A DNA stretch of 64,000 bases from Psammoneis japonica (lineage: Eukaryota). The position numbers and the translations under genes were made by a program. The stretch spans positions 62,001 to 126,000 of the forward strand of contig QPGO01000062.1 in assembly GCA_008632985.1 (NCBI GenBank), written 5' to 3'. The notes under the pieces were generated by a model that was not told where the DNA came from, did no database searches, and was given only the letters and a program-made list of their open reading frames with translations. Shown one piece after another: positions 1-64,000 of the stretch. How positions within the stretch are numbered: position 1 is the first letter of the stretch; the number at the start of each line of letters is the position of its first letter.

Positions 1-505
1 CCTGGACCCAAGCAGCAATTTCGCGTACTTTCATGGACTCCGGCTTCTTGAGATCACGACGCAAATAACGTTTCTGCACCGAAAGTGAGTTCTTGGGAAA
101 CACATGCCTCGTGAGATGTTGTGGGCATTTCTCGAAGCTTCCTTCCGCAGATTCGTCTTCAAGGTTCGCTGCCGCATTCTCGAAAGCACGCAGAGCGTCT
201 CCTTGAAGTAACATGCGCATGAGACGAAACTCATCAGATTGCTTCCTGATGTTCTGGCCCACTGGAAGTTGATCGTAGCTCTTGAGAAATTCGATGAACT
301 TGGGGACACCTTGTTTCTTGCAGTGCTCAACATTGATGGTGCAGGTGCGGCTATCCTTCTTCTCGGGATGAAAACGTTGCTCCATCTTGAGGTGCTGGCT
401 CGGTTTGAGGCTCTTCGGCTCGGAGTTCGATTCCAGCGGTTGAGGGACGATTTTCTCCTGCCTCAACGAAGTTTTGGCGTTGGTTGCATGAGGTGAAAGC
501 TTCAT
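1..505 (-). mobile_element. Gypsy LTR-retrotransposon gag, N-terminal part (runs off the window start; absent from the ORF track because no stop lies in the window)
   Basis: Manual translation from ATG at 505 gives MKLSPHATN...DEFRLMRMLLQGDALRAFENAAANLEDESAEGSFEKCPQHLTRHVFPKNSLSVQKRYLRRDLKKPESMKVREIAAWVQ. This resembles the diatom Gypsy gag pattern (LLQGDALxAF...HVFPxxxLxxQKRYxRRxLxKPxxMxxRE). The LTR is probably at ~640-1100, which contains a 36-bp duplication (tagagcaaagctctgaatgaacaa at 971 and 1007); its ends are not resolved. Confidence 0.7.
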
Positions 506-1930
506 CTTGAACTTGTTGCCTTCTGTGGTGTGTGTGCACAATGCACTGTGCTCGAAGAACGAGTGTAAACGAAAGTGTGACGAAGTTCAAAAGGTGAAAA
601 TTATGAGAATCATTTCTGCGCAATCATTTTGGGTTTCTCCGAACGGGTTCTCAACAGCCTAAACCTTTTGCACTGCTCCTACAGACAAAAGGCCTTTCGG
701 AGAATGTGATCGTGACGACAGATTGTCCGGATACGATTGACATTGACACGTAAGATGTCAACATCATCGCACGATCGCATTTGCGATTCTCGACTTCCAA
801 TCACTTCTGTGTGACTGATCTGTACTTCGTACGAACCCACGATTGACGTACGATTGAAATGTGCTTTTATTTGACACATGGATGTACATGTGCAACACAC
901 ACATGACAACGCATGTTGCAAGAGCACGACTCTGAATGATGTTTGGATGCCCGTGGAATCTCCATTTAATTAGAGCAAAGCTCTGAATGAACAATGGACA
1001 TCCAACTAGAGCAAAGCTCTGAATGAACAACGGACGACGACAGCCTCTCCATTCAAACAGATCACAACTATGAACAAATTTGCTGATGCTCTGAACAACT
1101 GTCATTTACGAAGCTGTGCTTCGATTGACTCTGTCAACAAACACATCCGCCGAACCCTGACTGTGCCGGTGAAATCAATCCCAAGCAATTGCACATCATG
1201 TTGCGTCGTGCGCATGTGTTGCGTTGCCTCATTGTTTGTTGTTGTTGTTTCGGGTTGTCCTTCGGCGCCGTTTGTTAGATGCAGCTGACATGGTCTTTTG
1301 ACAACACTGCACACACAATGCAAACCTGCAATTGCAAGAACCATTCAATGCATTCATGCAAACCCAAACTGCCTTTCTTTGTCCAACCTTGCAACTGCTT
1401 GATCCAAAAACAACATCACACTTTTCGCCACAGCATTTTGCAGGGAACAGTGGGTTGGTTTTGAAGCACGCTTGAGCAAAATATTTTCCGTCATCTTGAT
1501 GGACCAAGGCATGGAACAAGTGAGCCTCCTCGCACTTGCACTGCAAACACAAACAAACAAACACAATTGGTTTGTGTGCGGGAACAAGACAACACAACAA
1601 CAGGCATGCCAAATCAACAATGACGTTTGCTCTGCACCTGCGAATTGCAAGCAGTTGTTTGATCCACTTGAGCCACAACGAGTGTTGCAGTTTTGTGTGT
1701 GCGTTTGTCATTTGCTGTCTTTGTCTTTGTTGCAAACAAACAACAAAGTGAGAGGTGATGTTTCCAAGATGCTGCGCACAATCCGCACGACTTCATCATG
1801 CATTCTCACCGCTTTGTTTTGCAATGGATTTGACAATGGTTTAGAGTGGTTGGCTGGTTGAGTCTGCAAAAGAAATGCCATCATGACACACATTGAATGC
1901 CGTTAGATCAACTTCTCAATGGCAATCCGG

Positions 1931-2460
1931 AGCACCAACAATGCTCTCACCTTTTCATTTGCGCCATTTGCCATCGTCTCTTCGACCTTTCTCATTGCAA
2001 ACAACAACGGCTGTGTGAGACGTGTCTGATGAATTGCACAATTGGCTGCAAGACAATGTGATCTCACCGTCTTCTGTGGTGCTCTCTCTGGCATTTCAGC
2101 AACTGGGGATGGTTGAGTCTGGCATCCAGCAATGACGCCCCAAAGTGGTTGGAGCAATTGTTTCATTTGCAACTGGAGCACCGACATTGCTCTCACCTTT
2201 TCATCATTGCCACTGTCAACCACCTCATTTGCCTGGTCACAAAGAACAGCAGGAGCAGTGTGATTGGTCAATCCAATCCATGTGTCACGCTCTGCCTCAG
2301 AACTCTGTTCACTCACTTGTTTTTTTTGTGCTGCTCCAGTGTTTCAACTGTCTGGGATGGTTTGGTGTGGCATCCAGCAACCCAATGAGGCCAAAGAGCT
2401 GTTGGAGCAACAGTCCAAATTGACAGCTGGAGCACCGACAATGCTCTCACCTTTTCTTTT
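1931..2460. repeat. Degenerate ~250-bp tandem repeat, three partial copies
   Basis: The motif agcacc(a/g)aca(a/t)tgctctcaccttttc recurs at 1931, 2177 and 2431. It translates on the minus strand as EKVRA(L/M)xVL. Confidence 0.7.
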
Positions 2461-3223
2461 GCACCAGTTGGCTCGTCCATCTCATCAACCTTTTGCATGA
2501 AGAACAGTGGTGTGAGCGACGTGCAATTCAGCCGCATGACACAATGCATTTTTCTTGCCGCTGGAGCGTTCCCGGGCTCTTGTTCCATCCTGCAACAAGG
2601 GGACCCAGACAACTGTGTCTGACAAGCCAAACAAGGCATCAAAGCGGAAGTTGGTTAGAGCCATCCAACACCACAGCAATTGGACCACCAAATCATGTGG
2701 TCACCTGTGACACCATTTCTGCCAACTCTTCGTCATTGGAACTCCAACCATCGATGACATCCAAATCCATGGTGAGGGGTTCTAGTTCATCATTGCACTC
2801 CCGACGAGGAATTTGCTCTGCCTCCTTCTCCTTCTTGGTTAACTTCCGCTTTGCCGTTGGTTCGGATGGGCAATTTAGCGCGGTGTCCATGGTCAGTGTT
2901 GACACCTGAGTTTTGGACTCATGTTGCGGATCAAGCACAATCTCTTCGTTGACCATTTGGGATGAACTGGTGACTGTCATGCTGCCATGAATCGACTGGA
3001 GCAAATCTTCCTTGGACAGCGGAACTCCCATTTGTTCTGACAACATGCTTGCTGTTTTCGCAAGGTCCACAAGGGATGCAATGTCAATGTCTTTGCTGGA
3101 TGCTCCCTGAGCAACTTGTTTTGATGCTTCGGTGTTCTCCTCCTGCTGTCAAGGACCGGAAATGGGAACGAAGTCGTCAACCAAACAAGATTGTCAACAA
3201 AAGGACAAACAAACAATGTGCGA

Positions 3224-3817
3224 CTAACTCACAGCCACTGGTTTCATCGACATGACGTAAAACTTTGCTTTGGTTGTTGTTTCCGCATTGGTTGCAGCGG
3301 GGACGGCCACATGTGTTTTACCTCCATTCTCCTTGTTGCTCTTGTGCATTGCAGTTGCCACACACCAGCCTGCTTTCCGCAGCACAAACTCCACAAACGT
3401 TTTAATTGTTTGACATTTGGCTTGGCGTGCCACCACAGCAAACCCGCCTCTGTCATCGCGGTGCATTTTGCGAGGTTTGCTGGAAGCGTCCGTGGTGTGC
3501 GGCATGAGCTTCATGTTGTTTGCGGTGAACCATTTGTCAATGGCAGCAGCCAGCCATCCTCTGTTGCGATGAAAGGCGTGGAAAACTTGACACACAAGCT
3601 GCTGATTCTCGGTTGTGTTGTCCATGCTTGCCAGAATGTTTTTGAAGTCTTCTGTTGTGACGGGATTGGTGTTTGTTGATGGCATTGCCACTTCCTTGTC
3701 CATTGCATTTTTCCGACAGCCCTCCAGGCATTGAGTCATGACGTGTTGTCGAAGGGACGACCGGATTTGTGCCAACTCTTGTGGCATCTTCTTGCCATTG
3801 GGCGGCACCATCTCCAC
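3224..3817 (-). pseudogene. Uncharacterised transposon-cargo ORF, TpA-mutated
   Basis: 197-aa ORF with protein-like composition (QELAQIRSSLRQHV...) inside the TpA-depleted domain; no family recognised. Confidence 0.3.
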
Positions 3818-4864
3818 CTCACCAAGTTGTGGACGTGCCTTTCAGCATGACCACAAAAGAGCAGCATCCTCTGGTCTTGTGGGGTCAGCCCCTGTCGTCG
3901 GATGGAAAAAGTCTCTTGGACAATCCAATGGACGATTGGGTGCTGTCATTTTTTCCCCTGGATTTGTCGTGGAAGCTTCCCACTGCATGTCAGATCACAA
4001 TGTTGGCTTCCAAACGCACACTTCGATTTCAAATGCACCCACCTGTGTTCCCCGCTGTTGCAACATCTGTCCTTGACTGGGTTGCGTTTCCCTCTGTTGA
4101 AGTGTTTGCCCTCGATGTGTTTGTAAGATCAAGGCTGACGACCGACACCTGTGTCTGATGAAATGAATTCGTCATTGTGTTTTCGACTTCCAATCGCTTT
4201 TTATGCTTGTGGATGGTCCGGGACGAGCCGAATCTGTTCGACACAATTGCAAAGTCACGGTTGCATGTTCTCATTGCACGGTTTTTGAATTGTGTTCAGT
4301 TTTGTTCTTTTCTGCATTTTTCATTGTTTCAATCAAGCATTGTTGTTCTGAAATGAACATTGACAACCATGTCGACCTGTTGTGTTAAGAAGATTGTTCT
4401 TTCCTCCCATTTGAAACAAAATTTTCCTTAAACAAAAATTGGGTTCTCATTGGCTCACTTTTGAATGTATGATTTTCCACAATTGAAGTTTGATTTTTCA
4501 TGTGTGTTCTTTTTTAAAGTGCTCGCTTCATCTACGTTGTTGAATGAAATGCATTGTGCAATCACACGATTGGGTGGGAGTGCATGCGCGCGCGTGCTGC
4601 TCTTTCAGCGTGTGGAACATGTGTGGGGCCCCACGTGCAGGGCTTGTCTGCAAATGCGCAGTGCAGCAGAATGCACGTGTTTTGCGCTTTTGGTGATTGA
4701 GAGCACATGCGTTGCTCCACCTCATTTTCACAAATCCTCTGCGCTGTGCAAGCCCATCAACAGAACTGCGATCCCTCCCCTCTTTTCCATCCAATCATCT
4801 TTTGGGACTCTTCTTGAATCTTGCATCTTGCTCTTTTGCGCATTGAACAATCCCAAACGATGCC

Positions 4865-6396
4865 ATGGACGACATGGCAAACAATTGGGGGTGCAATTTG
4901 GTTGCCGTCAGCCCGCGTGGCTTAAAACGCAATGGCGAAGATTTGATGAATTCTTCCATGGACATCGGCCACCACAAGCAGTTAGAAGAAGTTGTTTTTC
5001 ATCACTTTGATGGTGAATTGCTGCTGTACAAAGTGATGCCAAACGGCTCCGATGCAAATTTGTTTGCAATTAATTCTGTGACGGGAGGGCACAACGACGG
5101 ATGTTTGATTGCATGTGGAAGTCATGTGGCCGGTGATCATGGGCCTGTCCACTGTTGGACTGCCAGCACGTTCAGCGCAGAACATGGTCCGAGCGCGGCA
5201 ATGCATCCGGACGATGTGTTTAACTCTTTTACACGCAATCACACCATTGCGCTGCCGCATCATGTGCCAGGCACTCTGAGCTCCGTGGAGCTCAGTGAGT
5301 GCGAAAACGATTGTCTCAACCACACTCATCTCCGTTGTTTGATGCAGGCTGTAAAGAAGGTGCCAATCACTGCATTGTTTTTAGAATTGATGCTGGCAAA
5401 CAATGGCGCAACACTCAGCGACATTTTTCTAGAATCTCTCGGTCGGTTGGCTCACCACCATTCCTTTGAGATTGTTGTTGACGAAATTGTGACAGGCGGA
5501 CGCAGTGGATGCATGCCATCATGCCTGGCTAAACCCAAGCATTTTGTTGATGCTGTTGCCTGTGTTGCCATGGGCAAATGGCTGCAAGCTGGCACAGTTT
5601 TAGCAAAACCCGATCATTGCAATCAGTTTTGCAGCATGACATCATCTCTTCCCAATCGTGGCACCTCCACGGGCATGGATTGTAAACAAATCATCATGAC
5701 ATGGAAGACTGCAACTTCACAGTTTTATCTCACAGCCGAGCGTCGACAAACTGTCCTAAAGAAACTCAAAGTGACAGAGCAAGATGCGTGGGGCAGCGGC
5801 TTGCTTGTGTTTGCTCCTGTGAAACGAAGTGATCTGACGCCAGCGACCAAGAATCGTTTCCTTCCTTTGCTTTGCGCCACCCCATTGGACAACATGAAAG
5901 TCCAAAAGCACGATCAGTGGACGAAGCCTCTTGTGAGCCAACGCATTGTTGATGGATGCCGCTGTTGGTTAAATGCACACCCGCACACGGACGAGGAAAT
6001 GAGCGGCGCACACAAATTGCTCAGTCATTTTGCGGATCAACCCGCGGGCACGTGTTTTCAAACTAAGGGGCTCATGATGAATGTCCTTGGTGGGAAGCCT
6101 TGCACACCACGCAAACGTGCCAACTGTTGCGTGCTGCAGAAAAGGCCGGGCTTGTTGGCAAAACATTGGTGACTCGCAAATGCCTGCATGCCTGGAAATC
6201 GTTGGCCCCGACAACCATGCCAAGCAAGAAGAATCAACCCATGATTGCATTGTCTTGCCGCTTGCGTTTGCGCAACCTTGTTTGGACAGCCTTCGGCATT
6301 TCGAAAAAAACTGCTTCCTCCACTGCTGATTTTGGATCTTCTGCCAGTGCATCTGTTTCAAATGTGTCATTCCCTGAACACCAATTCAACCACTGA
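4865..6396 (+). pseudogene. Class-III PLP-dependent aminotransferase-like gene, hypermutated, with a frameshift near the 3' end
   Basis: ALFLELML...FLESLGRLAHHHSFEIVVDEIVTGGRSG...AMGKWL matches the class-III signature (xEP...FL..LR.L...h.i.lI.DEVxTGfGRtG...tlGK, PLP lysine). The tail appears to continue in ORF 6100-6396. Confidence 0.6.
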
Positions 6397-9300
6397 ATGT
6401 CTTTTGCCGGAAGAGCGAATTCATGATTGGAGTCGAAGATCCAACCACCATGCAAAGCAGTGCAGTGATTGTTTGTCAACCGACAAAGAACGATGTCATC
6501 GGCAACGTGGGTGGTCAAATCGAAGAATCCCCTCTTGCCAGCTGCCATTTTCTGACGCTTCTTGCATGCGTGCCACTTCATTGATGTAGCCAGTGGAGGA
6601 CAAAGCTTCTGCTTTTGTCCCAACAACATGCCAATGGCGAACTCCAACCGTTTGTTGTTGGTGTTCTCTGATCTGCAAGAATGATCCATGTAATTCACAA
6701 TGTGTCGCTCCATCCTTTCATCTCTTACATTTGGGACACTGGCCAGGCTCGAAAACACGCACGTGTCTTTCTCCCCTTGTTGATGTTTGACTGGGGGTCC
6801 CGAGCTGGGAAATTCCAGCCCACTTTTATCTGACACGTGACCCTCCGGCAGTCTGTGCCATTTCTTCCCTGGTTCCCAATCACACATGGCCTTGTACACT
6901 GTGGGACATCGCTGCTGAAAATTGGCTCTTGCCCACTCCATGGTGCAACAGCGCGGTTTCTTCCTTGTGCCAACCCCCACGAATGCTGGCGTTCCCTCCG
7001 GACCTTCAAAATCATCATCGGCTGCAAGCCCCTCCTTCATTGGCTCCTTTGCTGTCAGCCATCTCACTTTGTGAACCTGACCATTGTTTGTCACGTGATC
7101 AGCTCTTTTGCCAATTTGCCTCTTTTGTCTGGCATTGAAAATCACTCTTGTGTCAGGTTTCTTTTTAGCTTCCTCAATTGCGGCTCGAACAAGGTTCATC
7201 GGCCCTCCTCCAATGTCCTTGTCATTCGTCGCTCCAAAACAGTCTTCAGCAAATGTTCTGCCATGCTTGAAATCTTCGAACCATCCACAAAAAACTGGTC
7301 CTTCACAATCAACAGCATCACCTGGCACCTCACTTTCATCCGGCCGTGTGGCCCGATCGACCCACTCAAAACCATGCAGCCGTTCCAATTCTTTGGCATC
7401 CTCATGGCACATCCTCGCCTCATGACGTAGATCTTGACATTTCTTGTCCCTGGCAGACAACACTTTTCTTCGTGACACAAGGAGACCTTGATCTTCTGGT
7501 TCCGATTCGGACTCCTCTTCCTCTGGGTCACCATCTCCCTCTTGTGGTTTCGGTTCCTTCTTTTCTCTCTTGTTTCCCCTGGCAGAGAATTTTTTGTCAA
7601 GCATCACCTCCTTCGCCAGCTCTGTAAAACGATGTTGTCGGAACAACCGATTGATCTGGCACCAATGCAGTTGTTCCGCTTCTTTGCACCAAATTGCAAT
7701 GTGTCGCAAAGGTGGCAGAAAGAAATCCTTTTTGTTCAACCGCACTTGGCGTTTCTCTGGGTCCTTCAGAGTTTCTCTGTCTTCTTGTGCAGCACCAGCC
7801 AGCAGTTCGTACACTGCACTTTTGCTTTGTGCAGTGCAAATGGGGCACTTGCCCGGAACACACATTGCATGATCACAGCAAGGTCCCGCAAGCACTGAAA
7901 ACAAAGTTGCTGCTGGTGACAGTCCACCTTGATCTTCCTGGTTGTAATCGATGGGAAACACCATGTTGCACGTGTTGCACTTCATGTGGATGCTTTCAAG
8001 AAGTTGACACGTGGCTCCATCATCACCCAAAGGCATTTCCATTTCCATGTCTTCATCTGAATCGCTCCGACTCTGTTGGCAGTGCTTGGGGTTGAGAACA
8101 TGCTTCCGGTTGTCAGTTCCCAACTCCGCAGTTGCGTTGAACTTGCCCCTCACACATTTCGCTCTTTGAGCCAGCTCGGAAGTCCTCGATCGAAACGCCG
8201 CTCTTTTCCATGTTTCATCATTTGCTAATTCGCTCATTTGGCAGGAGAAATTGACGCTTGCGGCAAACAAAGCTGTTGTCTCGAAATGTGACTTAACTTG
8301 GTTGGCGTCACTTGCACCCACGCAACATTCGTAGGATTCGTAAATGCACTTTCCAATGTCAAACCATTGGCGTCCATCCATGTGTTTTTGCCAGGAATCT
8401 TTAAAAGAATCCAGCGTCGCATTGCCAACCATCACCACTGACGATTTGTAGATGAGGTCTTTCTCTTGATCCACCAAATCTTGGCATTGATCGGCGGGTC
8501 TCTTCTTGCTGCTCCAGAACCCAACACAATCTCGCCAATGTTTTGCATTGCATTGGAAATCATCCTCTGTGTGAGAGATGGGCAACGCAATTTTTGCACA
8601 ACGTGTGGTGACTCTGCGTTTCACCATCAGTGCCCCAGTGTCATCTCCGTCCTCTTTGATCAAAGCATTCCAACTCCAATGGTGTCTTGCTCTTTCCCAA
8701 GAGGGCTCCTCATTCATTTCCTCTGTGATGTCCTCGAAACCCAAACTTTCACAGCAGCATTGTTTGAGCTTGACTTGACAATGCAGCATTGTGTCCCAAG
8801 TGCCAACAACCGTGCAGCCGACAGATTGAGCCAGGCTAATCAGGAAGGGGCACAACCCATGGTTGTGTGCTTTGGCTCCTCTGTCGACTCGAACACAGTC
8901 AACAATTGTCACTGGCACCAATTCAATGCACCGATGCAACAATGCAGCGACAATGTCAGTTGCCAGTTTGCCACTTTCTTGATTTTTTGGCATTGCACAA
9001 ATTCCCAAAATGTGAGTGTGTTTGTTGTTCAACAAGTCAACAATGTTGCCTTCGTTTTCTTGATTAAATTCACGAAGAAGAAAATCCTTTACAGCTGCCC
9101 TTGCTTTTTTACTTGCTTCTTTGCCGAAGTCGGATGACAACCCCTTCTGGTTGTGATGCAACAAAATGCACTTCTTCCCGCGATCATTCGGCCCGCGTCC
9201 AGAATTTGCCAGTGTTGTCAGTGATTTTGGTTCTGTGCTTGGGTTGACCATGGTAAACAAGGGACAAGTGCGGTGGACATTGCCCCGCACACGCTTTGAC

Positions 9301-9629
9301 ATGTCATGTTTGATTGCATTCACGAAACGCCGGAGCTTGGTGGGAATGTGTTGAATGTCCCCCTCCTTGGATTTTGATGATTTTGGTGAAGAACCCGCAT
9401 CTTTCTTCTCCTGAGAAGCATCATTGTCTATTTCCTTAGAATTCACAGCTTCCTTGTCCTCCTCTGACGTCCGCATTTCCTCCGGCATTTCCTCCTCCTC
9501 TTCTTCCACATCTTCTTCCTGGGAATTGTGGTTGTTCTCCTCCTGTGACAACCGGATTTCCTCATTCTCTTCTCGGGAAGCCACAACAGCCGCTTTGGCA
9601 AGAGCTTTCATTCCATTGTCCCTTGACAT
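6234..9629 (-). CDS. 1131-aa multidomain cargo protein: acidic N-terminus, GNAT-like domain, C-terminal papain-like Cys-His-Asp domain (Tyr-depleted, probably inactivated)
   Basis: GNAT-like segment TIVDCVRV...HNHGLCPFLISLAQ...MLHC...CCCESLGFE (with C/H restored to Y: DYVRV...YNYGL...YYYESLGF). C-terminal QQGEKDTCVFSSLAS...NHCTALHGGWIFDSN fits the QxxxxxC/H/D layout. Confidence 0.5.
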   Translation of the reverse strand: MSRDNGMKALAKAAVVASREENEEIRLSQEENNHNSQEEDVEEEEEEMPEEMRTSEEDKEAVNSKEIDNDASQEKKDAGSSPKSSKSKEGDIQHIPTKLRRFVNAIKHDMSKRVRGNVHRTCPLFTMVNPSTEPKSLTTLANSGRGPNDRGKKCILLHHNQKGLSSDFGKEASKKARAAVKDFLLREFNQENEGNIVDLLNNKHTHILGICAMPKNQESGKLATDIVAALLHRCIELVPVTIVDCVRVDRGAKAHNHGLCPFLISLAQSVGCTVVGTWDTMLHCQVKLKQCCCESLGFEDITEEMNEEPSWERARHHWSWNALIKEDGDDTGALMVKRRVTTRCAKIALPISHTEDDFQCNAKHWRDCVGFWSSKKRPADQCQDLVDQEKDLIYKSSVVMVGNATLDSFKDSWQKHMDGRQWFDIGKCIYESYECCVGASDANQVKSHFETTALFAASVNFSCQMSELANDETWKRAAFRSRTSELAQRAKCVRGKFNATAELGTDNRKHVLNPKHCQQSRSDSDEDMEMEMPLGDDGATCQLLESIHMKCNTCNMVFPIDYNQEDQGGLSPAATLFSVLAGPCCDHAMCVPGKCPICTAQSKSAVYELLAGAAQEDRETLKDPEKRQVRLNKKDFFLPPLRHIAIWCKEAEQLHWCQINRLFRQHRFTELAKEVMLDKKFSARGNKREKKEPKPQEGDGDPEEEESESEPEDQGLLVSRRKVLSARDKKCQDLRHEARMCHEDAKELERLHGFEWVDRATRPDESEVPGDAVDCEGPVFCGWFEDFKHGRTFAEDCFGATNDKDIGGGPMNLVRAAIEEAKKKPDTRVIFNARQKRQIGKRADHVTNNGQVHKVRWLTAKEPMKEGLAADDDFEGPEGTPAFVGVGTRKKPRCCTMEWARANFQQRCPTVYKAMCDWEPGKKWHRLPEGHVSDKSGLEFPSSGPPVKHQQGEKDTCVFSSLASVPNVRDERMERHIVNYMDHSCRSENTNNKRLEFAIGMLLGQKQKLCPPLATSMKWHACKKRQKMAAGKRGFFDLTTHVADDIVLCRLTNNHCTALHGGWIFDSNHEFALPAKDIQWLNWCSGNDTFETDALAEDPKSAVEEAVFFEMPKAVQTRLRKRKRQDNAIMG

Positions 9630-9672
9630 CGCAGGCGAATCCTTGCTTCCCTTTGCTGCTGCCTTGTTTGCG

Positions 9673-10901
9673 TCAAACTGTACAACACAACGAGGGTGCC
9701 CCAGCCAGTTCTCCAGGTCTTGTCATTGAAAACCCAATTGGCGGACTGTCGGTGGGCGACAGACGCGGAAATGCAGGGAAGAGACACAACAGACGATGAT
9801 GACCCACCGACAACAGTGGCCTTGGAACATGTGTGTTCTTGACAACGTCAAGGAAAAAGGAGCTTACGCCGTCTGCCAACACAACCCAGATCAGCCGGTC
9901 CCCTTTTCTTCAAACTGTGCAACACAACGAGGGTGCCCCAGCCAGTTCTCCAGGTCTTGTCATTGAAAACCGATTGGCGGAGTGTCACTGGGCAACGGAC
10001 TGGCAGCCCCACTCGTCCGTTGCTGTGCAATTGTCAGCAGTTGACGCGGAGACACAGGGAAGAGACACAACAGACGGAGACGACCCACCGACAACAGTGG
10101 CCTTGGAACACACATGTTCTTGACAATGTCAAGGAAAAAGGAGCTCACCCCGTCTGCCAACACAACCCAGATCAGCCGGTCCCCTTTTCTTCAAACTGTG
10201 CAACACAACGAGGGTGCCCCAGCCAGTTCTCCAGGTCTCATCATTGAAAACCGATTGGCGGAATGTCACTGGGCGACGGACTGGCAGTCCCACTCGTCCG
10301 TTGCTGTGCAATTGTCAGCAGTTGACGCGGAGACACAGGGAAGAGACACAACAGACGGAGACGACCCACCGACAACAGTGGCCTTGGAACATGTGTGTTC
10401 TTGACAATGTCAAGGAAAAAGGAGCTTGCGCTGTCCACCAACACAACCCAGATCAGCCGGTCCCCTTTTCTTCAAACTGTGCAACACAACGAGGGTGCCC
10501 CAGCCAGTTCTCCAGGTCTTGTTGTTGAAAACCGATTAGCGGAACATCACTGGGCGACGGACTGGCAGTCCCACTCGTCCGTTGCTGTGCAATTGTCAGC
10601 AGTTGACGCGGAGATGCAGGGAAGAGATGTGACAGACGGAGACGACCCACCGACAACAGTGGCCTTGGAATGCACATGTTCTTGACAATGTCAAGGAAAA
10701 AAAGCTTGCGCCGTCTGCCAACACAACCCAGATCAGCCGGTCCCCTTTTCTTCAAACTGTGCAACACAACGAGGGTGCCCCAGCCAGTTCTCCAGGTCTC
10801 ATCATTGAAAACTGATTGGCAGAACATCGCTGGGCAACGGACTGGCAGTCCCACTCGTCCGTTGCTGTGCAATTGTCAGCAGTTGACGCGGAGATGCAGG
10901 G
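9673..10901. repeat. 281-bp tandem repeat, ~4.4 copies (first copy has an internal deletion)
   Basis: tcaaactgt(a/g)caacacaacgagggtgcccc at ~9673, 9910, 10191, 10472, 10752; ggaa....gttc at 9824, 10105, 10386, 10667. Confidence 0.95.
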
Positions 10902-12225
10902 AAGTTGCTGACTTTGTCTGCAACCAATTTCGTGGCAGTGCCTGATGATGATTGTAAAGAGTCAACAAAGCACAGCGTGCACACCAAATTGTCTGAGATG
11001 TGAGATAAAGAAACAATGTGCAGACTGCGCCGTGAGCTCAGTGTTGTTCTCACAGCAGCGATGAAGTTTCGGTTCTGGTGGTGTCTCGCAATGAACCTTC
11101 ACCAAAGGTCACAATGTTGTCAACACTTGTTGGCAAGTTGACAAGAATGACAACATGCAATGGAAGGATGAATGACAACAGCATTGCATGAACAGCAAAG
11201 TTTGATGACAACAGCGGTGTCAGCGGCGGTGTCATGGATGCATGCTTTTCCGACATTTGTGTTGTTGTGACATGCGGCAAATGCAGTGATGTCACAGAAA
11301 AGAGGGGACTTGTTTTCTTGTTAAATTCTATGATGAATGCAGAATTTTTGTGGTGTTCTGTTTGTGGCGCTGCAGGCGGCCACAACCAGTTGGCCACGTG
11401 AGGGGATGACATGCAAAATTCCGGATTCCGGTGTTCTGACTCACCCAACATACATCATCTCTCAATCACGACCAGACAAAGGCGACATCATCATCGCACA
11501 ATCACATTCTCGCACAAATGACAAAGGAGTTGTGAAGCTGTTCTGCTCTCATTGTTTTTCATTGCAGCATCTGCTCACTCAAATTCCAACCATCCATGCA
11601 CCATGGAAAAGGCAAATGTGACGCTCCCGCTTGGAGCAGATCCGGCGCTCCCAAGGGAAGAAGGACAAGGAGTGCGCGTCCATCAAGAGATCCGCCGGGT
11701 TGCTTGATTCCTCAAAGATCCGAGTCGCCTGTTCAAAGTTCCACAGGTCAGTTGTGGTGAAATCGAAACGACGGATCCAGGGAACGCAGACTGTCTAAAT
11801 GGCGATGCAGGTCGAGGTCGAATTCCCACCAACGACGAAGGTGTCAATCGCCGTCCCGGTCTTGGTCAAGTTCTCGGTCTCGCTCTTTGTCAAGTTCTCG
11901 GTCTCGATCGCGTCATCGGACCAGACATCGTTGTCGTTCTGGAACTTCTTCGCGTGGTTCTCCTTGTCGATCAAGGTCTCATCATTCTGGGTCTAGGTCT
12001 CATTCTCGTCGAAGGCATCGGCGACGGTGTCGGTCACCATCCATGGGTCACCACAACTCAAGTTCCCGGTGCAGTTGCAGGGAACGTTGTGGTGCTGTTC
12101 CCCACTCTCCATGTGGGGATCACCAAGGTCGATCGCAATCGCGGCAGAGGTCACGCCAAAGGTCTCCATCCAGTTCACCGCAATGGTCTCGTCGAAGGTC
12201 TCTGGATTCTTCCAACAAAAGGTCT

Positions 12226-12616
12226 AGACGCGTTCCAGGTCTAGGTGGGACCTCGCACTGCTGAACTGTGACATCGACAGTTTTTTGAATCTCGTCGTAT
12301 GTCGCGCACGTAGAATTCTACGTGATTTTTTGATATTTTGTGTCATTTTACGGTGCACTTATTGAGCGATCCGTCCAACAACTTTTGACATTTTTTGTTA
12401 CAGCGCGATTCTATAATGTCTTAAGAATCGCGTAGGGCAGGTGCATTTGCAAAAATGTCGAGTGGCAAGAGGCACAATTGTGCCACAAACTTGGCCGTTT
12501 ATTTGATGTTGAAGACAATTACATCCATTGATTAAATTCTCGTACTACGGAGCTCGCACGTAGAATTCTACGGGCCCAATGTCACACGGAGTCCCACCCA
12601 GGGCTGGAACGCGTCT
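12226..12616. promoter_or_regulatory. Symmetric AT-rich, TpA-retaining island between divergent ORFs (putative bidirectional promoter)
   Basis: CGCACGTAGAATTCTACG occurs at 12305 and 12555, and 12307-12324 is a perfect 18-bp palindrome. Inverted 26-bp arms at 12226-12251 and 12591-12616 differ at 3 positions. Confidence 0.5.
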
Positions 12617-12621
12617 CTAGA

Positions 12622-15558
12622 TTGTCACCTCGGCGTAGACACAGGTCACCGCACAGGTCACCATCCAGGTGCAGGTCACCCTCCAGGTCAAAAAACAGGT
12701 CTCCAACAATGTTGAGGTCACCATCCAGGTGTCGGGGTCGATCGCGTGTTCGCAAACCCAGGCATTCGTTGCACTCGCACAGGTTGGGTACATCGAGGAA
12801 ATCTGAGAGTCGCGGTTGGGACAAAAGCCATCCTCCCGCACGTTCTGCAGATGACAGCATCCGCTCAAGGAGTTCAAGCAGAACAAGTCAACCTGCCAAC
12901 AGCGGCATGGTCCCATTTTGTCAAATGCGACTCCGCAGAAACAGAAGTGGCAGTCCAATCTCACACCGCACAAGATCTGCCACATCCAGGTCACGCAGCC
13001 TGGAATCTCCCCTGGGACGGTCTCCACCTCCTCGCAAGCGAAGACCAGCAGACCGGTTGCTTTGCTTGCTGAGTGTGCAGCACATGCGGGAAGAAGCAAA
13101 AGGCTGTGAGGACTCGGCTTCTGTGCATCACGTCGAGGAACAATCAACAAACAGTGATGTCATTGATTCTGTTTTCTCAAGTCAGAGCGACCAATCATCA
13201 TCGCATTGGCATGATGGCGCAGTTGTGTCAGCACTTCCCATTGATTTCTCTGATTCTGATTTGCCCAATGGAAGCAGAGACGAATCATCTGATTGCCATT
13301 CAAGCGCTTTTGAGGCAGCACTGCCCTTGCAGATGCAGCGTCCAACTTTCACTGGCAACTGCAAGACTCGGCGGGAGAAAACAGTGTTGCCCCGTTCCCT
13401 GCCACAAGAAGAGAGCTTGCGTGCCAAAAACATGTTCAATGTTGTTTTTGTGTTTGAGGAGATGAACAGTGCTTGCTTCCGCCACAATTCTGGAAAAGCC
13501 AAAGCACTTGACAATTTGGGGAAACTGTCTGGAGAACACAGGCAAAAGCATGCCACCCATCTGCATGTTGTCTTCCAGTTGAAACTGCAGGTGTGCTTGG
13601 CAAGCAGAGCAGACATCCCCCACTGCCAAGTGCCAATTCCGGATTTGGCGTTGGCACTTGGACAGGATGAAACTGACATCAAATGGTCCTTGTATGATGT
13701 TGATTCCGACCATTGCAATGACTTCATGTTGGTGCTCAACCACTTTCCAAACAAACACCCAATCTGCCACATTGACTGGGGCCGATCGCACGTGCTGATT
13801 GACAAATGCCATGAACGTGAGTCGAAAAGCAACCAGGGAAAGAAAACAAGGAAAGGCAATGTTGGCAAGAAAACTGGCAAGAGAAAACGTTTTCAGAAAA
13901 AGAAAAGCAACAAGCCCAAGAAAACTGGGACCCATTGTCAACCAAAGGACCACTTTGCAGATTTCGGCGTTTGCACCAACACAAGCACTGCAAGGGAAGG
14001 CCATGCTGATGGTGTTGCACGGCCTCGAGTTGGGAAAGGGACTGAGGAAGCAATGCCTTTTTTTGAGTCTGCCTCAGCAAACAATGTCGTGGAGGCACTG
14101 CATCTGGCGAACACCAAATTTGGCAAAATTACGGATTGCCACTCGGATGAATGCAACGGCCAAAACAAAGACATGACCCCAGTTTTGTCTGTTTCAAAAA
14201 TCACAAATGATGGAGAAACAAGAGATGCTGTCATTGCTTGCACCCGCAGTTCTGTAGAAACTGCGGAGAAGAGGATTTGACTTGCCTTGCCCATCACAAC
14301 ACGAGCCATTCGCACCTGCCAAAACTTGCCCGTGCACCGGCAACGACTGGAGCCGGCAATTGTCTGTGATCACTTGACAGGATTTAAGGGATGCAAAGGA
14401 ATCGATGCATTAAAAGGCGACTGCAACATGGAACCAACGTCATGCCACCAGCTCTTTCTACACTTCATTGTCGCAATGATTGACAAATTCTCACTTACGT
14501 TGCCGCAGATTGTCGCTGTTCAGACTTGCTTCGAGGTGCACCCGGCGCAGTCATGTCACTTTGGAGCAGTTGCGTTGGTTCTTTTATCCGTTGATGCCTT
14601 CCAGCCACCAAGCGACCCCTGCGGATTGGGGTGTCTCATTTAAGAAATGATGGTCCACATAAAAGAGGCACATTCTAGAGGCATCCCTCTGCGATGTGCG
14701 TCACACAGCAAGAGACCACCCTTGCCAACCAAGGCTGAATGGAAAAAACGGAATGATAAAAAGGGAAAGTGGATTTGTGACATTTGGAATGAGCATGCAA
14801 ACAAGCCACAAAACAAAGACATCGTCTCTATTTACAAGAAACTGATGAATCAGTTGTCTGAATTCTCCCCGCAATGCGACGTCTTGCACCTCAATCATTC
14901 GATTGCGATCATGGCAGAAATTGGCCAGCTTCCTGTTTGGATGCTGCATCATTGCCACTGCAAAAAGGATTCCCTCCCTGACACAAAAATTGCCGAAGAA
15001 TGTGGACTGGGCAAGATGGACGATGCGGACATGTTCCATTTGGCTCAAACCATGCAGGGTGCATTCACCGTGCAGTTGAACAACCCCGGGGGTGATGACA
15101 AGAAAGACACTCACTTCACCATTCGTTTTGTTGAGAACATTCTTTGCAAAATGTTTCGCTTCTGGATCAGCAAAGGGAGGGTAAACTGCTGCGATGTCCA
15201 TTTTGCAGGAATGTCATTTTTTGTTTTCCACGATGAGGCGAATTTTCTTTGTCACTTTGATGGTTCCAGTGACCCCGAAGAGCTGCCTCCCGGTGGATTA
15301 ATCCAAAACTTTTCATGTAAAAGTGAGGAAAAAAAGATGGAGGAGATTGCCAAAGAACTGTGTGAGGACAATGATTGGGCCGGGTCGACCTGGGATCATG
15401 GTCCCATTCAAATTGCATTTGAACTCAATTTCAACAAACTGCTGTCTTATCCACCAGAGGCGATGTTGGACATTTTGGCCAAAAACAAAATGTCAAACGC
15501 AATGAGGGACTGGTCTGTGTGGTTCTACTTCATAAAGAGAAAGAGGAACATGAAATGA
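12622..15558 (+). pseudogene. ~980-codon cargo gene with two in-frame stops: RS-rich N-terminus, HxDxxN...RxxxIx(Y)xR segment, C-terminal ENILCK helical region
   Basis: ORFs 12622-14280, 14287-14643 and 14647-15558 share one frame, separated by single stops (TGA 14278, TAA 14641). Confidence 0.55.
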
Positions 15559-15761
15559 GAGCAGACACCCAGCTCGCATGTCCTTCTCATCCCCCGCAGC
15601 TAGCTGCGTGTCGGCCACAACAGCGCGTCTTTAAACAAAAGAGCATGTGCGCTGCTCCTTCACGGGTCCATCCACCATTGGAGCACGTGCACTGCTCATG
15701 CCATTGTCTCCCCCACACAGGCTGGATTGTCAACCAAGACGGATGACAGAGCAGTTGATGG

Positions 15762-18700
15762 TTAGCCGGCTGTCAACCAATCGTCGAAAACGTCCAAGCT
15801 GAGTTCCGTTTTCACAAAGCATCCATCTCTGGTTCTTTCATTCCACAGATGGCTGACACAATAAAAGCTGTTTAGGAACGTTTCACCATCATCTTCCATC
15901 CTTGGCAATGCCAGCACAAACTGATGTCCCAAGCTGTTGCAAAGATCTGTTGCCGCATCAAATGATTTTCTCCTGTCTGTTGCTTGAACTGGCACCATCC
16001 AACACAAGTCCAAAATTTCTTCACCTTCCTCATCCACAAATTCTAAAGCAACTGCAGTTGCAGAGGAGCGAGTGGCTCCTTTTTCACCCACTGGTCGAAA
16101 CAACAACCACACAGTGCAATCGGATGACACAAGGCCAGCAAAGGGAAGGCATTGCTGTCTTGCCTCCAACAATGTGTTCCAGTTGCTGTAGATTTTGAAG
16201 ATGCCATCTGGACGTCTGTTCTTCGATGAACCTTTCTCACTGTCACGTTCTAAAAGCCAAGAAATGGTTGCCTGTTGGTGAATGTGACGCAAAGCGATTG
16301 TTTGCCAGTCTGCATTGCTGCGTTTGATGCTGACCTCTGGCCTCACAGTTTGCACACCACTTTCTCCAGAATCGTCACCCTCCCAATGCAGAATGGCCGG
16401 TCCATCATGTTGGTGGGATTCCGCGACTCCCAGCATTCCAAGTGAAACAGATTTCACAAAGTTCGCCTTTTTTTCTTTTTCTTCTGAACTTCACCGTCGC
16501 CTTCTACGGCATCGTTGTCTGCCTCATCTGAGGGTGCTTTCATCAACCACATGTCCATCTCGACCATTGCATCCAAATGTGTCAAAACCATTTCGTGAAG
16601 GTCCCCAACAACGCGCTCCGAAGACATGACTCAGCTCAGACAAGCTTGTGTGGCAGAAGCAAATAGAAGCAACATCCGTGACACACCTGCACAATCCGAG
16701 TGATTGTCCATTGCCCGTTGTTGGTGAAGCGCAGGCAGCGCAACCACAAATTTTACTGTCCTTGCCCAAAAGAAGCAATTTTCACTGACCCAGGGACCTG
16801 TGCCCCACTTGCTGGTGGACAGTGGATGAGCCGCAAAACATTTGGTTGATCGGAGGGACTGGATGGACCGCAAGCATTTGTTTGCTTGCTTTCCAAAGGT
16901 TGCCTGAAGTTCAAATCGAGAGAACAATTTGGACATCATTTCGAAATCACTTTTAACACTGCCCAGACCAATGGTGTGCATTGGTGCACAATGACAACGT
17001 GAAAGTGCTTTGGGATTAAGCCAAGGTGCTGGATGTGTTGGGCAAGGCAGGTTGCATTTTGCAGCTGCGCACACTGTGTCGATGTGGCATTGGATGACGG
17101 CACAAGTACGAAGACAGGCCGTGAGGTCAGCTTTGGTCCAAAAGCGCTTGGCACTTGGGGTGCCCGGCGGATGTGTTCTCATGTTGTGATGTGCAAACAC
17201 GATCGCTTGCTGCAACCAGGGAACAGTGAGTTTGATGGAGGCCAGCCATTGTCTTGGGGTGGCCACACGTTGGCGTTTGCGTCTGCGACGAGAAGAATCG
17301 GTCGATGTGGATGGATCTGTGGCCAAGTCTTGAGTGGATTGGATGTCATGTGCCGACGGGTTGAAGACAGTCACTTCCCTGCCAGTGGGAGGTTTCGGTG
17401 CACCTTCGCGTTGGTCACATGAACAGGGGCAGTCAGCCGGAGCCAGAAAACGAAACGCAGTGTCGAACACATTCCAGGATGCACAAGCATTGTGTGGACA
17501 TGTGCTAGAAACAGGAGGAACGTTGATTGCAACTGCGCCATCCACTGGTGCTCCTTCTTCCTGTGAATTGTCGGTGACATCAGAAGGATCCTCGGACGTG
17601 CTAAAATGGTTGCTCACATGTGCTTTGCGACAGAGCTGACAATGAGGCAAGTGTGATTGAAAGAACAGTTTCCATCTACATGGCAGGCATGTTCCCAAAA
17701 CGTTGAACAGCTGCCATTGTGGTCTCCAACACGAAACATGCAGGAACATTCAGGCCGATCCACACAAACACTGAGTTTGCCAGCTTTAACCCGTGTGAGC
17801 TTCTGCAGTCCGCCATGGTAAAACCAATGGCTTTCTTCAGACAACGACTGCAGTTCGCATTCAAACATTGTCTCCACAACTTCATGATTTTCTCCCTTGG
17901 ACGACATTGCCATGAAGCAGGTGTGGCATCCACTGGAAGAATTGGGAGGAGGGCAGCAGGTGTGCGTGTCAAGCCACACTTGATTGTGTGACTTCTTTGT
18001 GCCGTTGGGATCGAAGTCATCACGCCATTCTCGCACCCAAAGATGCAACACAAAACCGTCGACATCTTCTTTAAGTTCCATGAACAAGGAATGCGCCGCC
18101 GGTGTGCGTGAAATGGCAGGTTGCGAATCTTGAACAATGACGTCCGCATCAAAGTGGAACTTGTCAAATTGCGTGGCTTTTGCCAACTCATTTGCAAGCA
18201 CGTCTTTAAAGGAAACATGGGAATGACTGCCATCATCGGTTTTCCTGGGAACAGGATGAGGCAAATTTGGCACAATGGCATGTTTGCTGGACAAATGCAA
18301 CATTTCAAAATCTTTCACAGAAGTGGGGACACGAGTCCGACGAAAAATGGACAAGTCTGGATCACGGCTGTTTGTGGCTTGCAGCATGCATTCTGCCAAC
18401 AATTCACGTTGTTTCTCGGTGAGTTGTGAAAGCAGGCTAGCCATCACAAGTGAAAAATGGGCCTCTTCTTTGGTCACCTCGGTGACGGGCAATTCGAAAG
18501 CGTCAGCTGTCAATTTCTGGATGCCTTGTCCGGGGTGCGAATGCTCGCACCAAAAAAAGGCCGGGCTGTTGGAGTCCGGATCAAAACCTTGTCGGAGATC
18601 ATCAGTGCGCAATGGAGGACGTGAGCCGGCATCATTGACGTCGTAAATCCAATCATCTTGGTTGGAAGGCTCCTTGCTCTCGGAAACAGAGGCGTCATTG

Positions 18701-19275
18701 TCATCGTTGCACCAACATTCGTCGTGTGCAGGCTCCGCCGGCGCACACACGGCATTTGCACTGCTTGTTGGTGCGGCTTTCAAAGCTTCAAAGGATTGCA
18801 CATGAGTTGGAGTTATGGTGTGCTCAACGCAGGTTTTCCAATCTTTAAGAATTGGAAGATGACGACCACCGCTGTTTGTGTTGCTGCTGTTCCAGCAGCA
18901 TTCGCAGACAAAAAAGGAATCAACTGAACACTCCGGGTTGAGACATTTGCCGGAATGGAGGCAATCACCCATGTTTATGATGCTGTTGGAGTTGTCACAT
19001 TGAGTCAATGGAACAGTCAAGAAGCAATGTTTGCAGCATGTGGAGAAGGCTGTGGAGGCCATGACTTGTGCAGACAAAGGTGGAAATGCAAAAATTGTGT
19101 TGTGTGTGCGATGCGCCGACACAGGCGACAATTGACAACAACAGAGCAACAACGATGCTCGTCGACAGATCGCCACAAACAAAAATGACGAGATTATGAG
19201 CATTGACTGGCAACCATGAATGCATGCGTGCACATGCGCCAATGACGCTTTGAATCGTCCATCATTGCGTCTCAT
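15762..19275 (-). mobile_element. Plavaka/CMC(EnSpm)-like DNA transposase, frameshifted and hypermutated
   Basis: Ordered motifs across three ORFs: EWRDDFDPNGTKKSHNQVW...SKGENHEVV...FECELQSL...VCVDRPE (17614-19275); HCAPMHTIGLGSVK and GPWVSENC (16631-17749); DGPAILHWEGDDSGESGVQ (15762-16457). This order matches Plavaka/Tnp2-type RNase-H-fold transposases. Confidence 0.6.
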
Positions 19276-19673
19276 TGTGTGTGTGTGTGTTCATTGTTCG
19301 TTTGCTTTGAAGAAAAACCATTTGCTCTGAGAGTGCAAAAGGTCGCAGGAGGCTGCAGTCATTTGAAGCGAATGCCCTGAATGATTGCACTTAATCGAAG
19401 GCATCCTCTGAATGTGGCTAAACAGGGCAAATGTTGGCATTTTGCTCTGATTGTCTTGTGCACAGAGCATGTCGCTCTGACCATGGCTCAAACAGAGCAA
19501 AGCCACAACCAGTTGTTTGGCACTTGCAATCGGGGCAAAATGCTCTGTTTGTTTTTTATTTAGAGCGAAAACAGCTTGTTCAGAGTGATTCTCATTTGCA
19601 GTGTAATGAGTCGAAAGAAAGAAACAGGGTTCAGGAGGTGGCGGCGGTCGGCGGGGGCGGAAAACAAGACTGA

Positions 19674-21001
19674 GGCACGTTCCCACCCTGATAATTTCGG
19701 CCGTAAAATAAATGTAATTTGGCCAAATTTACGTGTTTACGGGCGTCAGGCTGGGAATGAATTCGATCGGTAAAAAAGATCAAAATCTCATGTCGAGCTC
19801 GGTGAGGACGCTGCACGCCACAGCACTGTTTACACTGCTGCTGCAGCACTGGCTAGAGCTGCTAGCTAGAGAGACACCACAACATTGTCAGCGACAATCG
19901 TTGTCCATTTTGCGATTGCTCTGCGGCAACCCAAGACTCAGGATGACACCAGTGAAGGTCAGAAGAAATACATCCAACATTCAATCCACTGGCAAGAGTT
20001 GCAGAGAGATCAGAAAGACGCACGAAACAATGGCATGCAGTGAGACTACAGCATGTAAAACTGCCAAATGTAATTTCTGCAGAATGTGAGGTGCCAAAAG
20101 GCACCATTGTTGACTCTTGCGGTTTGCCATTGGCCCAAATCCATTTCAAAGAGCAAAGTGACAAAGAGCAAGTCACAGAGAAGGCCTCCAGACAGTAGAG
20201 CAAGGCACTGTGAGGCACAATGCCGATGATGTTGCGCAAAACATTGACCCCCACCAGCATCATTGTCCTAACTTCCGACAAGATTGATGAAATGAGTGCA
20301 CACAGCCTTCTTCACAGTCACATTCTATCACAACAAGCCTTCCTGTTGTTGTTGAAGTGACCAAAATGTTGCATTCTTGACTCTTGACCGTCAATCAAGT
20401 GACCTTGAGCACACACCAAAGAACCACCTCAATGTGACATCAGATCACAATGTGTTGCTACGAGGATTCGGCCTCAAGTCTGTGGACGTGTGGTTTGTGA
20501 AGAATCCCAACGCGAAATCTGAACAAGAGAAACGAAGACATCAAAAACACCATTGGTCGACACGGTCATCACAAGCCATGACAACAACGAAAAATCAAAA
20601 TTGTGACAGCTTGATCGTGTCGAGCGCAGTCTCATTGACCTGTCTCCACAGTCTTGCCTTCGTAGACAGGACGGTCGTTCGTGTGTGAACGGGTCCGTTC
20701 ATGGCAGCAGCCATCATGGTTGTTGTGCGATCGGAGCGGAGAAAGAAAAAAAATGGGCGGCTTGTGTGACGTGGCACGTTCGAGCTCCCAAAACGCCGAA
20801 TTTGCCGTGAAAATTATGTTTGCGGGAGAGAATTTACGACGACCGACACCTGTCGTCGTAATTTGCTGATGATTTCGGCTGTAAATTGGCGGATGGAAAA
20901 CAGACGTGCGATTTTTCTTGTACGAGAGTTTCTACAGGAATTTTGTGTAGAACGAAATTACATTTGTTTTACGGCCGAAATTGTCGGGGTGGGAACGTGC
21001 C
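19674..21001. mobile_element. Non-autonomous TIR element (PIF/Harbinger-like MITE), 1328 bp
   Basis: ~47-bp TIRs GGCACGTTCCCACCCTGATAATTTCGGCCGTAAAATAAATGTAATTT (from 19674) and its reverse complement ending at 21001, with 3 mismatches. A 3-bp TSD TGA lies at 19671-19673 and 21002-21004. Confidence 0.85.
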
Positions 21002-21044
21002 TGAAATCGAAATTTTTGGGGCGATGCCGATGACGGTTAAGGCG

Positions 21045-21840
21045 GGTCATCCCCGCGTTCATCCTAGAAATTATCGTGGCATTTGAACAAGGACATTTGT
21101 GGTGTTTATTTTTGAATGCAAAAATTATTTACATTCACCCCCGATCGCGCACGAAAACGAGAACATCAGGCACCGTGATCGAAGCACGATGATGACGGTG
21201 ATGTCGACATAAGTCCAAAACACAGTGGTCCGTGCGCAAACATTTGATGCATGTGTGACCTTAGATGCACAACAAGCACAAAATAAATGAAAGTTGACGC
21301 ACGGCCCACCTCCGTCACAGACTTGTGGCTTGATGTTTTCACCACGGTGAAGCACGGTGAAATTCAAGAAAAATCATGCAAATCACGAGCTGTTCGGCCA
21401 AATTCGAGCTAAAAAAAGTGGGGGATGACCCACCTTGAGGGGGGTCATCCCCGCGTTTGTCCCAAAATTGCCGTTGCATTTGAGTGAGGTTTTTTACAGT
21501 GTTCATTTTTGAACACAAGAATTGTTCATGGTCACACCCGATCGCGCACGAAAACGAGAACCATCAACACCGCGATCGAAGCACGACGATGATGACAATC
21601 ATCGACATTTCTCAAAAACGCAGTTTGCCGTCTACCAACTTTTCATGCGTGTGCAATCTTTGATGCGTGACAAACACAAAACAAATGAGAGTTGGCAGAC
21701 GGGCCACCTCCATCACAGACTTGTGGCTTGTTGTTTTCACCACGGTGAAGCACGGTGAAATTCAGGAAAAATCATGCAAAACACGAGCCATTCGGCCGAA
21801 TTCGAGCTAAAAAAAGTGGCAACCGACCACCCTCAAGGAC
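21045..21840. repeat. ~398-bp direct repeat, two copies (possible subterminal repeat of the large DNA transposon)
   Basis: ggtcatccccgcgtt at ~21045 and ~21443; ccgatcgcgcacgaaaacgagaac at 21141 and 21538; cacagacttgtggcttg at ~21316 and ~21714. Confidence 0.85.
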
Positions 21841-22053
21841 CCGCGTGCAATCTTCACAATCAAAGACAAACAATTTCAGTCGGCAATCGCTTCGTCGTGT
21901 TGAAGAAACCTGTCCGTTGGCACATCAACTCGTCAACTCGGCACGCTGAGACAGCATTGGACAAGATGCTGGACTTTTGCCGTTGTCTCTGTCCCTCAAA
22001 CTGTTTCCATGTCATGCAAATTGTTTGTCATGACATCGTGAGATTGGCCCACC

Positions 22054-25000
22054 ACTTGGGATGCAACAACACACTGTGTAGGATGGAGAGTTCAGGACTC
22101 TCTTGAGGTTGTGCAATGCAACAGAGGATGGCAAGAAGTGGGTTTGGGACAATGAGATGCGCCAAAGATACGAATTGTGAGAAGATCTCACGAGGGATTG
22201 GAGATGACATTATGACCCAACGGTCGTGTGTGTCACTCCGATTGCTGTCGCTAGAAGACTCAACGGACATTTCTTCCGGAAGAAGAGATCCATGACCGGG
22301 AGCGTCATCCGTGAATCAGACTCGGTTGTTGACTCGTGACTCTCCCTCTCAACCGAAAAGAGAAGGAGAACTGTCAGTCACCAGCCCATGAGGGCTTTGC
22401 GACCAGTGCGGAATAGATCGACAGTCAATCCTTTAGCAAACTGGTCAGCAAGCTGTGCAGCTGAGCTCACAGGCTCAATTTTGATCTCCAAAGCCTCAAC
22501 TTTAGTACGAAACCAATGGNNNNNNNNNNNNNNNNNNNNNNNNNNNNNNNNNNNNNNNNNNNNNNNNNNNNNNNNNNNNNNNNNNNNNNNNNNNNNNNNN
22601 NNNNNNNNNNNNNNNNNNNNNNNNNNNNNNNNNNNNNNNNNNNNNNNNNNNNNNNNNNNNNNNNNNNNNNNNNNNNNNNNNNNNNNNNNNNNNNNNNNNN
22701 NNNNNNNNNNNNNNNNNNNNNNNNNNNNNNNNNNNNNNNNNNNNNNNNNNNNNNNNNNNNNNNNNNNNNNNNNNNNNNNNNNNNNNNNNNNNNNNNNNNN
22801 NNNNNNNNNNNNNNNNNNNNNNNNNNNNNNNNNNNNNNNNNNNNNNNNNNNNNNNNNNNNNNNNNNNNNNNNNNNNNNNNNNNNNNNNNNNNNNNNNNNN
22901 NNNNNNNNNNNNNNNNNNNNNNNNNNNNNNNNNNNNNNNNNNNNNNNNNNNNNNNNNNNNNNNNNNNNNNNNNNNNNNNNNNNNNNNNNNNNNNNNNNNN
23001 NNNNNNNNNNNNNNNNNNNNNNNNNNNNNNNNNNNNNNNNNNNNNNGTGGGAGGCCTTGGGTGCGTGGGAGAACCGTGCGACTTGATGGGTCGCGCAAGC
23101 AATGTCCGGGCGGCTGTTGGACGCTAGATGCATCAGCATGCCGACCACGGAACGGCAGTCACAAGGCTCTTCGAACGGTGGCCCGTCGGTGTCGCTGCCA
23201 GCAGGAGTGGGCAAGGCAGGAGCAGGTGCGCCGTTGCACTTGGTCATCTGTGCGGTGCGGAGAACTTTCTCAATTAGGCCGGGTTGGGTCAGGAGGAATC
23301 GGCCGTCTTCGAGCTTTTGAATCTTGACACCTGGAAAGTTACTGACTTCGCCTTCATCACGTAGATCAAAGACATGGTGTTGCTCATCGTTGGAAATGCC
23401 CAACTTGGCAATCTCTGCTTCGAAGGCTTGGGCCGATGCGCCAGCGAACACGGTGTCGTCAACATGTGCCACACATGACACACCCTTTTTGAAATAAAGA
23501 CAAGGGTCAATGGCGGATTGAATCCATCCTCTTTCGAGCAATCCGTCCCTCAGCTTTTCACAGAAGCACTTGGGAGACTGGCGTAGGCCGTGTGGGCCTT
23601 TCAATGATTTCAGCACCAGATCGGCGCCCGATTTTGGTTGGAAACCCTTTGGAGGCTCTACATGGACCTTCTCCTTGATGTCAGCTTGGCAGAAGGCTGT
23701 GGCACAGTCCACTTGACGTGCAGTCCAACCTTCCTTGAGCACCGTGGTGAGGAGAAGGCGCATGGACGACCATTGCACTGCCGGCGCGCAGGTCTCGAAA
23801 AAATCGATCCCGTGTTTCTGCAAATCGCCGCGAACGCAACATCGTGCCTTGCACTTCAAGGGCGCACCATCCGGGAGTCGTTTGAGTTTGAAAGCCCATG
23901 TGCCGGGTGGTGCATTCACATCTGCCGTTCTTGGCACCATTTCCCATGCACGTCGGTGGAGCAGCGCGTTGATTTCGATTTTCATGGCCTCAACCCACTC
24001 TTCGGATTCATCGCTGCGCATGGCCTCGTGCAAAGAAGGCATGTCGGGATCTTTTTGCTTTTTAGCAGTTGCATGTACCCTGGGATCGTTGANNNNNNNN
24101 NNNNNNNNNNNNNNNNNNNNNNNNNNNNNNNNNNNNNNNNNNNNNNNNNNNNNNNNNNNNNNNNNNNNNNNNNNNNNNNNNNNNNNNNNNNNNNNNNNNN
24201 NNNNNNNNNNNNNNNNNNNNNNNNNNNNNNNNNNNNNNNNNNGACTTGAGCGACGTAAGGGTGTGACGTGGATGTCGCGAAGACGATGTCGGGGCACAGC
24301 AGTCCCGGTAAAAATGTCCGCGGGGCAGCAGCCTTGAGCGTTGGGAGTCACGTTATAAATGTGCGCGGCCACAGGCCATAAAGAGCTGTCTGTGCCCCCC
24401 TTCCAACGGATGGATGCGTGGAGGAGCATCGCTCTCGCCATGTTGGAGACGGAGCGAATGCCGCGTTCTGCGACGCCGTTCTGATGGTGGGCGTTGGTTC
24501 CACAAAAACGTAGACGTTGTTCGTGCTGTCGCATGTGTTGCACAAAAGCACTGGCCTTGAAAGCGCCAGAATCGGCAAGAAATTCTTGGATGATGACTCC
24601 GTGGTCCATCGCGTGCTTCTCAAACGCTTGCTTCGCTCGCACCGTTTCCACAGCAGAGAAACCAAGTTGGTGTTCAACATGTGGGTAACCGGAGGCATGA
24701 TCCACAAAAATGCAGCCTCCTTTGTATTGCTGGGACGAGGCCTTCCCGCAGGAGTCGTAGGTTCGGCCGAGGAGACGGGATTCGAAGTGATCCACGCTGA
24801 CGGCTTGGCCTGGACGTAGATGCTCGGCTCGAAGAGCACCCTCACGCTCTGGAGTAGCCGCATGTTTGGCAGACTTGAGGGTTCGGCGATGTCCTTTGGC
24901 ATGTTCGCACACCTCGCACCGCGGAATGTCGCAACGCGAAGCATGCTTGAATTTGGGTCGGAGAAAAGGTTCGGCCCGAAGCAGGCCTTGGATGCGTGGC

Positions 25001-28000
25001 ATGTTCAGGTGACCAAACCTGAAGTGCCATTCTTGAAGGAGCTTCTGACCGGTGGTGAGGTTCTGGTTGTCCTCGTGCAACACAGACAGATTGACTTGAG
25101 GAGCGGGTGCCACCCCGTTGGTCACAGACGCAACCGGCAAGTGATTTGACGCGTGCGCGACCTTGAGCGAACCGACGCCATCAACATGCACGCGAAATGA
25201 GTCCTCGTCTCCCTCACATTTTCCTGTCACGCCATGTTCCTTGCTGCAGAGGCGTTGTGGGGATAGAAGACGCTGTCCGGCCTGAGGTGCATGGTGCGCC
25301 ATCGTCTTGACGACGAGCTCAGAGCCGTCCTCGTCATGGAAAACCCAGGAGACGGGTCCGATGCCGGCGATGGTTAAGCCATTTGCTAGACCCCGAAGCT
25401 TCAATGGGCCATCAGGGATCGTCAGAGGTCCGACAAAGTCATTTTCATCGTGAGCAATGGCCAAGGATGCGCCAGTGTCGCACATGACGGTGTGGCGCTC
25501 ATGTGCCAGGCTCAGCAAAGCTTGCGGGTCGGCGGCGAGTTGTGCTAAAGAACGTTGGCCCGTCAATGCCTGCACAGAGGTATGAGTAGGACAGGCTTCG
25601 GTTCCGTCAGTAGCTGCCTGGAGAAGCTTCACAGGGTCTTGCCATGGAGTGGTGTCCACGAAACCAAACTTGGTGGACAGCTCGTCGAAACGAAAATAGT
25701 CCGGAGAGAGCTCCTCAACCGCATCAAAGTAGTGGCTCGGCTCGGTCGGGAGCGGGCCGAGGGCTTCCTCTGAATCACAGGTGTCGAAGTGGGACTCGAG
25801 GTCTTCTAGAGCTGGAGGGACACAGCGGCCTGGGGAAGAGCATGCGTCGTTCTCCCAGAGCTGCGTGAATTTCTTGCTCAGACAATGGTCCGGATCGTGC
25901 TCCACAAATTCGGCAAGCACTTGTCGCGCCTTGATCTTGTTGTGTTCCACCAAACTGCCCGGATCTAACACTATCTTATCGTCTGGTTCTTCAATGATCG
26001 AGCAGACCTGAGAGCTGGCTTTGGAGAAGCGAGAAGGGACATTGGAGAATGGATGCGTGGGAAGCTGACCGTTGAAAACAGACGCCCAGACCATGATAGC
26101 TCCAGTCAGCACCATCCAGGTAGAGGGGAAACCGTGAATGGTTGGGATGAATGCCTTGCGGCGCACACGACGAGGTAAGACAGGAATCGGCGCACAGCAA
26201 ATGTGTTGCACCGTTTCCCAGAACATGGCAAACAGCCAGAAAACTCGGAGCTTCAAGAAGTTCCAGAAAAGCTCAAGACGAGAGCTCGGCGTTGCCTCCT
26301 CGACGCTGCAATCAACATCTTGGGGTTCGGGATCGTAAAATTCGAAACCGCGACACTGGGTGCTTGGAGGCAAGTGCTCGTAGCTGTCTTCGAAAGGTAG
26401 GATGCTTGCCCCGGAAACGAGATCGTCTAACACATCGTCGGACAGACCTTCCACGTGAGTTGCGATCGTGTCATAAAACACGTCCGGATTTTGAATCTCG
26501 TGCATGGCACAGGCCGGAAATAGCTCGATAGCTGACGGCAGGGAGTCAAAAGAGGAGTGAGCGTCGGAGCACTCGGAGTGATCGTCAGCATCTTCGGGGT
26601 CAACCGTTTCAACCAAGATGGGAGCGGGTTTGGCCACGGTAGTCTCCCTCTCGGCCGATGGAGCAGGAGTGAACGAGACGGTCGCAGTCACTGGAGTCGA
26701 ACTCAAAGAGTCGTCCACAGGTGCACACCACATGCCGCAACAAACCAGCTCGTTAGGGTCAGAGGGGTCGGCTGCAGGCGGAGACGTCGTCTGCTCGGGA
26801 GGACCAAAAGGAATGCCCGAAGAGGGGTCCGACACAGCAGATAAATTTGCCGCAGCGGTGGTTTCGGTGTTGACAGACGGTTTCCCGGTGTGTTGAGCGG
26901 AGGAGTGGCCTTGACACATGCCCTTCTTGCCCGTTTCCTTGTTCACACACTTGTCGCACCAGTGCCAGGTCGTGCCTTTCTCGTCGGTGACAGTGGCACC
27001 TTTGTGAACGAAACGCCAGGCCGGCTTGGGTGGTTTCTTGGAAGGGTCAGTCTTCCGGACATCCGGAGGGTCATCCTTGGACTCGTCCGCCGTGCCCTTT
27101 TTGTCCTTCTTGTGGTGCTCCTTGCAGGTGGGACACGTGCGTTTGGTGCACCCAACCTTGCCACAGCCGCAGCAATGCTTTTCCGAGTTGTCCTTGGCGA
27201 GGTTGGATTCCGGGAGCTTGGCTGCTGAGGCAGGCCAATCTTCATCGCTAATGAGTTCGCCATGGGTCTTGGTGATCCAGCCAACAAGGCCAACAGGTCC
27301 AAGATCCGCACAGCCGGCATCCTTGGGGACTTCCGCCGGGTCACGCAAGCAACATTTGCGCTCCAAGCGCTTGACGGAGTCGAGCTTGGCAAAAACTTGA
27401 CGATTGAAAAACTCGGAGGATGTCTTTGACACCTCAGATAAAACAGCAGACCCAGTTTCAACTGGCAACGCATGGTCCGTCTGCATGATCTTGAGCAGGC
27501 GCAGAGCTTCGGTTGCAAGCTCGGTGCAGTCTTCGCCAGGGCAGTCATCCAGAGTTAAATCGTTCAACTTTTCCTTGGCGGCCTTGACGTCAACCAGAGC
27601 ACTGGCGTTGCAGGTGTCCAGAGCCATCATAAATGAGACAGACCCCGGAAGATCCTTGCAGTTCTTCAAGTGATTAAACTTGGTTTCAATCTTTTCACGG
27701 AAGGTTTCGGTGATGCGCGACTTGACGATGAGTTGTGATGAGCCGATGTCATCGATTTCACACTGATCGTAGCCTTCGTCACCTGCAGCCGCCACACGGG
27801 TCTCACATTCCTTCTCAAGGTCTTTGACAGTGAAGGCGTGAAGATGATCAAAAAGGTGCACGACCTTGCCGTCGACTTTCTTGAGATGGTAGAAAGTTTC
27901 TTGTCCGTGCGACTCGATTGAGTCCTGAATGGTCTTGACGAAGTGGTCTTTGTCCAGTTCAGCACTGGAACCGTTGGACAACTCAATCTGGCCGTTGAAC

Positions 28001-28736
28001 TTGGATGTGGTGGCCGAAGCGAGTTGATCTCTGAGAGATCGCTCGATAGAGTCGACAGCTTTTGGATGGCGACGTTGCGAGGCAAAACGGCAGGTGCGGG
28101 TGTCGGTCTGCTCGCACTTGTTGTTCAGAGCCGAACCACCCAGATGCACTCCATGAGAGTGGTGGACACCGCCGCGAAGCGGCGTGGGGATCGCAGGAGG
28201 GTTGGTCGAGGTTTGCATCTTGGCGAAGGCCTCAGCAAACATCTTGACGGTGTCAGGATCCATGGACATGGTCATGGATGATTCGACATAGAGGATCGAT
28301 TAGCAGGCAGGGATTGCGACATGGATGATCGCCGTTGGATTGCGACACAGAAGATCGCCGTTGGACAGGATGTCGTCTGTAACGAGACGAACGAGTGGCA
28401 GCAACTCCGTCACGAGTTGATGCCGGTGCGTGGATTGGGGTCGTAACCACTTGGGATGCAACAATGCACTGTGTAGGATGGAGAGTTCAGGACTCTCTTG
28501 AGGTTGTACAATGCAACAGAGGATGGCAAGAAGCAGGTTTGGGACAATGAGATGCGCTAAAGATGCGAGTTGTGAGAAGATCTCACGAGGGATTGGAGAT
28601 GACATTGTGACCCAACGGTCGTGTGTGTCACTCCGATTGCTGTTGCTAGAAGACTCAACGGACATTTCTTCCGGAAGAAGAGATCCATGACCGGGAGCGT
28701 CATCCGTGAATCAGACTCGGTTGTTGACTCGTGACT
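22054..28736 (-). mobile_element. Full-length Ty1/Copia LTR retrotransposon (~6.7 kb)
   Basis: 288-bp LTRs at 22054-22341 and 28449-28736; 5-bp TSD CCACC at 22049-22053 and 28737-28741; PPT GAGAGGGAG (minus strand, 22342-22350); PBS-like GGTTACGACCCCA (minus strand, 28436-28448); single gag-pol ORF. Confidence 0.95.
22378..28275 (-). CDS. Copia gag-pol polyprotein (gag Zn knuckle, protease, integrase, RT, RNase H), hypermutated; two assembly gaps
   Basis: CCGCGKVGCTKRTC knuckle; CDTGAS protease; WHFRFGH..CEVC integrase Zn finger; VSVD / FLADSG / HQNGVAER integrase core; RT KARCCVRGDLQ and VAHVDD (from YVDD); QLADQFAKGL RNase H end. N runs at 22520-23046 and 24093-24242. Confidence 0.93.
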   Translation of the reverse strand: MTMSMDPDTVKMFAEAFAKMQTSTNPPAIPTPLRGGVHHSHGVHLGGSALNNKCEQTDTRTCRFASQRRHPKAVDSIERSLRDQLASATTSKFNGQIELSNGSSAELDKDHFVKTIQDSIESHGQETFYHLKKVDGKVVHLFDHLHAFTVKDLEKECETRVAAAGDEGYDQCEIDDIGSSQLIVKSRITETFREKIETKFNHLKNCKDLPGSVSFMMALDTCNASALVDVKAAKEKLNDLTLDDCPGEDCTELATEALRLLKIMQTDHALPVETGSAVLSEVSKTSSEFFNRQVFAKLDSVKRLERKCCLRDPAEVPKDAGCADLGPVGLVGWITKTHGELISDEDWPASAAKLPESNLAKDNSEKHCCGCGKVGCTKRTCPTCKEHHKKDKKGTADESKDDPPDVRKTDPSKKPPKPAWRFVHKGATVTDEKGTTWHWCDKCVNKETGKKGMCQGHSSAQHTGKPSVNTETTAAANLSAVSDPSSGIPFGPPEQTTSPPAADPSDPNELVCCGMWCAPVDDSLSSTPVTATVSFTPAPSAERETTVAKPAPILVETVDPEDADDHSECSDAHSSFDSLPSAIELFPACAMHEIQNPDVFYDTIATHVEGLSDDVLDDLVSGASILPFEDSYEHLPPSTQCRGFEFYDPEPQDVDCSVEEATPSSRLELFWNFLKLRVFWLFAMFWETVQHICCAPIPVLPRRVRRKAFIPTIHGFPSTWMVLTGAIMVWASVFNGQLPTHPFSNVPSRFSKASSQVCSIIEEPDDKIVLDPGSLVEHNKIKARQVLAEFVEHDPDHCLSKKFTQLWENDACSSPGRCVPPALEDLESHFDTCDSEEALGPLPTEPSHYFDAVEELSPDYFRFDELSTKFGFVDTTPWQDPVKLLQAATDGTEACPTHTSVQALTGQRSLAQLAADPQALLSLAHERHTVMCDTGASLAIAHDENDFVGPLTIPDGPLKLRGLANGLTIAGIGPVSWVFHDEDGSELVVKTMAHHAPQAGQRLLSPQRLCSKEHGVTGKCEGDEDSFRVHVDGVGSLKVAHASNHLPVASVTNGVAPAPQVNLSVLHEDNQNLTTGQKLLQEWHFRFGHLNMPRIQGLLRAEPFLRPKFKHASRCDIPRCEVCEHAKGHRRTLKSAKHAATPEREGALRAEHLRPGQAVSVDHFESRLLGRTYDSCGKASSQQYKGGCIFVDHASGYPHVEHQLGFSAVETVRAKQAFEKHAMDHGVIIQEFLADSGAFKASAFVQHMRQHEQRLRFCGTNAHHQNGVAERGIRSVSNMARAMLLHASIRWKGGTDSSLWPVAAHIYNVTPNAQGCCPADIFTGTAVPRHRLRDIHVTPLRRSSXXXXXXXXXXXXXXXXXXXXXXXXXXXXXXXXXXXXXXXXXXXXXXXXXXXNDPRVHATAKKQKDPDMPSLHEAMRSDESEEWVEAMKIEINALLHRRAWEMVPRTADVNAPPGTWAFKLKRLPDGAPLKCKARCCVRGDLQKHGIDFFETCAPAVQWSSMRLLLTTVLKEGWTARQVDCATAFCQADIKEKVHVEPPKGFQPKSGADLVLKSLKGPHGLRQSPKCFCEKLRDGLLERGWIQSAIDPCLYFKKGVSCVAHVDDTVFAGASAQAFEAEIAKLGISNDEQHHVFDLRDEGEVSNFPGVKIQKLEDGRFLLTQPGLIEKVLRTAQMTKCNGAPAPALPTPAGSDTDGPPFEEPCDCRSVVGMLMHLASNSRPDIACATHQVARFSHAPKASHXXXXXXXXXXXXXXXXXXXXXXXXXXXXXXXXXXXXXXXXXXXXXXXXXXXXXXXXXXXXXXXXXXXXXXXXXXXXXXXXXXXXXXXXXXXXXXXXXXXXXXXXXXXXXXXXXXXXXXXXXXXXXXXXXXXXXXXXXXXXXXXXXXXXXXXXXXXXXXXXXXXXXXXXXXXXXXXXHWFRTKVEALEIKIEPVSSAAQLADQFAKGLTVDLFRTGRKALMGW

Positions 28737-29318
28737 CCACCTGCCCACCAGAGACGAAGGATGAGAAATGGCAAAGCCGAGCAAGCTGGCTGGCCACGGC
28801 TGGCATCGACACATCTGGCTTCACCCAGCAACTTGTGCAAGGCAGCAACTTCAATGCAAGTCATGGAAATCTTGACACTTCTCCAAAGTTTTTTCTGAGC
28901 AGCACACTCGACAAAGAGCCACAAAGGGGCTTTGCACCCAAAAGCCCCCATCCCTTGGTGTCCTGGCTGCTGAGAGCTGCTTTTGGCATCACAGCCACCC
29001 ACTCAGATGGTTGAAAAACTTTGGCTCAACAATTTTTCTTTTCATTTTGCAAAATTTGCAGTTCTTCTGAGCTGGCAAGGGGGGCGGCATCAGTGCATGA
29101 GGAACATGAGCACTAAACCAACGCGATCTTCTGCCACACAGACAAGGCAGGTATCTTTGCCGCGCGCATCGGACTGTGTACGGTACGTGAGGTCTCGTAC
29201 AAATTCTACGGAGAGTTGACTTACGTGTTATTGGTTATTGGGACGCAAAATCTTTTGCTTTCCGCATTGACACCACCGTTGAAGAACAAAAATGATGGGC
29301 AGGCCGTTTTCAACAAGA

Positions 29319-31714
29319 ATGGTAGCAAAATTCCAATTCTTCCTGGCCTTGTTTGGCGCTGGACGCGTTCATGGCTTTTCCATTCTTACCCAGATCCAAA
29401 ACCGCCATGTTGTAAAAGCTCGTTTGCATCCCTTGTACATGGCTGCAAGTAAGAATGCTCCGAGTGTCGATGATCCGAGGTGAGTGAGCAAAAGATGAGA
29501 TTTGAACATGAAGATGCGTTTTAGATTATTGTTTCTAATCTTATCTGATCTGTATGATAACACAGAGACATTCGAAATGTTGCCTTTGTGGGTCACTCGC
29601 ACTCTGGAAAGACCTCTTTGGCTGAATGGATGCTCTTCGATGAAAATGTGATTACCCAGAAACCATCCAACGGCCAATCAACGCTAGACAGTGATCCAGT
29701 CGAGAGCGCCAGGCATTCATCCGTGTTTTCTCATTTTGTGCGGATTCCTCATCGTAACAGTCTGCTGGAGATTTCAGACACTCCCTGGGGTGACTTTCCA
29801 ACAGACGCTCTTGCGGCTTGTGACGGCGCAGATTCAGCCGTAGTCATGGTTTCTGCCGCAGACGGAGTCCAGTCTGGAACCATTCACGCCCACGAGCACT
29901 GTCAAGATGCAGGCATTCGAACGCTTATTGCCCTTACCAAAATGGATCGGCCGTTTGTTCAAGCTCAAGAGGTTCTCGATGATATCGAGGCTAGCCTTGG
30001 AATGAAGCCAGTGCCTCTCCAAGTTCCTCTGGGCGAGGGAGAAGGCTTTCAAGGAGTTGAGCCCTTGTTTGTATTGGATGAGGATGGAAATCTTCAGAAA
30101 AGTGATGCAGATGGCCTTGAAGACGCTTGGATGAATCTGGAAGAAGCTGTCGCCATGACCGACGATGATCTCTTGATTGAATACCTTGACAAAGGCGATC
30201 TCCAACCTTCTCAAGTCTTTGATGGACTCCGCAGAGCAGTCATTCAGAACAAGATCTTACCCCTTGTGTACACATCTGCTGAACGAGATTTGGGTGTATT
30301 GGAGCTAATGGATGCCATGGTCGCCGTTCTGCCTGATCCCATGCAGGTGAGAGAGGAAGCCCTGAGGGTTGCTTGCGAGAATGACGAGGGCCGATGCGGA
30401 GTCGAGCCGGGCGTGGAAGCCGGCTTTGCAGCAAGGGTTCTGCACACCGCTATTGACTCTTTTGGCAGCCTTTCCGTTCTTCGAGTAGTATCGAACAGCC
30501 GCAACGAAAAGGAAGGCACGTTTGACTCTCTCCCTTCTGAAGCGGTCAACCTACGCACCGGCGAAAAGATCAAGGTGCCGTCGGCTTCAGCCTCCTTTGG
30601 TCTCTGCGGCAAGGAGCGCCTTGCACTGGAGGCTGGAGGGCAGATTCTTCCTGGTGATGTTATTGCTGTACCAAAACTATCCGAGAGCGTCAGAACCAAC
30701 GATGTCATTGTCGTACCATCGGCAGAAGCTGATGAACAAGATGAAATCGTCATTGAGAGCTCCACCCATACGCTGACTCCCCTAAGCAGACCTGTCGAAG
30801 ATGTTCCGCTCATGGCATCTGCAACTGTATCGCTCGCTTCAAGTGGCGGGGGCGGGGGCAAGAAGAAAGGCAAATCTAGTGCGAGTGATGACAAGCTCAG
30901 TACAGCTCTTGCCGCCATGGCCCGCGAGGACCTTGCTCTGCAGGTAGAGCAGGATGCAGCATCAGGCAAGCTACTAGTACGTTGCATGTCTGCGGATCAT
31001 CTTTCGCTTGTTGCAGCGCGCCTTGAGAATCGTTATGGTATTAAAGTTGAGTTGGGAAAACCGCCTGTCCAGTATCGAGAGACGTTGATTAAGGCAGTCC
31101 ACAACGTCGAAGGCAAGCATAGGAAGCAGTCCGGAGGATCTGGTCAATTTGGTGTGTGCTATATCAGTATGGAGCCACTTGAGGAAGGAGCTGGTATCGA
31201 GTTTGAGTCGCGCATCAAGGGAGGCGCAATCTCGAAACCCTTTATTTCCTCCGTGGAAAAGGGAGTTCGCGCAGAGCTTGAATCAGGTGGGCCAATGGGG
31301 TTCCCAGTCGCCGATGTGCGTGTTACTCTTACCGACGGAAAGATGCATTCAGTGGATTCCAAAGACATCGCCTTCCAGTCAGCAGGAAAACAGGCCGTCA
31401 AAGCGGCGCTTCAAAAGGGCAAAACTCGTCTACTCCAGCCCATGGAGAAGGTGACTTTTGTCGTTGACGAAAATCTGCAAGGTGAAATCAGTAGCATTGT
31501 GTCTCGCAAAGACGGATATGTTACACTATCTACATCCAGCAACGACCACATGGCAGAGATTGAAGCTATTCTTCCTACCGCCTGTATTGCTGAAGTATCG
31601 GAAGTACTGCGGGCTGAGAGTGCAGGAGAAGGTCAATACACGTCTGAATTCTCGCACTACCAGCCAGTGCCTGAGACCCTGGTGAAAGAAATCACCACGA
31701 ACCTCGAGCCTTGA
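29319..31714 (+). CDS. Elongation factor G-like protein (divergent, EF-G2-like), predicted plastid-targeted; exons 29319-29479 and 29566-31714
   Basis: Spliced N-terminus MVAKFQFFLALFGAGRVHG|F... (signal peptide, Phe, transit peptide), then DIRNVAFVGHSHSGKTSL. Later motifs PPVQYRET, EGKHRKQSGGSGQFG, DGKMHSVDSKDIAFQ, LLQPMEKV, EFSHYQPVP. GT-AG intron 29480-29565. Confidence 0.88.
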
Positions 31715-32422
31715 ATCTTCATTGTATGATAAGCTGTGCTACGCATCCCGTCCATGCGCATCCTGTTTGATCACTGACTGATGTATACCAGGCATAGAAT
31801 AACGATGATTGTCGCGTTCTAACTGAAGCAAAATTAATGTTAGTGGTTTCCCACGTTTTACTTCTGCCCTCGAACTGCTCACTAACGCGTTTTGCAAACC
31901 TCCGATGTTTCACGTCAGCTGTAGAAGCTCGAGCTGATGTAGCACTGTTAGACTGTTATAGTGACTTCCAGGTCTTTTGCTCTGTTCTTTTGTTCTCGTT
32001 TTTTTTTTTTGGTTTTTGGGCACAAAAGCGAGAGCGAGGAGGGGAGGGGTGACCTGGGATGTCGGTGAAGGCAGAAAAAGGAAAAGGGCGTAAGACATGC
32101 GTGACTGCAGTTTCGTCTCAGGCCATTACTATCAGCATAGACAGTCTTTTGTTTAAGCCTCAATCTTGTTTAGTAGGCCTATCGTTAAATAATTCAATGC
32201 GGTTTTCTTTTCAAAGACATATTAAATGGCCTAGTTTGTGTCAATTCATGGAGTCACTCCCGAAAGCTACGAGCGACTCAAATCAGAATCCCAATCGAGG
32301 TTCGAGATTGTAGTTCTTTTTCAGGTTGCTCCTACCAAAAAGCTGTTTATGAACACAAAACTGCTGTACGTTTCAGCACAAAGTACAATACAAAGATATC
32401 GCAACGACAAACAAGAAAAAGA

Positions 32423-32985
32423 ATGGATCTAGACACATCAACATCCTCCTCCGATGCGTTGATTGCGCTCCGTGTGTTCTTCAACATGTACGAGAATGAT
32501 GGTAAGGAGGAAGCAATTTGCTCGCAGGAATCAACTGATTTTGACGCCCGACTCACTCAGCTATTTGGGCTTCTTCTTGCGCAAAAGGATACATTTCATT
32601 TAATGACATGCAAGAGACAATGGAAAGATTGGGGTATCCTTCATCAGCGTTATCGGATATCGAGAGCGCAATGAAGCTTCTTGGATATCCTCCCTACGGC
32701 TTCACATTCTTCAATTTCGTGGGAATTGTATGTTATGTCAATAGCTTCAACAACCCAAAGAATCACCAGGACGCAGAAACCAATCTGAGAGACGTCTTTA
32801 GAGTGTTTTGTAGTGATTTCAATGGCTCTGTTTGTAGAAAAGAACTACAGAGCAATCTTGCGCAAATTGGATACGAAGTACAAGGCGAAGATTTGGAGTT
32901 ACTCGTCAAATCGACAAACGTCGCGCCGCGAGAAGAACTTGACTTCGAAACATTCAAACTCCTCACGAGCTCCATCAAGACCTAA
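32423..32985 (+). CDS. Calmodulin-like EF-hand protein; exons 32423-32501 and 32588-32985
   Basis: Splicing restores YEND-GYISFNDMQETMERLG; later LRDVFRVFCSDFNGSVCRKEL and LDFETF. Confidence 0.7.
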
Positions 32986-33212
32986 GAGAAACGACGTTGG
33001 CGTGATATTTGAAAACAAATCACTTTTCTACATGACATGCATATACCGTCCTTATATACATACAATAACGAAACAGCGCGTAGTCGATTCGACGTGGCTG
33101 AGATGAAAACCTAGATGACATTGCATAAATACTATTACAAAAGATCGTCGTAGACAAGAATAGCATCCTCACCCGTATGCGCATAGTCTATTTTTTGTAT
33201 TTCTGTCCTCGT

Positions 33213-36200
33213 TCAGAGATCGTTGTCGATTTCTGATGGCTTCAGCATTCCCGGCACAGCACTTCGCTCTGCGTGAAGGGCCTGTGCTCTTTCCCTGGCT
33301 TCCCGTTCTGCTTCTTCGCTGAACAACCCGGAGTTATCCTCAACACTAAACTCCTTTAGCTGAATCAAAAAGTCTCGCAAGTGCGTCTTGAACGTTGGAA
33401 GATCCATCTTCAGATCAAACATGCCCTCAACGAAAGTGGCAACCTGCGTGCGGGTCAGGTTAGGAAAGCTCGTAATCAGCATGTTCGAGATATGATCCCT
33501 AAGAAAAGTTGGATTGTTTTGACCGGCTGGCGCAGTGGCCGGATCAAATAGCGGCACAGTTACTTGGTTCAATTGTACCAAGTGAACCATGTGCCGAAGA
33601 AGCGTCGCATGCATCTTGAACCCAGACTTGTGCAGGCGGTCAGTCATTACGGCAAACACATCTTGGATAAGAGAAAGAAGAAACTGTTGATAGAATCCTT
33701 GTGCGACGTTTGGTGTACGTCCGACATTCTGCAACAACTCGTAAAGAATATCAAGCCCCTGACAAATAGAAAAACGAAGGTTGAGACATAATTGCTGCGG
33801 CCAATCACGAGACCGCAACTTCATACGTCACTTACCGTATCTGCTATGTTCCGTTCCGTATGCTTCATCGCCCACACCACGGAATCCACAACCAGTTTCT
33901 GGTGTTCGGGTGGGATATTGAAAAGCGCGGGGAACGCGTGAGAATTGATCGCCTTGAGAAACTCAAAGAAGCGAATTCGATGTTCTGGGTAGTCTTCAAA
34001 GTTGGTCGTGATCATTTGAAGCGTGCACTCAAATACGGCTTCCATTATTCTTGGCACGTCATTGACGACATGACTCTTGAGTTTCTCAATTACAGTCGCA
34101 AACAGCGACAAGACCTCAGGATCCCGGGCACCGGCAATGTTTCGTTGGTAGTCTCCGAGGATTGGGTCGAGGACCGGAGGAATGAATCCTTGCGCTACGG
34201 CCTGTGGCTCCGCTTCCGGAGGACCACTCTTGTCAATAAACATTGTCAGCAACCTAAGGACTTCCTTCTTGGCACTTCGCATGGTACGGACCAATGACAT
34301 TTGCGTAGCAATCGCACCCTGCTGCGCTACGGCAGCCGAAATCCGTTCCGAGTACACCTTGTACACATTGAGCATGTCCAAAAAGAATGTCTGAAGCTGA
34401 TTTGTGAATAGGGAACCCACAGCTCGACACACTCGCTTGTTTGTTTTAAGGATTTTGATAATCTCCTTGATCGTATTCGGTTCATAGAGAGACTCGACAT
34501 TTTTGTTGGCAGCGTCCATGATAACCCTCCATGTCCTGTTGGGCATGTCCATCAGCTTGGTGAGAAGCAATGAGCGATCAATCGTCACCGCCTGGCCCTT
34601 ATCACTCAGCATACAACCCACAGCTTCGTAAAATGCCTGAATCTGATGAGGCTCCAAGTCACTAATGATGCTGGGCAGCGAATCCACAAGTTCGCAAATA
34701 AAGGGCACCGACTCGTCCGCTTGCAAAGTGACAAACTTTCGTTTGCACTTGGTGGCAATCTTGAGAAAGGTATCGCACGCCATATCTTGAACACCAGGGT
34801 GGACCTCGTGCATAAATTCAAATAGCTTGTTCACCACGGTCTTGAGGAATTTCCAATGAGCCTTGAGAAACCGCGGGTACTGTCCAACCACATACATGAT
34901 GTTACTGGCAATAACGGCCTTGTTGTCCTTGCCTCGTTTCTGCTCACAGAGCCCCAGTAAATCCTTGATGACCGTCACGAGAAACCTCTTCTCTTCGTCC
35001 TCCGCCATGGCTCCCGAAATCGAACCAATCGCCCAACAAAGAGTGTTCAGATTATTCCATGACCACGCCGATCCGTCCACTTGTTGTGTCAGTTTGGCCA
35101 GCATAATGCTCTCGGTATCGTCGCAATTCAAGTGAGTCAAGTACACAAGCGTGTCTTTCATGGTCTTGTATTGCGCAATCACATCCGTGTCTTTTGTGGT
35201 TTCCCGAACAATATCCCCGTTTTCGTCTTCGACAATCAACACTTCCTCTGGCTTGGCCATACTGGCAATCATGACTTGCCTGACTCCGGTCAAGACGGGG
35301 CCGTACATGAGTTTCCGGCTCGTTCCGTTTGTTGCATTCTTGCTGTCGCCGTTGAGATTCAAGACATTGGAATGTCGCGCATAGTTGTGTTCTGCCTTGT
35401 ACAAGTCCTCCGCCAGCATGTGCCATGCTTCCAAGCAGATTCGAAAGATCTCCGTATCCCGCACTTCGGACACCCGTACCAGATAAAACAATCCCTTCAA
35501 CAGCGCCTGCTGCGATTCCGGTGTCTTTTCCAGAGTAGTCAAATGAGCCTTGTAGAAACCGCTCAGAAACAAGGCCAGTCGCTGGATAAAGATACAGTCC
35601 TGCTCGGATCCGTTTTCAAAGGCCGGTTGGAGATTGGTTTCAGGCGTAAAGATTTGCTCCAATCGTTGCAAAAAGGTCTCGAGTAGCTCGCAAAAGACGG
35701 CATCGTATTTGGGCTCCAAGTCACTCAAATTGCCAATCTCCGTAAGACAATCCAGAGCATCGTTCCGAAAGAGGGGCTCGGGAAAAAACTTGTTCAACAG
35801 TGCGTTTATCAAGCGCGTTTCAAAGATGAAACCTAGCGGTATCCAGGTAAGAAAGCGTTGGAGAGTCTGGAGGGTGACCGTCAACAAACTCGGTCGCTGG
35901 CTGTGTTCCAGTATAAACTCACACAAATGATAAATTTGTGAAAACTCCGAGTTGAGACTCTCCTTCATGCGCTTGACCTTTTCCGTCACCATTTGATCCC
36001 TCGAAAAGTCAAATACTTCTTCGCTCAGCAGCTTGAGAATTTGCATATTGTTCTCGCACAGCACTTCGGATGTTTTAGAGGACCCCACCAAATCTGGAAT
36101 AAAGCTCGGCCAGTTTTGTGGCCATTCCTGTTTCAAAATTTGAACTAGCGTAAGATTGAGTTTTCCAATAAACACCTTTTCCGACTTCATGGTGGCCTCG

Positions 36201-36599
36201 TCTGAAGACATGGCAATGACCTTTCCCACCACATAATTCTTGATCCCATCGCGTTGTTCCTGCGGGAGGATCTTCCATCTGAATAATTGGTATATACAAC
36301 AGCTGTGTCAGGCGTCTATAAAGGCATATGTAGTATGAGTAACTTATATACGAAACATACCTCGTTCGAATCGCATCGTCCAGCACTTGTAAGCCAAAGA
36401 ATCGACTCTGAGGATTCTGAGCATTTTCTAAAATTGCATCCGCTTTCGTCCATACGTCGGGCGATTCTTGCAAAGCCATCAGGGCCTTATTCGCATCTGC
36501 ACGATGGGGAGATGACGGATCATAGGCCGCCGTGACGACCTGATCGAGTAGCGAGACTTCAAACTCCTTGAGGAGCCGCTCCGACATGCTTGCAGTCAT
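33213..36599 (-). CDS. XPO1: Exportin-1 (CRM1); exons 36599-36361, 36278-33836, 33758-33213
   Basis: [107 protein letters not shown] introns restore the frame. Confidence 0.97.
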
Positions 36600-37092
36600 G
36601 ATGAGTTGTTGTTGGTGGTTGTGTACCGAGATCTACGTAGATTCTACACAATCGTGTGAGATGGCGCACCCCGGGAAATCAAATACGCTCTGCTCGACCG
36701 AAGAAAAAGTCGTCACTGAAACAAAATACTATCGTCTCCACGATAACACCCTTACCGTATGCAATACAATCAAGCTATGAGAGAGGAAGAACAGATGGTC
36801 GTTGTTGGTAGAGACAAGGCCCACACGGCACTGCTCAGATCCAATGATCGTTGGTGCATGCTTTGCTTTCGATGTGGCTCTGAAGAGAGAGACATGCCAC
36901 GAGAGTTTGTACTGAAATCTACGTAGAAACATCGATGATCGTTCGGAACGATCAAAATCGTCAACGAATAGATTTTATTATTTGGTTGATTTCTACAAGA
37001 CTTCCTAGTATCTAAAAGCTGTATTTAACATATGCGACATTTGAGAGAACCCTTCCTTTAAATAAAGTTGAGTGCTCTCGTCCTCGTCGTCC

Positions 37093-38328
37093 TCACATTT
37101 TCGCCGCGTCCTCAGCCTTCTTCGCATCACTCGCTGAGTTTAATTGCTTACTCCCAATTATATTTCGCAACTGCATTCGTTCTTGCCAGGCAGGATTTTT
37201 GTTCTTTGCAATTCCTGGTGCAATGGGTCGACGTCCTTGCAGATTCAGATTGCCGATTTCGTTTGCCGAATAATCGTCTCGTCGAATGGCCAAAATGTCG
37301 GTCCAGTAGCCCATTTGGTAGCCATGATTACGTCCTTCTTGACCAGCTTTGGCAAACCACTGACATTGCTCGTATGGATCAGTTGGTCGAAAAAAGTCCG
37401 ACACGTAAGCACGACTTGGTCCGCCTTCGTAATCCCCCTTTGGATGCGACTGAAAAGCCAAGTCAAACAAATCGAAGTTGGCCTTGTGCAAAACTTCCAA
37501 AATATCCTTGACAGAAGAACATGTACCCATTTCCACACCTTTTGCTTGATCCAAAGCATCCACCCAGTATTCCAATAGTACAAATCGTGCCTTTTGCAAA
37601 TGACGCGACAGTCCCTTCAGTACATTTGCTTCTTGGCCTTGGACGTCAATTTTGACAAGATATAGATTGGCATCTTTATTCTTGCCAAACACATCTGTAT
37701 CCAGCACATCATCCAACGCAATAGTCTCTACTTCGGTTGTATCAATATTGTTGTTCCTTCCGGCTTGTTCTCGTTCATCCAAATTAACTCCAACCACATG
37801 ATCACCCGTTCCGCCATTGGTTGAGAACAAAAGCTTGTCTCCAGAGACGTTCGATACGGCCTTGTTGTACAGCGTCATTCGTGCCTTCTGGACATCGGAC
37901 AAGTCTTGATATTGACGCTCCATGCGGTTAAAGTTTTTTGGTGAGGGATCAAAGGAGAGTGTGGAAAATCCCATGAGGCTGGAAAAGGACGATTGAGCCA
38001 ACGAGAAGCAACCAACCTCCAAGACGTAATCATTCTCGGTAGGATGCGGGTGGTTCATTAGAAGAGACTCGAACATGGTATCCGAATCAAGATGTAAATG
38101 ACGAAGAATGGGATGAATAACAAAGTTATCATCCTTTTTCTGTTGGGGAGAGCGCAAGAAGCTCGAAGTAGTTGAGAGCAATCCATCACTCTCCTTGGAT
38201 GATGAGAACATGTAAAACAATAGGCATTGCATCGAAATCACAATGTGAATAAACCCAATCAGCAAAAAGATGAGAAATCTATCTCGACGTGGTGGTGTCG
38301 GTGGCGGTACCCTGAGGAGGCGCACCAT
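37093..38328 (-). CDS. FkbM-family (Methyltransf_21) methyltransferase, type II membrane protein, copy 1
   Basis: N-terminal TM helix; VLEVGC...SFDPSPKN...NKAVS...TIALDD...LVKIDVQGQEANVLKG. Confidence 0.82.
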   Translation of the reverse strand: MVRLLRVPPPTPPRRDRFLIFLLIGFIHIVISMQCLLFYMFSSSKESDGLLSTTSSFLRSPQQKKDDNFVIHPILRHLHLDSDTMFESLLMNHPHPTENDYVLEVGCFSLAQSSFSSLMGFSTLSFDPSPKNFNRMERQYQDLSDVQKARMTLYNKAVSNVSGDKLLFSTNGGTGDHVVGVNLDEREQAGRNNNIDTTEVETIALDDVLDTDVFGKNKDANLYLVKIDVQGQEANVLKGLSRHLQKARFVLLEYWVDALDQAKGVEMGTCSSVKDILEVLHKANFDLFDLAFQSHPKGDYEGGPSRAYVSDFFRPTDPYEQCQWFAKAGQEGRNHGYQMGYWTDILAIRRDDYSANEIGNLNLQGRRPIAPGIAKNKNPAWQERMQLRNIIGSKQLNSASDAKKAEDAAKM

Positions 38329-38545
38329 GGTTGATGATTCAGTAGGTCACAGCCTGTTTTGAGTTGATGCCAGGTTTTTTGTTTGAAAAAATTGTGAGCG
38401 GCCGTTGAGAGTCCAATACGTTTATACAGTCATTTTATGTATCATATTTTTATTGACGTATTAGCTTCTTAAGGTTATTATATCATCGTCCGTTGAGGAC
38501 CAAATCCCTGTTGATCGGTCCTTCACTATTTCGCAACCCCGGGGT

Positions 38546-39715
38546 TCAATGTAATGGTGTGCTCCCGGCTGCATTTCGCAACTGCATTCGTTCTTGCCAT
38601 GCAGGATTTTTGTTCCTCGCAATTCCTGGTCCAACAGGCAAACGTCCTTGCAGATTCAGATTGCCGATTTCGTTTGCCGAATACTCGTCTAGTCGAATTG
38701 CCAAAATGTCGGTCCAATAGCCCATTTGGTACCCATGATTACGTCCTTCTTGACCAGCTTTGACAAACCACTGACAATGCTCGTACGGATCAGTTGGTCG
38801 AAAAAAATCCGACACGTAAGCACGACTTGGTCCGCCTTCGTAATCGCCCTTTGGATGCGACTGAAAAGTCAGGTCAAACAAATCGAAGTTTGCATTGTGC
38901 AAAACTTCCAATATATCCTTGACAGAAGAACATGTACCCATTTCTACACCTTTTGCTTGATCCAAAGCATCCACCCAATACTTTACCAGCACAAATCGTG
39001 CCTTTTGCAAATGACGCGATAGTCCCTTCAGTACATTTGCTTCGTAGCCTTGGACGTCGATTTTCACTAGAAACAGATTGGCGTCTTTGTTTTTTCCAAA
39101 CACATCTTTATCCAGTACATCATCCAACGCAACAGTCTCTACTTCGGTTGTATCGATTTTACTATTTCTGCCCGGTTGTTCTCGTTCATCCAAGTTTACT
39201 CCAACCACATGATCACCGGTTCCGCCATTGGTCGAGAACAAGAGCTTGTCTCCAGATTCATTCGATACAGCCTTGTTATATAGCGTCATTCGTTCCTTTT
39301 GGATATCGGACAGGCTTTGGTATTGACGTTCCATACGATGAAAGTTCTTTGGCGAGGGATCAAAGGAGAGTGTGGAAAATCCCATGAGACTCGATAGAGA
39401 CGATTGAGCCAAGGAGTAGCAACCAACCTCCAAAACATAATCATTCTTTGTAGGATGCGGGTGGTTCATAAGTAGAGTCTCGAACATGGTATCCGAATCA
39501 AGATGTAGGTGACGAAGAATGGGATGAATAACAAAGTTCTCATGTTCTGATTGTTGGTGAGTGCGCAAGATTCTCGACGTAGTCGAGAGCAATCGATCAC
39601 TCTCATTATTAGACGATAATATGATGTAGAAAAAAATACACTGGATCGAAATCACTATGGTAAATGCAATCAGCATAAAGACGAGATAACGATCTTTCCA
39701 GAGGAGGCGCACCAT
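38546..39715 (-). CDS. FkbM-family methyltransferase, tandem duplicate copy 2
   Basis: Highly similar to copy 1; the likely start MVRLLW at 39715 mirrors MVRLLR of copy 1. Confidence 0.82.
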   Translation of the reverse strand: MVRLLWKDRYLVFMLIAFTIVISIQCIFFYIILSSNNESDRLLSTTSRILRTHQQSEHENFVIHPILRHLHLDSDTMFETLLMNHPHPTKNDYVLEVGCYSLAQSSLSSLMGFSTLSFDPSPKNFHRMERQYQSLSDIQKERMTLYNKAVSNESGDKLLFSTNGGTGDHVVGVNLDEREQPGRNSKIDTTEVETVALDDVLDKDVFGKNKDANLFLVKIDVQGYEANVLKGLSRHLQKARFVLVKYWVDALDQAKGVEMGTCSSVKDILEVLHNANFDLFDLTFQSHPKGDYEGGPSRAYVSDFFRPTDPYEHCQWFVKAGQEGRNHGYQMGYWTDILAIRLDEYSANEIGNLNLQGRLPVGPGIARNKNPAWQERMQLRNAAGSTPLH

Positions 39716-40179
39716 GGTGGATACATCGCACTGCAAACTGAAAATTATATGTATACGTACATATTGCAAATGGTCACACGACATTGTCGTAACTGATAGG
39801 ATAACTGTTTTACTTCAAGGGGCTTAATGAAACAATGCTTTGATGACAATGACTCCCCATGTACCAAATACAAAAAGTGTCTCTTTGAGTCTCTGATGAA
39901 GTATTATATGCATGATGTCATCAATATGATAGTTGTGCACGAAAAAGACGAAAACAATCAAAACAAAGAGAAAAAAAGAAACTGTGACACCAAAAATACC
40001 TGGTATTGTAAATGACAAATGAGGAGAAAAACGAGAAACGGAGTCCGGTGAAAAGGCGAAAACGAGGAAACACACCGAACAACGCGAGGAGCGAGGAGCC
40101 GGGACGCTGGAACGAACCAACACGTTGATCGCGTTGTCGGTTGTTATTAGAAAACATTGACTGTTGCCATAGTAGCATT

Positions 40180-40542
40180 ATGAGTGCCGCAACTTCAACT
40201 GCTTCATCTGTAGACACGTTTGATAAGCCCAAACTCGTGCTGCTGAAGCGTCAAAAGCAAACGTTTTGCGTTTCCTATCATTCGTCCGACACGACGGTGG
40301 AGTATCTCAAACAGCAAGTCGAAAAGGCCTTGCAGGATACATGCCGACAAGACACAAGTCAGGTCGTCAAGGTGGATGATATGCTTGTGTACAATCCTCA
40401 GGAAGACAACAAAGTGCTTGAAAACGACTCGGAGCTCCGGGATTTTCGCAACAACCAAGAGTTGTACATTGTCTTTAAGAAGTCGGACAATGAGTGGGAG
40501 TCCATCGACGTGGTACCTACCGTGGATGCCATGGGAGAATGA
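40180..40542 (+). CDS. Elongin-B-like ubiquitin-fold protein
   Basis: LVLLKRQKQTF...TVEYLKQQVEKAL...VLEND...LYIVFKKSDNEWESIDVVP parallels elongin B (FLMIRRHKTTIF...TVFELK...LAFRADDTFEALCIEP). Confidence 0.6.
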   Translation: MSAATSTASSVDTFDKPKLVLLKRQKQTFCVSYHSSDTTVEYLKQQVEKALQDTCRQDTSQVVKVDDMLVYNPQEDNKVLENDSELRDFRNNQELYIVFKKSDNEWESIDVVPTVDAMGE

Positions 40543-40988
40543 TTCGCTCGGTAGTTTCGTCGCTGGTTTGGTGGCTGAAGGAAATTTCAACATTGAAATT
40601 AGAGATGGATTTCTTCTGATTTGGGGAGGCGTGTTAGAAAGAATCTGGTCTAAGTCTACAAGAAAATAGAATCCTCAATCCGTCATTTTGTTTTCTCTAG
40701 AGAAGTTATAAGGGATCAGAGCTATAAAACTTGGATCGAAACCCGAAATTTCCATGACAGAGGAGTAAAGGAATATATCGTTCCAACTTGAACCGCGGAT
40801 AATCTTTTTGTCGTTGGCACCTTTATCGAACAAAAGCAAAAGGATTACTGCAAATTGATGCAACCGAAAAGTCGAATGCCTTTGCGACCTTACATGTAGT
40901 AGCACTGCTTGGTCGAACGTTTGCGTCTTTTAGTGTGTTGCAATCTCATCCAGGCCGTATGAAGCCGAATATTATCAGTTCCATCCTC

Positions 40989-41670
40989 TCATGCTTCACG
41001 CTCCTTCTTCTTTGCAATCACGTCTTCGACAGCCTTCTTTTTGTAATCTGCATTAAACGAATCAACATCTCCCTTTGAACCGGCGGAACTGTATGATAAA
41101 TGAGCAGCAGCGTCGTATGGAATCGACAAATCATTGGGATCATCCTTCCCCTCTCGCTTGAACTTTTTTGCAGTCACCATGGCTACAGCCTTCTCAGTAT
41201 ATTCTTGTTTGAAGTCTTCAAAGTCTCCAGTCGCTCCAACCTGTTCGTATTCCAAATGAGCCGCGGCGTCATATGGGATGGAAACGTCCACGTCTTCTGA
41301 CAAAGAAGTAGACTCTGAAGTAGAAGATGTTGTTGATGTGATATCAGTTCCTCCTTCTTGATTGCCACACCACCACCAAGTTTTGTAAAGGCAAATCCAG
41401 CAGCACCAGCCAGCAGCACAGCAGCTGGAATAAGTGTCATTGTGTCAAAACCGCCGCCGACCGCCGCATCTGGAGTACGTAGCGGCGGCAACCTCAGCTA
41501 CCTCGGAAGCAACCTCGGAAAGGTGAAAGCTGATATCCGGAAAAAGCTGGCGTCGAGTGACGACAGCTCGTGTGGTTGTACGAGCGTGAGGTGCGGTAAA
41601 TGCTTTTGCTCCGTACACACCAATACCGGTAGCCAACAAGGCAACAAAAGAAAAGCGTGGAGTCGCACAT
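40989..41670 (-). pseudogene. Putative plastid/thylakoid single-TM protein with two SIPYDAAAHLxY repeats, frameshifted
   Basis: The presequence-like segment (FVALLATGIGVYGAKA|FTAP), the TM segment (LIPAAVLLAGAAGFAF) and the YDAAA repeats lie in different frames with no room for introns. Confidence 0.45.
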
Positions 41671-41964
41671 GGTGGTCGTTCGAATTTGTGAGCAAACAAG
41701 AGCTCAACACTTTTTTTCTTGTGAAGCAAAAAAGATTCGATTACGTAGTAGGATTCTCGTACAATCAAATCCACGTAGAGATCTTTTATCTCGAGCTCCC
41801 AGATATATATAATATATAATAGCTTGTGCAATATATATTTCTTTATATTAATGAACGAACAATTCATATTTCCAGCCGTTGGAGCGCCGCAAAAAAAGCG
41901 CGAAAACCATTGAGATTTGGGCGATTGCGGCGCAAAAATTGTGCCATCTTCATCTTGTAGCATC

Positions 41965-43136
41965 ATGTTTCTTGTTGTTGTAGCAGCACTAACAGTCCGC
42001 TCGCTAGGCCGTGCTCAGGAGTATGGAGTTGATGTACGTTTGATTATTCATTTTGTAATTGTCAAAAAACCCGGTCTGAGCTTTTGCGTTCGGTTGCCGT
42101 GTGAACAGAACTGATTGTCATGATCTATCGTCATTTCCTCCTCTTTAGGTATCTTTTCCTATGCAACACTTTGAAATCTCGAAAGACAATCAAGTACTTG
42201 GTCCCAACAAACAAGAGTTCTATGATTCGTTTCTTCAAGGTTGCCGCGACTACTTTGGCGAAGAGAGTGAAAGGTGTGATGAGTGTGAATCGGGGAGAAT
42301 CAAGTTGAACGCCGAGCAACCCGCTAGAATGAAGGTATGTTATTGTAACATACGCTTACCTCTTTTTCTTCTAGAGTGTCTGAATGTCCTTTTCCCCTGT
42401 CCTTCTTCTTAATAATCATCTGCTGCGCTTGCTTTTCTTAAAAGAATTTCACGAGCCTAGGATTTGCCAAACTTCGATTGCCAGAAAATAGCTTGAAACT
42501 CCTGACAAAATTTTGGGAAGCCAACAAGGACCGACTTGAAATGGAGGACTGGCCAGTAGGAAACACATTCACCAACCAATGGACAATTACGTCAAGTATG
42601 GCGTTCATTGACCTACCTGACTATGAGGGCGGTGGGCCGGACCTTGTGAACGCCATTGTGAATGACGTGAAACCAACATTGGAAGAGTGGACCAAGGTCC
42701 CGGATTTGGAACTATCCTCCATTTATGGGGTTCGATCCTACCCCACCGGCTCGGTTTTGGCCCCACACGTGGATCGGGGTGCGTTGATCTCGTCTGCCAT
42801 AATTAATGTAGCTCAAGATGTGGATGAGCCGTGGCCGTTGGAAGTTATTGCGCATGACGGACTTGCATACAATGTCTCCATGGATGTAGGTAAGTGGCCG
42901 CAACTGCATCGCTTTCGGACCGCATTGCAGATGGCCTAACTTCTCACCCTCCGTCTAAAAATTGTCAAAAAGGCGACCTTGTGTTGTATGAGAGCCACTC
43001 TGTGATTCATGGACGCCCGTTTCCCCTCAAGGGACGCTATTTTGCAAACGTTTTCGTGCATTTTACGCCACCTGGCTATGCGGAAGAGTATGGTCTGGTG
43101 GAAGAAGATGAGGAAGTGGAAACAGATGAGCTTTAA
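41965..43136 (+). CDS. Secreted/ER 2OG-Fe(II) oxygenase (prolyl-hydroxylase-like), four exons
   Basis: Signal peptide, EYGVD/VSFPM, SIYGVRSY...LAPHVDR...SAIINVAQD...GDLVLYESHSVIHGRPFPLKGRYFANVFVHF; C-terminal TDEL. Confidence 0.8.
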
Positions 43137-43509
43137 GCCCGCCTTCTGTAGTATTTGATTCCAAAATCTTCGAGTACACACGTGTACCTAGCCCTTGCCT
43201 ATTTATACCTTGAATAGGTTCTCTAGACTATGAGGTATGCGCCTTCTTATCTCAGCGATTAGCTAGTCTATGTGTCGTTCCCTGCTGAAGCCGAATGGAG
43301 GTTGTCGAGCATTGTCAATGAGTGGTGTTACCACCATTCCACTGGTGGGGATGTGCTTCCGATTGATTGCTACCTCCACGGTGAAGGACCGTGAGCTATA
43401 CTGTACGTAGCTCTAGACTTGCAAGCTCCCTCTCCGAAGGATAGATGAGCTACAAAGCTTGACAACTGCCAGCACATTAAACTAACACCGGCTCTGTAAA
43501 AAGTATGAC

Positions 43510-45270
43510 CTGTTGATCATGCCTGCTGCTCTTGCCGTTCAACGCACGCATGGCCTTTGCAAGACCACCCTCTGGAAAATCCTTTTGGTGAGATCTTTAA
43601 TCATTTGCAAGGTTCCTTCGTCAAGTGTAAAGGCCGGTTCATCACCCAGTGGTTTCTGAGCCTTGCTGTTGTCCATGATGTGCGTGACGGACACAAGTTC
43701 AAACGTGGTGCAGGAGAGCAGGCCAAGTTCTGTGGGAACAGAAAGACCAAGGCTTGCATGCTGAATTCCATCATGGACACCAACAAAAAGAGAAGGGTGG
43801 ACAACATTCTTTGATGGACAAGGGATGGCACAATGGCACGCACTTGCCAAAAGATGTCCACGGCCCTGACTGGATCCCTCCTGTTTGCAATGAGAAAAGT
43901 TTCTCCACTGCACTTGCCCAAATTTAGACGCCACCTCTTAGGCAGCAAATGCCCCAAGACTGCATTGTCATTGAACACCCAACCAATGACCAAACATTTG
44001 AAACCAATCACAGGAGCATGCATGTCTCAAAAGGTTGGGACAAAACTGAGTTGATCCAAATGATGAAAGATTCCACTGGCTGGTCAAATGACTTCAAAAG
44101 CTGGTGCATTGGAGTGAGCAGCACAGTGGGATGGAGCTTCTTCCTTCTCAGCCAGTGCCTTGGAACAAGGAGTGTGTGCCAAGATGTGGCACCTGATTTC
44201 TCTGTGATGGGCATGAACCGTGCTTCGTTGCCATGCACAGGCAACTCAGCCATGTGATGGCAAGTGGCTCCTGCCGTGGAACTGCTTGTCAGTGCAAAAG
44301 ACTCAACATGTGATTCATCAGATGCCGTTGACAAATTGAGCACACCCTCCACATTGACCTTGCAGCTGAGTGGCCACTGTGACTTTTTTCCAATGAGAAT
44401 GAGAAATGACGGCTGCTGCATTGAAAACAATGTGGTGCTCAATTGCAGATGTGGCATCTTGGAAAGACTCCACAGATTTGTTACATCACCTTTTGTGTGG
44501 TGACTCCAATCAAGTGCATTCCCTTCAGCATGCTCTTCACATCAAATCCACACATCTGTGTCTCCCCACGTTGCTGTGAAAGTTGTGTGAGTCCTCTCCC
44601 AATTCCACTGGCATGAGCCATGAGACAAACCTCTTTTGTGTCTTCTCGGCATCATTTGTTGCATTTGCTTTCAACAGTTGCTTGCATTTTGCACTCGGCT
44701 GCCATGACTTGAGACAAAGTTGTTTTGATTCCAACAAGTTGGCGACAGCGGAAATTGCCAGTGGCACCAGCAGTGATGCACGGGGCAAGGGCTGAAGAGA
44801 AACAATGTTTGCAGGTCAAAGCAATTGGGGGACTTGTGCTCAAGAGAAGCCCATGCATCATTGGAGATGACAAAGTCAAATGCTGCATTGAATGATTGCT
44901 CAAAGATCACTCTTTGACCTTTGACTTCGGCCCTGAAGTGCCGGCGAAAAATGTCTGGAGCTCTGGCGAAACTTCCACTGAAAGGAAATGGAAACAACAG
45001 CAGAAACACAGCCAGCAATTGAACAACTGCCGTTACACAAACCGGTGCGTCCGACAGCATTGCATCAACACGCCACAAACCTTGAGCACACATGCCGGTC
45101 CACGGCAAGGCAGGTGCCGGCAGGCGCCAACAAATCAATCAAATAAATAAAAAAGCGCGGGAATGTCGTGTGTCCGTCGAACGACCTGTCATTTGCCGCC
45201 CGGAATCGGGAAGGAAGATGAGACATTGTAACGGACAATGGTGACATTCTTGTGGGTCGCGTCACAGAAC
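43510..45270. mobile_element. Degenerate TpA-depleted transposon relic (possibly a Gypsy protease region)
   Basis: Abrupt loss of TA relative to both flanks; fragments such as LPKFRRH, DCIVIEHP and ITGACMSQKVG loosely recall diatom Gypsy retropepsin. Confidence 0.45.
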
Positions 45271-45893
45271 TCACCTAAGTAAAAAAAAGACTCAATTAAA
45301 GTCGGACACTGCTTGCACCAGTCACAATGCTTTGTGTCATTACCAAAACATAGAATCCTTTCTTACGTGAATGTGTACGAAGAAATCTACGCAATACCGG
45401 TCTCAGCAACCGAAAGTCACAAAGATCCTGAACAATTGCTGTGGATATAAATAGTCATTATCAATGATGCGATACTAACATTTATGTATCGGTAGAATGA
45501 GCACTCAATTGCTAGATGACAAATATCAAGGTCATAATGATCCATTCATCCAATATTGCCTCCAACTAAGCAGTATCGCAAAGTATGTCATACTCATTGT
45601 CCGATGGCGTGTTTCTTGCGCATAAATCAAAATTTTCAATCGATAGGTCATAATAAGTGATGATGTGTCGTTGCTTTTGCGACAAAAAAAATTTGAGTGA
45701 ACTGCTTCATACTGGATACAAAGTGATGCAACGCTGTTTCAACACTGTGTCGAACACAACAGCTGCAAATCGCAGTTCATTTCCTGTTACAATCGCAAAA
45801 TTGCAAGAATTCGACACTTCTAACGGTGTTTCTTTGGTACGAAGTATCGGCATCCTGAGTCCTGCGAGCGAGAGCAAAGCGGGATAATCAAAC

Positions 45894-47211
45894 ATGCGCA
45901 GCAATATGCACCTTTTCTCTCCTTCTCAGAGGCAAGAGATGATTGAGTGGCTTGCCCGGCCTCAAAACTCCGCCTTGCCTCCGACTGCGGCTGCTCTAGC
46001 TCTATCTCGTTATTCTCTACCGCCGTTGAGCTCTAGCAGTTTGCTACAACCTTCGCAGCAGCTCGCTTCGTCCTTGACAATGGTCCGTCGTTCATCCACG
46101 TTGGAGATCGAACGTGCTCTCCTCATGAGGAGAATCCGTGAACTTGATCAAGATCTCCTAAGATCATCAAGCCGACAGATGTCCTTTCCCACGACGACGC
46201 CACCGAGTATAACTACAAGGCGGGAAACATCGGTTTCTTCGCTCCTCAACAGCTCCACTACTCGTCGCCTTCTTGGCAATGTAGCAGCAAAGTCACGAGA
46301 GTTATATGAAACTCCACTTGTCAGCCGGAAAGCTCCTCCTCTCCGTCGTCAGAGCAGCATCTCGTCACAAGACAGCAGTGGTGACGACACGTCCACCCCG
46401 GGTGTAGGTTGGGACGTCATGTTCAAGGCTTTGGTGGCCTTTCGTGTCCGCCACGGACACACAATGGTAAAAGAGAAGGACGATCCGAAACTATCTAGAT
46501 GGGTGAGAAATCAGCGCAACCGCAGGAAGCAAGGCGCCATGAGTCGAGCCCGTGTAGATCGACTGGATAGTATCGGTTTTGTGTGGGAGGTTTTGAAGCA
46601 AGAATCGTGGGATGTCATGTATTCGAGACTGGTAGGTCTCATGGAAAGCTTATTGTGACGCTGTGCCTGACACTTTTCGCTAATCTTGCACACATTTTTC
46701 CTTCTTTGTTGCTCTAGGTGGAATACAAGAAGAAGCATGGGGACTGCCTTGTTCCACGGACATACAAGAGTGATCCCAAATTGGGCCGTTGGGTCGACAC
46801 ACAAAGGAATACGGAGGATATGAGACCAGACAGACTGAAGAAGCTGAATGATCTCGGCTTTGTCTGGCGCGTGCACCAGAAGTATTGGGATGACATGCTC
46901 TCTCGCTTGATCAAGTACAAAGAGAAGTATGGTGATTGCGCAGTTCCAATCATCTTCAAGGAGGATCCAAAATTGGGTAAGACCTACCGATTCGAGTTGC
47001 GGTTTCATCATTCATGCCCCGCATCTTCTTACACCTGTATTTTCGTTTGCCCCGTGCTTTCTTAGGGACTTGGGTTCATGTCCAGCGTTCGAGGCGCAAG
47101 TTATTGTCGGAGGAGCGCAGGGCAAGCCTCAACGAGGTTGGTTTTGTCTGGTGCATGTATGAGCGCACGGACATCAAGGATGATTTTCTAGAAGAATCTC
47201 ATCATGAATAA
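45894..47211 (+). CDS. Helicase-associated (HA) domain repeat protein; exons 45894-46631, 46718-46976, 47066-47211
   Basis: Three HA repeats W..M...L..(F/Y)...(H/Y)G...V....KLxxWVxxQR...LxxxGFVW; GT-AG introns keep the frame. Confidence 0.88.
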
Positions 47212-47787
47212 GCAACGCAAAGTCAGGGTTATTGTGTTGCTGCACCACCATTCGATTTAATAATGCCATTTGATGACGATTCTACCATTGGTGTTTTCGT
47301 TTCAAGCTGTTTTCCTGTTCTGCGTTACTAGAAATAAAAACAGAGGGATCATGTAGACTCCAACCATCAAAGATTTTGTCGTCTTGTTCTCAGAACTTTC
47401 ATCTCGAACAATATCAGTGACATAGCAGTCCTGGCGGGGGATCTTGTTCGCACCTATCCGAGCCTTGAGAGCAGGATCGAAGGCAGGAGGAAAAAATGAG
47501 GACGACCGTTGAGATTGTATGCTGTCTCACATTTACTAAGAAATATTATTCTAATATGACTATATGTTCTTTAATGTCAATTTCAATAGAAATAACTATA
47601 TTAATGCCTGAAGTTTTTAATTTAGAAGAATGTTGAAGTTGCGGAACCCGGTTGGAACACGCGTTTTGTTCGAGTTCACGCAAGCCGCGAGAGAACACAA
47701 TGACAGAGTGAACCTGTACTTCTGAGCATCAACATTCAACAGCCTTACGGTTCCACCTCGTCGAACTTGCTCTCCACTGTTGCCATC

Positions 47788-49902
47788 ATGTCCGCTCCGA
47801 CCGTAACTGAAATTGCAAATTACGGCGGAACGCTCGAGGTCGATGGGAGTCCGCAGCAGCAAGATCCTGATTTACCCAATGAGAATCATCCCAAGATTCA
47901 GCAGAGTCATCCCGGAGAACACCACGGCGATTTCGGGCAGGAGGCGGTTAAGATTACGCAAAAGTGTTATCTCTATGTCTTTTGTGCTGCGTTGAATTCC
48001 TGCAATTTGGGGTTTGATATCGGAGTCTTCACAGTAGCCGGTCCGTTGATTCAAGAAACGTATGATCTTAGCGATACCAAGCTTGAGGTACTCATTGGAA
48101 GTCTCAACTTTTGGGCCATGTTTGGAGCTCTCTTCTCTCATTATGCATCTGATAAGTACGGAAGACGGAGATCATTTTTGGTTAGTCTCTTTTTTTGAAA
48201 GTCTGTGAGATTCTTGGCTAAATTTCTGGATTTCCTTAACGGACCCGTGTCTCTGTTTACGCCTTTTTTATTTTTAGGTTGCTGCCATTGGATTCATCAT
48301 TGGTGTCATTATCACATGCACGGCGCAGGGATATGGTCTGCTCATGTTTGGCCGAGTGTTTATTGGGCTCGGAGTCGGTTTTGGGCTCGCGGTAAGTGCT
48401 CTGCTGTGAATGTCTGGTTGGTTGGGCAGGAAAAAGGCTCTATAACGCTAACGATTCAATGATATTACGCATTGACAGATTGATCCGATGTACATTTCCG
48501 AAATTTCACCCGCCAGTCACCGTGGTGAACTTGTCACGTGGTCCGAATATGCCATCAATGTCGGTACGTGATCTTATGCTGCATTTTTAGTGGCACTGCC
48601 TATTGCTTTGGTGTTCTAACTCACCTTTTGTTTTGTCTCTTAGGCATTTTGTTGGGATTCATCATGGGTTTGCTCTTTGATGCCGTGGAAGCGTCCCTTG
48701 CTTGGCGTTTAATGATTGCACTGGGTGCTGTCTTGCCCAGCATTATGATTTATCTTTCCTTGTTTGTCATGCCTGAATCACCGAGGTGGCTTATTGCGAA
48801 TCTGCGCAGCGATGAAGCGAGGACCATTTTGCAAGATGTTTATCCGAGTGGTACGCAAAAGAAGAATGATCTGTGTATCTTGTGTCCTCTAGCGGCTCTT
48901 CATATCTCATACCGGTATTTCTTACGCTGTTGTTCTATCCAGGTTTTGATGTCACTCCCATTCTGGCCGACATTCATGACTCGATTGACCGTGAACGGAT
49001 TGCCGAAAAGGCCGTTGGCTGGGACGAAATATTCCATCCGACACCTGCGTTCCAAAGAATGCTCATGGTTGGTGTAGGAACAGCCATTGCACAGCAGGCT
49101 GTTGGTATTGATGCGGTGCAGTACTTTTTGGTTCGAATTCTTGATGACTCAGGCATTGAGTCGCGGACAAATCAGTCTCTTGTGTTGATATTGCTCGGAG
49201 TCGTCAAGATGGCTTGTGTCATTGTTGCTGCCAAGCTCTTTGATAGACGCGGGCGAAAACCGCTGTTCTTTTTTTCTCTTGCAGGTGTGTGGATCTGGAT
49301 TATTGTTTATTCCAATCCCATTTCGTTCTCACAACTTACATTGGAAACTCTTCTCCCTACGATGCTCTGCCTTATATCCGATAAAAGGAATGTTCATTTC
49401 TCTAGTGATTCTGGCCATTAACTTTATCGGAGCTGATTACAATGAAGGGTTCTCCATCTTTGGTTTGTCTCTCTATCTGGCCTTCTTCAGTCTTGGTATG
49501 GGACCTGGTGCGTGGCTCATCCCCGCTGAGGTCTTTTCCACCTGCATCCGTGCCAAGGCCATGAGCATCGCGACCTTTATGAACCGTGCCACGGCTACTC
49601 TCATGTCGGCGACAGCTCTGAGTACTGCCAATGCCATGACGTGGGCCGGGTTTTTCTTCCTTTTGGCTGGTATTTGTGTGATTGTGGCGGCTTTCTTTTA
49701 CGTGTTTTTGCCTGAAACCAAAAATCGTTCTCTGGAAGACATGGCGGTGTATTTTGCCGAAATCACCAATGACACTTCCGTTTTGGAGGCGGAAGCAAGG
49801 ATCATGAAAGAGCGAGAGGAGAGAGGTGGAGCCTCCGAGTCGCAGCAGGCTCCGCCATCGTACACGTCACCAGAGGCCACAGCCGATGGTGAATTCACCT
49901 AG
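47788..49902 (+). CDS. MFS sugar-porter (polyol/monosaccharide transporter-like), multi-exon
   Basis: NSCNLGFDIG, SDKYGRRRS, PESPRWL, QQAVGIDAV, DRRGRKPL, GPGAWLIPAEVF, LPETKNRSLEDM. Confidence 0.92.
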
Positions 49903-50149
49903 TACTCGACCAACGCCTCATCTAGAGAGAACAAGCGCTTGGGTTTTTGTCAGGAATAAATTGCGTAGGTAGGCAGAGTGAAGACAGTGCGCGGCAGAAT
50001 TATATTTTACTTAGACATCGGAAGAAAGTGAGTTTTACAATAATCTCTCAATGGCTAAATTGCGTTGACAGAAACATGCAGGACGTTGCTCTCAATATAG
50101 TAAATCGCCGTCAACCAAAGTCTCAGAACCCAGGATTAGCCACTTGGCC

Positions 50150-50750
50150 GCGCGGAGGGGCTAGTCGACGGAACATTGCTGGGTGCCTAACTACTAGAGG
50201 ACAGCTGATGGGCTTGTTGAAGGCACCGCAGACGGTTGAAGAGAAGGCACATCACTTGGGTGAGCGGACGGACTCGTCGACGGGACATTACTGGGTGTCG
50301 AACTCTGGAGAGCTCATGGACTTTTAGAGGGCACCGTAGACGGTTGAAGAGAAGGCACATAACTTGGTTGAGCCTAAGGACTAGTCTACGGGTTATTACT
50401 GGGTGCCGAACTCGGGACAGCTGATGGGTTTTTTGAAGGCACCGTAGACGGTTGCAGAGAAGGCACATCGCTTGGCTTAGCGGAGGTGCTAGTCGAGGGG
50501 ACATTACTGGGTGCCGAACTCGGGACAGTCATTGGGTTTGTTGAAGGCACAATAGAGGGCTGAAGAGAAGGCGTATCACTTGGCTGAGCGGATGAACCAG
50601 TCAACGGGATGCTACTGGGTGCCGAACTCGGGACAGTGATGGGTTTGTTGATGGCAACGTAGACGGTTGAAGAGAAGGCACATCACTTGGTTGCGCGGAG
50701 GGGCCAGTCGACGGGACATTGCTGGGTGCCGAACTTGGGACAGCTGGTGG
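50150..50750 (-). pseudogene. Frameshifted fragment of a PSxxPS-repeat gene related to 56416-64000
   Basis: [27 protein letters not shown] units spread over several frames. Confidence 0.65.
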
Positions 50751-50999
50751 GCAGCGCTTCCTGGTAATTGTTAAAGGACTGCTTTCCTGAATCGGACTTC
50801 CAGTATCCAAGGTGATGTTGGCTTTGCTGGGTCTATGGAATTCCCAGGAATTTAATAATGATTCAGTGAAATCGGCATCGATTATGATGCTTTCTTCCAC
50901 TGACAGATCTATGTATCGCCCAAGGCCGTCTGTACATCAAGCAACCCATCGAAAGAACAACGTGCTTATGTTCGTAGTATCGTCGTGACTTCTTGGATC

Positions 51000-53900
51000 A
51001 TTCTCGTCATCTGTGAGCACACAAAGAACAGTCATTGAATTGGTTGTTCCATCCATGCATGAGGATTGGGCAGACTGAGTTCAATGCAAAGCAGGAGCAG
51101 CATGTGAGGAACCATCACAACAGTGTCAAGAGTCGTGAGTGCCATGATTCACATTAACATTGCATTGTTGCCAATGTGGCCAGAGTGTGATTGCATCCTT
51201 CGGTCATTTGGTCAGTGTGCCAAACATCCCCATAGCACAAAAATGATCAAGTTGGGTGAACTCACTGTGGTTGCAAGCCAAGCTGTTTTGAGAGCCTGCT
51301 GCTCTTCTGGGGTGACAGCAGCATGAGATGAGATCATGAAGACATTGAAAGTGCCCTGTTCATGATTGATCATCGGTGGTGGTGAGTCAGGTTCCAGGTC
51401 ATCCAAAGCTGAGCAATCAACACCAGGGAACCACAAAGCTGCAACAGCACATGCACTGGCTGTTGGGAGTTCAGGGACATGTTCCTCTTTGTCTGGAGGA
51501 GGAGGGGGGAGAAGACATCATGTTCCATCAGGGCACATTAAAGCTGACAGGAGTTGAGGCATCATCCCGGCATGAAAATGATTTGAAACAAAGGGGCATC
51601 TGCATCTCAAAGGTGTTGGAGCCAGCTTCAACTTGCTGCTGCATGAAAACATCTGTGCCACCAATCAAAGCAATGCGCCCGCCCCTGATCTCACTCTGAG
51701 CTGCTTTGAGAGAGGAGCAGAGGCAAGCCACAGGACTGCCATGCTTGGTGTTGGAGATGAGATCATGCATGATTGAATGGCTCATCAGTCTTGAAAGCAA
51801 TGTCACACTTTTGGGTCCAATGTGGGCCACCACATCTTGCACTTGAGGGTCTTGATGAAACTTCTTGATGTGGGTTTCTTGTCATTCCTCAGCTGGAGCA
51901 GGTTTGCCACTCTGCACTCGCTGAAGACAAATGACATTTGGTCACATTTGGTCATGGGGGAGATTGTCCACGCACTCATCAAAACAGAAATGTGCACCTG
52001 TCTTGACAAGGCCAGATGCCAGATCACACCACATGATGATGTTCTTGGCAGCATCCGGCATGTGCCCTGAGATTTTACCTTGTCACGAAACTTTGTCAGG
52101 CACTTGATGTTCTTGCAAACCCAGACATGGCATCTGAACATGCAGAAACCAGCAAAATCCTTAACCTTTCTTGTGGCAAGAGCAACAGGCAACAGGAGAG
52201 ACATCTTCTTGATCTTTTGAAGGAATTGCATTCTTGATGTGGGTGCAACAATGGAAAGCACAAGGCCAAAACTTGATTGGCAAACCAGCTCCAATGAGCA
52301 TTGCTCAAACAGCGTTCTGCACTGCCAAGTGGCTGTGTTTGACAGGGCCATTCTGATTGGAGGCATCTGCTCCAGAAGGGCATGTGGTGCACCAAAGGTT
52401 GTGCTCAAAAAAGTCTTTGCACTGCTGAACTTCTGCACAACTCACCACCTTGATCCATGAGCACATGTGCATCTTGACAAGTGGAACCACAGAAACAATG
52501 AGTGCAGTGGTCATGGACAAGAGTCCAACAAGTCCTGCCATTGATGTCAACACAATCCACAACATGTTCTTCCTTCTTCAACTTGAGGACACTGGAGAAT
52601 GCAAAATCTGCCATGAGACCTTGGTGGGGTTGAGTTGCAATGCACATGGAGAATTGGGACCAGCAGGGCTCTTTTTCTGTTTTGCTTGGATGCAAGTGGG
52701 ACAAGCATTCAAGGGGAACTGCCGCAAGCACACGCAGGAACACCCTTGGTGCACTTGTGAGCATTGCACAAGTGGTGATTGCTGGGATGGCCAAGACGTT
52801 GATGTCAAAGCAAGTGTTCCGCATCAGCCTTGAGGGATTTGCTTGATCTCAGAGGCAGGTCTCAAAGCAAACATCTTGATGCACTTGGGGAACAAGCTTT
52901 TGTTGTTCCTTCAGAGTGTTTGCTTGATTCTCCTTGTGAATGTTGACAACACATGCCACCACCATGGTGTCAAATTCCTTGGCAAACTTGAGGTCTGCAA
53001 TCTTGAGATCCAATGTTGCTGCTTCAAGCAGCTTGTCCAACTCCAGTGGGATCAAGGGGTGGGCAAACCACTTGCTGTTGATGAGCTGGCCATGGACAAC
53101 AATGTCTTGAGCAGCACAGAGTTGATGTTTTGCAACACAATGGCGTGCACCTTTATCATGAAATTTCGCTGAACAACCCACCATGAAATCTTGCTTGCAT
53201 CCACTGTTGACCGCATGAAAAGTGCGTTCATCCACCAGAGTTGACTGGAGCTTGGGATGGCAGCATGCACAGAATGCATCATGCACTGCCAAGTGCCAGA
53301 TTGACCTTTTGGGGGGGACACGGGTTGTCAGGTGAAGAAGCCTGGCAGTGGTGGAGGTGTTGGCCACAGCAAAAGGAGACATGCTGGCACCAGCATCAAA
53401 CTGTGCACAACATTTGTTGGACAAAAAATTGACAGCATTGGCTTCAAAAATCTCACACTCAGCATCAAATGTGATGTTGTTGGGAGACATCCATTGTGGC
53501 ATGGATGGAGAGATGCAGATGGAGTTGAGCATGGCAAATCATGATTCCTCAGGACATTCAAAAAACTCCAACCCAAAAGGTTCAATGGGTTCTGTTTCAA
53601 TGCATTGCAGCCATTGCCACAGCATGAGGTCACAATGCAAGAATGAAGGTGACTGTTCTTGGGGAGCACAGCTGGGCATGGCAGGAGCTTGTGGATTGCA
53701 CGCAACACTGCAAGGCAATGAACATGCATGCGCTGTCAGAGATCATCAGAGCCAGTCTTTCCAACACTGAAGCCCAATTCACCACCACAGTTTTGCAGGA
53801 AATGGCACCACAAGGGGTGCACACAGCAGCCAGTCAGCCACATGCCTCTGAAAATTCAGGTGCCATTGGCACATGCCATGCGGCAAGTCGTCATGGCATG

Positions 53901-56085
53901 CACATGGCTCATGAAGGAGTGCCTTGTGATTTGGTGTTGGAACAAGCACAAAGAGTGATCCACCAGCCAATGTGAGGCATTCTGCACCATCCAAGTGGCA
54001 CAAACAGCTGCCATCACAAGGTGCAAGTGACTTCCAGAGGATCACTTTCTTGCAAATCTTGTGGTCAAAGCAATGACGGATGCCACATTTTGGTTGCACA
54101 TCTGCGCTGAACATGAAATTGGATTGTGTGGTTGCAGCAGAAGGTGCGGCACTCCCACTCCCACCTGACAGAGATCCTTTTGCAGCACAGCCATTGTCCA
54201 GTGTTCAGCGTCAATCAAATCAGAGATGTCAGCCAGCCCCAATCCCACCGCATGCGTGGACAATGCCAGTGAGGTTTTTGGCATGTGCTGGGGGGGGGGA
54301 TTGCAGACGTGTTCCAGTCCCAGGTGACGGACACAAAAAACGACAATCGATTTTGAACATAAATTGTGCATCCTGAGTGCACGCATTTTCATGCAAAACA
54401 CTTGAGCGGATTGGCTTTTACAGGCATGCAGTGCATGTAAATTTCAACAATTTTTAAGGGGGCACCAAAGTCCTCATGGGGCACGCATCACAAACTTCCT
54501 CAGTGGACTCAATGCTGATTGTAAGTCACCACATTTTATGCTGAGATTTGTTGGCAGGTAGAAAACCTGCCAAGCAGCATTGCAGAAAGATGTGTTTGGG
54601 TGACATCCAAATGACGGCAACAATTTTGCCGAAAGATCATCCGTTGTGTTACAATTCGCTCATCGCAATGAAAAACATAGACAGCACAATGACAATGACA
54701 TTGCAACACTCACACGAGTCAGTCTTGTGAGTGGAATTTGAACAAATCGACACTTTTGGTGGTGAAAAACCATTCGCACAAGTCAGAGACCGCGCAAAAA
54801 TCGCGCAAATGTCGTTTTTGTAATTGGCACGATTTGGGTCACGTGCGGCTGGAACACGTCTGCAGCAGAAAACTTGTTCCAGTCCTTGTGTGTGTGTTGC
54901 ATGTCCGGATCAAAGTGGAACGCCCAATGCCAACTTGGACAATCACCTTCAGGATGCAGGCCTTGAGAGCAGCTCCAATCTTTTGTGACCCACCATCTGT
55001 CTGGAGTGACAGGATGGAGCATCATTGCCAGCTGGAGACATGATCTGAGTGGGCAACTCATTGATGAGGGTTGCAGCCAGCAGTTTGTCTTTGGGGTCGC
55101 TGAGTTCCAGGAGAATCATGGCACATGCAAGAGGCCAACAACACCATCTTTTGACTCTGCATGACTGTCATCATAAAAAAACTCACCAAGCTCAACGATG
55201 AACTCAGGTGCTCAGCAGTGTTGCTGTGATGAGGGTGTGATTGGAGTGTTGTGGTGATCTCGGCAAGGGTGTCAACGATGGCATTTCTGGGAGCAAGGTT
55301 TGCCATGGTGAGATCTGTGCAACCATTTTGATCAAAAATCATGCAGAGTTGAGCACTGTCCTGTGGCCCAAAAATCTTCTTTGGTGCCATGAAATCCATT
55401 CCAGGATCAAAAATGGCGGCAAGCTCACCCAGCTTGCAAGCCAAACAAATTACAGTTGGATTTGCAGTGCAGTGGAATGATGGCCTGATGAGGCCACAGC
55501 CCAGCAGAAGAGGAACAGCTGAGAGCAACAGGCACAAGGGTCCTCCCCACAAAACTGGCAACAGTGACAACATGTGCACCAGTGAGAAAGAGTGACAGAG
55601 AAGCAGATCTCTCAGAAGATCTGCTCATGCATCTGAAGTGTCTGGCCATCATCCACACACAGTCTGACCGCACACAGCAGTCGGCCTGCTGACAGTGGAC
55701 AATGAATCAAGTGCTGCTTCATTTGCAACAAATGACGTGGTTTGCCATTTGTGTTGCATTGAGAATGCCAGATCAAGAAAATGTGATGCATGAAATTCAA
55801 AAATGTGTCTCTCAGACACAACAGCTCTGCTTCACATGAGAGATGCATTTTTCACAAAAACACATGCACTTCTGTGTGTCAATTCACACTCGACATTGTG
55901 CAATGGCATGTTTGCAAGTGGTTGCATGAACATTTGAGTGAAATCATCAATCGTGTTTGAAAAGTGCAATTCATCTAAACGCTCTTGCCATGCTGCTTGC
56001 AGCACTTCGTCTCCACGTGACACCACTTGCTCTGACAAGCGAATAAATCCCACCGGTTCCACAATGTTCTGGACAAATGATGGCT
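51000..56085 (-). mobile_element. Old retroelement relic, probably non-LTR (LINE-like); depleted of both TpA and CpG
   Basis: Composition shift with sharp edges. Minus-strand fragments KFRDKVK and HIGPKS...HDLI...SSLKAAQSEI resemble the region C-terminal to RT in diatom non-LTR elements. No intact RT motif seen. Confidence 0.45.
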
Positions 56086-56415
56086 AAAATGACGTTGAGC
56101 ACAATCAATCTCTATTGTTCAAAAATGCGAAAGAATAAATGCAAGAAATAGAAACCGAACCTGAGTGTCAGAATGCCACGAACGGAACTAATGGACACGA
56201 CAGACAGTCAGACCGTAGGAAATCGCTAGTATTTTCATTCGCTGCTGCAAATAGGCTCTTTAAATCTGTACTTTAATAAATCAGCGGAGCAACAAAATCA
56301 CTCGATTTTGACGAAGGTGTTGTAGAAGGCGCAAATGAGTGTGAACGAAACCATTTGTAAAATGTCTTGCTTCTTCTCTTAAATACAAAATCCAGAACTG
56401 CCCGGACGACATAAC

Positions 56416-59400
56416 TCAATTTTGTGGAGGACAATCTGCACTGGTGCAAGATCCCTGTCCCGAACATTGTGGTGCAGCACCACCACTGTCACCACAGCAA
56501 ACCTGACCAGTGGAAGAACAACCAGCACCATTTTCGCAACATTCATCTGGGTACTCTCCATTTGCGGAATTGCATGCAGATGGATCACAATTCACAGCAG
56601 GAGTTTGGCTCGGTGTCGTGGAGGGAGCCAAGGATGGCGAATTGGTGGGCTCTGCAGATGGCATTGTCGAAGGTACGTCACTAGGAGCAGCACTCGGGAC
56701 TGCAGATGGAGCAGTGGATGGCACCGTCGAAGGGGTGAGAGACGGGACATCACTTGGCTCGGCTGATGGTGTTCTTGAGGGAACGTCACTGGGAGCCGCA
56801 CTGGGGACTGTAGATGGAGCACCAGAGGGCACCGTCGAAGGGGTGAGAGACGGGACATCACTTGGCTCTGCTGATGGTCTTGTTGAGGGAACGTCGCTGG
56901 GAGCCGAGCTCGGGACTGTAGATGGCGCAGTAGAGGGCACCGTCGAAGGGGTGAGAGACGGAACATCACTTGGCCCTGCTGATGGTGCTGTTGTTGGAAC
57001 GTCACTGGGAGCCGCACTCGGCACTGTAGATGGAGCAGCAGAGGGCCCTGCCGAAGGGGTGAGAGACGGGACATCACTAGGCTCTGCTGATGGTGTGGCG
57101 GAAGGAACGTCACTGGGAGCGTAACTCGGGGTTGTAGATGGAGTAGTAGAGGGAACCGTCGAGGGGGTGAGTGACGGGAAATCACTTGGCTCTGCTGATG
57201 GCATTGTTGAAGGCTCGTCACTGGGAGCCGCACTTGGTAATACAGAGGGAGTAGCAGAAGGAACCGTCGAAGGGGTGAAGGACGGGACATCACTTGGGTC
57301 TGTAGATGGCATTGTTGAAGGCACGTCACTAGGAGCCACACTCGGGACTGTAGACGGAGTACTAGAGGGCATCGTCGAAGGGGTGGCAGACGGGATATCA
57401 CTTGGCTCTGCTGATGGTGTTGTTGAGGGAACGTCACTAGGAGCCGCACTCGGGACTGTAGATGGAGTAGTAGAGGGCACTGTCGAAGGGGTGAGAGACG
57501 GGACGTCACTTGGCTGTGTGGATGGCATTGTTGAAGGCACGTCACTAGGAGCCACACTCGGGACTGTAGACGGAGCAGCAGAGGGCACCGTCGAAGGGGT
57601 GAGAGACGGAACATCACTTGGTTCTGTAGATGGCATTGTTGATGGAACGTCACTGGGCGCCGCACTCGGGACTGTAGACGGAGCAGCAGAGGGCACCGTC
57701 GAAGGGGTGGTAGACGGAGCAGCAGAGGGCACCGTCGAAGGGGTGAGAGACGGGACATCGCTTGGCTCTGTAGATGGCATTGTTGAAGGCGCATCACTGG
57801 GATCCGAACTCGGGACTGCAGACGGAGTAGTAGAGGGAACCGTCGAAGGTGCGAGAGACGGGACATCGCTTGGCTCTGTCGATGGCATTGTTGACGGCAC
57901 GTCACTAGGAGCCGCACTCGGGACTGTAGACGGAGTAGCAGAGGGAACCGTCGAAGGGACGAGAGATGGAACATCGCTTGGCTCTGTAGATGGCATTGTT
58001 GAAGGCGCGTCACTGGGAGCCGCACTGGGGACTGTGGATGGAGCAGTAGAGGGCACCGTCGAAGGGGTGAGAGACGGGATATCACTTGGCACTGTTGATG
58101 GTGTTGCTGAAGGAATGTCGCTGGGAGCGGAACTCGGGATTGTAGATGGAGCAGTAGAGGGAACCGTCGAAGGAGCAGCACTCGGGACTGCAGATGGAGC
58201 AGTGGATGGCACCGTCGAAGGGGTGAGAGACGGGACATCACTTGGCTCGGCTGATGGTGTTCTTGAGGGAACGTCACTGGGAGCCGCACTGGGGACTGTA
58301 GATGGAGCACCAGAGGGCACCGTCGAAGGGGTGAAAGACGGGACATCACTTGGCTCTGCTGATGGTTTTGTTGAGGGAACGTCGCTGGGAGCCGAGCTCG
58401 GGACTGTAGATGGCGCAGTAGAGGGCACCGTCGAAGGGGTGAGAGACGGAACATCACTTGGCCCTGCTGATGGTGCTGTTGATGGAACGTCACTGGGAGC
58501 CGCACTCGGCACTGTAGATGGAGCAGCAGAGGGCCCTGCCGAAGGGGTGAAAGACGGGACATCACTTGGCTCTGCTGATGGTGTTGCGGAAGGCACGTAA
58601 CTAGGAGCCGCACTAGGGACTGTAGACGGAGCAGCAGAGGGAACCGTGGAAGGGGCGAGAGACGGGACATCGCTTGGCTCTGCTGATGGCATTGTTGATG
58701 GAACGTCACTGGGAGCCGCACTCGGCACTGTAGATGGAGCAGCAGAGGGCCCTGCCGAAGGGGTGAGAGACGGGACATTACTTGGCTCTGCTGATGGTGC
58801 TGTTGATGGAACGTCACTGGGAGCCGCACTCGGCACTGTAGATGGAGCAGCAGAGGGCCCTGCCGAAGGGGTGAGAGACGGGACATCACTTGGCTCTGCT
58901 GATGGTGTTGCTGAAGGAACGTCACTGGGAGCGAAACTCGGGACTGTAGATGGAGCAGCAGAGGGAACCGTCGAAGGGGTGAGAGACGGGACATTACTTG
59001 GCTCTGCTGATGGCAGTGTTGATGGAACGTCACTCGGAGCCGCACTCGGGACTGAAGACGGAGCAGCAGAGGGCACCGTCGAAGGGGTGAGAGACGGAAC
59101 ATCACTTGGTTCTGAAGATGGCAAGGTTGACGGAACGTCACTGGGCGCCGCACTCGGGACTGTAGACGGAGCAGCAGAGGGCACCGTCGAAGGGGTGAGA
59201 GACGGGACATCGCTTGGCTCTGTAGATGGCATTGTTGAAGGCGCGTCACTGGGATCCGAACTCGGGAGTGTAGAGGGAGTAGCAGAGGGCACCTTCGAAG
59301 GGGCGAGAGACGGGACTTCGCTTGGCTCTGTCGATGGCATCGTTGAAGGCACGTCACTAGGAGCCGCACTCGGGACTGTAGACGGAGCAGCAGAGGGAAC

Positions 59401-62400
59401 CGTCGAAGGGAAGAGAGATGGGACATCGCTTGGCTCTGTAGATGGCATTGTTGAAGGCGCGTCACTGGGAGCCGCACTGGGGACTGTGGATGGAGCAGTA
59501 GAGGGCACCGTCGAAGGGGTGAGAGACGGGATATCACTTGGCTCTGCTGATGGTGTTGCTGAAGGAATGTCGCTGGGAGCGGAACTCGGGATTGTAGATG
59601 GAGCAGTAGAGGGAACCGTCGAAGGAGCAGCACTCGGGACTGCAGATGGAGCAGTGGATGGCACCGTCGAAGGGGTGAGAGACGGGACATCACTTGGCTC
59701 GGCTGATGGTGTTCTTGAGGGAACGTCACTGGGAGCCGCACTGGGGACTGTAGATGGAGCACGAGAGGGCACCGTCGAAGGGGTGAAAGACGGGACATCA
59801 CTTGGCTCTGCTGATGGTTTTGTTGAGGGAACGTCGCTGGGAGCCGAGCTCGGGACTGTAGATGGCGCAGTAGAGGGCACCGTCGAAGGGGTGAGAGACG
59901 GAACATCACTTGGCCCTGCTGATGGTGCTGTTGATGGAACGTCACTGGGAGCCGCACTCGGCACTGTAGATGGAGCAGCAGAGGGCCCTGCCGAAGGGGT
60001 GAGAGACGGGACATCACTTGGCTCTGCCGATGGTGTTGCGGAAGGAACATCACTGGGAGCGTAACTCGGGGTTGTAGATGGAGTAGTAGAGGGAACCGTC
60101 GAGGGGGTGAGAGACGGGAAATCACTTGGCTCTGCTGATGGCATTGTTGAAGGCTCGTCACTGGGAGCCACACTTGGTAATACAGAGGGAGTAGCAGAGG
60201 GAACCGTCGAAGGGGTGAGGGACGGGACATCACTTGGGTCTGTAGATGGCATTGTTGAAGGCACGTCACTAGGAGCCACACTCGGGACTGTAGACGGAGT
60301 ACTAGAGGGCATCGTCGAAGGGGTGACAGACGGGATATCACTTGGCTCTGCTGATGGTGTTGCTGAGGGAACGTCACTAGGAGCCGCACTCGGGACTGTA
60401 GATGGAGTAGTAGAGGGCACTGTCGAAGGGGTGAGAGACGGGACGTCACTTGGCTCTGTGGATGGCATTGTTGAAGGCACGTCACTAGGAGCCACACTCG
60501 GGACTGTAGAGGGAGCAGTAGAGGGCATTGTCGAAGGGATGAGAGACGGGACGTCACTTGGCTCTGCTGATGGCATTGTTGAAGGCGCGTCACTAGGAGC
60601 CGCACTCGGTAATGAAGAGGGAGTTGCAGAAGGAACAGTCGAAGGGGAGAGAGACGGGAAATCACTTGGCTCTGTAGATGGCATTGTTGAAGGCACGTAA
60701 CTAGGAGCCGCACTAGGGACTGTAGACGGAGCAGTAGAGGGAACCGTCGAAGGGGCGAGAGACGGGACATCGCTTGGCTCTGCTGATGGTGCTGTTGATG
60801 GAACGTCAGTGGGAGCCGCACTCGGCACTGTAGATGGAGCAGCAGAGGGCCCTGCCGAAGGGGTGAGAGACGGGACATCACTTGGCTCTGCTGATGGTGT
60901 TGCTGAAGGAACGTCACTGGGAGCGAAACTCGGGACTGTAGATGGAGCAGTAGAGGGAACCGTCGAAGGGGTGAGAGACGGGACATTACTTGGCTCTGCT
61001 GATGGCAGTGTTGATGGAACGTCACTCGGAGCCGCACTGGGGACTGTAGACGGAGCAGCAGAGGGGACCGTCGAAGGGGTGAGAGACGGAACATCACTTG
61101 GTTCTGTAGATGGCATTGTTGATGGAACGTCACTGGGCGCCGCACTCGGGACTGTAGACGGAGCAGCAGAGGGCACCGTCGAAGGGGTGAGAGACGGGAC
61201 ATCGCTAGGCTCTGTAGATGGCATTGTTGAAGGCGCGTCACTGGGATCCGAACTCGGGAGTGTAGATGGAGTAGCAGAGGGCACCGTCGAAGGGGAGAGA
61301 GACGGGAAATCACTTGGCTCTGTAGATGGCATTGTTGACGGCACGTCACTAGGAGCCGCACTCGGGACTGTAGACGGAGCAGTAGAGGGAACCGTCGAAG
61401 GGGCGAGAGACGGGACATCGCTTGGTTCTGTCGAAGGCATTGTCGAAGGCACGTCACTAGGAGCCACACTCGGGACTGTAGATGGAGCAGTAGAGGGCAC
61501 CGTCGAAGGGGTGAGAGACGGGACATCACTTGGCTCTGCTGATGGTGTTGCTGAAGGAATGTCGCTGGGAGCGGAACTCGGGGTTGTAGATGGAGCAGTA
61601 GAGGGAACCGTCGAAGGAGCAGCACTCGGGACTGCAGATGGAGCAGTGGATGGCACCGTCGAAGGGGTGAGAGACGGGACATCACTTGGCTCGGCTGATG
61701 GTGTTCTCGAGGGAACGTCACTGGGAGCCGCACTGGGGACTGTGGATGGAGCAGTAGAGGGCAACGTCGAAGGGGTGAAAGACGGGACATCACTTGGCTC
61801 TGCTGATGGTCCTGTTGAAGGAATGTCGCTGGGAGCGGAACTCGGGATTGTAGATGGAGCAGTAGAGGGAACCGTCGAAGGGGTGACAGACGGGACATCA
61901 CTTGGCTCTGCCGATGGCATTGTTGAAGGCGCGTCACTGGGATCCGAACTCGGGAGTGTAGAGGGAGTAGCAGAGGGCACCTTCGAAGGGGCGAGAGACG
62001 GGACATCGCTTGGAGCTGTCGATGGCATCGTTGAAGGCGAGTCACTGGGAACCGCACTCGGAACTGCAGACGGAATAGCAGAGGGAACCGTCGAAGGTGT
62101 AAAAGACGGGACATCACTTGGCTCTGTAGATGGTATTGTTGAAGGCGCGTCACTGGGAGCCGTACTCGGCATTACAGAGGGAGTAGCAGAAGGAACCGTC
62201 GAAGGGGTGAGAGACGGGACATCACTTGGTTCTGTAGATGGCATTGTTGAGGGAACGTTGCTGGGAGCCACACTCGGGACTGTAGACGGAGCAGCAGAGG
62301 GCACCGACGAAGGGGAGAGAGACGGTACATCACTTGGCTCTGTAGATGGCATTGTTGAGGGAACGTTGCTGGGAGCCACACTCGGGACTGTAGACGGAGC

Positions 62401-64000
62401 AGCAGAGGGCACCGACGAAGGGGCGAGAGACGGGACATCACTTGGCTCGGCTGATGGTGTTGTTGAGGGAACGTTGCTGGGAGCCACACTCGGGACTGTA
62501 GACGGAGCAGCAGAGGGCACCGACGAAGGGGTGAGAGACGGGACGTTACTTGGCTCTGCTGATGGCATTGTTGAAGGCGCGTCACTGGGACCCGCACTCG
62601 GTGTTACACTTGGCTCTGCTGATGGTGTTGCTGAAGGAATGTCGCTGGGAGCGGAACTCGGGATTGTAGATGGAGCAGTAGAGGGAACCGTCGAAGGAGC
62701 AGCACTCGGGACTGCAGATGGAGCAGTGGATGGCACCGTCGAAGGGGTGAGAGACGGGACATCACTTGGTTCGGAAGATGGCATTGTTGATGGAACGTCA
62801 CTGGGAGCCGAACTCGGGAGTGTAGATGGAGTAGCAGAGGGCACCGTCGAAGGGGCGAGAGACGGGACATCACTTGGCTCTGCTGATGGTCTTGTTGACG
62901 GCACGTCACTAGGAGCCGCACTCGGGACTGTAGACGGAGTAGTGGAGGGAACCGTCGAAGGGGCGTGAGACGGGACATCACTTGGCTCTGTCGATGGCAT
63001 CGTTGAAGGCACGTCACTAGGAGCCGCACTCGGGACTGTAGACGGAGTAGCAGAGGGAACCGTCGAAGGGACGAGAGATGGGACATCGCTTGGCTCTGTA
63101 GATGGCATTGTTGAAGGCGCGTCACTGGGAGCCGCACTGGGGACTGTGGATGGAGCAGCAGAGGGCACCGCCGAAGGGGTGAGAGACGGGACGTTACTTG
63201 GCTCTGCTGATGGCATTGTTGAAGGCGCGTCACTGGGACCCGCACTCGGTGTTACAGAGGGAGTAGCAGAAGGAACCGTCGAAGGGGTGAGAGACGGGAC
63301 ATCACTTGGTTCTGTAGATGGAACTGTTGATGGAACATCACTGGGAGCCGCACTGGGGATTGTGGATGGAGCAGCAGAGGGCACCGTCGAAGGGGTGAGA
63401 GACGGGGCATCACTTGGCTCTGCCGATGGCAGTGTTGATGGAACGTCACTGGGAGCCGCACTCGGGACTGTAGACGGAGTAGCAGAGGGCACCGTCGAAG
63501 GGGTGAGAGACGGAACATCACTTGGTTCGGAAGATGGCATTGTTGATGGAACGTCACTGGGAGCCGCACTCGGGACTGTAGACGGAGTAGCAGAGGGCAC
63601 CGTCGAAGGGGTGAGAGATGGGACATCGCTTGGCTCTGTAGATGGCATTGTTGAAGGCGCGTCACTGGGATCCGAACTCGGGAGTGTAGATGGAGTAGCA
63701 GAGGGCACCGTCGAAGGGGAAAGAGACGGGAAATCACTTGGCTCTGTAGATGGCATTGTTGAAGGCACGTCACTAGGAGCCGCACTCGGGACTGTTGACG
63801 GAGCAGTGGAGGGAACCGTCGAAGGGGCGTGAGACGGGACATCACTTGGCTCTGTCGATGGCATCGTTGAAGGCACGTCACTAGGAGCCGCACTCGGGAC
63901 TGTAGACGGAGCAGTAGAGGGAACCGTCGAAGGGACGAGAGATGGGACATCGCTTGGCTCTGTAGATGGCATCGTTGAAGGCGCGTCACTGGGAGCCGCA
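56416..64000 (-). CDS. Giant Pro/Ser/Thr-rich (PSxx)n mucin-like protein with a Cys-rich C-terminal domain; 5' end outside the window
   Basis: More than 2500 codons open; 36-aa (108-bp) unit of nine PSxx tetrapeptides; ends CDPSAC...[10 protein letters not shown]...VCC...QC...SCTSADC. Confidence 0.9.

Follow-up and report, generated by a model that had tools for sequence, protein, structure and literature searches.

We suggest that the 64-kb stretch of Psammoneis japonica DNA analysed here (the window) is a segment of a diatom nuclear genome in which blocks of silent DNA of mobile or foreign origin were hypermutated in place at TpA after their arrival, and we consider it likely that this process is of the same kind as that described in Bigelowiella natans. 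In this model, A:T to G:C transitions would be made at the palindromic step TpA only, on either strand, by an enzyme recruited to silenced chromatin. The likeliest candidate would be a DNA adenine deaminase, which converts A to inosine that is read as G, and its role may be genome defence. Because no stop codons can arise in this way, inactivation would proceed by missense, with Tyr replaced by His or Cys, including the tyrosine of the YxDD box of reverse transcriptase (RT), while ORFs stay open. Ordinary CpG decay proceeds in the same blocks and co-varies with the loss of TpA, and both duplicated host genes and host genes only a few hundred bp distant are spared. At the level of sequence comparison, the data reported here demonstrate the signature and the direction of the change, show that it followed integration and fell on both strands alike, and establish that it prefers certain contexts and is confined to the blocks. 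They support the overall interpretation given in a preliminary description of this DNA, in which the terms "enzyme-driven" and "genome defence" are matters that we infer.

Three TpA-poor blocks are present in the window, at 1-29114 (block A), 43505-45033 (block B) and 50979-55975 (block C), with observed/expected (o/e) ratios for TpA of 0.05-0.23 compared to 0.57 in genic DNA (803/1402; 29152-43503 and 45034-50140; expectation from base composition). The ratio is 0.14 in the non-Copia part of block A (1-22050; 206 observed/1449 expected), which has long intronless ORFs on both strands, and 0.23 in a Copia element (22051-28737; 70/306). It is 0.05 in block B (5/103), a 1.5-kb island amid host genes that is also depleted of CpG (o/e 0.18-0.37), and 0.05 in block C (18/337), which spans 5 kb and is the most strongly depleted of the three in both TpA and CpG (most 500-bp windows have a CpG o/e of 0.11-0.24). 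Block A extends beyond the left end of the window; on its right, the flank between the Copia element and the block edge (28738-29114) is without TA, and TA density returns to normal from 29114 to 29152. The transition at block edges takes less than 100 bp. The depletion is thereby confirmed, and the counts made by hand in the preliminary description, three TA in 51061-51660 and 20 in XPO1 at 34201-34800, are exact. The extent given there, 1-29150, does hold a block, but the feature is wider, with two further blocks (43.5-45.0 kb and 51.0-56.0 kb).

Among the A/T steps, the loss is limited to TpA: AA, TT and AT are not depleted. Per kb, the blocks have approximately 0.20 of the genic count of TA, 0.81 of that of AT and 0.93 of that of AA+TT, and the AA o/e in blocks is 1.2-1.5. 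TpG and CpA are at 1.4-2.0 times expectation, and their surplus roughly matches the summed deficits of TpA and CpG, i.e. 1060 against 624 (TA) plus 321 (CG) in block A, 81 against 105 plus 22 in the Copia element, 112 against 54 plus 59 in block B and 453 against 175 plus 210 in block C.

The Copia element provides the direction of the change. Its polyprotein ORF (22378-28299, minus strand; RVT_2 E=4.5e-32, gag_pre-integrs E=2e-4) is open across 1973 codons, two N gaps included, and its conserved tyrosines read His or Cys, among them that of the YxDD box (VAHVDD). All peptides quoted in the preliminary description (CKARCCVRGD, ETCAP, QVDC, KVHVE, PHGLRQ, VAHVDD, MLMHLA, DIACA, NFPGV and KSLKGP) occur in this translation. 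In the RT, all six consensus-Tyr columns are His or Cys, while 124 of 136 homologous RTs have no Cys/His at any of these columns. Single-step replacements at conserved columns (n=29) comprise 13 TpA transitions, four other transitions and 12 transversions; in other words, 13 of the 17 polarised transitions turn a T that precedes A into C or an A that follows T into G. By contrast, six TA-normal environmental Copia relatives used as controls score 0, 0, 0, 0, 0 and 0.3 TpA-type changes, and the six closest environmental relatives have a TpA o/e of 0.47-0.79. The relatives are, therefore, neither already Cys/His nor TA-poor, and the changes are enriched at TpA. Moreover, TA still segregates against TG or CA between the LTRs, among tandem copies and between the window and the contigs of a DNA run. 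TG/CA sites taken alone may derive from CpG, and it is the TA-retaining sites together with the Tyr codons that fix the direction; the evidence is comparative throughout. On this basis, the change is a loss of TA, in agreement with the direction proposed earlier. The same footprint is found in five of 136 RT homologue representatives and in four of 80 environmental loci.

The timing follows from the LTRs, both on the minus strand (3' LTR, 22051-22342; 5' LTR, 28446-28737), which are 96.6% identical over 292 nt. Because a single template gives rise to both LTRs, the differences between them postdate integration and arose at the DNA level. The eight differing sites comprise three TA/TG, one TA/CA, two TG/CA, one CG/TG and one other transition, i.e. 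six of eight are of TpA type and none is a transversion. The estimated loss per LTR is 0.60 for TpA, whereas for CpG and for other bases it is 0.036 and 0.002, respectively. Per site, the loss at TpA exceeds that at CpG roughly 25-fold and that at other bases by a factor of hundreds. These values rest on very few events (12 inferred for TpA, one for CpG and one other) and presume that concordant double hits, which are hidden, are as numerous as the discordant ones that can be seen. For the whole element, 70 TA are present compared to 175 expected at the host ratio (60% lost).

TG and CA are produced in equal yield, with 2129 TG and 2145 CA in 1-22050, as expected if a TA becomes TG or CA because either strand is struck with equal chance, and as proposed earlier for one lesion acting on either strand of a palindrome. 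On the sense strand, the TpA changes of the RT divide into five A>G and eight T>C. No local clustering of TG or CA beyond the genic level was detected in the blocks. The TA sites that survive in blocks are 27 RTAY, 171 mixed and 101 YTAR, compared to 269, 413 and 119, respectively, in genic DNA (chi-square 89, p=5e-20), genic DNA being a baseline from which the ancestral composition of the elements may differ. RTAY sites, ATAT in particular, are the first to be lost, and YTAR sites are the last.

TadA and ADAT2-ADAT3 deaminate A after U or T (position 34 of the tRNA follows the conserved U33), and DNA base editors have been derived from TadA. We consider this family a candidate for the enzyme. 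In the blocks, the base two positions before the A is preferably a purine and the one that follows it a pyrimidine. Because TpA is palindromic, an adenine deaminase and a modifier of the thymine on the opposite strand are indistinguishable from sequence, A>G on one strand being T>C on the other. Thus, it is possible, though we think it clearly the less probable choice, that the T of TpA is modified, e.g. by TET/JBP-type hydroxylation to 5hmU or 5fU, either of which would mispair with G and so yield T>C. Against this variant, the main pairing partner of 5hmU is A. In favor of it, transposons in dinoflagellates are marked and silenced by 5hmU made by TET/JBP, a system that is likewise thymine-directed, targets repeats and is linked to their silencing, but that is described in the accessible text as an epigenetic mark and not as a mutator (PMC11572971). 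The B. natans preprint, in its accessible text, proposes adenine deamination, with an ADAT2-like candidate awaiting testing there, and cites DNA-editing relatives of TadA/ADAT (bioRxiv 10.64898/2026.01.13.699255). The choice between adenine and thymine concerns the enzymology alone and not the phenomenon.

The confinement of the footprint is evident from the host genes. The EF-G gene (29561-31714, plus strand; Pfam matches), an unaffected control that lies approximately 450 bp outside block A, has six Tyr, two Phe and no Cys/His at its eight consensus-Tyr columns. The tandem FkbM paralogues, which are 87.7% identical, have a TA o/e within the genic range, and only one of their 132 differences is in the TG-versus-CA class; similarly, a coding 108-bp array has a mostly genic TA o/e (0.26-0.85 per 500 bp). 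The sparing of duplicated host genes means that the process is not induced by repeats as RIP is. Another reading is that no dedicated enzyme is involved and that the changes are a by-product of chromatin state, through Pol eta-like repair errors at WA or unrepaired TpA damage in heterochromatin. WA motifs are sites of A>G errors by Pol eta, and, judged by their CpG decay, the blocks resemble chromatin that is methylated and silent. However, AA is not depleted, the edges give way within less than 100 bp, the excess per site is on the order of hundreds and the LTRs differ in six TpA-type sites with one CpG transition, one other transition and no transversion, and we regard such a by-product as improbable.

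Even less probable, to the point of being very hard to sustain, is that no special process operates, i.e. that the elements were originally TA-poor and the excess of TG and CA reflects ordinary decay of methylated CpG. The same blocks are indeed depleted of CpG (o/e 0.11-0.9), CpG could give rise to TG-versus-CA differences, and the depletions of TpA and CpG co-vary in the blocks (Spearman 0.64, p=4e-9), a correlation not found outside them. But TAY codons for conserved Tyr read TGY or CAY at all six columns, TA still segregates against TG/CA in the three comparisons named above, and the closest relatives retain their TpA. In addition, CpG in the Copia element is close to the host level (414 compared to 436 expected) while 60% of TpA is lost, and one environmental relative (L067) has a CpG o/e of 0.07 and yet a TpA o/e of 0.51. 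As was claimed earlier, neither CpG decay nor RIP accounts for the loss of TpA, the RIP indices pointing in the wrong direction (TpA/ApT 0.15; (CpA+TpG)/(ApC+GpT) 1.62).

Beyond the Copia element, block A contains ORFs of 1162, 582 and 558 aa, longer than any in 200 second-order Markov simulations (maximum 443), and (Cys+His)/Tyr is 9-51 in the ORFs of 1-22050 compared to 1-3 in host genes. Searches of Pfam, PDB, homologues and viral contigs gave no match for block A ORFs, and a Pfam scan of the 118 block ORFs of at least 90 aa gave none above the curated cut-off and one weak sub-threshold match. Block A also contains two tandem arrays. The non-coding copies of a 281-bp unit (9762-10904; 4.1 copies) differ mostly in that a dinucleotide read as TG in one copy is CA in another; of the 19 variable pyrimidine-purine sites, ten are CA+TG, one CA+TA+TG, one TA+TG, four CG+TG and three CA+CG. 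A 398-bp unit in two copies (21040-21819), which reads as an older duplication, differs by nine CA/TG, four TA/TG, four CA/TA, ten CpG-type, 14 other transitions and 25 transversions. Nested in block C is a MITE-like high-copy element (54302-54864) with 27-nt inverted ends (54302-54328 and 54838-54864, 89% complementary) and a contig word depth of 3890-7048 compared to approximately 60 elsewhere. The preliminary description referred to "TE domains"; mobile identity is shown for the Copia element, its LTRs and the element at 54302-54864, and the rest of the blocks is only candidate mobile or foreign DNA. Most of 1-22 kb is coding DNA without recognised relatives, at most a putative transposon.

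These data also bear on A-to-I editing of transposon transcripts by an ADAR-like or fungal TAD-like enzyme, fixed by reverse transcription. RNA adenosine deaminases favor a 5' U. This preference is also given in the Discussion of the B. natans preprint, as far as its text is accessible (bioRxiv 10.64898/2026.01.13.699255), and the clearest target in the window is a retrotransposon. Against this, the LTR differences arose after integration, the RT sense strand has frequent A>G as well as frequent T>C changes, with TG about equal to CA, and non-coding tandem arrays and blocks without a retroelement signature are equally affected. We give RNA editing as little credence as CpG decay alone.

An artefact of assembly, sequencing or contamination, for which two scaffold N gaps within the Copia element might speak, is close to inconceivable, because separate DNA-run contigs span 43001-56400 at approximately 60x word depth, bridge all four examined edges (blocks B and C) and differ from the window by eight letters in 13.4 kb, and because the footprint is present in unrelated database proteins and metagenome contigs. 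The changes are accordingly not private to the assembly, the DNA-run data being contigs and not raw reads, from a run that is possibly of the same sample as the assembly. These contigs differ from the window at six sites (one CA/TA, two TG/CA and three CpG-type), all within blocks and five in block B, with none in 6874 nt outside blocks (Fisher p=0.013); the six sites may reflect allelic variation, differences between strains or choices made in the consensus.

Several known systems resemble hypermutation at TpA in part. RIP in Neurospora and other fungi also inactivates mobile DNA by context-specific transitions and leaves a dinucleotide footprint in bounded blocks. However, its chemistry is opposite, converting CpA to TpA with AT-rich DNA and new stop codons, whereas here TpA is destroyed, GC increases, stops are impossible and duplicated host genes are untouched. 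Deamination of 5mC yields the same TpG/CpA products in the same blocks, in correlation with TpA loss, but it acts on CpG, is far slower here (3.6% compared to 60% loss in the LTRs) and does not affect TpA in relatives whose CpG has decayed. In animals, ADAR hyperediting and APOBEC3 editing are likewise deaminase-driven hypermutation against mobile or viral nucleic acid, and ADAR favors a 5' U. They target RNA or pre-integration single-stranded cDNA with a one-strand bias, and APOBEC changes C and not A, while the changes here are post-integration and strand-symmetric.

The closest counterpart is found in the chlorarachniophyte B. natans, where integrated DNA of giant viruses and virophages is hypermutated at TpA (Mettrop et al., bioRxiv 10.64898/2026.01.13.699255, 2026), and the following comparison is with the accessible text of that preprint. 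The kind of process is already known because the signature was described there in 2026, so that the earlier remark that such a pathway was not known to have been described is out of date. Diatoms would be a second, distant lineage with targeted TpA hypermutation, which to date has been reported in that preprint only, the host here being a stramenopile and B. natans a rhizarian, and both XPO1 and EF-G of the window having relatives from diatoms; a literature search found the signature in no diatom. In both cases, mutations occur only at TpA, to TpG or CpA on either strand with a bias to GC, are limited to discrete foreign-DNA regions in an otherwise normal genome and leave a lasting footprint of clusters depleted of TpA and enriched in CpA+TpG, and RT and DDE domains are enriched among the TpA-poor genes of B. 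natans. The two differ in their targets, an LTR retrotransposon and ORF-rich DNA without recognised relatives here and giant virus/virophage DNA there, and in depth, TpA o/e being far lower here (0.05-0.23 compared to 0.45 for the B. natans giant-virus region). The diatom case is known from sequence comparison and not from mutation accumulation. Four features were found here and not in that text of the preprint: the preference for RTAY sites, a rate of TpA loss estimated from LTRs and set against that of CpG, the parallel variation of TpA loss and CpG decay, and the fact that host genes present in duplicate are spared. When the two thresholds of that paper are applied to the window, 20 of the 64 1-kb windows pass both, in runs of 8, 3 and 5.

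Based on the data reported here, TpA is strongly depleted in three blocks of the window, block A (1-29114), block B (43505-45033) and block C (50979-55975). In 2-kb and 500-bp windows, the observed/expected ratio (o/e) of TpA is 0.0-0.3 over 1 to ~29.1, 43.5-45.0 and 51.0-56.0 kb, with TpG and CpA at 1.4-2.0 across the same three stretches, and is ~0.5-0.7 in the intervening genes. In counts, TA is observed 206 times with 1449 expected in 1-22050, 70 with 306 in the Copia element within block A, 5 with 103 in block B and 18 with 337 in block C, and 803 with 1402 in the genic DNA between the blocks; the deficit per block is 54-624 sites. AA, TT and AT are not depleted in the blocks and, thus, the loss is specific to TpA. 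At the block edges, the spacing of TA tightens from several hundred bases to 10-40 bases over less than 100 bp, and in each block the surplus of TG and CA approximately matches the deficit of TA plus that of CG.

Judged by comparison with homologues, the direction of the change is loss of TpA. A search with the X-free segment of the Copia reverse transcriptase (RT; 348 aa) against 1.84 billion representatives yielded, among the best 150 matches, 136 that were kept with alignments of at least 300 residues, while 14 were dropped. The segment contains 0.3% Tyr compared to a homologue median of 3.2%, and all six of its consensus-Tyr columns, one of which belongs to the catalytic YxDD box, are changed (Cys, His, His, His, Cys and His). 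Among the 136 homologues, 124 have Cys or His at none of these columns, six at one, one at two and five at four or five, and the six closest relatives have TpA o/e of 0.47-0.79; in other words, the relatives were not already Cys/His-bearing or TA-poor. With 129 homologues as the outgroup and the seven low-Tyr homologues set aside, 29 replaced conserved columns are explained by one base change each, i.e. eight T>C before A, five A>G after T, two A>G after A, two G>A and 12 transversions, and another 10 columns require at least two changes. TpA-type changes therefore account for 13 of the 17 polarised transitions. Of 14 environmental loci tried as controls, five were excluded because their naive translation contained stops and two by alignment trimming; in six related environmental Copia loci, all with normal TpA, the number of TpA-type changes was 0, 0, 0, 0, 0 and 0.3, and the six consensus-Tyr columns have kept Tyr or Phe. 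The preliminary description had read the pattern as TpA loss by TA to TG or CA changes, and both the observation and this reading are right: a recount reproduced its hand counts of 3 and 20 TA, and every peptide that it quoted is present in the Copia translation.

The Copia retrotransposon, the sole classifiable mobile element of the window, lies on the minus strand between LTRs of 292 nt each (22051-22342 and 28446-28737; 96.6% identity), and its polyprotein frame is open for 1973 codons (5.9 kb). Two N runs inside the element, at 22520-23046 (527 nt) and 24093-24242 (150 nt), mask part of the RNase H and the integrase-RT junction and are probably scaffold gaps caused by repeats. The two LTRs of a retroelement are identical at insertion. 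Here, they differ at eight sites (three TA/TG, one TA/CA, two TG/CA, one CG/TG and one other transition), six of which are of the TpA type, with no transversions and no gaps over 292 nt. Using the two shared TA, the four TA/mutant and the two TG/CA sites, and setting hidden concordant double hits equal to the visible discordant ones, we estimate from these very few events that each LTR had ~10 TpA at insertion and has since lost 60% of them, together with 3.6% of CpG and 0.2% of other bases. The whole element has 70 TA compared to 175 expected at the host ratio, i.e. also a 60% loss, and essentially all TpA loss in Copia thus occurred after an unmutated copy had inserted. The changes, therefore, arose on DNA and post-integration. 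In a non-coding tandem array with four copies of a 281-bp unit, the differences are mostly dinucleotides that read TG in one copy and CA in another (10 of the 19 pyrimidine-purine sites that vary), and at one site TA, TG and CA are all present among the copies. In the control, two tandem FkbM paralogues in genic DNA, the TG/CA class makes up 1 of 132 differences and transversions 61.

Both strands are targeted, and symmetrically so. Block A contains 2129 TG and 2145 CA, both T>C (eight) and A>G (five) are present on the Copia sense strand in the RT, and strand-coordinated TG or CA clusters, as a single-strand deaminase would leave, do not exceed the genic background at scales of 50-1000 bp. 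The flanking bases matter: RTAY makes up 9% of the surviving TpA and 34% of the genic TpA, and YTAR 34% and 15%, respectively (chi-square 89, p=5e-20), and survival relative to the genic frequency rises from 0.015 for ATAT through 0.04 for ATAC/GTAT, 0.14 for GTAC and 0.35 for CTAG to 0.65 for TTAA. Under the genetic code, TA to TG or CA changes never create TAA or TAG and create TGA only out of TAA; this accounts for the open Copia frame of 5.9 kb and for the many long ORFs of the blocks, in which (Cys+His)/Tyr is 9-51 compared to 1-3 in host genes. The process is also tightly confined. EF-G, ~450 bp from the edge of block A, has six Tyr and two Phe at its eight consensus-Tyr columns, i.e. 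there is no leakage of TpA changes into these columns. TpA o/e is within the genic range in the FkbM paralogues (87.7% identity over 1.1 kb) and mostly so in a 68-copy coding array of a 108-bp unit (0.26-0.85 per 500 bp), and duplication alone is, therefore, not the trigger. Taken together, the changes are TpA-specific, strand-symmetric, RTAY-preferring and tightly confined transitions introduced into duplex DNA after integration.

Contigs from one DNA run, perhaps the assembly's own sample, cover 43001-56400 at ~60x word depth, and single contigs span the block edges at 43504, 45034, 50978 and 55976. These are contigs rather than raw reads, and their cover speaks against an assembly artefact, short of proof. 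They differ from the window in eight letters at six sites, all within blocks B and C, and in none of the 6874 nt outside (Fisher p=0.013). Three of the sites are of the TpA type (one CA/TA and two TG/CA) and three of the CpG type. These block-only differences hint at, although they do not prove, recent or ongoing change.

The footprint is not restricted to the window. Besides the five of 136 homologue representatives in which Cys or His replaces the tyrosine in four or five of the six columns, four of 80 metagenome loci, kept from 521 confirmed relatives, combine on short contigs a TpA o/e of 0.04-0.18 with a TG+CA of 1.55-1.67, compared to TpA of 0.34-0.91 in the other 76. These footprint-bearing Copia sequences are, in our labelling, the proteins P0151, P0191, P0234, P0251 and P0269 and the loci L031, L032, L036 and L049. 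TA in the less mutated locus L072 corresponds to TG or CA in L031 18 times, with one case of the reverse, and in L049 15 times, with three of the reverse. Most of the differences between the TA-poor loci L032 and L036 (96.5% identity) are transversions or of the CpG type, and this pair is of little help because TpA is already gone. Metagenome loci of at least 3 kb contain no internal TA-free sub-block. From the footprint-bearing proteins and loci, it follows that the process also operates in further organisms.

As to the mechanism, we infer an enzyme that would be recruited by the silencing machinery, and adenine deamination to inosine would be the simplest chemistry. The adenosine deaminases of tRNA modify A34, which follows the conserved U33, and this would naturally account for the 5' T. 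A DNA adenine deaminase of the TadA/ADAT2 type, with the HxE-PCxxC motif, would be a candidate agent. Alternatively, a modifier of thymine on the opposite strand may be responsible and would give the same sequence outcome; a precedent for thymine-directed marking of repeats is 5hmU made by TET/JBP on dinoflagellate transposons (PMC11572971). Deamination of adenine remains the simpler of the two chemistries. UV photoproducts at TpA and GC-biased gene conversion are less likely causes: neither would be expected to stay within sharp blocks, and gene conversion would, moreover, be expected to affect all A:T sites.

Decay of CpG does occur in the blocks. TpA and CpG depletion correlate within them (Spearman 0.64) and not outside (0.20). 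In the young Copia element, TpA is lost and CpG is nearly intact, and in blocks B and C both are lost, which fits silent, probably methylated DNA that is subject to rapid loss of TpA and, at the same time, to slow loss of CpG. CpG decay as the sole cause is rejected by the TpA deficit in each block, by the converted Tyr codons and by the metagenome locus L067, which at a CpG of 0.07 still has TpA at 0.51, i.e. CpG decay alone does not leave the footprint. RNA editing of an ADAR-like type, fixed by retrotransposition, would act before integration and on one strand, and is contradicted by the differences between the two LTRs, by the presence of both directions on the sense strand and by the effect on DNA that is not a retroelement. 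Fungal RIP converts C to T at CpA and thereby makes TpA, so that TpA/ApT becomes high and (CpA+TpG)/(ApC+GpT) low, with usual cut-offs of ~0.89 and ~1.03, respectively. The blocks have indices of 0.15 and 1.62 (genic DNA, 0.59 and 1.28), which is the opposite direction, and dependence on duplication is absent, as far as blocks whose original copy number is not recoverable can tell. The preliminary description, which had held that neither RIP nor CpG decay explains the pattern, is borne out on both counts.

It had also known of no described pathway of this kind; here, it is superseded by a preprint on Bigelowiella natans, which describes the signature. According to the main text of that work, 231 of the 302 new mutations in mutation-accumulation lines hit integrated giant-virus and virophage DNA, almost all were A>G or T>C with the GC-biased ones all at TpA, the rate was ~1000x background in some lines only, the genome contains 124 clusters of TpA-poor, CpA+TpG-rich windows, and an ADAT2-like deaminase is put forward as a candidate, as a proposal only (bioRxiv 10.64898/2026.01.13.699255). 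Both 1-kb window thresholds given in its Results are passed by 20 of 64 1-kb windows here, with runs of eight (1001-8001), three (15001-17001) and five (51001-55001). The two cases share A:T>G:C transitions confined to TpA (here 6/8 in the LTRs, 13/17 in the RT and 6/6 at Tyr columns) on either strand. By contrast, the host here is a diatom, the identified target is an LTR retrotransposon, and the signature is much deeper than that described in the preprint's text. Its main text does not contain the word "diatom", and the RTAY preference, the LTR-based rate relative to CpG, the link to CpG decay and the sparing of duplicated host genes are missing from the text searched (bioRxiv 10.64898/2026.01.13.699255). 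A search of openly readable full texts for a TpA signature in diatoms or elsewhere returned this preprint only. The window adds a second, distant lineage to a very recently defined TpA hypermutation and places it on a retrotransposon.

We suggest, at slightly less than even odds, that at least two distant SAR branches, the diatoms and the chlorarachniophytes, possess a dedicated system for TpA-specific base editing of DNA, as do the organisms behind the five Copia RTs (of 136) and the four metagenome loci (of 80). Such a system would be recruited to silenced mobile or viral DNA, would prefer RTAY and act on either strand of the duplex, and would kill elements by missense changes without stops, more than an order of magnitude faster than CpG decay. 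If so, it would represent a widespread eukaryotic genome-defence pathway.

To our knowledge, the mutational genome defences described in eukaryotes to date deaminate cytosine, namely RIP in fungi and APOBEC or AID in animals. The first report of a process that acts on A:T pairs, and within a single dinucleotide, dates from 2026 and concerns one rhizarian alga (bioRxiv 10.64898/2026.01.13.699255). The diatom case indicates that the process is probably not peculiar to one strain and that LTR retrotransposons are also targets. The search for the enzyme becomes tractable by comparison, i.e. by looking for deaminase or dioxygenase genes that are common to hosts with the footprint and missing in relatives without it. 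In practical terms, the blocks retain long open frames that are dead genes, raise Cys and His content and mislead both gene prediction and repeat annotation, and the dating of transposons is biased because LTR divergence here is mostly hypermutation rather than clock-like. If the agent is a natural enzyme that edits A to G in duplex DNA and prefers defined four-base sites, it would be of interest to genome engineers.

The content of the blocks is only partly classifiable. Between 4847 and 19290 in block A, both strands carry long ORFs without introns, three at least and perhaps five (1162, 582, 558, 441 and 372 aa), with Tyr at 0-0.6% and Cys and His enriched. The three longest surpass every ORF of 200 Markov simulations of this DNA, which reached 443 aa at most. 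A Pfam scan of 118 block ORFs gave nothing above the cut-off and, at E<=5, noise only for 14 ORFs (13 from the set of 118); a word-indexed homologue search with the 1162-aa ORF, PDB sequence searches with three block ORFs and two viral-contig scans of block content gave no match. Two AlphaFold single-sequence models had mean pLDDT of 34.5 and 35.8, below use for a fold search. The dense, intronless, two-strand layout of block A would be more in line with an integrated virus or a large DNA element than with a retrotransposon. In block C, an element of ~560 bp with 27-nt inverted ends (54302-54864) has a contig word depth of 3890-7048 compared to ~60 elsewhere, i.e. 65-115x the single-copy level, and is probably a MITE-like family abundant in the genome. 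Foreign origin is, thus, evident for Copia and this high-copy element, and the earlier term "TE domains" stands for these two; the searches detected no relatives of the block A ORFs or of the remaining content of blocks B and C, so that the designation as transposon domains holds for a part of the blocks.

The genic DNA contains EF-G (29561-31714), XPO1 (33821-36307), the FkbM-family methyltransferase paralogues (37093-38346 and 38546-39814, minus strand) and a further host gene with an HA domain; no deaminase domain is among the Pfam hits of the window. Named best hits are diatoms only, at 78-86% identity for the XPO1 fragment (Extubocellulus, Attheya, Odontella, Chaetoceros, Thalassiosira pseudonana and others) and at 58-64% for EF-G; the search results included no identical protein for either, and each is uninterrupted for 700-830 codons. 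Seven introns of 80-103 nt with GT..AG ends, at 46630-49386, are defined by contigs of one run that skip them and, thus, look like spliced transcripts. These contigs cover the genes at 45.7-50.7 kb, including a short array of the 108-bp unit (5.6 copies, 50141-50751), and none lies over blocks B and C, where missing cover is not evidence on silencing. The main array of this unit, which encodes 36 aa, has more than 68 copies and extends from 56500 to 64000 and past the right end of the window. This array has a strong GC skew (+0.3), contains several long frames without stops and gives weak Pfam matches to the families Yae1_N and glycine-zipper, and it resembles a very large, repetitive protein-coding gene.

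Follow-up and report, generated by a model that had tools for sequence, protein, structure and literature searches.

The window analysed, a 64,000-nucleotide stretch of a Psammoneis japonica contig, contains between ~0.9 and 19.6 kb a succession of genes and open frames, starting with a conserved accessory gene of several exons that belongs to no known family (1900..3988, minus strand; here termed gene A). It includes three repeated exon/intron units of ~250 bp at 1918-2470, and an intron of ~80 nt with GT..AG borders is predicted at about 3146-3226; the preliminary description had taken the enzyme genes of this region to be apparently intron-less, a reading that is incorrect for gene A, as GT..AG introns can be read from its sequence. 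The window copy contains a premature TGA at 3842-3844, and homology runs on through the stop.

Next to gene A is an intact 435-aa frame (4865..6172, plus strand; 441 aa when the open frame is counted from 4847) encoding a class-III-aminotransferase-like protein of PLP fold type I. The match of the 441-aa frame to the Pfam model Aminotran_3 was weak (E 0.0016, 17.6 bits vs a cutoff of 30.5), PF00202 was annotated (precomputed) on 11 of 21 homologues, and all 14 of 14 PDB profile hits were class-III aminotransferases (best E 1.4e-4). The PLP motifs GS.AN, DE..TG.R and GK (containing the PLP lysine) were invariant in the alignment and are kept in the window protein, in agreement with the earlier assignment to class III.

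The minus strand then encodes a 1131-aa protein (6234..9629 if translation starts at the first Met; the open frame extends to 9722 and then measures 1162 aa) for which no Pfam match and no PDB sequence match were obtained. Its N-terminal ~840 aa are orphan (0 hits among 4344 candidates), and every one of the 21 hits of the 1162-aa frame fell within residues 838-1156. The C-terminal ~300 aa (6237-7199) have in common with 17 relatives an invariant Cys (QGxxxxCxFxSLAS) and an invariant His (NHCxT....WIFDSN), residue patterns by which a predicted papain-like Cys/His domain is supported. This domain preserves the peptidase half of a previous “GNAT plus peptidase” assignment, whereas neither the GNAT half nor an “HxD protein” proposed for the same block found support when 11 large ORFs and 70 further ORFs (at least 75 aa, positions 1-22315) were scanned: no Pfam GNAT, peptidase, 2OG/TET or other family was found at cutoff, and a rescan of the 11 ORFs at E<=10 still gave no family reaching it. 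Directly upstream of the 1131-aa gene lies the internal tandem array noted before (9667..10904; four 281-bp copies and a partial one), for which repeat detection gave 4.1 copies at 9762-10904. Every unit contains the 15-bp near-palindrome CTTGACAATGTCAAG, with four sites, all within the array, vs 0.37 expected; these units may be regulatory or binding sites of the 1131-aa gene or its protein.

A further open frame with an Arg/Ser-rich start (11761..14280, plus strand) belongs to no known family, has no Pfam match and no relative in seven related metagenome loci, and is interrupted by a nested 393-bp MITE (12223..12615) with inverted ends of ~25 nt and a TCTA(GA) duplication on both sides. By coordinate arithmetic, removal of the 393 nt preserves the frame, and in a near-identical contig of depth 323 they are absent, 12222 being followed directly by 12616. 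The MITE family is hyper-abundant, the two bins covering 11739-13072 reaching a summed depth of 70-77 thousand. An open frame of ~303-304 aa (14647..15558, plus strand) likewise belongs to no known family and gave no Pfam match and no usable hit in the Atlas of language-model neighbours.

The right part of the block is occupied by a transposase pseudogene of ~1100 aa (15762..19062, minus strand), recovered by tblastn with a 914-aa homologue (P0011) as three pieces in three frames. It is disrupted by frameshifts at ~17651-17659 and ~16467-16505 and by an in-frame stop at 16628-16630. Other genomic copies have an open frame at both frameshift sites: same-sample contigs carry 2 nt fewer at 17651 and one extra T behind 16467, and each change restores the frame. 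One of the metagenome loci, L005, encodes an uninterrupted relative of 1200 aa. The motifs DDFDP, VDRPE, CxxC, HxxxxH and WVSEN were recognised; relatives numbered 41 at E<=1e-3, and among the alignment rows covering each motif DDFD was conserved in 21/21, VD[RH]PE in 18/19 and CxxC in 15/17, with HxxxxH and WVSEN present in the long rows as in the window transposase. The motif order is that of the CMCT pattern, D..D..C(2)C..H(4)H..E; in the available text of PMC12730594, D..D..C(2)C..H(3-4)H..E is the order given for EnSpm, Plavaka, Transib and RAG1. In the Atlas, PF18759 (Plavaka) was found in 17 of 30 named neighbours (scores 0.94, 0.92, 0.92), followed by PF02992; this evidence is weak, since the recognition value of 2216 is below the 2300 mark. 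Pfam transposase models, including Plavaka and Transposase_21, matched neither the window pieces nor seven homologues and the pieces from L001 and L005-L007, even at E<=1 to 10, and PDB sequences gave no match. Since these profiles do not match, the Plavaka/EnSpm-like name given earlier rests on motifs and language-model neighbours.

Both edges of the block carry subterminal motifs. On the left, five copies of CT[CA][CT]GAA are clustered at 930..1095, three of them being GCTCTGAATGA, and the five hits within 801-1200 compare with an average across the window of 0.15 in 400 bp. On the right, the region 19324..19589 contains GCTCTGA / CAGAGC-type motifs in both orientations and short matches to 11.3-12.6 kb of the metagenome locus L003, and is followed by the terminus (19590..19603), which ends ...TCTCATTTGCAGTG (...CAGTG) and starts 5'-CACTGCAAATGAGA when read inwards. 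The terminal 14-mer is identical at 13 of 14 bases to L003 12588-12601, which also comes after that locus's own subterminal repeats, and the sequences beyond both termini are unlike; the motif GCTCYGAAT is common to both loci. Because the subterminal motif and the terminal 14-mer are conserved with L003, the right end is placed at 19603 rather than 21847, where the letters ...cccgcGTG do occur but with no matching CAC-type left end, and the extent of the element, formerly 1100..21850, is revised to ~0.9-19.6 kb. GCTCTGA occurs nine times in the 64-kb window, six of them at 980-1088 and 19324-19474, and in L003 it clusters only at the element's end; that these motifs bracket the block from both edges supports a single element. 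While the right end is thus shared with another locus, the left terminus was searched for and, as before, not found, the best candidates scoring at chance level (the weak one at ~912 has a local alignment score of 23 vs a window maximum of 27, not significant), nor was a target-site duplication of the element.

Outside the transposon lie a separate 1.33-kb non-coding TIR element (19674..21001) and two 398-bp repeats (21040..21819; 80% identity, palindromic junction), the latter existing as first described but not inside the transposon. The inverted ends of the TIR element, 47-48 nt long, match at 94% and are accompanied by a TGA/TGA duplication, and another contig shows the end of this element in a different context. 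A copia element is found at 22051-28745 and a very abundant repeat within 400-1066, and recognisable host genes (EF-G-like, CRM1, FkbM methyltransferases) start only beyond 29.5 kb. The neighbouring HA domain and the copia element are presumably diatom-like rather than fungal-looking.

In such a mobile-element-rich area, with copia, TIR element, MITE and abundant repeat close together, the block could also be a nest of independent repeats, in which the transposase would belong to a compact element of ~4-5 kb while the aminotransferase-like, protease-domain and other gene families would have been amplified separately and simply have collected in this repeat-rich region. A comparison was possible with seven related metagenome loci, confirmed out of 90 pattern matches. 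L003 (12.7 kb, ~40% protein identity) has gene A, transposase and aminotransferase-like gene together (gene A vs L003:506-1585(-), 37% identity over 170 aa, E 5e-32; aminotransferase-like protein vs L003:9785-11251(-), 38% identity, E 9e-89), and its aminotransferase-like gene is inside the element, as it sits between transposase and terminal repeats; L002 and L004, which belong to the L003 family as copies at ~98%, have gene A and transposase. Co-occurrence at another locus is thereby borne out for these three genes but not for the 1131-aa protein, a 582-aa ORF and the ~303-304-aa ORF, of which none of the seven loci contains a relative. As L005 moreover has an unrelated 703-aa ORF in place of the aminotransferase-like gene, and gene A differs in position and orientation between the window and L003, the co-occurrence support comes from one independent family. 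The three ORFs lacking relatives near related transposases, the missing left end and target-site duplication, and the fact that none of the mapped contigs was shown to bridge genes would suit a nest. Yet gene A and the aminotransferase-like gene, though on the far side from the transposase, recur with it within the terminal repeats of L003, the subterminal motif common to both edges is found hardly anywhere else, and apart from the MITE the block contains no sub-elements bounded by inverted or direct repeats; a nest is therefore considered unlikely.

The ~0.9-19.6 kb stretch is repeated many times in the genome. From one sequencing run of the source sample, which may also be the run from which the window was derived, 6032 contigs map to 400-20399, covering 30 of 30 bins (1169 at >=99% identity, 1764 at 95-99%, 2191 at 90-95% and 908 below 90%). 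Near-identical contigs of high depth (322-574) were found at four separate parts (2.6, 12, 14.6 and 15.9 kb), and diverged single contigs had a depth of just ~36-38; the contigs are short, none of those listed spans the stretch, and summed contig depth does not equal copy number. A segmental duplication of the host chromosome, in which a multi-copy host gene cluster included a dead transposase by chance, would also be present in several copies, and would fit the spliceosomal-type introns of gene A, as in host genes, and the intact 435- and 1131-aa frames beside a broken transposase. The identity tiers from >99% to <90%, however, fit repeated waves of transposition and not a single duplication, the same gene trio recurs at ~40% identity in an unrelated metagenome element with shared terminal sequences, and recognisable host genes are distant, which makes this explanation very improbable. 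Still further from the evidence is an integrated virus-like or Polinton/virophage-type element in place of a DDE transposon: the size, the many genes and the cysteine-protease-like domain would be in keeping with one, but none of the 11 + 70 ORFs scanned matched a family of capsids, polymerases, packaging ATPases or integrases, and a viral contig collection contained no relatives (0/71 pattern matches for the transposase, 0/55 for the aminotransferase-like protein), so that this origin appears hardly credible.

The stretch is thus probably a single defective copy of a young, multi-copy cut-and-paste DNA transposon of ~18.7 kb from the CMCT clade (EnSpm/CACTA-Plavaka-like). The preliminary idea of one large CMC/Plavaka-like transposon with passengers is retained, based on the L003 trio, the bracketing motifs and the multi-copy nature, while its limits and several gene calls are replaced. 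The copy is mutated, as described previously: with two frameshifts and a stop in the transposase, a stop in gene A and the MITE inserted, it is unable to move by itself. It is not RIP-like, as the substitutions that separate it from other copies are about equal in both directions (C>T+G>A 280 vs T>C+A>G 283). Going by what is established for the clade, the ~1100-aa DDE transposase would recognise CAC...GTG-type termini together with the repeated GCTCYGAAT motifs that lie immediately inward of these, and would then excise and reinsert the element. The conserved accessory module would consist of gene A and the class-III aminotransferase-like PLP-dependent enzyme, with conserved cofactor-binding residues, and the lineage-specific cargo of the 1131-aa protein with its putative papain-like domain and two ORFs of no known family.

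Maize En/Spm encodes a second protein, TnpA, and by analogy gene A would be its putative counterpart and the most likely partner binding the subterminal repeats. Plant En/Spm (CACTA) and fungal EnSpm elements also resemble the present one in their CAC...GTG-type terminus and short subterminally repeated motifs, whereas Transposase_21 has no match here. A cysteine-protease (ULP1) domain is frequent in plant CACTA and MULE elements, but its residue order is His-Asp-Cys, unlike the Cys...His order of the protease-like domain found here. No aminotransferase-like passenger was found for En/Spm (CACTA)/EnSpm elements in the accessible parts of the literature searched. Plavaka clusters are the nearest language-model neighbours of the transposase, and fungal Plavaka A/B and KDZ elements, as far as described in the available text, are similarly DNA transposons carrying an enzyme gene (TET/JBP) that may counter silencing (PMC12730594). 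Their termini on the other hand differ (PlavakaA TGT..ACA, PlavakaB CATCA..TGATG, in the same text; here ...CAGTG), scans of the window ORFs revealed neither a TET/JBP nor a 2OG domain, and PF18759 did not match.

The closest parallel is found in red algae (Bostrychia moritziana and Chondrus crispus), for which the available description reports giant Plavaka elements of 17-19 kb with three accessory genes, PAG1-3, and tandem arrays (bioRxiv 10.1101/2025.02.11.637652). As described there, they share with the present element the size (~18.7 kb here), an EnSpm/Plavaka-kind DDE transposase with several accessory genes, an array of inverted-repeat units adjoining one large accessory gene, and many, mostly degenerate copies. 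Compared with the PAGs as described, the window ORFs gave no N6-adenine methylase (PF01555), SET (PF00856) or 2OG-oxygenase-like part, and the conserved passengers here are instead gene A and the aminotransferase-like enzyme; the neighbouring genes furthermore suggest a host other than a red alga. Giant relatives with passengers are thus already known, and the element is comparable to those of red algae; its passenger set, combining the aminotransferase-like gene with gene A, is one not described before in the accessible parts of the literature searched.

The feature is real, and the segment at ~0.9–19.6 kb of the window is best read, with fair assurance, as one defective copy of a young, multi-copy EnSpm/Plavaka-like DNA transposon of ~18.7 kb. 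Frames called from stop to stop and then translated gave the following gene content: a conserved accessory gene on the minus strand (gene A, ~1.9–4.0 kb), which contains three ~250-bp repeated units and GT..AG introns read from the sequence; an aminotransferase-like gene on the plus strand (4847–6172, a 441-aa frame); a minus-strand gene for a protein with a C-terminal Cys/His domain (6234–9722, a 1162-aa frame); a tandem array of 4.1 copies of a 281-bp unit (9762–10904); two orphan frames on the plus strand, of 582 aa (12532–14280) and 304 aa (14644–15558); and a minus-strand transposase-like gene spread over three frames (15762–19062). No Pfam family was found above its cutoff in 11 large frames or 70 further frames of at least 75 aa, with 11 of them rescanned at E ≤ 10, and the sole hint in the block was Aminotran_3 on the 441-aa frame (E 0.0016). 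The preliminary description had listed apparently intron-less enzyme genes, including a GNAT plus peptidase and an HxD protein. Since gene A has introns, the block's genes are not all intron-less, and with Pfam blank but for Aminotran_3, profile support is lacking for a GNAT, for any named peptidase family and for an HxD (TET/JBP-type or other 2OG) oxygenase across the 11 + 70 frames, the E ≤ 10 rescan included. HxD tripeptides occur in two frames, but carry no evidential weight for an oxygenase, and the ESM Atlas returned no usable match to the 304-aa frame.

The 558-aa piece of the transposase had 41 relatives at E ≤ 1e-3, some drawn from clusters with as many as 204 members, and all 41 were devoid of a Pfam domain; no relatives were found among viral contigs. 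P0011, a 914-aa homologue, maps onto 18837–17653, 17659–16505 and 16478–16083 in three different frames, and an in-frame stop lies at 16628–16630, which makes at least three breaks in the window transposase. L005, one of seven metagenome loci (L001–L007) with related transposases, encodes a 1200-aa relative without interruption. Taking the CMCT clade as EnSpm/CACTA, Mirage, Chapaev, Transib, Plavaka, ESTA as well as Lanisha, we found its motif set (in P0011 numbering DDFD 269–272, VDRPE 355–359, C395-x2-C398, H580-x4-H585 and E650) kept across the family alignment, A1, and in the window copy. DDFD was present in 21/21 covering rows of the alignment, VD[RH]PE in 18/19 and CxxC in 15/17, and HxxxxH and WVSEN were kept in its long rows and in the window; we infer which of the acidic residues are catalytic.

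Neither Transposase_21 (PF02992) nor Plavaka (PF18759) matched the window pieces at E ≤ 10, seven transposase homologues at E ≤ 0.1 or pieces of L001 and L005–L007 at E ≤ 1, and a PDB profile search with the transposase alignment gave a chance match only (E 4.8). In the ESM Atlas, 17 of the 30 named matches to P0011 carried PF18759, including top scores of 0.94, 0.92 and 0.92, with this family sitting on 34–42% of members in the three highest-ranking clusters; PF02992 clusters appeared at rank 9 or lower with scores ≤0.90. As the Atlas recognition value was under the tool's mark, the Plavaka neighbourhood is treated as a lead only. The earlier assignment to a Plavaka/EnSpm-like transposase thus keeps its footing in the CMCT motifs and the Atlas neighbours, but not in the two Pfam profiles, which miss the protein. 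With neither Pfam nor PDB providing a match, the transposase is filed by motif: it appears to belong to the CMCT clade and to be EnSpm/Plavaka-like, and membership of Plavaka proper is not claimed.

The seven metagenome loci were obtained by scanning contigs with the transposase alignment (7 of 90 pattern matches confirmed), and 17 window translations were compared to them by tblastn. The 12.7-kb locus L003 holds a transposase, a homologue of gene A (E 1e-29) and an aminotransferase-like gene (E 8e-82, 38% identity), the latter two matches both being confirmed by pairwise comparison. Gene A also lies ~5 kb upstream of the transposase in L002 and L004, which are both ~98% copies of the L003 family. 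The aminotransferase-like gene is convergent to the transposase in L003 as in the window, and in L003 it lies within a terminal region rich in GCTCYGAAT-type repeats (15 at 11369–12558; the left parts of L002 and L004 have none). Gene A of L003 is found on the opposite side of the transposase and in the opposite orientation compared to the window. No relative of the 1162-, 582- or 304-aa proteins was detected by tblastn in any of the seven loci; in their place, L003 carries two unrelated frames of 670 and 535 aa, and downstream of the L005 transposase lies another unrelated frame, of 703 aa. Linkage of the aminotransferase-like gene was seen in one of the two independent families with enough flank, being present in L003 and not in L005. 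Co-occurrence at other loci, the check proposed in the preliminary description, was thus borne out for gene A, the transposase and the aminotransferase-like gene in one independent family, and this recurrence in L003 suggests that the trio is a module conserved across ~40% protein identity. The element would accordingly carry a conserved accessory pair, gene A and the aminotransferase-like gene, together with lineage-specific genes.

The right end of the element could be placed by comparison with L003. GCTCTGA occurs nine times in the 64-kb window, six of them at 980–1088 and 19324–19474, and a looser form of this subterminal motif is found five times in 801–1200, where the average over the window is 0.15 per 400 bp. 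Just outside the right motif cluster, the window sequence ends ...TCTCATTTGCAGTG at 19603, and the L003 repeat cluster ends ...TCTCATTTGCGGTG at 12601. The terminal 14-mers share 13 of 14 bases and the sequences are unlike beyond them; such identity between elements lacking other nucleotide similarity sets the right end at 19603, where the conserved 14-mer would, to judge from the comparison, be a functional end of the CAC...GTG type. The CAC-type end ...GTG formerly proposed at 21847 is therefore rejected, and the 398-bp repeats leading up to it fall outside the element. Judged against 5'-CA..TG-3' termini (CAC..GTG in EnSpm) and a target-site duplication of 2–5 bp for the CMCT clade, the right end ...GCAGTG is conserved with L003 but has no matching left end found in the window, and the TAA/TA of its right flank has no located partner at the left. 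The terminus, reading ...TTTGCAGTG, is unlike those of PlavakaA (TGT..ACA) and PlavakaB (CATCA..TGATG), as given in PMC12730594. A 1.33-kb non-coding element, whose 47–48-nt terminal inverted repeats begin with GGCACG and which has a TGA target-site duplication, occupies 19674–21001, 70 bp beyond the right end, and is also found in another context in a contig.

Several candidate left ends were discarded. A hunt for inverted 12-mers combined with 2–8-bp duplications gave 207 candidates, which is chance level; the pair 1310/19283 is (CA)n-based and a microsatellite coincidence; an end at ~912 was not significant, again at chance level; one at ~592–595 is crossed by the contig of another copy (519–705, 81% identity); and 772–788 resembles the terminus of L003 but is wrongly oriented. 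The last is a near-palindrome that resembles the terminus of the giant element; it lies within a repeat at 2–~900 that comprises a gag-like 195-aa minus-strand frame, cut by the window start, followed by ~300–400 bp, and that probably represents the 5' portion of a highly abundant retroelement. In L002, an ankyrin-repeat protein gene (307–1395), probably host DNA, immediately adjoins the L003-type element on the left, which would place the left end of that type within L002 ~1400–1990; the break in homology with L002 falls in a (TGG/TGC)n microsatellite, and the L003-type left end itself is not captured. Neither a left end nor a target-site duplication was found, which counts against the preliminary description's single large cargo-carrying CMC/Plavaka-like element and leaves some room for the main rival, a nest of independent repeats. 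The co-occurring genes and the motifs and terminus shared with L003 speak for one element, and we regard the nest as unlikely.

Repetition of the block was examined by matching contigs to positions 400–20399 at 80% likeness; they came from the only three runs found to contain the host genes, all of one sample that is possibly the window's own source. In X1, a run of this sample, 6032 contigs fell on the interval and all 30 bins were covered; 1169 contigs were at least 99% identical, 1764 at 95–99%, 2191 at 90–95% and 908 below 90%. Summed depth, which is not a copy number according to the tool's own warning, was 370–1780 in 27 bins and far higher at 400–1066 and 11739–13072, and we therefore conclude no more than that every part of the block is present in many copies of several ages. 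Near-identical contigs with depths of 322–574 lie on gene A, the 12-kb region, the 304-aa frame and the transposase, and diverged single contigs have depths of ~36–38. The peak at 11739–13072 is explained by a 393-bp MITE at 12223–12615, which has inverted ends of ~25 nt, is flanked by a TCTA(GA) duplication and is omitted by one near-identical contig. Contigs matching this MITE sum to a depth of 70–77 thousand, making it by far the most abundant repeat seen in the sample; the bin containing the 2–~900 repeat has a summed depth >20 000. In other contigs, 2 nt are missing at 17651 and an extra T stands behind 16467, and by frame arithmetic these indels repair the two frameshifts of the window transposase, so that copies open at both sites exist. 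Differences between copies comprised 563 transitions and 153 transversions without direction bias, which rules out RIP-like decay.

Host genes of ordinary kinds start beyond 29.5 kb, among them an EF-G-like gene, an HA-domain gene, a sugar-transporter fragment and an intron-split CRM1/exportin-1 gene. The window is eukaryotic, its genes give no sign of a fungal host, and the GC content of the block (0.46–0.52) is the same as that of its surroundings. The HA domain and a copia element are features we take to be reminiscent of diatoms. The copia-type LTR retrotransposon (22051–28745) has LTRs at 22051–22350 and 28446–28745 that are 95% identical and an uninterrupted 1973-aa gag-pol frame with RVT_2; it looks young and is possibly intact. 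Two neighbouring paralogous genes (37093–39814, minus strand), which encode proteins of 417 aa and 422 aa with domains of the FkbM-type methyltransferase kind, are apparently a tandem duplication. At 56416–64000, on the minus strand and running past the window edge, a very large array of repeats, each 108 bp (36 aa) long, makes up an open frame of >2500 aa with a match to the Pfam PT disordered repeat and a GC skew of ~0.3, probably the gene of a giant Pro/Thr-rich mucin-like cell-surface protein.

The 441-aa protein had 21 relatives at 29–50% identity, 11 of them with precomputed PF00202 and one representing a 41-member cluster; none were found among viral contigs. The PF00202 gathering threshold was reached neither by the window protein (17.6 bits) nor by its relatives (26.8 bits for the best), the cutoff being 30.5. 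Class-III aminotransferases are marked by the Asp of DE..TG.R, a Schiff-base Lys ~30 residues on and GS.AN. In an alignment of 20 sequences, G67, S68, A70, N71, D212, E213, T216, R219, G243 and K244 were invariant, comprising the GS.AN, DE..TG.R and GK-lysine motifs, and all 14 PDB profile matches were class-III enzymes, the best being taurine:2-oxoglutarate aminotransferase (E 1.4e-4). The invariant PLP residues and the PDB matches, with scores under the cutoff, thus suggest a divergent and probably active PLP enzyme of class-III fold, in line with the class-III aminotransferase of the preliminary description. A 666-aa relative, P0058, has a weak C-terminal Tudor-like match (PF21743, E 5.6e-4, below cutoff), which hints that some family members may be fused to a chromatin-reader domain.

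The PLP enzyme is an unusual passenger, and a limited literature search turned up no DNA transposon with an aminotransferase passenger, nor any giant diatom element belonging to this clade. Rather than chance cargo, it could represent a new class of transposon-encoded anti-silencing factor that chemically alters chromatin or DNA. This idea is a long shot; it draws on retention of the gene in two elements sharing just ~40% protein identity, the invariant PLP-binding residues, the 41-member cluster of one relative and the weak Tudor-like tail of another. It might act, for instance, on amine or aldehyde groups carried by histone lysines, polyamines or oxidised bases, and such a factor would parallel the TET/JBP proteins of fungal Plavaka/KDZ elements and the PAG accessory genes of red-algal giant Plavaka. 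The product of gene A may be a binder of the subterminal repeats, by analogy with En/Spm, where an element-encoded protein binds such repeats.

A word search with the 1162-aa frame (1131 aa from the first Met) found no near-length relative among 4344 candidates, and an exhaustive search gave 21 matches, all within the last ~300 residues. This C-terminal domain has an invariant Cys (QGxxxxCxFxSLAS) followed by an invariant His (NHCxT....WIFDSN); most rows have a Gln at −6, and D/N comes after the His. In papain-like peptidases, the catalytic Cys precedes the His (and Asp/Asn), and a Gln lies a few residues before the Cys. The residue order of the domain appears papain-like, so that the peptidase half of the proposed GNAT plus peptidase is reasonable where the GNAT half finds no support; the domain matched no Pfam family and no PDB profile. 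Each unit of the 281-bp array upstream of the gene holds a 15-bp near-palindrome (4 sites vs 0.37 expected, none elsewhere in the window), and the sequence immediately upstream of the first Met is repeated in the array as well. Red-algal PAG3 is likewise a large accessory gene flanked by an inverted-repeat tandem array, as described in bioRxiv 10.1101/2025.02.11.637652, the likeness seen here being one of layout. The domains of red-algal PAG2 (DNA methylase PF01555 and SET PF00856), in contrast, gave no match among the 11 + 70 frames.

Giant DNA transposons carrying their own enzymes have so far mainly been known from fungi, with TET/JBP, and from red algae, with the PAG cassette. With the element described here, the pattern reaches another eukaryote as well as a family of transposases missed by current Pfam profiles. 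Relative to the literature searched, the element also brings a new type of passenger, an aminotransferase-like enzyme dependent on PLP that has stayed with the transposase over deep divergence. Experimental handles are offered by the conserved terminal 14-mer, the short subterminal motif and the product of gene A as a candidate motif-binding protein, as well as by the palindrome array adjoining the gene of the putative protease-domain protein. If chromatin or DNA is a substrate of the PLP enzyme, a transposon would here be manipulating its host in a new way.

Follow-up and report, generated by a model that had tools for sequence, protein, structure and literature searches.

Fungal RIP, which is triggered by the homology of duplicates, changes C to T at CpA and thus makes TpA, and the adenine base editors of the laboratory have been evolved from a tRNA enzyme; to our knowledge, hardly any natural case of adenine editing in DNA has been described. 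The closest described case comes from the rhizarian Bigelowiella natans, in which TpA changes to TpG or CpA at about 1000 times the background rate in integrated viral DNA, and for which ADAT2 has been proposed as the agent (Mettrop et al., bioRxiv 10.64898/2026.01.13.699255; this and the other reports cited here are referred to as far as their accessible text goes). The changes were measured de novo in mutation-accumulation lines, and the process was active in some lines only (bioRxiv 10.64898/2026.01.13.699255).

The window of the present study, i.e., the whole stretch of 64,000 nucleotides from the diatom Psammoneis japonica, carries a pattern that resembles that of Bigelowiella in the occurrence of A>G or T>C changes almost only at TpA and on both strands, in the long-term loss of TpA with a gain of CpA and TpG, and in the confinement to one class of DNA, which is foreign DNA in that alga, where TpA-poor genes are enriched in transposon domains, and mobile DNA here. 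However, the giant-virus and virophage inserts of Bigelowiella have retained many TA steps (Rho 0.45), whereas in the diatom a multicopy DNA transposon and an LTR element are affected, conversion is near saturation, and CpG decay occurs alongside. Furthermore, the accessible text of the Bigelowiella report mentions neither a motif around the target nor bystanders on the same strand or protected ends, and the words "trinucleotide" and "diatom" occur zero times in it (bioRxiv 10.64898/2026.01.13.699255). Our literature search, which covered mainly papers available without subscription, found no earlier report of TpA hypermutation in diatoms.

The pattern shares with RIP the character of a mutational defense acting on mobile DNA, the dinucleotide specificity, the sharp edges, and the strongest effect at a tandem array. 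Different from RIP, which makes TA from CA and TG, the direction here is the opposite one, neither duplicates of the host nor its long coding array are hit, and long single-strand tracts do not occur. The TadA-derived editor ABE7.10 likewise changes A to G on DNA, with a 5'-YAY preference and a small bystander window, but it is engineered and guide targeted, whereas here T at position -1 is nearly obligatory and A at -2 is favored (PMC10188366). Finally, the transposons of diatoms carry CpG methylation, with the involvement of DNMT5a (Hoguin et al., bioRxiv 10.1101/2021.06.11.447926), and a CpG decay of this type explains well one class of the variable columns described below, the CG type, but not the TA type.

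The tandem array and the transposon that carries it

The array starts with a short unit (9671 to 9907), in which 45 bp are missing, continues with three full ones of 281, 281, and 280 bp, and closes with a partial one reaching to about 10904. In each unit, 16 sites are derived from TA and 17 from CG; in the genome search, the unit matches at least 60 places on at least 15 contigs. The depletion of TpA in the array goes far beyond chance, the observed/expected ratio (O/E) being 0.04 at 10001 to 11000. In 1-kb bins over the whole element that contains the array, the ratio is 0.02 to 0.39, and in the host-gene stretch at 29 to 43 kb it is about 0.4 to 0.7. Once context is corrected for, the array is the most TA-depleted part of the element. 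Only three TA steps are left in the window's array (Table 1).

An earlier note on this DNA had read the array as a record of independent TA conversions, and the states quoted there could all be located. Downstream of ggaa, the three successive steps read CA-TG-TG (9824), CA-CA-CA (10105), CA-TG-TG (10386), and TG-CA-CA (10667); three states occur at one homologous site, namely, gctTAc (9862), gctCAc (10143), and gctTGc (10424 and 10704); and ctgTAc (TA at 9681), gatTAg (TA at 10537), and the pair gagaCACAac and gagaTGTGac are present as quoted.

Table 1. Coordinates of the features of the transposon and its array in the window
Feature	Position	Strand	Remarks
CACTG..CAGTG DNA transposon (CMCT clade, EnSpm/Plavaka-like; putative)	921..19603	-	About 18.3 kb; 2-bp target duplication
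Right terminal inverted repeat	19587..19603	-	Ends ...GCAGTG on + strand
Transposase-like frame, part 1	17614..19290	-	Tyr of homologues is His or Cys here
Transposase-like frame, part 2	16631..17749	-	Motifs resembling C(2)C and H(4)H, as judged by eye
About 390-bp insertion with 26-nt inverted ends	12222..12616	.	Absent from other copies; excluded from counts
281-bp tandem array	9671..10904	.	Inside transposon, directly upstream of 1162-codon frame
TA survivor	9681..9682	+	
Triple site CA-TG-TG, inferred TATATA	9828..9833	+	All 8 CA/TG combinations among homologous units
TA survivor at site showing TA, CA, and TG	9865..9866	+	
TA survivor in slow TTAG/CTAA context	10537..10538	+	Kept in 8/58 units
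1162-codon cargo frame adjoining array	6234..9722	-	Open in window's copy; no Pfam match
Cargo frame, + strand	4847..6172	+	Weak aminotransferase class-III match, E 0.0016, below cutoff

The array lies inside a large DNA transposon, of which we found 12 close copies, the window's included, one more that is about 80% alike, and two distant ones. The five copies having both ends measure 17.5 to 18.7 kb, and the termini CACTG..CAGTG are present at six left ends and nine right ends; the window's copy lacks the terminal 266 bp or so at the left. The 2-bp target duplication matches in four of the five two-ended copies, and in the fifth the flanking dinucleotides are TA and CA. Elements of the CMCT clade are characterized by 5'-CA..TG-3' termini, inverted repeats, target duplications of 2 to 5 bp, and, in their DDE transposase, the motifs C(2)C and H(3-4)H (PMC12730594). 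The present element resembles them in its CA..TG termini, its 2-bp target duplication, and its large, cargo-bearing build, but its ends differ from the TGT..ACA or CATCA..TGATG described for PlavakaA/B (PMC12730594). Different from the CMCT transposases, moreover, the transposase frames gave no match in Pfam, as was also the case for the large cargo frame and for eight homologues; a search of the Atlas returned a weak lead for the transposase to Plavaka/Transposase_21 (0.83 to 0.86) and no result for the large cargo protein. The transposase assignment, drawn from the termini, the motifs read by eye, and this lead, is thus a putative one. Visual inspection of the 1162-codon frame suggests a stretch similar to acetyltransferases and, at the C terminus, one similar to cysteine proteases.

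The insertion found only in the window's copy shows a very high read depth, and further copies of it occur inside the element of contig C282. Beside the transposon, a 1.3-kb element with 48-nt inverted ends (19673 to 21002) and a 398-bp tandem pair (21036 to 21838) are TA poor as well.

Two classes of variable site and their ancestral states

For the analysis of the whole element, the 12 copies were piled up on the window, with the array and the 390-bp insertion excluded, which gave 17,013 column pairs covered by at least seven copies. Both CA and TG occur in 615 columns, 142 of which also show TA, 219 CG, 1 both, and 253 neither, so that a column shared by TA and CG occurs once among 362 informative ones, and the two classes are mutually exclusive (Fisher p 4e-31). 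The same division is seen in the array, where the 58 homologous units show TA 11, CA 288, TG 439, and CG 4 times at the 16 TA-type sites and CG 639, CA 95, TG 89, and TA 0 times at the 17 CG-type sites. Thus, two separate processes are at work, namely, TpA>TpG/CpA and CpG decay. It follows that the ancestry proposed in the earlier note, i.e., TA at the variable columns of the array, holds for 24 of 41 such columns when these are classified with the 58 units, whereas 10 are of the CG type and 7 are of other kinds; the CpG decay had been missed there, and TA conversion is not the sole process.

At the CG-type sites, CG is retained in about 70 to 78% of the observations (17 array sites and 891 element sites), and among the eight young copies, C>T amounts to 4.9% at CpG, compared to 0.14 to 0.21% at CC and CT. 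These columns have the features expected of CpG decay, with CG as the ancestral state and C>T raised at CpG inside the repeats only.

Concerning the TA-type sites, the earlier note had named CG in outgroup copies as the finding that would speak against TA ancestry, and CG makes up 4 of the 742 observations at these sites in the array. TA ancestry is borne out by three further lines of evidence, based on codons, homologues, and a genome-wide search for the triple site. The codon test considered nine frames and the base that follows steps at codon position 1. A pyrimidine follows in 64 of 68 CA/TG-only steps and 28 of 31 TA-containing steps but in 102 of 169 CG-containing ones (p 4e-8); the excess in the first two groups is that expected from an origin in Tyr codons, which cannot be stops. 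When 46 transposase homologues from other records were used as the outgroup, three of the nine variable non-CG sites at codon position 1 that were covered by a sufficient number of them corresponded mostly to Tyr (26/46, 38/44, and 36/42) and three to Phe with some Tyr, the remaining three being uninformative (Ser, Lys, and Val), and Arg was found at none of the nine. Among the CG-type sites, five are mostly Arg in the homologues (32 to 37 of 38 to 44), the others being Lys or mixed. Furthermore, two codons are His in all eight copies, where the homologues have Tyr in 39/45 and 38/45 cases; these are probably older edits passed on by the source element.

The composition of the encoded proteins agrees in direction. 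Among the 2353 residues of four element frames, 0.6% are Tyr, 4.5% Cys, and 4.7% His, whereas the 2384 residues of four host frames include 2.3% Tyr, 1.5% Cys, and 2.6% His. The other copies of the 1162-codon frame contain 12 premature stops, 11 of which arose by CGA>TGA, and from this it follows that the TA process damages by missense.

With regard to the triple site, a genome-wide pattern allowing any pyrimidine-purine step retrieved 23 units, in which all 69 of 69 steps were CA or TG. This excludes CGCGCG as the ancestor and leads us to infer TATATA, in agreement with the earlier note. Neither TATATA nor TA at any step of the triple site was found in the organism's own genome assembly, which may be incomplete, and no fully TA-intact copy was found there; the unmutated source copy may be gone. 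On these sequence comparisons, TA ancestry with conversion after insertion can be regarded as almost certain.

Timing, targeting, and footprint of TpA loss

The units of one copy agree in CA/TG state at 621 of 1057 comparisons (0.588, with 0.579 expected by chance), and the units of the same rank in different copies agree at 1708 of 2947 (0.580). Since agreement is at the chance level, conversion took place after both the expansion of the array and the insertion of the element. The earlier claim that the process acted after array expansion therefore stands in general, with the exception of some arrays that expanded or were homogenized later (C66 and C149): in C66, two unit pairs are identical at 16/16 sites, in C149 one pair at 15/16, and in C224 one pair agrees at 13/14. 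Over the whole element, agreement is slightly more variable than in shuffles (SD 0.042, null mean 0.031). The near saturation claimed at the same time is confirmed by the 11 of 738 TA kept in the array, compared to 91 expected from context. On the other hand, the array makes up only little of a dispersed transposon, and this element has been affected over its whole length after each insertion.

The share of TA kept drops from 33% to 14% as the other divergence of the copies grows (Spearman -0.96, n = 12), and the losses of TA and of CG are correlated over the copies (Spearman 0.87) and occupy the same regions. In a pair of contigs that are 99.4% identical, TA sites differ at 8 of 40 positions in the TA-poor half and 2 of 363 in the TA-normal half, and CG sites at 30 of 174 and 0 of 515, respectively, with an equal background; the concentration of these differences in the TA-poor half indicates that both processes are recent and local. 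In the short-read X1 contigs, 96 of 104 differing places are transitions, which speaks against an artifact of long reads, with the proviso that X1 may be the source sample and thus not independent.

Information on targeting comes from the ends of the element. At the left end, three copies whose flank has an O/E of 0.36 to 1.31 have kept 18 to 19 of the 19 TA columns, and three others, with a flank O/E of 0.03 to 0.17, have kept 3 to 5. The trend is the same at the right end, except in the window's copy (4/18, flank 0.45) and that of C153 (7/18, flank 0.61). Apart from these right-end cases, the last 300 bp or so of the element thus appear to be spared where they lie beside TA-normal DNA. The central zone (10.9 to 13.9 kb) is also more converted, keeping 0.25 to 0.61 of the expected TA, and since the array sits in this zone, the effects of tandem arrangement and of position are inseparable.

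Host sequences that are repeated were considered as well. A host coding array of 108-bp units, encoding a PT-repeat protein on the minus strand at 56416 to 64000, has kept its TA and served as a control (O/E 0.46); two tandem methyltransferase genes have an O/E of 0.44, silicon-transporter paralogues one of 0.53, and a 99% host duplicate, possibly allelic, one of 0.50. Overall, host genes, paralogues, and the coding array range from 0.44 to 0.65, two of the host duplicate pairs being possibly allelic contigs. The sparing of host repeats, together with the pattern at the ends, would point to a chromatin domain as the target, and not to homology as such. The silicon-transporter matches in the genome number 24 (best E 2e-208), and at G000:C38:226311-230342, a 1511-codon frame holds three consecutive silicon-transporter domains.

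The conversion targets identified are one DNA transposon and one LTR element. The latter, a Copia-like element at 22051 to 28745, has LTRs that differ from each other at six TA-type positions, one CG-type position, and one other. In the blocks at 43600 to 45000 and 51000 to 56000, the TA O/E is 0 to 0.16 and the CG O/E mostly 0.11 to 0.43 (0.72 in one bin), with sharp edges; these blocks are probably older mobile DNA.

With respect to sequence preference, the share of adenines changed to G in the eight young copies is 0.61% at AA, 0.43% at CA, and 0.36% at GA, and 37% at TA, a value that is conditional in that the TA class was defined on the columns counted and some TA/CA columns may represent ordinary C>T. 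The raw TA rate exceeds the background between copies about 100- to 300-fold, and non-TA adenines are changed about 60 to 100 times less than those at TA (CA about 85 times less), the changes that do occur there being mainly bystanders on the strand of a TA conversion, at most 3 nt away. Within the TA steps, A-T-[A]-Y is the favored target: the relative hazard is highest at ATAT and ATAC (2.1) and lowest at CTAA, GTAA, CTAG, and TTAA (0.28 to 0.35). ATAT, ATAC, and GTAT together make up 26% of the TA steps in the window's genes, whereas their share is 4 to 5% in both elements and 0% in the blocks with the strongest depletion.

The absence of a strand preference, noted earlier, holds globally (CA 2071 versus TG 1908 in the element) but not at very short range, where conversions are coupled. 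Adjacent steps in TATA are converted in the same direction in 203 of 309 cases (162 +/- 8 expected), with 21 of 26 site pairs above expectation, and a model of one hit at a time based on four-base contexts, which predicts 44% same-direction pairs at TATA where 66% are seen, was rejected. TA sites spaced by 3 nt tend to be converted in opposite directions (79 of 201 the same, 94 +/- 6 expected), which the reading proposed below does not account for. Long-range processivity along one strand was also rejected, the same-direction share being 0.47 to 0.51 at distances of 3 to 1000 nt.

Neighboring adenines are affected as well. Non-TA adenines at positions -2 and +1 of the target A change in 1.7 to 2.0% of cases versus 0.38% far off. 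When the changes unique to one copy were counted, bystander A>G changes within -3 to +3 nt fell on the same strand as the TA conversion in 68 of 82 cases (38.7 expected, p 4e-11), and those at 4 to 8 nt from TA in 21 of 53 (22.7 expected). No such linkage to TA was found for CpG transitions (15/30 on the same strand, 15.2 expected) or other C>T changes (15/23, 14.0 expected), and transversions were not raised near TA (20/18425 versus 92/91081). TA loss and CpG decay thus occur in the same regions as separate events.

Agents, rival explanations, and meaning

We consider it very probable that a targeted host process is responsible and somewhat more than even that its agent is an adenine deaminase, as the sequence footprint suggests. 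According to the proposed mechanism, a process of the host would target the TpA steps of mobile DNA once this has inserted and change A to G there, on one strand or the other. The deaminase would act on a single strand over a short patch of a few bases, and the resulting hypoxanthine would be copied as G. Since no strand coordination is seen past 3 nt, the action would be patchwise, with small patches, one per event, accumulating over many cell divisions. Targeting would be provided by a silenced, probably CG-methylated chromatin domain, and not by sequence homology, and the transposons would be crippled by missense changes, such as Tyr to Cys or His, and not by stop codons.

The enzyme may have the fold of TadA/ADAT2 or of ADAR/ADAT1. 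From their catalytic motifs, we take the genome to encode an ADAT2, an organelle-type TadA, and two members of the ADAR/ADAT1 family. The ADAT2 at G000:C26, with HxE-PCxxC and Asn at the position of TadA-108, is presumably an ordinary tRNA-editing gene. The second ADAR/ADAT1-family gene (G000:C79:344558-345390; L089/L090) has the catalytic motifs and homologues in many diatoms, all its named homologues being diatom proteins. It speaks against a deaminase that the candidates are housekeeping genes or common to many diatoms, whereas the signature is patchy among hosts. Among natural ADAT2 enzymes, that of amphioxus is the only one for which the accessible literature reports DNA editing, and it prefers GAA and TCG, not TA (PMC10354150). 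TadA-derived editors favor 5'-YAY and disfavor AAA (PMC10188366), a preference that, by analogy, is close to the motif found here.

As for the distribution among hosts, six metagenome loci with a related transposase, single copies throughout, include two in which the element has a TA O/E of 0.02 to 0.07 and low CG and four with at least 0.46, three of which are nearly one element. Some hosts would thus have the process, and others would lack it. A search for one of the two depleted loci in the organism's own genome gave no match, and in seven protein clusters taken from other records, with at most 15 listed members each, Tyr to Cys or His was found at 7 of 684 positions, not above other changes. 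Related transposases lying in TA-erased DNA occur in the metagenome contigs L081 and L082, the latter having an edge near position 900. The genome contains 27 PF00145 matches, among them a cytosine methyltransferase gene (L086, G000:C301:30000-39999; E 4e-44) that lies within a fully TA-erased block and, for this reason, is probably borne by a mobile element; broken copies of this type of gene are found in C297, C10, and C28.

Alternative agents have to be weighed against adenine deamination. Error-prone short-patch synthesis at silenced repeats by a polymerase of the eta/iota type placing G opposite T, for instance during the repair of methyl-CpG mismatches, could yield same-strand clusters, and it would suit both the co-location and the correlation over copies of TA and CG loss (Spearman 0.87) and the fact that A>G at TA is a hotspot of polymerase eta (WA motif). 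However, AA, the other half of that motif, lies about 60 times below TA and barely above CA and GA, transversions and C>T are not increased near TA, the bystanders are A>G only, on the 5' and 3' sides alike, CpG events lack a strand link to TA events, and TA near CG is not more converted (kept at 1.17 of expected within 5 nt and 0.87 beyond 40 nt), so that we consider this source unlikely. Modification, such as oxidation, of the T in R-[T]-A to a product that pairs with G, giving T>C, is identical in sequence terms, because A-T-[A]-Y is R-[T]-A-T on the other strand, and the bystanders could then be adjacent T's. We know of no natural T>C mutator of such efficiency, and the motif is like that of TadA-fold adenine editors; a lesion of thymine is in our judgment quite unlikely. 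Still less probable, and very unlikely overall, is that 6mA is first placed on the adenines of TpA and the marked base then deaminated or miscopied, which would mirror, in the same DNA, the methylation and decay of CpG: 6mA in eukaryotes occurs in the context ApT, whereas off-target A>G far from TA favors a following C (58/7822) at least as much as T (42/8345), and bystanders in other contexts would be left unexplained. Editing at the RNA level during transposition was rejected, given that the element is a DNA transposon affected on both strands and that the LTRs of its neighbor differ mainly at TA-type positions, as was GC-biased gene conversion, the excess being confined to TA and accompanied by a flanking motif.

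Two readings with a different ancestral state can be practically dismissed. That the CA/TG columns derive from methylated CG by deamination, with the rare TA as a double hit, is true of other columns (17 sites of the array and 891 of the element), and C413, the relative with 80% identity, shows CG at 5 of 99 TA-class sites. For the TA class, however, this derivation is refuted by the codon test and by the Tyr and Phe of the homologues, and TA and CG share 1 of 362 informative columns, with CG at 0 of 69 steps of the triple site. Equally negligible is a process of the fungal RIP type in progress, in which CA/TG would be ancestral and TA the product; columns with TA and CA (46) and with TA and TG (34) do exist, but TA is depleted, not enriched, and falls with age. 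Moreover, 28 of 31 TA steps at codon position 1 are followed by a pyrimidine, whereas 115 of 250 CA codons are, so that about half of the products would have been stops, and a single column cannot derive from both CA and TG, which refutes it.

Taken as a whole, targeted A>G change at TpA in inserted mobile DNA through adenine deamination is the best explanation and one that we hold to be reasonably likely to be correct. In a more general form, for which the chances appear to be even, diatoms, and perhaps other members of SAR, would possess a DNA adenine base editor of natural origin, guided by chromatin, which removes TpA from silenced transposons in small same-strand patches; as a genome defense opposite to RIP, it would raise GC and kill by missense, and surviving source elements would slowly fix the edits.

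Compared to Bigelowiella, the kind of change is shared, and what is new is a second, distant lineage, the transposon targets, the near saturation, and a readable footprint. The pattern resembles what a natural DNA-editing enzyme directed against mobile DNA would leave; in the accessible literature, such a process is otherwise reported only for one unrelated alga. The footprint comprises a motif of four bases, a same-strand window of 3 nt, and domains with sharp edges, and it offers direct tests of the enzyme and of its targeting. In such genomes, the ages and the consensus sequences of transposons would be badly distorted unless TA sites are set aside.

Follow-up and report, generated by a model that had tools for sequence, protein, structure and literature searches.

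TpA-specific hypermutation of foreign DNA is known so far from one preprint, on the rhizarian alga Bigelowiella natans (bioRxiv 10.64898/2026.01.13.699255). In its mutation-accumulation lines, two integrated viral regions gathered 231 mutations, 230 of them A>G/T>C changes and all of these at TpA. The rate, measured directly, was about 1000-fold above background and the process was active in some lines only. The same text reports that low-TpA coding sequences were enriched in reverse-transcriptase and DDE domains, identifies an ADAT2-like candidate DNA adenine deaminase and proposes an ADAT/TadA-like enzyme acting as a genome defence (bioRxiv 10.64898/2026.01.13.699255). A full-text literature search found no report of TpA-specific hypermutation in diatoms or further lineages.

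Three other systems share features with the locus described here. Fungal RIP likewise hypermutates chromosomal repeats and foreign DNA, by transitions only and at a specific dinucleotide, and inactivates transposons. However, RIP is C>T at CpA, makes TpA and creates stop codons, whereas here TpA is destroyed, stops are removed and GC content does not fall. Decay of methylated CpG also involves a hypermutable palindromic YpR feeding TG/CA, and accompanies TA loss in two older blocks of our locus, but it acts on CG rather than TA. ADAR hyper-editing and APOBEC3 cripple retroelements through deamination-type transitions with a 5'-neighbour preference; their action on RNA or single-stranded cDNA is strand-biased, with RNA edits identical in both LTRs, whereas the changes reported here are symmetric, differ between the LTRs and reach non-retroelement DNA.

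We analysed a 64,000 nt window from the diatom (stramenopile) Psammoneis japonica (contig QPGO01000062.1, positions 62,001-126,000, forward strand). It contains a Ty1/Copia retrotransposon that, judged from its sequence, very probably decayed in place after insertion by domain-limited TpA>TpG/CpA hypermutation of both strands of chromosomal DNA. The features of the element, in window coordinates, are:

22049..22053, unstranded, left target-site duplication CCACC (sequence read)
22054..22341, minus strand, 3' LTR, 288 bp, with TA at 22079, 22169, 22211 and 22252 (LTR alignment)
22342..22350, minus strand, polypurine tract GAGAGGGAG (element strand), immediately upstream of the 3' LTR (sequence read)
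22378..28275, minus strand, Ty1/Copia polyprotein frame, open through both N runs (ORF and Pfam)
28431..28448, minus strand, putative primer-binding site GGTTACGACCCCAATCC... (element strand), adjoining the 5' LTR (position only)
28449..28736, minus strand, 5' LTR, 288 bp, with TA at 28474, 28507, 28558 and 28647 (LTR alignment)
28737..28741, unstranded, right target-site duplication CCACC (sequence read)

A preliminary description had taken 22054-22341 and 28449-28736 as the LTRs of one Copia insertion flanked by a matching CCACC. The pairing holds, as the two stretches align without gaps over 288 bp each, CCACC stands at 22049-53 and 28737-41, and no other matching 5-mer was found at alternative LTR boundaries inside the similar stretch. 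The orientation is added here: because the ORF and its Pfam domains lie on the minus strand, 28449-28736 is the 5' LTR and 22054-22341 the 3' LTR. The layout is that of Ty1/Copia, with two LTRs, a 5-bp duplication, a polypurine tract and gag_pre-integrs ahead of RVT_2. The polyprotein carries DTGAS at aa 933, gag_pre-integrs at aa 1080-1127 and RVT_2 at aa 1443-1688 (the latter two by Pfam), and the catalytic YVDD of its reverse transcriptase is changed to HVDD (codons at 23455-23466). LTR termini are usually 5'-TG...CA-3', whereas these read AGTCAC...CCAAGT on the element strand. Two N runs (22520-23046 and 24093-24242) lie inside the element. The long open frame (1965 aa) was rejected as a sign of youth, since it spans these runs and TA loss makes no in-frame stops.

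The element lies in one of three blocks with abrupt limits (1-29.1 kb, 43.5-45.0 kb and 51.0-56.0 kb) in which the observed/expected ratio (o/e) of TA was 0-0.2, against about 0.55 over host genes (regions 0.46-0.61):

1..29113, unstranded, depleted block 1, holding the element; TA o/e mostly <0.2 per 500 bp, CA/TG about 1.4-1.8
9762..10885, unstranded, four 281-bp tandem copies inside depleted block 1, never through RNA
43505..45033, unstranded, depleted block 2; 5 TA in about 1.5 kb, CG o/e 0.18-0.37, CA/TG 1.5-2.1
50979..55975, unstranded, depleted block 3; 18 TA in about 5 kb, CG o/e 0.11-0.72, CA/TG 1.6-2.2

The 500-bp map and the positions of TA show block edges that span no more than about 100 bp. 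TA was absent between 28647 and 29114, including 377 bp of flank past the LTR, and returned at normal density from 29114, about 450 bp ahead of the EF-G ORF. The 43.5-45.0 kb block is not bordered by terminal repeats. The YpR dinucleotide total was constant (0.247, 0.239 and 0.239), indicating that TA and CG were converted to TG/CA. GC content in the large block (46-51%) was similar to that of host-gene regions; neither the TpA excess nor the AT enrichment expected of RIP was seen. All host genes (EF-G, CRM1, FkbM methyltransferases, an HA domain and a sugar transporter) occurred in normal blocks. A Pfam search of 55 depleted-block ORFs gave no match above cut-off, the one weak match being Aminotran_3 (17.6 bits versus a cut-off of 30.5). 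One of these blocks' ORFs, 6237-9722 (minus strand, 1162 aa), had 21 weak homologs in a representative library (best 32% identity), and Pfam on seven of the 21 found no family above cut-off. A foreign origin of the targets is conceivable: one of them is the Copia element; elsewhere in the depleted DNA, Pfam matches were absent and homologs were weak and unnamed. Retention of TA relative to normal DNA depended on context (ATAT 0.02, ATAC 0.03, GTAC 0.10, CTAG 0.27, TTAA 0.67). Depletion is not a trait of the Copia family, as 13 metagenome loci found by a protein-guided contig scan (35-66% identity) had TA o/e of 0.40-0.90. None was strongly TA-depleted, and all were too distant for polarising LTR sites; an exact-pattern scan of metagenome contigs with a conserved LTR 32-mer, carrying R/Y at TG/CA positions, returned 0 matches.

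The two LTRs differ by 10 bases at 8 sites, all transitions and exactly as first listed (22054-22341 copy/28449-28736 copy):

site 1, 22070-71 CA/28465-66 TG
site 2, 22113, G/A (TG/TA)
site 3, 22139-40, TG/CA
site 4, 22163, C/T (CA/TA)
site 5, 22170, A/G (TA/TG)
site 6, 22174, A/G (AA/AG)
site 7, 22212, A/G (TA/TG)
site 8, 22249, C/T (CG/TG)

The claim that these differences fall almost only at TA-type sites withstood a formal test. Eight of the ten affect TA/TG/CA sites, with a chance probability of about 7e-5 under a null in which a transition would make or destroy TA at 19.8% of LTR positions, leaving two that do not, and the chance of two or more adjacent CA<->TG double differences was about 1e-3. 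The inferred directions were five TA>TG and three TA>CA. Today 4 TA remain in each LTR, where 18.4 would be expected. Under a simple model there would have been about 9 ancestral TA sites, 0.56 of them lost per copy, giving an ancestral TA o/e near 0.5, similar to the host-gene regions. Thirteen CpG were conserved between the LTRs and one had a single change. Loss per site was about 15 times greater for TA than for CG (0.56 versus 1/28 CpG copies), and the rough rate ratio from the pair was about 110-fold (0.41 per TA base versus 2/544 other base-copies).

An unlikely alternative is that these differences did not arise in place, the assembler having mixed copies or one LTR having been gene-converted by another copy; the TA-type pattern would then mirror variation between copies. 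The family is high-copy: in run X1 the summed word depth was 1000-4800 on the element, tens of times that on flank contigs (about 46-63), and 1149 contigs fell on the element. Runs X2 and X3 had no contigs there and so have no bearing on the question. The two N runs, and the CA<->TG and TA/CA variants common between copies, also favour mixing. Against it, the CCACC duplication matches, and one contig (21900-22083), the sole such contig among those listed, joins unique flank to the 3' LTR with the window's letters at 22070-71. Furthermore, variation among copies carries the same TA>TG/CA signature with copy-specific directions, so the mutations postdate the separation of the copies even under mixing. 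The 281-bp tandem repeats show the process independently. Neighbouring copies had 18, 17 and 25 base differences, including 4, 7 and 9 CA-versus-TG double sites, and shared 0 conserved TA and 11-13 conserved CG. Across the four copies, 12 sites varied among TA, TG and CA, accounting for 23 of the 39 variable columns, and one site read TA, CA, TG and TG. In contrast, a control duplicate from a normal-TA region had 58 transversions among its 130 differences and a single CA/TG double.

Conserved Tyr columns of the polyprotein provided a further record. Among the 39 columns, Tyr was kept in 5 and replaced by Cys in 11 and His in 10, the remainder being Phe (5), Leu (4), Val (2), Ser (1) and Trp (1). 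All 21 Cys/His codons were TGY/CAY, whereas the converse change, conserved Cys/His to Tyr, occurred in 0 of 51 columns (Fisher 4e-10). Residues other than Tyr were kept in 544/851 conserved columns, and Tyr made up 0.69% of the polyprotein. TA loss was somewhat higher in Tyr codons (21/26) than in the LTRs (8/16; Fisher P = 0.047), which would reflect either a favoured TAY context or a part of the loss being older than the insertion.

These data support the proposal that the mutations arose after insertion, in chromosomal DNA and on both strands: the LTRs differ, directions are balanced in both LTRs (5 versus 3) and ORF (11 Cys versus 10 His), the tandem repeats show the same pattern at saturation, and the flank past the LTR is TA-free as well. 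Along the ORF, Cys and His formed 11 runs (hand count; 11.5 expected), with no long-range strand coherence. In reverse transcription, one U3 and one U5 are the source of both LTRs, so edits on RNA would be common to the two. The strand-biased, LTR-shared changes expected of ADAR/APOBEC were not observed. Editing before integration, by ADAR-like activity on RNA or deamination of single-stranded cDNA, would suit a retroelement target and an A>G change in UA context, like the ADAR 5' neighbour preference noted in the preprint text (bioRxiv 10.64898/2026.01.13.699255); it is very improbable given the differing LTRs, the strand symmetry and the same signature in tandem repeats, orphan DNA and the 377 bp flank. 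The earlier argument against editing of the retro-intermediate thus stands for RNA and single-stranded cDNA, but it does not extend to a deaminase on chromosomal DNA, which is still the leading candidate.

Pairwise comparison alone gives no polarity, one LTR site is CG/TG, and the two older blocks (43.5-45 kb, 51-56 kb) are CG-depleted too. A different direction, whether the RIP-like change CA/TG>TA or the decay of methylated CpG to TG/CA, is nevertheless highly improbable, since TA is depleted (o/e 0-0.3) rather than enriched and the Tyr replacements run one way. A CpG origin for both CA/TG LTR sites, two opposite double changes beside 13 conserved CpG and 1 single change, has P = 0.016, and CG o/e in the element was about 0.8-1.0. 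Family copies were compared through the 40 of 95 run X1 variants listed, X1 possibly being the assembly's own data and so not independent. Among these variants, at least nine had CA/TG in the element versus TA in other contigs, at least two had the reverse state (TA in the element), and there were at least seven CA<->TG double sites (14 variants); at four of the nine (22218, 23162, 25483 and 28323) several contigs had TA. Tyr codons, family copies and tandem repeats together support, indirectly, TA as the ancestral state at the changed sites, in agreement with the preliminary description. Finally, it is scarcely credible that there was no mutation and that a modified base at TpA (e.g. deoxyinosine or a modified thymine) was read as G/C, the assembler fixing TG or CA randomly: the two strands of one site would then read TG and CA, never CG, as fits the CA<->TG contig alternatives, contigs across the element are highly fragmented and nothing direct speaks against it, but the depth points to truly many copies, near-complete modification would be needed where TA o/e approaches 0, neighbouring sites lack strand coherence over 100-bp scales by the same run count, and the same changes are heritable in B. 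natans mutation-accumulation lines according to the preprint text (bioRxiv 10.64898/2026.01.13.699255).

Under in-place decay, a diatom Ty1/Copia retrotransposon would insert with identical LTRs and roughly normal TA content, and TpA, hit at its A on one strand or the other (A:T>G:C), would then become TpG or CpA. The process whose signature, direction, strand symmetry, domain limits and context bias are described above would take chromosomal double-stranded DNA as its substrate and be confined to sharply delimited domains whose DNA is silent, repetitive or foreign in appearance. It would run at roughly 100 times background substitution and prefer target A bases followed on the 3' side by a pyrimidine (TAT, TAC > TAG > TAA). 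Because it would destroy TAA and TAG and never make an in-frame stop, dead elements would retain long open frames. By analogy, the chemistry may be adenine deamination in DNA by a candidate ADAT/TadA-like deaminase, acting as a genome defence.

As in the B. natans preprint text, nearly all changes here are A>G/T>C, they strike TpA on both strands, and their rate is well above background (bioRxiv 10.64898/2026.01.13.699255). A:T>G:C transitions are nearly exclusive (10/10 LTR differences are transitions, with Tyr and family polarity), TpA becomes TpG or CpA by strand (8/10 LTR differences, 23/39 tandem-repeat columns), and the three blocks are discrete TpA-poor, CpA+TpG-rich regions that spare host genes. 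The host is a diatom (stramenopile) rather than a chlorarachniophyte (rhizarian), and the evidence is a historical record left in the LTR pair, the tandem repeats and the Tyr codons rather than one from mutation-accumulation lines. Going by the accessible preprint text, depletion is far deeper here (TA o/e 0-0.1 versus a B. natans cluster cut-off of 0.43 and a viral region at 0.45), the process hits an LTR retrotransposon together with orphan DNA versus integrated viral DNA, and the 3'-neighbour bias (T>C>G>A) has no counterpart, flanking bases going unmentioned in that text (bioRxiv 10.64898/2026.01.13.699255). Diatoms may share with Bigelowiella a domain-targeted, TpA-specific DNA adenine-editing defence, an old 'anti-RIP' of the SAR supergroup that would mark silent or foreign DNA, erase its TA (TAY first) on both strands at about 100-1000 times background and leave dead elements with long frames free of stops; we offer this tentatively, as a real possibility that falls somewhat short of probable.

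Several consequences follow for reading such genomes. Long ORFs in TA-depleted DNA would be artefacts of stop-codon erasure, insertion ages would be overestimated from LTR divergence unless TA sites were masked, and Tyr>Cys/His changes would mark dead elements. The logic of the LTR pair indicates action on integrated DNA post-insertion and offers a genome-wide means to date and measure it; if the defence is indeed shared, LTR pairs would be a built-in clock for its rate and post-insertion onset. Occurrence in a diatom would make the system accessible to genetics. With a second lineage that is both far removed from the first and ecologically dominant, and whose footprint is much deeper, the data suggest a genome-defence or mutational system that is widespread in eukaryotes.

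We re-aligned the two long terminal repeats (LTRs) of the Ty1/Copia retrotransposon (22054-28736, minus strand), 22054-22341 versus 28449-28736, 288 bp each and without gaps. The pair differed at eight sites, or ten bases, all ten being transitions, as the preliminary description had stated, and the matching target-site duplication it reported was found at both element ends. The relevant features are:

22049-53 and 28737-41: CCACC target-site duplication, at both element ends
22070-71 and 22139-40: adjacent double differences between the LTRs, CA versus TG (n = 2)
22113, 22170 and 22212: LTR differences, TA/TG (n = 3)
22163: LTR difference, TA/CA (n = 1)
22174: LTR difference, AA/AG (n = 1)
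22249: LTR difference, CG/TG (n = 1)
22378-28275, minus strand: polyprotein frame of 1965 codons, gag_pre-integrs then RVT_2
22520-23046 (527 bases) and 24093-24242 (150 bases): N runs inside the element, both passed through by the polyprotein frame

A transition creates or removes TA at just 19.8% of LTR positions; against this baseline, the observed share of TA-type differences (8/10) had a probability of 7e−5, and that of two CA<->TG doubles was ~1e−3. TA bases changed roughly 110 times more often than others (0.41 versus 2/544), a rough ratio resting on two background changes.

The domain order, gag_pre-integrs followed by RVT_2, was that of Ty1/Copia. Given the minus-strand orientation of the element and a polypurine tract adjoining its 3' LTR, 28449-28736 is the 5' LTR. 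LTRs usually end in TG...CA; the termini here (AGTCAC...CCAAGT) differed. Although the length of the 527-base N run is not divisible by three, the frame goes on into a plausible Copia C-terminus. The N runs may be scaffold gaps, as a high-copy repeat would produce, or alternatively sequence that was withheld. The polyprotein's nearest named relative was from Fragilaria and the CRM1 ORF (33821-36307) was 84-88% identical to diatom exportins; judged by such similarity, the host is a diatom.

Indirect support for TA as the ancestral state came from four sides: the coding region, the other family copies, an improbable CpG origin and relatives without such depletion. Tyrosine codons are always TAY. 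At the 39 alignment columns with Tyr in at least 75% of eight homologs, the element encoded Y (5), C (11), H (10), F (5), L (4), V (2), S (1) and W (1), and the C/H codons were TGY or CAY in 21/21 cases. Other conserved residues were retained at 544 of 851 columns, and the reverse change, from conserved Cys or His to Tyr, occurred in 0/51 (Fisher test, 4e−10). In the reverse transcriptase, the catalytic motif YVDD read HVDD.

Contigs of run X1, the sequencing run that matched the element, showed its family to be high-copy, with a small probability that the assembled LTRs mix several copies. Forty of 95 family variants were listed, the eight differing LTR sites being outside these, which is a caveat on the direction. 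Among the 40 listed, 14 belonged to seven CA<->TG double sites, and in nine the window had CA or TG where other contigs had TA; four of these nine were multi-contig, including 22218 within the LTR. The reverse pattern (TA in the window) accounted for two, CpG-type variants for nine and others for six. At 22037, the one listed contig bridging the unique left flank carried C>T at a CpG relative to the window, which could be an allele or strain difference.

Decay of CpG could also produce CA and TG, and an origin of the CA/TG doubles from CpG was unlikely: with 13 CpG conserved and one hit singly, the occurrence of two double hits in opposite directions had P = 0.016. CpG decay was rejected as the process. 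Strong TA depletion was not seen in Copia relatives, the TA observed/expected ratio (o/e) of 13 related metagenome loci being 0.40-0.90. Three metagenome loci related to the element (L006, L010 and L011) had CpG o/e of 0.26-0.37, CA/TG of 1.5-1.7 and only moderate TA depletion (0.40-0.45), which looks like ordinary methyl-CpG decay and not the TA process.

Editing of the retro-intermediate was likewise rejected. In reverse transcription, one U3 and one U5 give both LTRs, so the differences between them arose in DNA after synthesis. The earlier claim of change in DNA was thus supported, both because the LTRs differ and because 281-bp tandem repeats display the pattern independently:

9762-10885: four 281-bp tandem copies, pattern at saturation

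Adjacent copies differed at 18, 17 and 25 bases, including 4, 7 and 9 CA-versus-TG double sites, and shared no conserved TA and 11-13 conserved CG. One site read TA, CA, TG and TG across the four copies. This pattern is independent of any retro-intermediate. Where TA-derived sites lay 2-3 bp apart, a given copy tended to show the same conversion at both (across the four copies, CACA/CACA/CACA/TGTG in one case and TGTG/CACA/TGTG/CACA in another), which hints at short strand-coherent patches, confounded by the copies' shared ancestry. A control duplicate in normal DNA (37162-38275 versus 38573-39686) had 130 differences, including 58 transversions, and showed one CA/TG double. It lies in tandem FkbM-type methyltransferase genes (37093-38346 and 38546-39814, minus strand; 88% DNA identity), whose spectrum was ordinary (72 transitions, 58 transversions).

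A simple model, in which each LTR copy loses TA with probability p and both directions are equally likely, fitted when the ancestor had ~9 TA sites and each copy had lost a 0.56 share of them. The modelled ancestral TA o/e was near 0.5, as in host DNA; the LTR today has 4 TA versus 18.4 expected. The inferred TA>TG : TA>CA directions were balanced (5:3 in the LTRs, 11:10 in the ORF), in agreement with the proposal that both strands were hit.

The LTR finding is explained by its TA-depleted surroundings. TA o/e across the whole window was 0.33, with a strongly bimodal distribution comprising three blocks and a remainder at ~0.5-0.6:

1 to ~29113: TA-depleted block, o/e 0-0.2
43505-45033: TA-depleted block, o/e 0-0.16
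50979-55975: TA-depleted block, o/e 0-0.16

Block edges were sharp, to within ~100 bp at most; TA was absent between 28647 and 29114, for instance, and then resumed at normal density. CA and TG rose where TA fell, reaching ~2.0, and the YpR total was constant (0.247 in depleted DNA, 0.239 in the element, 0.239 in normal DNA), so that TA, plus CG in the two older blocks, simply turned into TG/CA by transitions. The blocks at 43505-45033 and 50979-55975 were depleted in CG as well (o/e 0.11-0.72) and had CA/TG near 2.0; CG o/e in the Copia element itself was near normal (0.8-1.0). This points to TA loss as the fast process and CpG decay as the slower, later one.

Survival of TA relative to normal DNA depended on context, being lowest for ATAT (0.02), ATAC/GTAT (0.03), ATAG (0.07) and GTAC (0.10) and highest for CTAG (0.27), GTAA (0.33), CTAA (0.40) and TTAA (0.67). 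In our reading, the process favours certain bases 3' of the target A, in the order T>C>G>A. The two TAs retained in both LTRs (GTAG and CTAG) and the mutated LTR sites, which include two ATAC and one GTAC, agree with this bias. It would also explain why Tyr codons were hit hardest (21/26 versus 8/16 in the LTRs, P = 0.047).

The same TpA signature was described in Bigelowiella natans in April 2026 (bioRxiv 10.64898/2026.01.13.699255). According to that preprint, of 231 mutations newly arisen in two viral regions integrated there, 230 were A>G/T>C, with these GC-biased changes all at TpA, at ~1000-fold over background and in some lines only; 124 clusters were TpA-depleted and CpA- and TpG-enriched, and an ADAT2-like deaminase was put forward as the cause. 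Its main text makes no mention of diatoms, LTRs, retrotransposons or flanking bases. A full-text literature search returned no other report of the signature. In comparison with B. natans, the diatom is a new host lineage, the evidence (LTR pair, tandem repeats, Tyr decay) is of a new class and, against that main text, the footprint is deeper and has an additional 3'-neighbour bias. RIP was rejected, since it works in the opposite direction. An ADAT/TadA-like DNA adenine deaminase would be an attractive candidate cause, because U33 always precedes A34 in tRNA.

Recognisable host genes (EF-G, CRM1, two FkbM methyltransferases, an HA-domain gene and a sugar transporter) were all in normal DNA, and 0/55 long ORFs from the depleted blocks passed a Pfam cut-off. 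Many long, overlapping ORFs without family match occupy both strands of 1-22000. One 1162-codon frame in depleted DNA (6237-9722, minus strand), without a Pfam family, has weak unnamed homologs over its last ~300 residues (best E 7e−22, 32% identity) and could be what is left of a gene from a mobile element or virus. Elsewhere (56416-63999, minus strand), a 108-bp unit of 36 codons is repeated in tandem at least 70 times. The array has a plus-strand GC skew of ~+0.3, and its open frame (2527 codons, extending past the window end) matches the Pfam PT repeat; diverged units (~74% identity) also occur at 50141-50751.

Across six frames, TAA+TAG density was ~12/kb in depleted DNA (1-22 kb) versus ~32/kb in normal DNA (30001-44000), whilst TGA density was unchanged between 1-22000 and 30001-44000. 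The process erases TAA/TAG and can make no new in-frame stop; long frames there are therefore no evidence of function or youth. The same applies to the 'intact' polyprotein frame. The long ORFs of depleted DNA are thus a trap for gene callers.

Follow-up and report, generated by a model that had tools for sequence, protein, structure and literature searches.

How does a process that erases the dinucleotide TA from parts of a diatom genome choose its targets: by homology between duplicated sequences, or by the chromosomal domain in which the DNA lies? We addressed this question in a 64,000-nucleotide stretch of the Psammoneis japonica genome (the window), where heavily mutated DNA lies beside duplicated host genes (Table 1). 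A first-pass annotation had proposed that simple duplication is not the trigger and that targeting follows transposable element (TE) identity or silent chromatin.

Table 1. Features discussed in the text, as positions in the window.
Feature	Position	Strand	Details
Older TA-erased DNA with three short unmutated islands	3..20809		TA o/e 0.11-0.14, CG o/e 0.64-0.74
391-bp element, unmutated, inside mutated DNA	12226..12616		26-nt TIRs at 12226-12251 and 12591-12616, 88% complementary
TA-erased tract with Copia-type retrotransposon	21132..29112	-	RVT_2 E 3.6e-32; gag_pre-integrase match
Copia LTR	22051..22342		partner 28446-28737; 292 bp, 96.6% identical
FkbM copy A	37093..38328	-	intact ORF, 411 aa; PF05050 E 4.4e-11
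FkbM copy B	38546..39784	-	intact ORF, 412 aa; PF05050 E 3e-11
Small TA-erased tract within gene space	43506..45141		TA at 6/366 TA+TG+CA sites; TA o/e 0.06, CG o/e 0.36
Sugar/MFS transporter gene with introns	47706..49902	+	single-copy comparator; Sugar_tr on three ORF pieces; T kept at NNT|A 25/75
PS-repeat relic, frameshifted	50141..50751	-	TRF 5.6 units, 80% matches
TA-erased, CpG-depleted tract from PS relic to PS gene	50986..56037		TA at 19/1212 sites; TA o/e 0.06, CG o/e 0.24
Pro/Ser-rich (xxPS)n repeat gene (PS gene), Cys-rich C-terminal tail	56416..64000	-	open frame; 5' end outside window
Youngest long internal PS duplicate	56683..57717	-	partner 59623-60657; 1035 bp, 95.9%, gapless

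A two-state HMM run across the window separates mutated (H) from remaining (N) segments. It identifies six H tracts of 0.9-12 kb, at 3-12217, 12640-19551, 19875-20809 and the three further intervals given in Table 1, with edges sharp to ~100 bp. TA o/e is 0.06-0.20 in these tracts and 0.54-0.73 in the remaining segments; TG and CA o/e reach 1.3-2.0, and each tract holds TG and CA in similar numbers. Counted per 100 bp, TA and CG change together, within ~100 bp, at all five edges examined, and the ranks of TA o/e and CG o/e agree over the six tracts (rho 0.97). The shared sharp edges would fit a silent, methylated domain, CpG depletion being only a proxy for long-term 5mC.

The Copia element serves as a positive control within the window. 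Its two LTRs differ by eight events: four TA-type singles, two TG/CA doublets, one CpG-type change and one other. The H state extends 375 bp past the LTR, to a sharp edge. The loss of CG to TG/CA in the same tracts and at the same edges resembles the CpG decay of methylated transposons through 5mC deamination, a usual sign of lasting methylation. That decay cannot account for the faster loss of TA in the young Copia tract (TA o/e 0.20, CG o/e 0.91). These two values fit a faster TA clock and, equally, independence of TA loss from 5mC.

The recognizable targets in the H tracts are this Copia element and one unannotated multi-copy ORF family; TE identity as a targeting cue can be demonstrated for no more than a part of the H DNA. 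The family is represented by the ORF at 17617-19290, with 41 homologues and 90%-identity clusters of up to 204 member sequences. Tyr makes up 0.4% of this ORF compared with 1.6-5.8% in the homologues, and one of 11 conserved Tyr columns is kept. With the Copia element excluded, none of 97 H-tract ORFs of at least 100 aa reaches a Pfam cut-off. An Aminotran_3 assignment for the ORF at 4847-6169 was rejected as spurious (17.6 bits, below the cut-off of 30.5, with no support from PDB sequences), and we do not take this ORF to be a mutated host gene. An H-tract ORF of 1162 aa is without a close homologue or an atlas match; its 21 distant matches are to the last ~300 residues, and the nine of these relatives that were scanned show no Pfam family at cut-off. 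No tRNA or Rfam matches were found across the 64-kb window, and neither the 43.5-45.1 kb nor the 51-56 kb tract has TIR or LTR structures at its ends.

H DNA is mostly not duplicated within the window; apart from the LTR pair and two tandem arrays, it contains no repeats there. The tandem array at 9667-10904 shows 24 TA-type events among 49, 20 of them TG/CA doublets. Beyond the window, the genome holds further copies of part of the 51-56 kb tract, as indicated by a summed contig depth in the DNA run of 839-6564 over 53764-55091, compared with ~57 elsewhere (15- to 100-fold). Depth over the 43.5-45.1 kb tract is not raised (57-62, at 90% likeness or more, a weak hint).

The tandem FkbM genes are the first of two host families in which duplication can be assessed. 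The copies align at 37162-38284 and 38573-39695 with 87.655% DNA identity over 1126 bp, in agreement with the high similarity over more than 1 kb originally described; the boundary of copy B then placed at 39715 matches the start homologous to that of copy A. Over an ungapped core of 1050 columns, copies A and B contain 37 and 42 TA, 23 of them common to both, with TA o/e of 0.47 and 0.53 and CG o/e of 0.92 and 1.07, respectively. Contig depth over the pair is 60-75, compared with ~57 elsewhere. A dS of 0.405 and a dN of 0.058 (dN/dS 0.14) indicate that purifying selection acts on both copies. Their Tyr codons, 12 in A and 15 in B, are kept as had been claimed.

The PS gene has an open frame of 2527-2528 codons and a 108-bp period in 68.4 copies (TRF). 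Its units had been called near-identical, which overstates their 78% matches. Longer duplicates are nested within it, of 1035 bp (95.9%), about 1917 bp (90.3%) and about 3450 bp (87.5%). The gene contains 165 TA (o/e 0.51; CG o/e 0.82), and the TA motifs quoted earlier recur in it: TGTAGATGG 46 times, CACTAGGAG 16 times and GAGTAGCAG 13 times. Tyr retention, also claimed for this gene, carries little weight with 5 Tyr in 2528 codons. An HMM call of the H state at 56417-57026, in the 3' end of the gene, was rejected as a false positive reflecting composition, because the overlapping 1035-bp copy carries 27 TA, compared with 26 in its partner, and only 2 of the 42 differences between the two are TA-type.

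The PS relic is 63-70% identical to the PS gene, and its reading frame is split into at least three pieces, so that selection at the protein level is unlikely. It is separated by 235 bp from an H tract and, as previously noted, retains TA (o/e 0.71; CG o/e 0.85). The FkbM pair and the internal PS duplicates keep the TA level of gene space, at o/e 0.47-0.56 compared with 0.06-0.20 in the mutated tracts.

Protein-level constraint can be set aside at NNT|A junctions, since NNT to NNC is always silent and the T preceding an A-initial codon is therefore free to be erased. This T is kept at 19/48 sites in FkbM-A, 22/46 in FkbM-B and 149/284 in the PS gene (0.40-0.52). In four single-copy gene sets the counts are 27/86, 54/162, 8/33 and, for the transporter, the value in Table 1 (0.24-0.33), and in four H-tract ORFs they fall to 16/170 (Copia), 11/144, 3/78 and 5/81 (0.04-0.09). 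The synonymous loss of TA in host duplicates that would have contradicted the first-pass annotation is not seen. Single-copy genes themselves show a 2- to 5-fold depletion of NNT|A (odds ratios 0.18-0.36). Noncoding DNA gives the same picture. Pooled non-ORF DNA of gene space (7881 bp) has a TA o/e of 0.64 and a CG o/e of 1.05, and the spacer between the FkbM copies a TA o/e of 0.82; since both keep TA, codon-level selection is not the cause of the sparing.

The spectrum of differences between copies points the same way. TA-type events account for 19/132 differences in the FkbM pair, 2/42 in the 1035-bp PS pair (with 5 CpG-type and 35 other) and 33/182 in the PS pair of about 1917 bp, compared with 6/8 in the Copia LTRs, 24/49 in the array at 9.7-10.9 kb and 17/67 in the 21-kb tandem pair. 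The LTR pair differs from the 1035-bp PS pair (Fisher, p = 4.6e-5) and from the FkbM pair (p = 9e-4, from FkbM counts of 20 and 99 that predate the recount to 19/132). Event counts were left out for the PS pair of about 3450 bp, whose mafft alignment has 864 gap columns. Judged by their sequence, the differences between host copies look like ordinary divergence. Fungal RIP operates in the premeiotic sexual phase, depends on RID and/or DIM-2, and is set off by duplication above thresholds of ~400 bp and 80% identity; here FkbM (1126 bp, 87.7%) and the PS duplicates of 1035 bp (95.9%) and about 1917 bp (90.3%) are unmutated.

Alternatively, a RIP-like process triggered by homology might strike host duplicates as well, and those seen today would be escaped alleles, hit copies of needed genes having been purged by selection. 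The constraint on both FkbM copies and the long open frame of the PS gene agree with this account. So does the first of several hints of a weak TA effect in gene space, all of which count against the domain-based explanation favoured below. Two of three host pairs, the FkbM pair (23 shared of 56) and the PS pair of about 1917 bp (22 of 62), conserve TA less than any other dinucleotide. In the PS pair of about 3450 bp, synonymous sites differ by T/C more often before A (18/83 against 29/361, p = 0.001), though these sites are not independent; in the FkbM pair the corresponding difference, 5/27 against 14/112, is not significant. Only surviving alleles are visible and, if a tract were struck in bursts, an affected allele could be lost to selection as a whole, with its synonymous changes. 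However, NNT|A in the duplicates is not depleted relative to single-copy genes, TA is retained in the frameshifted relic and in the noncoding FkbM spacer, and most H DNA is single-copy within the window. In addition, the rate of ~6e-7 per site per generation given for a comparable process in Bigelowiella natans (10.64898/2026.01.13.699255) is gradual, and silent hits should accumulate. We consider this account quite improbable.

The PS duplicate and the mutation of the Copia element overlap in time. Counting only differences that are neither TA- nor CpG-type, the PS pair has 35 in 1035 bp, compared with 1 in 292 bp for the LTRs. By this measure the PS duplicate was already present, ~30 kb from the Copia element, while the Copia LTRs were hit. 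Together with the NNT|A sites and the spectrum of copy differences, this supports the proposal that simple duplication is not the trigger.

There are also indirect signs that the TA-erasing process may have been active recently. Comparison of the window with contigs of the DNA run (X1) gives six events inside H tracts or at their edges, three TA-type and three CpG-type. The three TA-type variants, two of them TG/CA doublets, belong to the 43.5-45.1 kb tract, where one TA/CA single, two TG/CA doublets and two CpG-type variants occur at 43473-45031; the first, at 43473, is 33 bp outside the left-hand HMM edge. Three events in gene space (two in X1, one in a second run, X2) are neither TA- nor CpG-type. 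That all six variants are of these two types, together with the shared edges and the rank correlation, supports the silent-chromatin part of the original inference by proxy only, through CpG.

A homology or copy-number trigger could also exist with a threshold that the host duplicates do not reach, if it required dispersed copies, small RNAs from high-copy families or recognition at integration. Such a threshold is suggested by the known targets, namely the Copia element and the ORF family with its large clusters, and by the high depth over part of the 51-56 kb tract, as FkbM has just two copies at 88% identity and near-normal depth. Against it, the PS gene is untouched although it has dozens of units and its duplicates of 1-3.4 kb are 88-96% identical; the 43.5-45.1 kb tract is hit at ordinary depth, which is a weak hint; the H state continues beyond the Copia LTR; and the LTR differences postdate insertion. 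We regard this explanation as unlikely.

X2 is labelled 'DNA?' but is cDNA-like, with seven GT..AG joints of 80-115 bases that are exclusive to it. Five of these joints lie in the Sugar/MFS transporter, and the PS relic sits within a spliced, RNA-like X2 contig spanning 49386-50676. The spliced contigs show that gene space adjoining H tracts is transcribed. X2 contigs are absent over bins 43804-45131 and 51108-55755, and over the FkbM pair X2 depth is 1.9 in one bin and 0 at 37164-38491 and 39156-39819; absence of contigs is in neither case evidence of silence.

Transcription is relevant to a further explanation, in which A-to-G lesions arise at TA without targeting and are repaired in open, transcribed chromatin but left in compact, silent chromatin. 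The spliced contigs beside H tracts are in keeping with it, as are the low TA content of gene space itself (o/e 0.54-0.64), the NNT|A depletion in single-copy genes and the weak TA effect in host duplicates. A moderate TA deficit is nevertheless common to many genomes, and that of gene space need not stem from the TA-erasing process. We rate untargeted lesions with selective repair as unlikely too, although for the duplicates this account predicts the same as the domain-based explanation favoured below, and the data do not separate repair from recruitment.

The closest known system, and the only one with this signature for which our search found a paper, is that of a chlorarachniophyte. In Bigelowiella natans, integrated giant-virus and virophage DNA undergoes T/A-to-C/G change only at TpA, in clustered local regions with host genes largely outside, and the mutation rate measured in some mutation-accumulation lines is raised ~1000-fold, according to the sections of the preprint by Mettrop et al. 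considered here (bioRxiv 10.64898/2026.01.13.699255). These authors suggest an adenosine deaminase guided by RNA or epigenetic marks (10.64898/2026.01.13.699255). The conversion of TpA to TpG or CpA on either strand, seen here in the LTRs and the array, and confinement to sharp-edged clusters are common to both systems. Here, however, the process occurs in a diatom and strikes a retrotransposon and unclassified repeat-rich DNA rather than viral inserts; TA depletion is deeper (o/e 0.06-0.20 versus a Rho of 0.45 in the B. natans virus region); and coupled CpG loss and an explicit test of gene duplicates are added, the same preprint sections containing no test of duplicated host genes. Our literature search turned up no account of TpA loss in diatom repeats.

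RIP in Neurospora crassa and other Pezizomycotina likewise produces dense transitions in one dinucleotide context in repeat-rich DNA and dead transposons, but its C-to-T changes at CpA create TpA, as outlined in the parts of a 2025 account used here (PMC12543289), whereas the process in this window destroys TpA: H tracts are TA-poor and TG/CA-rich, and the LTRs differ at TA versus TG/CA. The contrast with RIP drawn at first pass holds; the same text calls RIP an obstacle to evolution by gene duplication (PMC12543289). It also describes a second, heterochromatin-dependent RIP pathway, in which Dim2 and the H3K9 methyltransferase Dim5 mutate single-copy DNA flanked by repeats (PMC12543289). This pathway is the closest analogue of the domain-wise pattern, since it follows chromatin state and reaches non-repeated DNA, yet it is cytosine-based, repeat-nucleated and fungal. 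Suitable domains are reported in diatoms, in the portions of the literature drawn on here. In Cyclotella cryptica, unmethylated stretches rich in genes are interspersed with hypermethylated repeat regions as long as 30 kb (PMC5124317), and Phaeodactylum tricornutum TEs are marked by H3K9me2/3 and H3K27me3 (PMC4504042).

On balance, we think it probable, if by no means certain, that the TA to TG/CA hypermutation follows chromosomal domains and not sequence homology, and that it does not act on duplicates in gene space. This explanation builds on the sparing observed at synonymous and noncoding sites, the TA and CpG edges in common, and recent activity. The mutator would act site by site, on either strand, inside silent, repeat-rich and probably CpG-methylated blocks, and would halt ~100 bp or less from the edge of gene space. 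Within such blocks, LTRs and tandem repeats would be struck copy by copy; the tandem FkbM pair, the kilobase-scale PS duplicates and the frameshifted relic would not be substrates. Following the proposal of Mettrop et al., the chemistry may be deamination of adenine at 5'-TA-3' or another reaction that likewise turns A into G, and the licence may be a chromatin or 5mC state that recruits the mutator or in which its lesions go unrepaired. Location in a block is not sufficient, as the 391-bp TIR element, which coincides with the N segment at 12225-12637 (TA o/e 0.73), and two other islands are unmutated inside H DNA, unless they are recent insertions. The host-duplicate sample comprises two gene families in one window.

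Target finding is the main open question about this mutator, and our results remove the simplest RIP-like model; the sparing of duplicates directs attention to chromatin state, methylation and repair. We tentatively suggest, as a possibility short of an even chance, that diatoms possess a DNA A-to-G editor acting at 5'-TA-3' that is licensed by a silent-chromatin state (5mC, H3K9me or H3K27me domains) and not by repeat recognition, that is, a defence that reads epigenetic marks. If so, silencing would be made irreversible through the loss of TA-containing codons and signals. Unlike RIP, such a defence would leave gene duplication free, and would thus avoid RIP's cost of blocking evolution by this route.

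The window falls into two DNA states. In 1-kb windows, the observed/expected ratio (o/e) of TA is 0.01-0.2 at 1-29 kb, 44-45 kb and 51-56 kb, where TG and CA are each raised, to 1.4-2.1, and 0.4-0.75 elsewhere. A two-state HMM on TA versus TG/CA choice gave six TA-erased (H) tracts, the rest being gene space (N). TA accounts for 1.6-6.0% of all TA+TG+CA sites in H tracts versus 14-28% in N, and TA o/e across H tracts is 0.06-0.20. Non-ORF gene-space DNA (7881 bp pooled) has TA o/e 0.64 and CG o/e 1.05. TG and CA counts are similar in all H tracts, so both strands have been struck. Across 36500-56400, contigs of run X2, labelled 'DNA?', jump over stretches of 80-115 bases bounded by GT..AG (42033-42149, 42331-42442 and a further five within 48179-49386); the run therefore behaves like a transcriptome, and intron models for a gene at ~42-43 kb and for the sugar transporter are supported by it.

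Features of the two DNA states
Feature	Position	Remarks
H tract 1	3-12217	two-state HMM
H tract 2	12640-19551	two-state HMM
H tract 3	19875-20809	two-state HMM
H tract 4	21132-29112	two-state HMM; holds Copia element
H tract 5	43506-45141	two-state HMM
H tract 6	50986-56037	two-state HMM
Inverted-repeat element, 391 bp	12226-12616	26-nt terminal inverted repeats; TA o/e 0.73; surrounded by H DNA
Island, 312 bp	19557-19868	TA o/e 0.69
Island, 317 bp	20815-21131	TA o/e 0.58, CG o/e 1.79
EF-G/EF-2-like gene		in N
CRM1/exportin-1 gene		in N
FkbM pair	37093-38328, 38546-39784 (-)	in N
HA-domain ORF		in N
Sugar transporter gene		in N; introns are GT..AG joints in run X2 contigs
PS-repeat gene	56416-64000 (-)	in N

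The first-pass annotation inferred that targeting follows TE identity or silent chromatin. TE identity is evident in only some of the H DNA, with the Copia element in one H tract (RVT_2, E 3.6e-32, plus LTRs) and a multi-copy ORF family; none of the 97 other ORFs of at least 100 aa in H tracts reaches the Pfam cut-off. The family is represented by ORF 17617-19290, whose 41 homologues at 37-67% identity have no Pfam family, some of them belonging to clusters with as many as 204 member sequences. Its Tyr content is 0.4% versus 1.6-5.8% in homologues, and at 11 conserved Tyr columns it carries Tyr once, His four times and Cys once. H DNA is mostly unrepeated within the window. The 51-56 kb tract contains a high-copy repeat family at 53764-55091, where summed depth of contigs from run X1 is 839-6564 versus ~57 in the surroundings, and where loose ends and small indels are numerous. 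Another H tract encodes an intact, uninterrupted 1162-aa ORF (6237-9722, minus strand) without Pfam family or close homologue; distant unannotated relatives cover only its last ~300 residues (21 matches, best E 6.7e-22). As TAA and TAG are erased in H DNA, TGA alone can end a frame there; the 1162-codon length nevertheless suggests a real coding sequence, perhaps recently dead.

Duplicated host genes retain TA, as first proposed. Both FkbM ORFs match PF05050 and, consistent with the high similarity over more than 1 kb noted earlier, are 87.7% identical across 1126 bp at an offset of 1411 bp. The 2527-codon open frame of the PS gene encodes (xxPS)n repeats and a Cys-rich tail. Its units are not near-identical, contrary to the first-pass annotation (TRF: 68.4 units of 108 bp, 78% matches only), and it contains long internal duplicates (1035 bp at 95.9%, 1917 bp at 90.3%, 3450 bp at 87.5%). 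The PS pseudogene (50141-50751; 5.6 units) is 63-70% identical to the PS gene, and frameshifts break its frame. TA o/e is 0.56 at the FkbM locus, 0.51 in the PS gene and 0.71 in the pseudogene, all above the H-tract range. Contigs of X1 and X2 join across parts of the pseudogene (for example, 50192 to 50638), so its unit number, and perhaps its frameshifts, may depend on assembly. An HMM 'mutated' call within the PS gene (56417-57026) was rejected as an artefact: TA occurs 27 times in the overlapping 1035-bp copy (56683-57717) and 26 times in its 95.9% partner further up the gene, and the 42 differences between them include only 2 of TA-type (TA versus TG/CA).

Synonymous sites gave the same picture. 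NNT-to-NNC changes are silent in all codon families, so T before an A-starting codon can be erased without protein cost; we therefore measured the T share among such sites (NNY|A). T is kept at 16/170, 11/144, 3/78 and 5/81 sites in H-tract ORFs (0.04-0.09), 27/86, 54/162, 8/33 and 25/75 in single-copy gene sets (0.24-0.33), 19/48 and 22/46 in the FkbM copies (0.40, 0.48) and 149/284 in the PS gene (0.52). Before other bases the share is 0.47-0.71 in all sets; thus, the duplicates, at 0.40-0.52, show no synonymous TA-to-TG/CA excess. Single-copy genes at 29588-49902 disfavour T before A-starting codons 2- to 5-fold (odds ratios 0.18-0.36), which could reflect the TA deficit usual in genomes or a faint imprint of the same mutator across the whole genome. 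Under a homology trigger, today's duplicates might be survivors, struck ones having been lost, as is possible if TA changes come in bursts; retention of TA at synonymous and non-coding sites, and in the frameshifted pseudogene, argues against this. Sparing of the many-unit PS gene likewise argues against a copy-number or small-RNA threshold.

We compared copies by counting difference events, scoring adjoining TG-versus-CA column pairs as one (a doublet: a single TA struck on opposite strands in two copies). TA-type events number 19 of 132 in the FkbM pair (1 doublet), 2 of 42 in the PS 1035-bp pair and 33 of 182 in the PS 1916-bp pair, versus 6 of 8 between the Copia LTRs (2 doublets), 24 of 49 in an H tandem array (9667-10904; 20 doublets) and 17 of 67 in an H tandem pair at 21 kb. 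The FkbM differences (70 transitions, 50 transversions; 77 of 120 at third codon positions; dS 0.405, dN/dS 0.14) resemble the ordinary divergence of old copies that are under purifying selection. Differences neither TA- nor CpG-type number 35 in the PS 1035-bp pair versus 1 in the 292-bp LTR pair; the PS duplicate therefore already existed when the LTRs were being struck. Within H tracts or at their borders, contigs of X1, a DNA run that may share its sample with the window, differ from the window by six events: a lone CA/TA change, two doublets (TG/CA) and three CpG-type changes. Three gene-space events (two X1, one X2) are neither TA- nor CpG-type. The process looks recent or ongoing.

TA and CG counts change at the same place at 29.1, 43.5, 45.1, 51.0 and 56.0 kb (100-bp bins), and these five edges stand 235-475 bp off ORF ends. 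Across the six H tracts TA and CG o/e are rank-correlated (rho 0.97), from the Copia tract, which has decayed least (0.20, 0.91), to the 51-56 kb tract, which has decayed most (0.06, 0.24). Long-term 5mC usually leaves CpG decay. With such decay as a proxy for 5mC, the shared edges would fit a mutator tracking a silent-chromatin domain. In Cyclotella cryptica, repeat blocks as long as 30 kb are reported to be hypermethylated and to alternate with unmethylated gene-rich blocks (PMC5124317), and Phaeodactylum tricornutum TEs reportedly bear H3K9me2/3 and H3K27me3 (PMC4504042).

Three observations count against the domain reading. In the FkbM pair (23 of 56 shared) and the PS 1916-bp pair (22 of 62), no other dinucleotide is conserved as poorly as TA. 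Before A, one PS comparison has an excess of synonymous T/C differences (18/83 versus 29/361, sites not independent), and FkbM has none (5/27 versus 14/112); a weak leak of TA mutation into gene space is possible. The 391-bp element is unmutated amid H DNA, either because it inserted recently or because it is protected; clear terminal repeats were not found on the 312- and 317-bp islands, which also have normal TA and lie in H DNA.

TA-to-TG/CA changes hit individual sites, on one strand or the other, within blocks that have sharp borders; duplicates lying outside these blocks escape and repeats within them are struck copy by copy, bearing out the proposal that simple duplication is not the trigger. 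The mutator may be an adenine-deaminating or equivalent activity preferring a 5'-T, as Mettrop et al. suggest (10.64898/2026.01.13.699255), either recruited to marked chromatin or with its lesions left unrepaired there; untargeted damage with domain-specific repair would look the same as recruitment here. Both chemistry and trigger fall outside the definition of RIP, which is described as hindering gene duplication (PMC12543289). The nearest analogue in logic, on that account, is a second, Dim2- and Dim5-dependent RIP pathway that mutates single-copy DNA between repeats (PMC12543289). The available part of the Bigelowiella natans report of Mettrop et al. describes the same signature; relative to it, what is new is that the setting is a diatom, that the process is coupled to CpG loss and that duplicates were tested explicitly.
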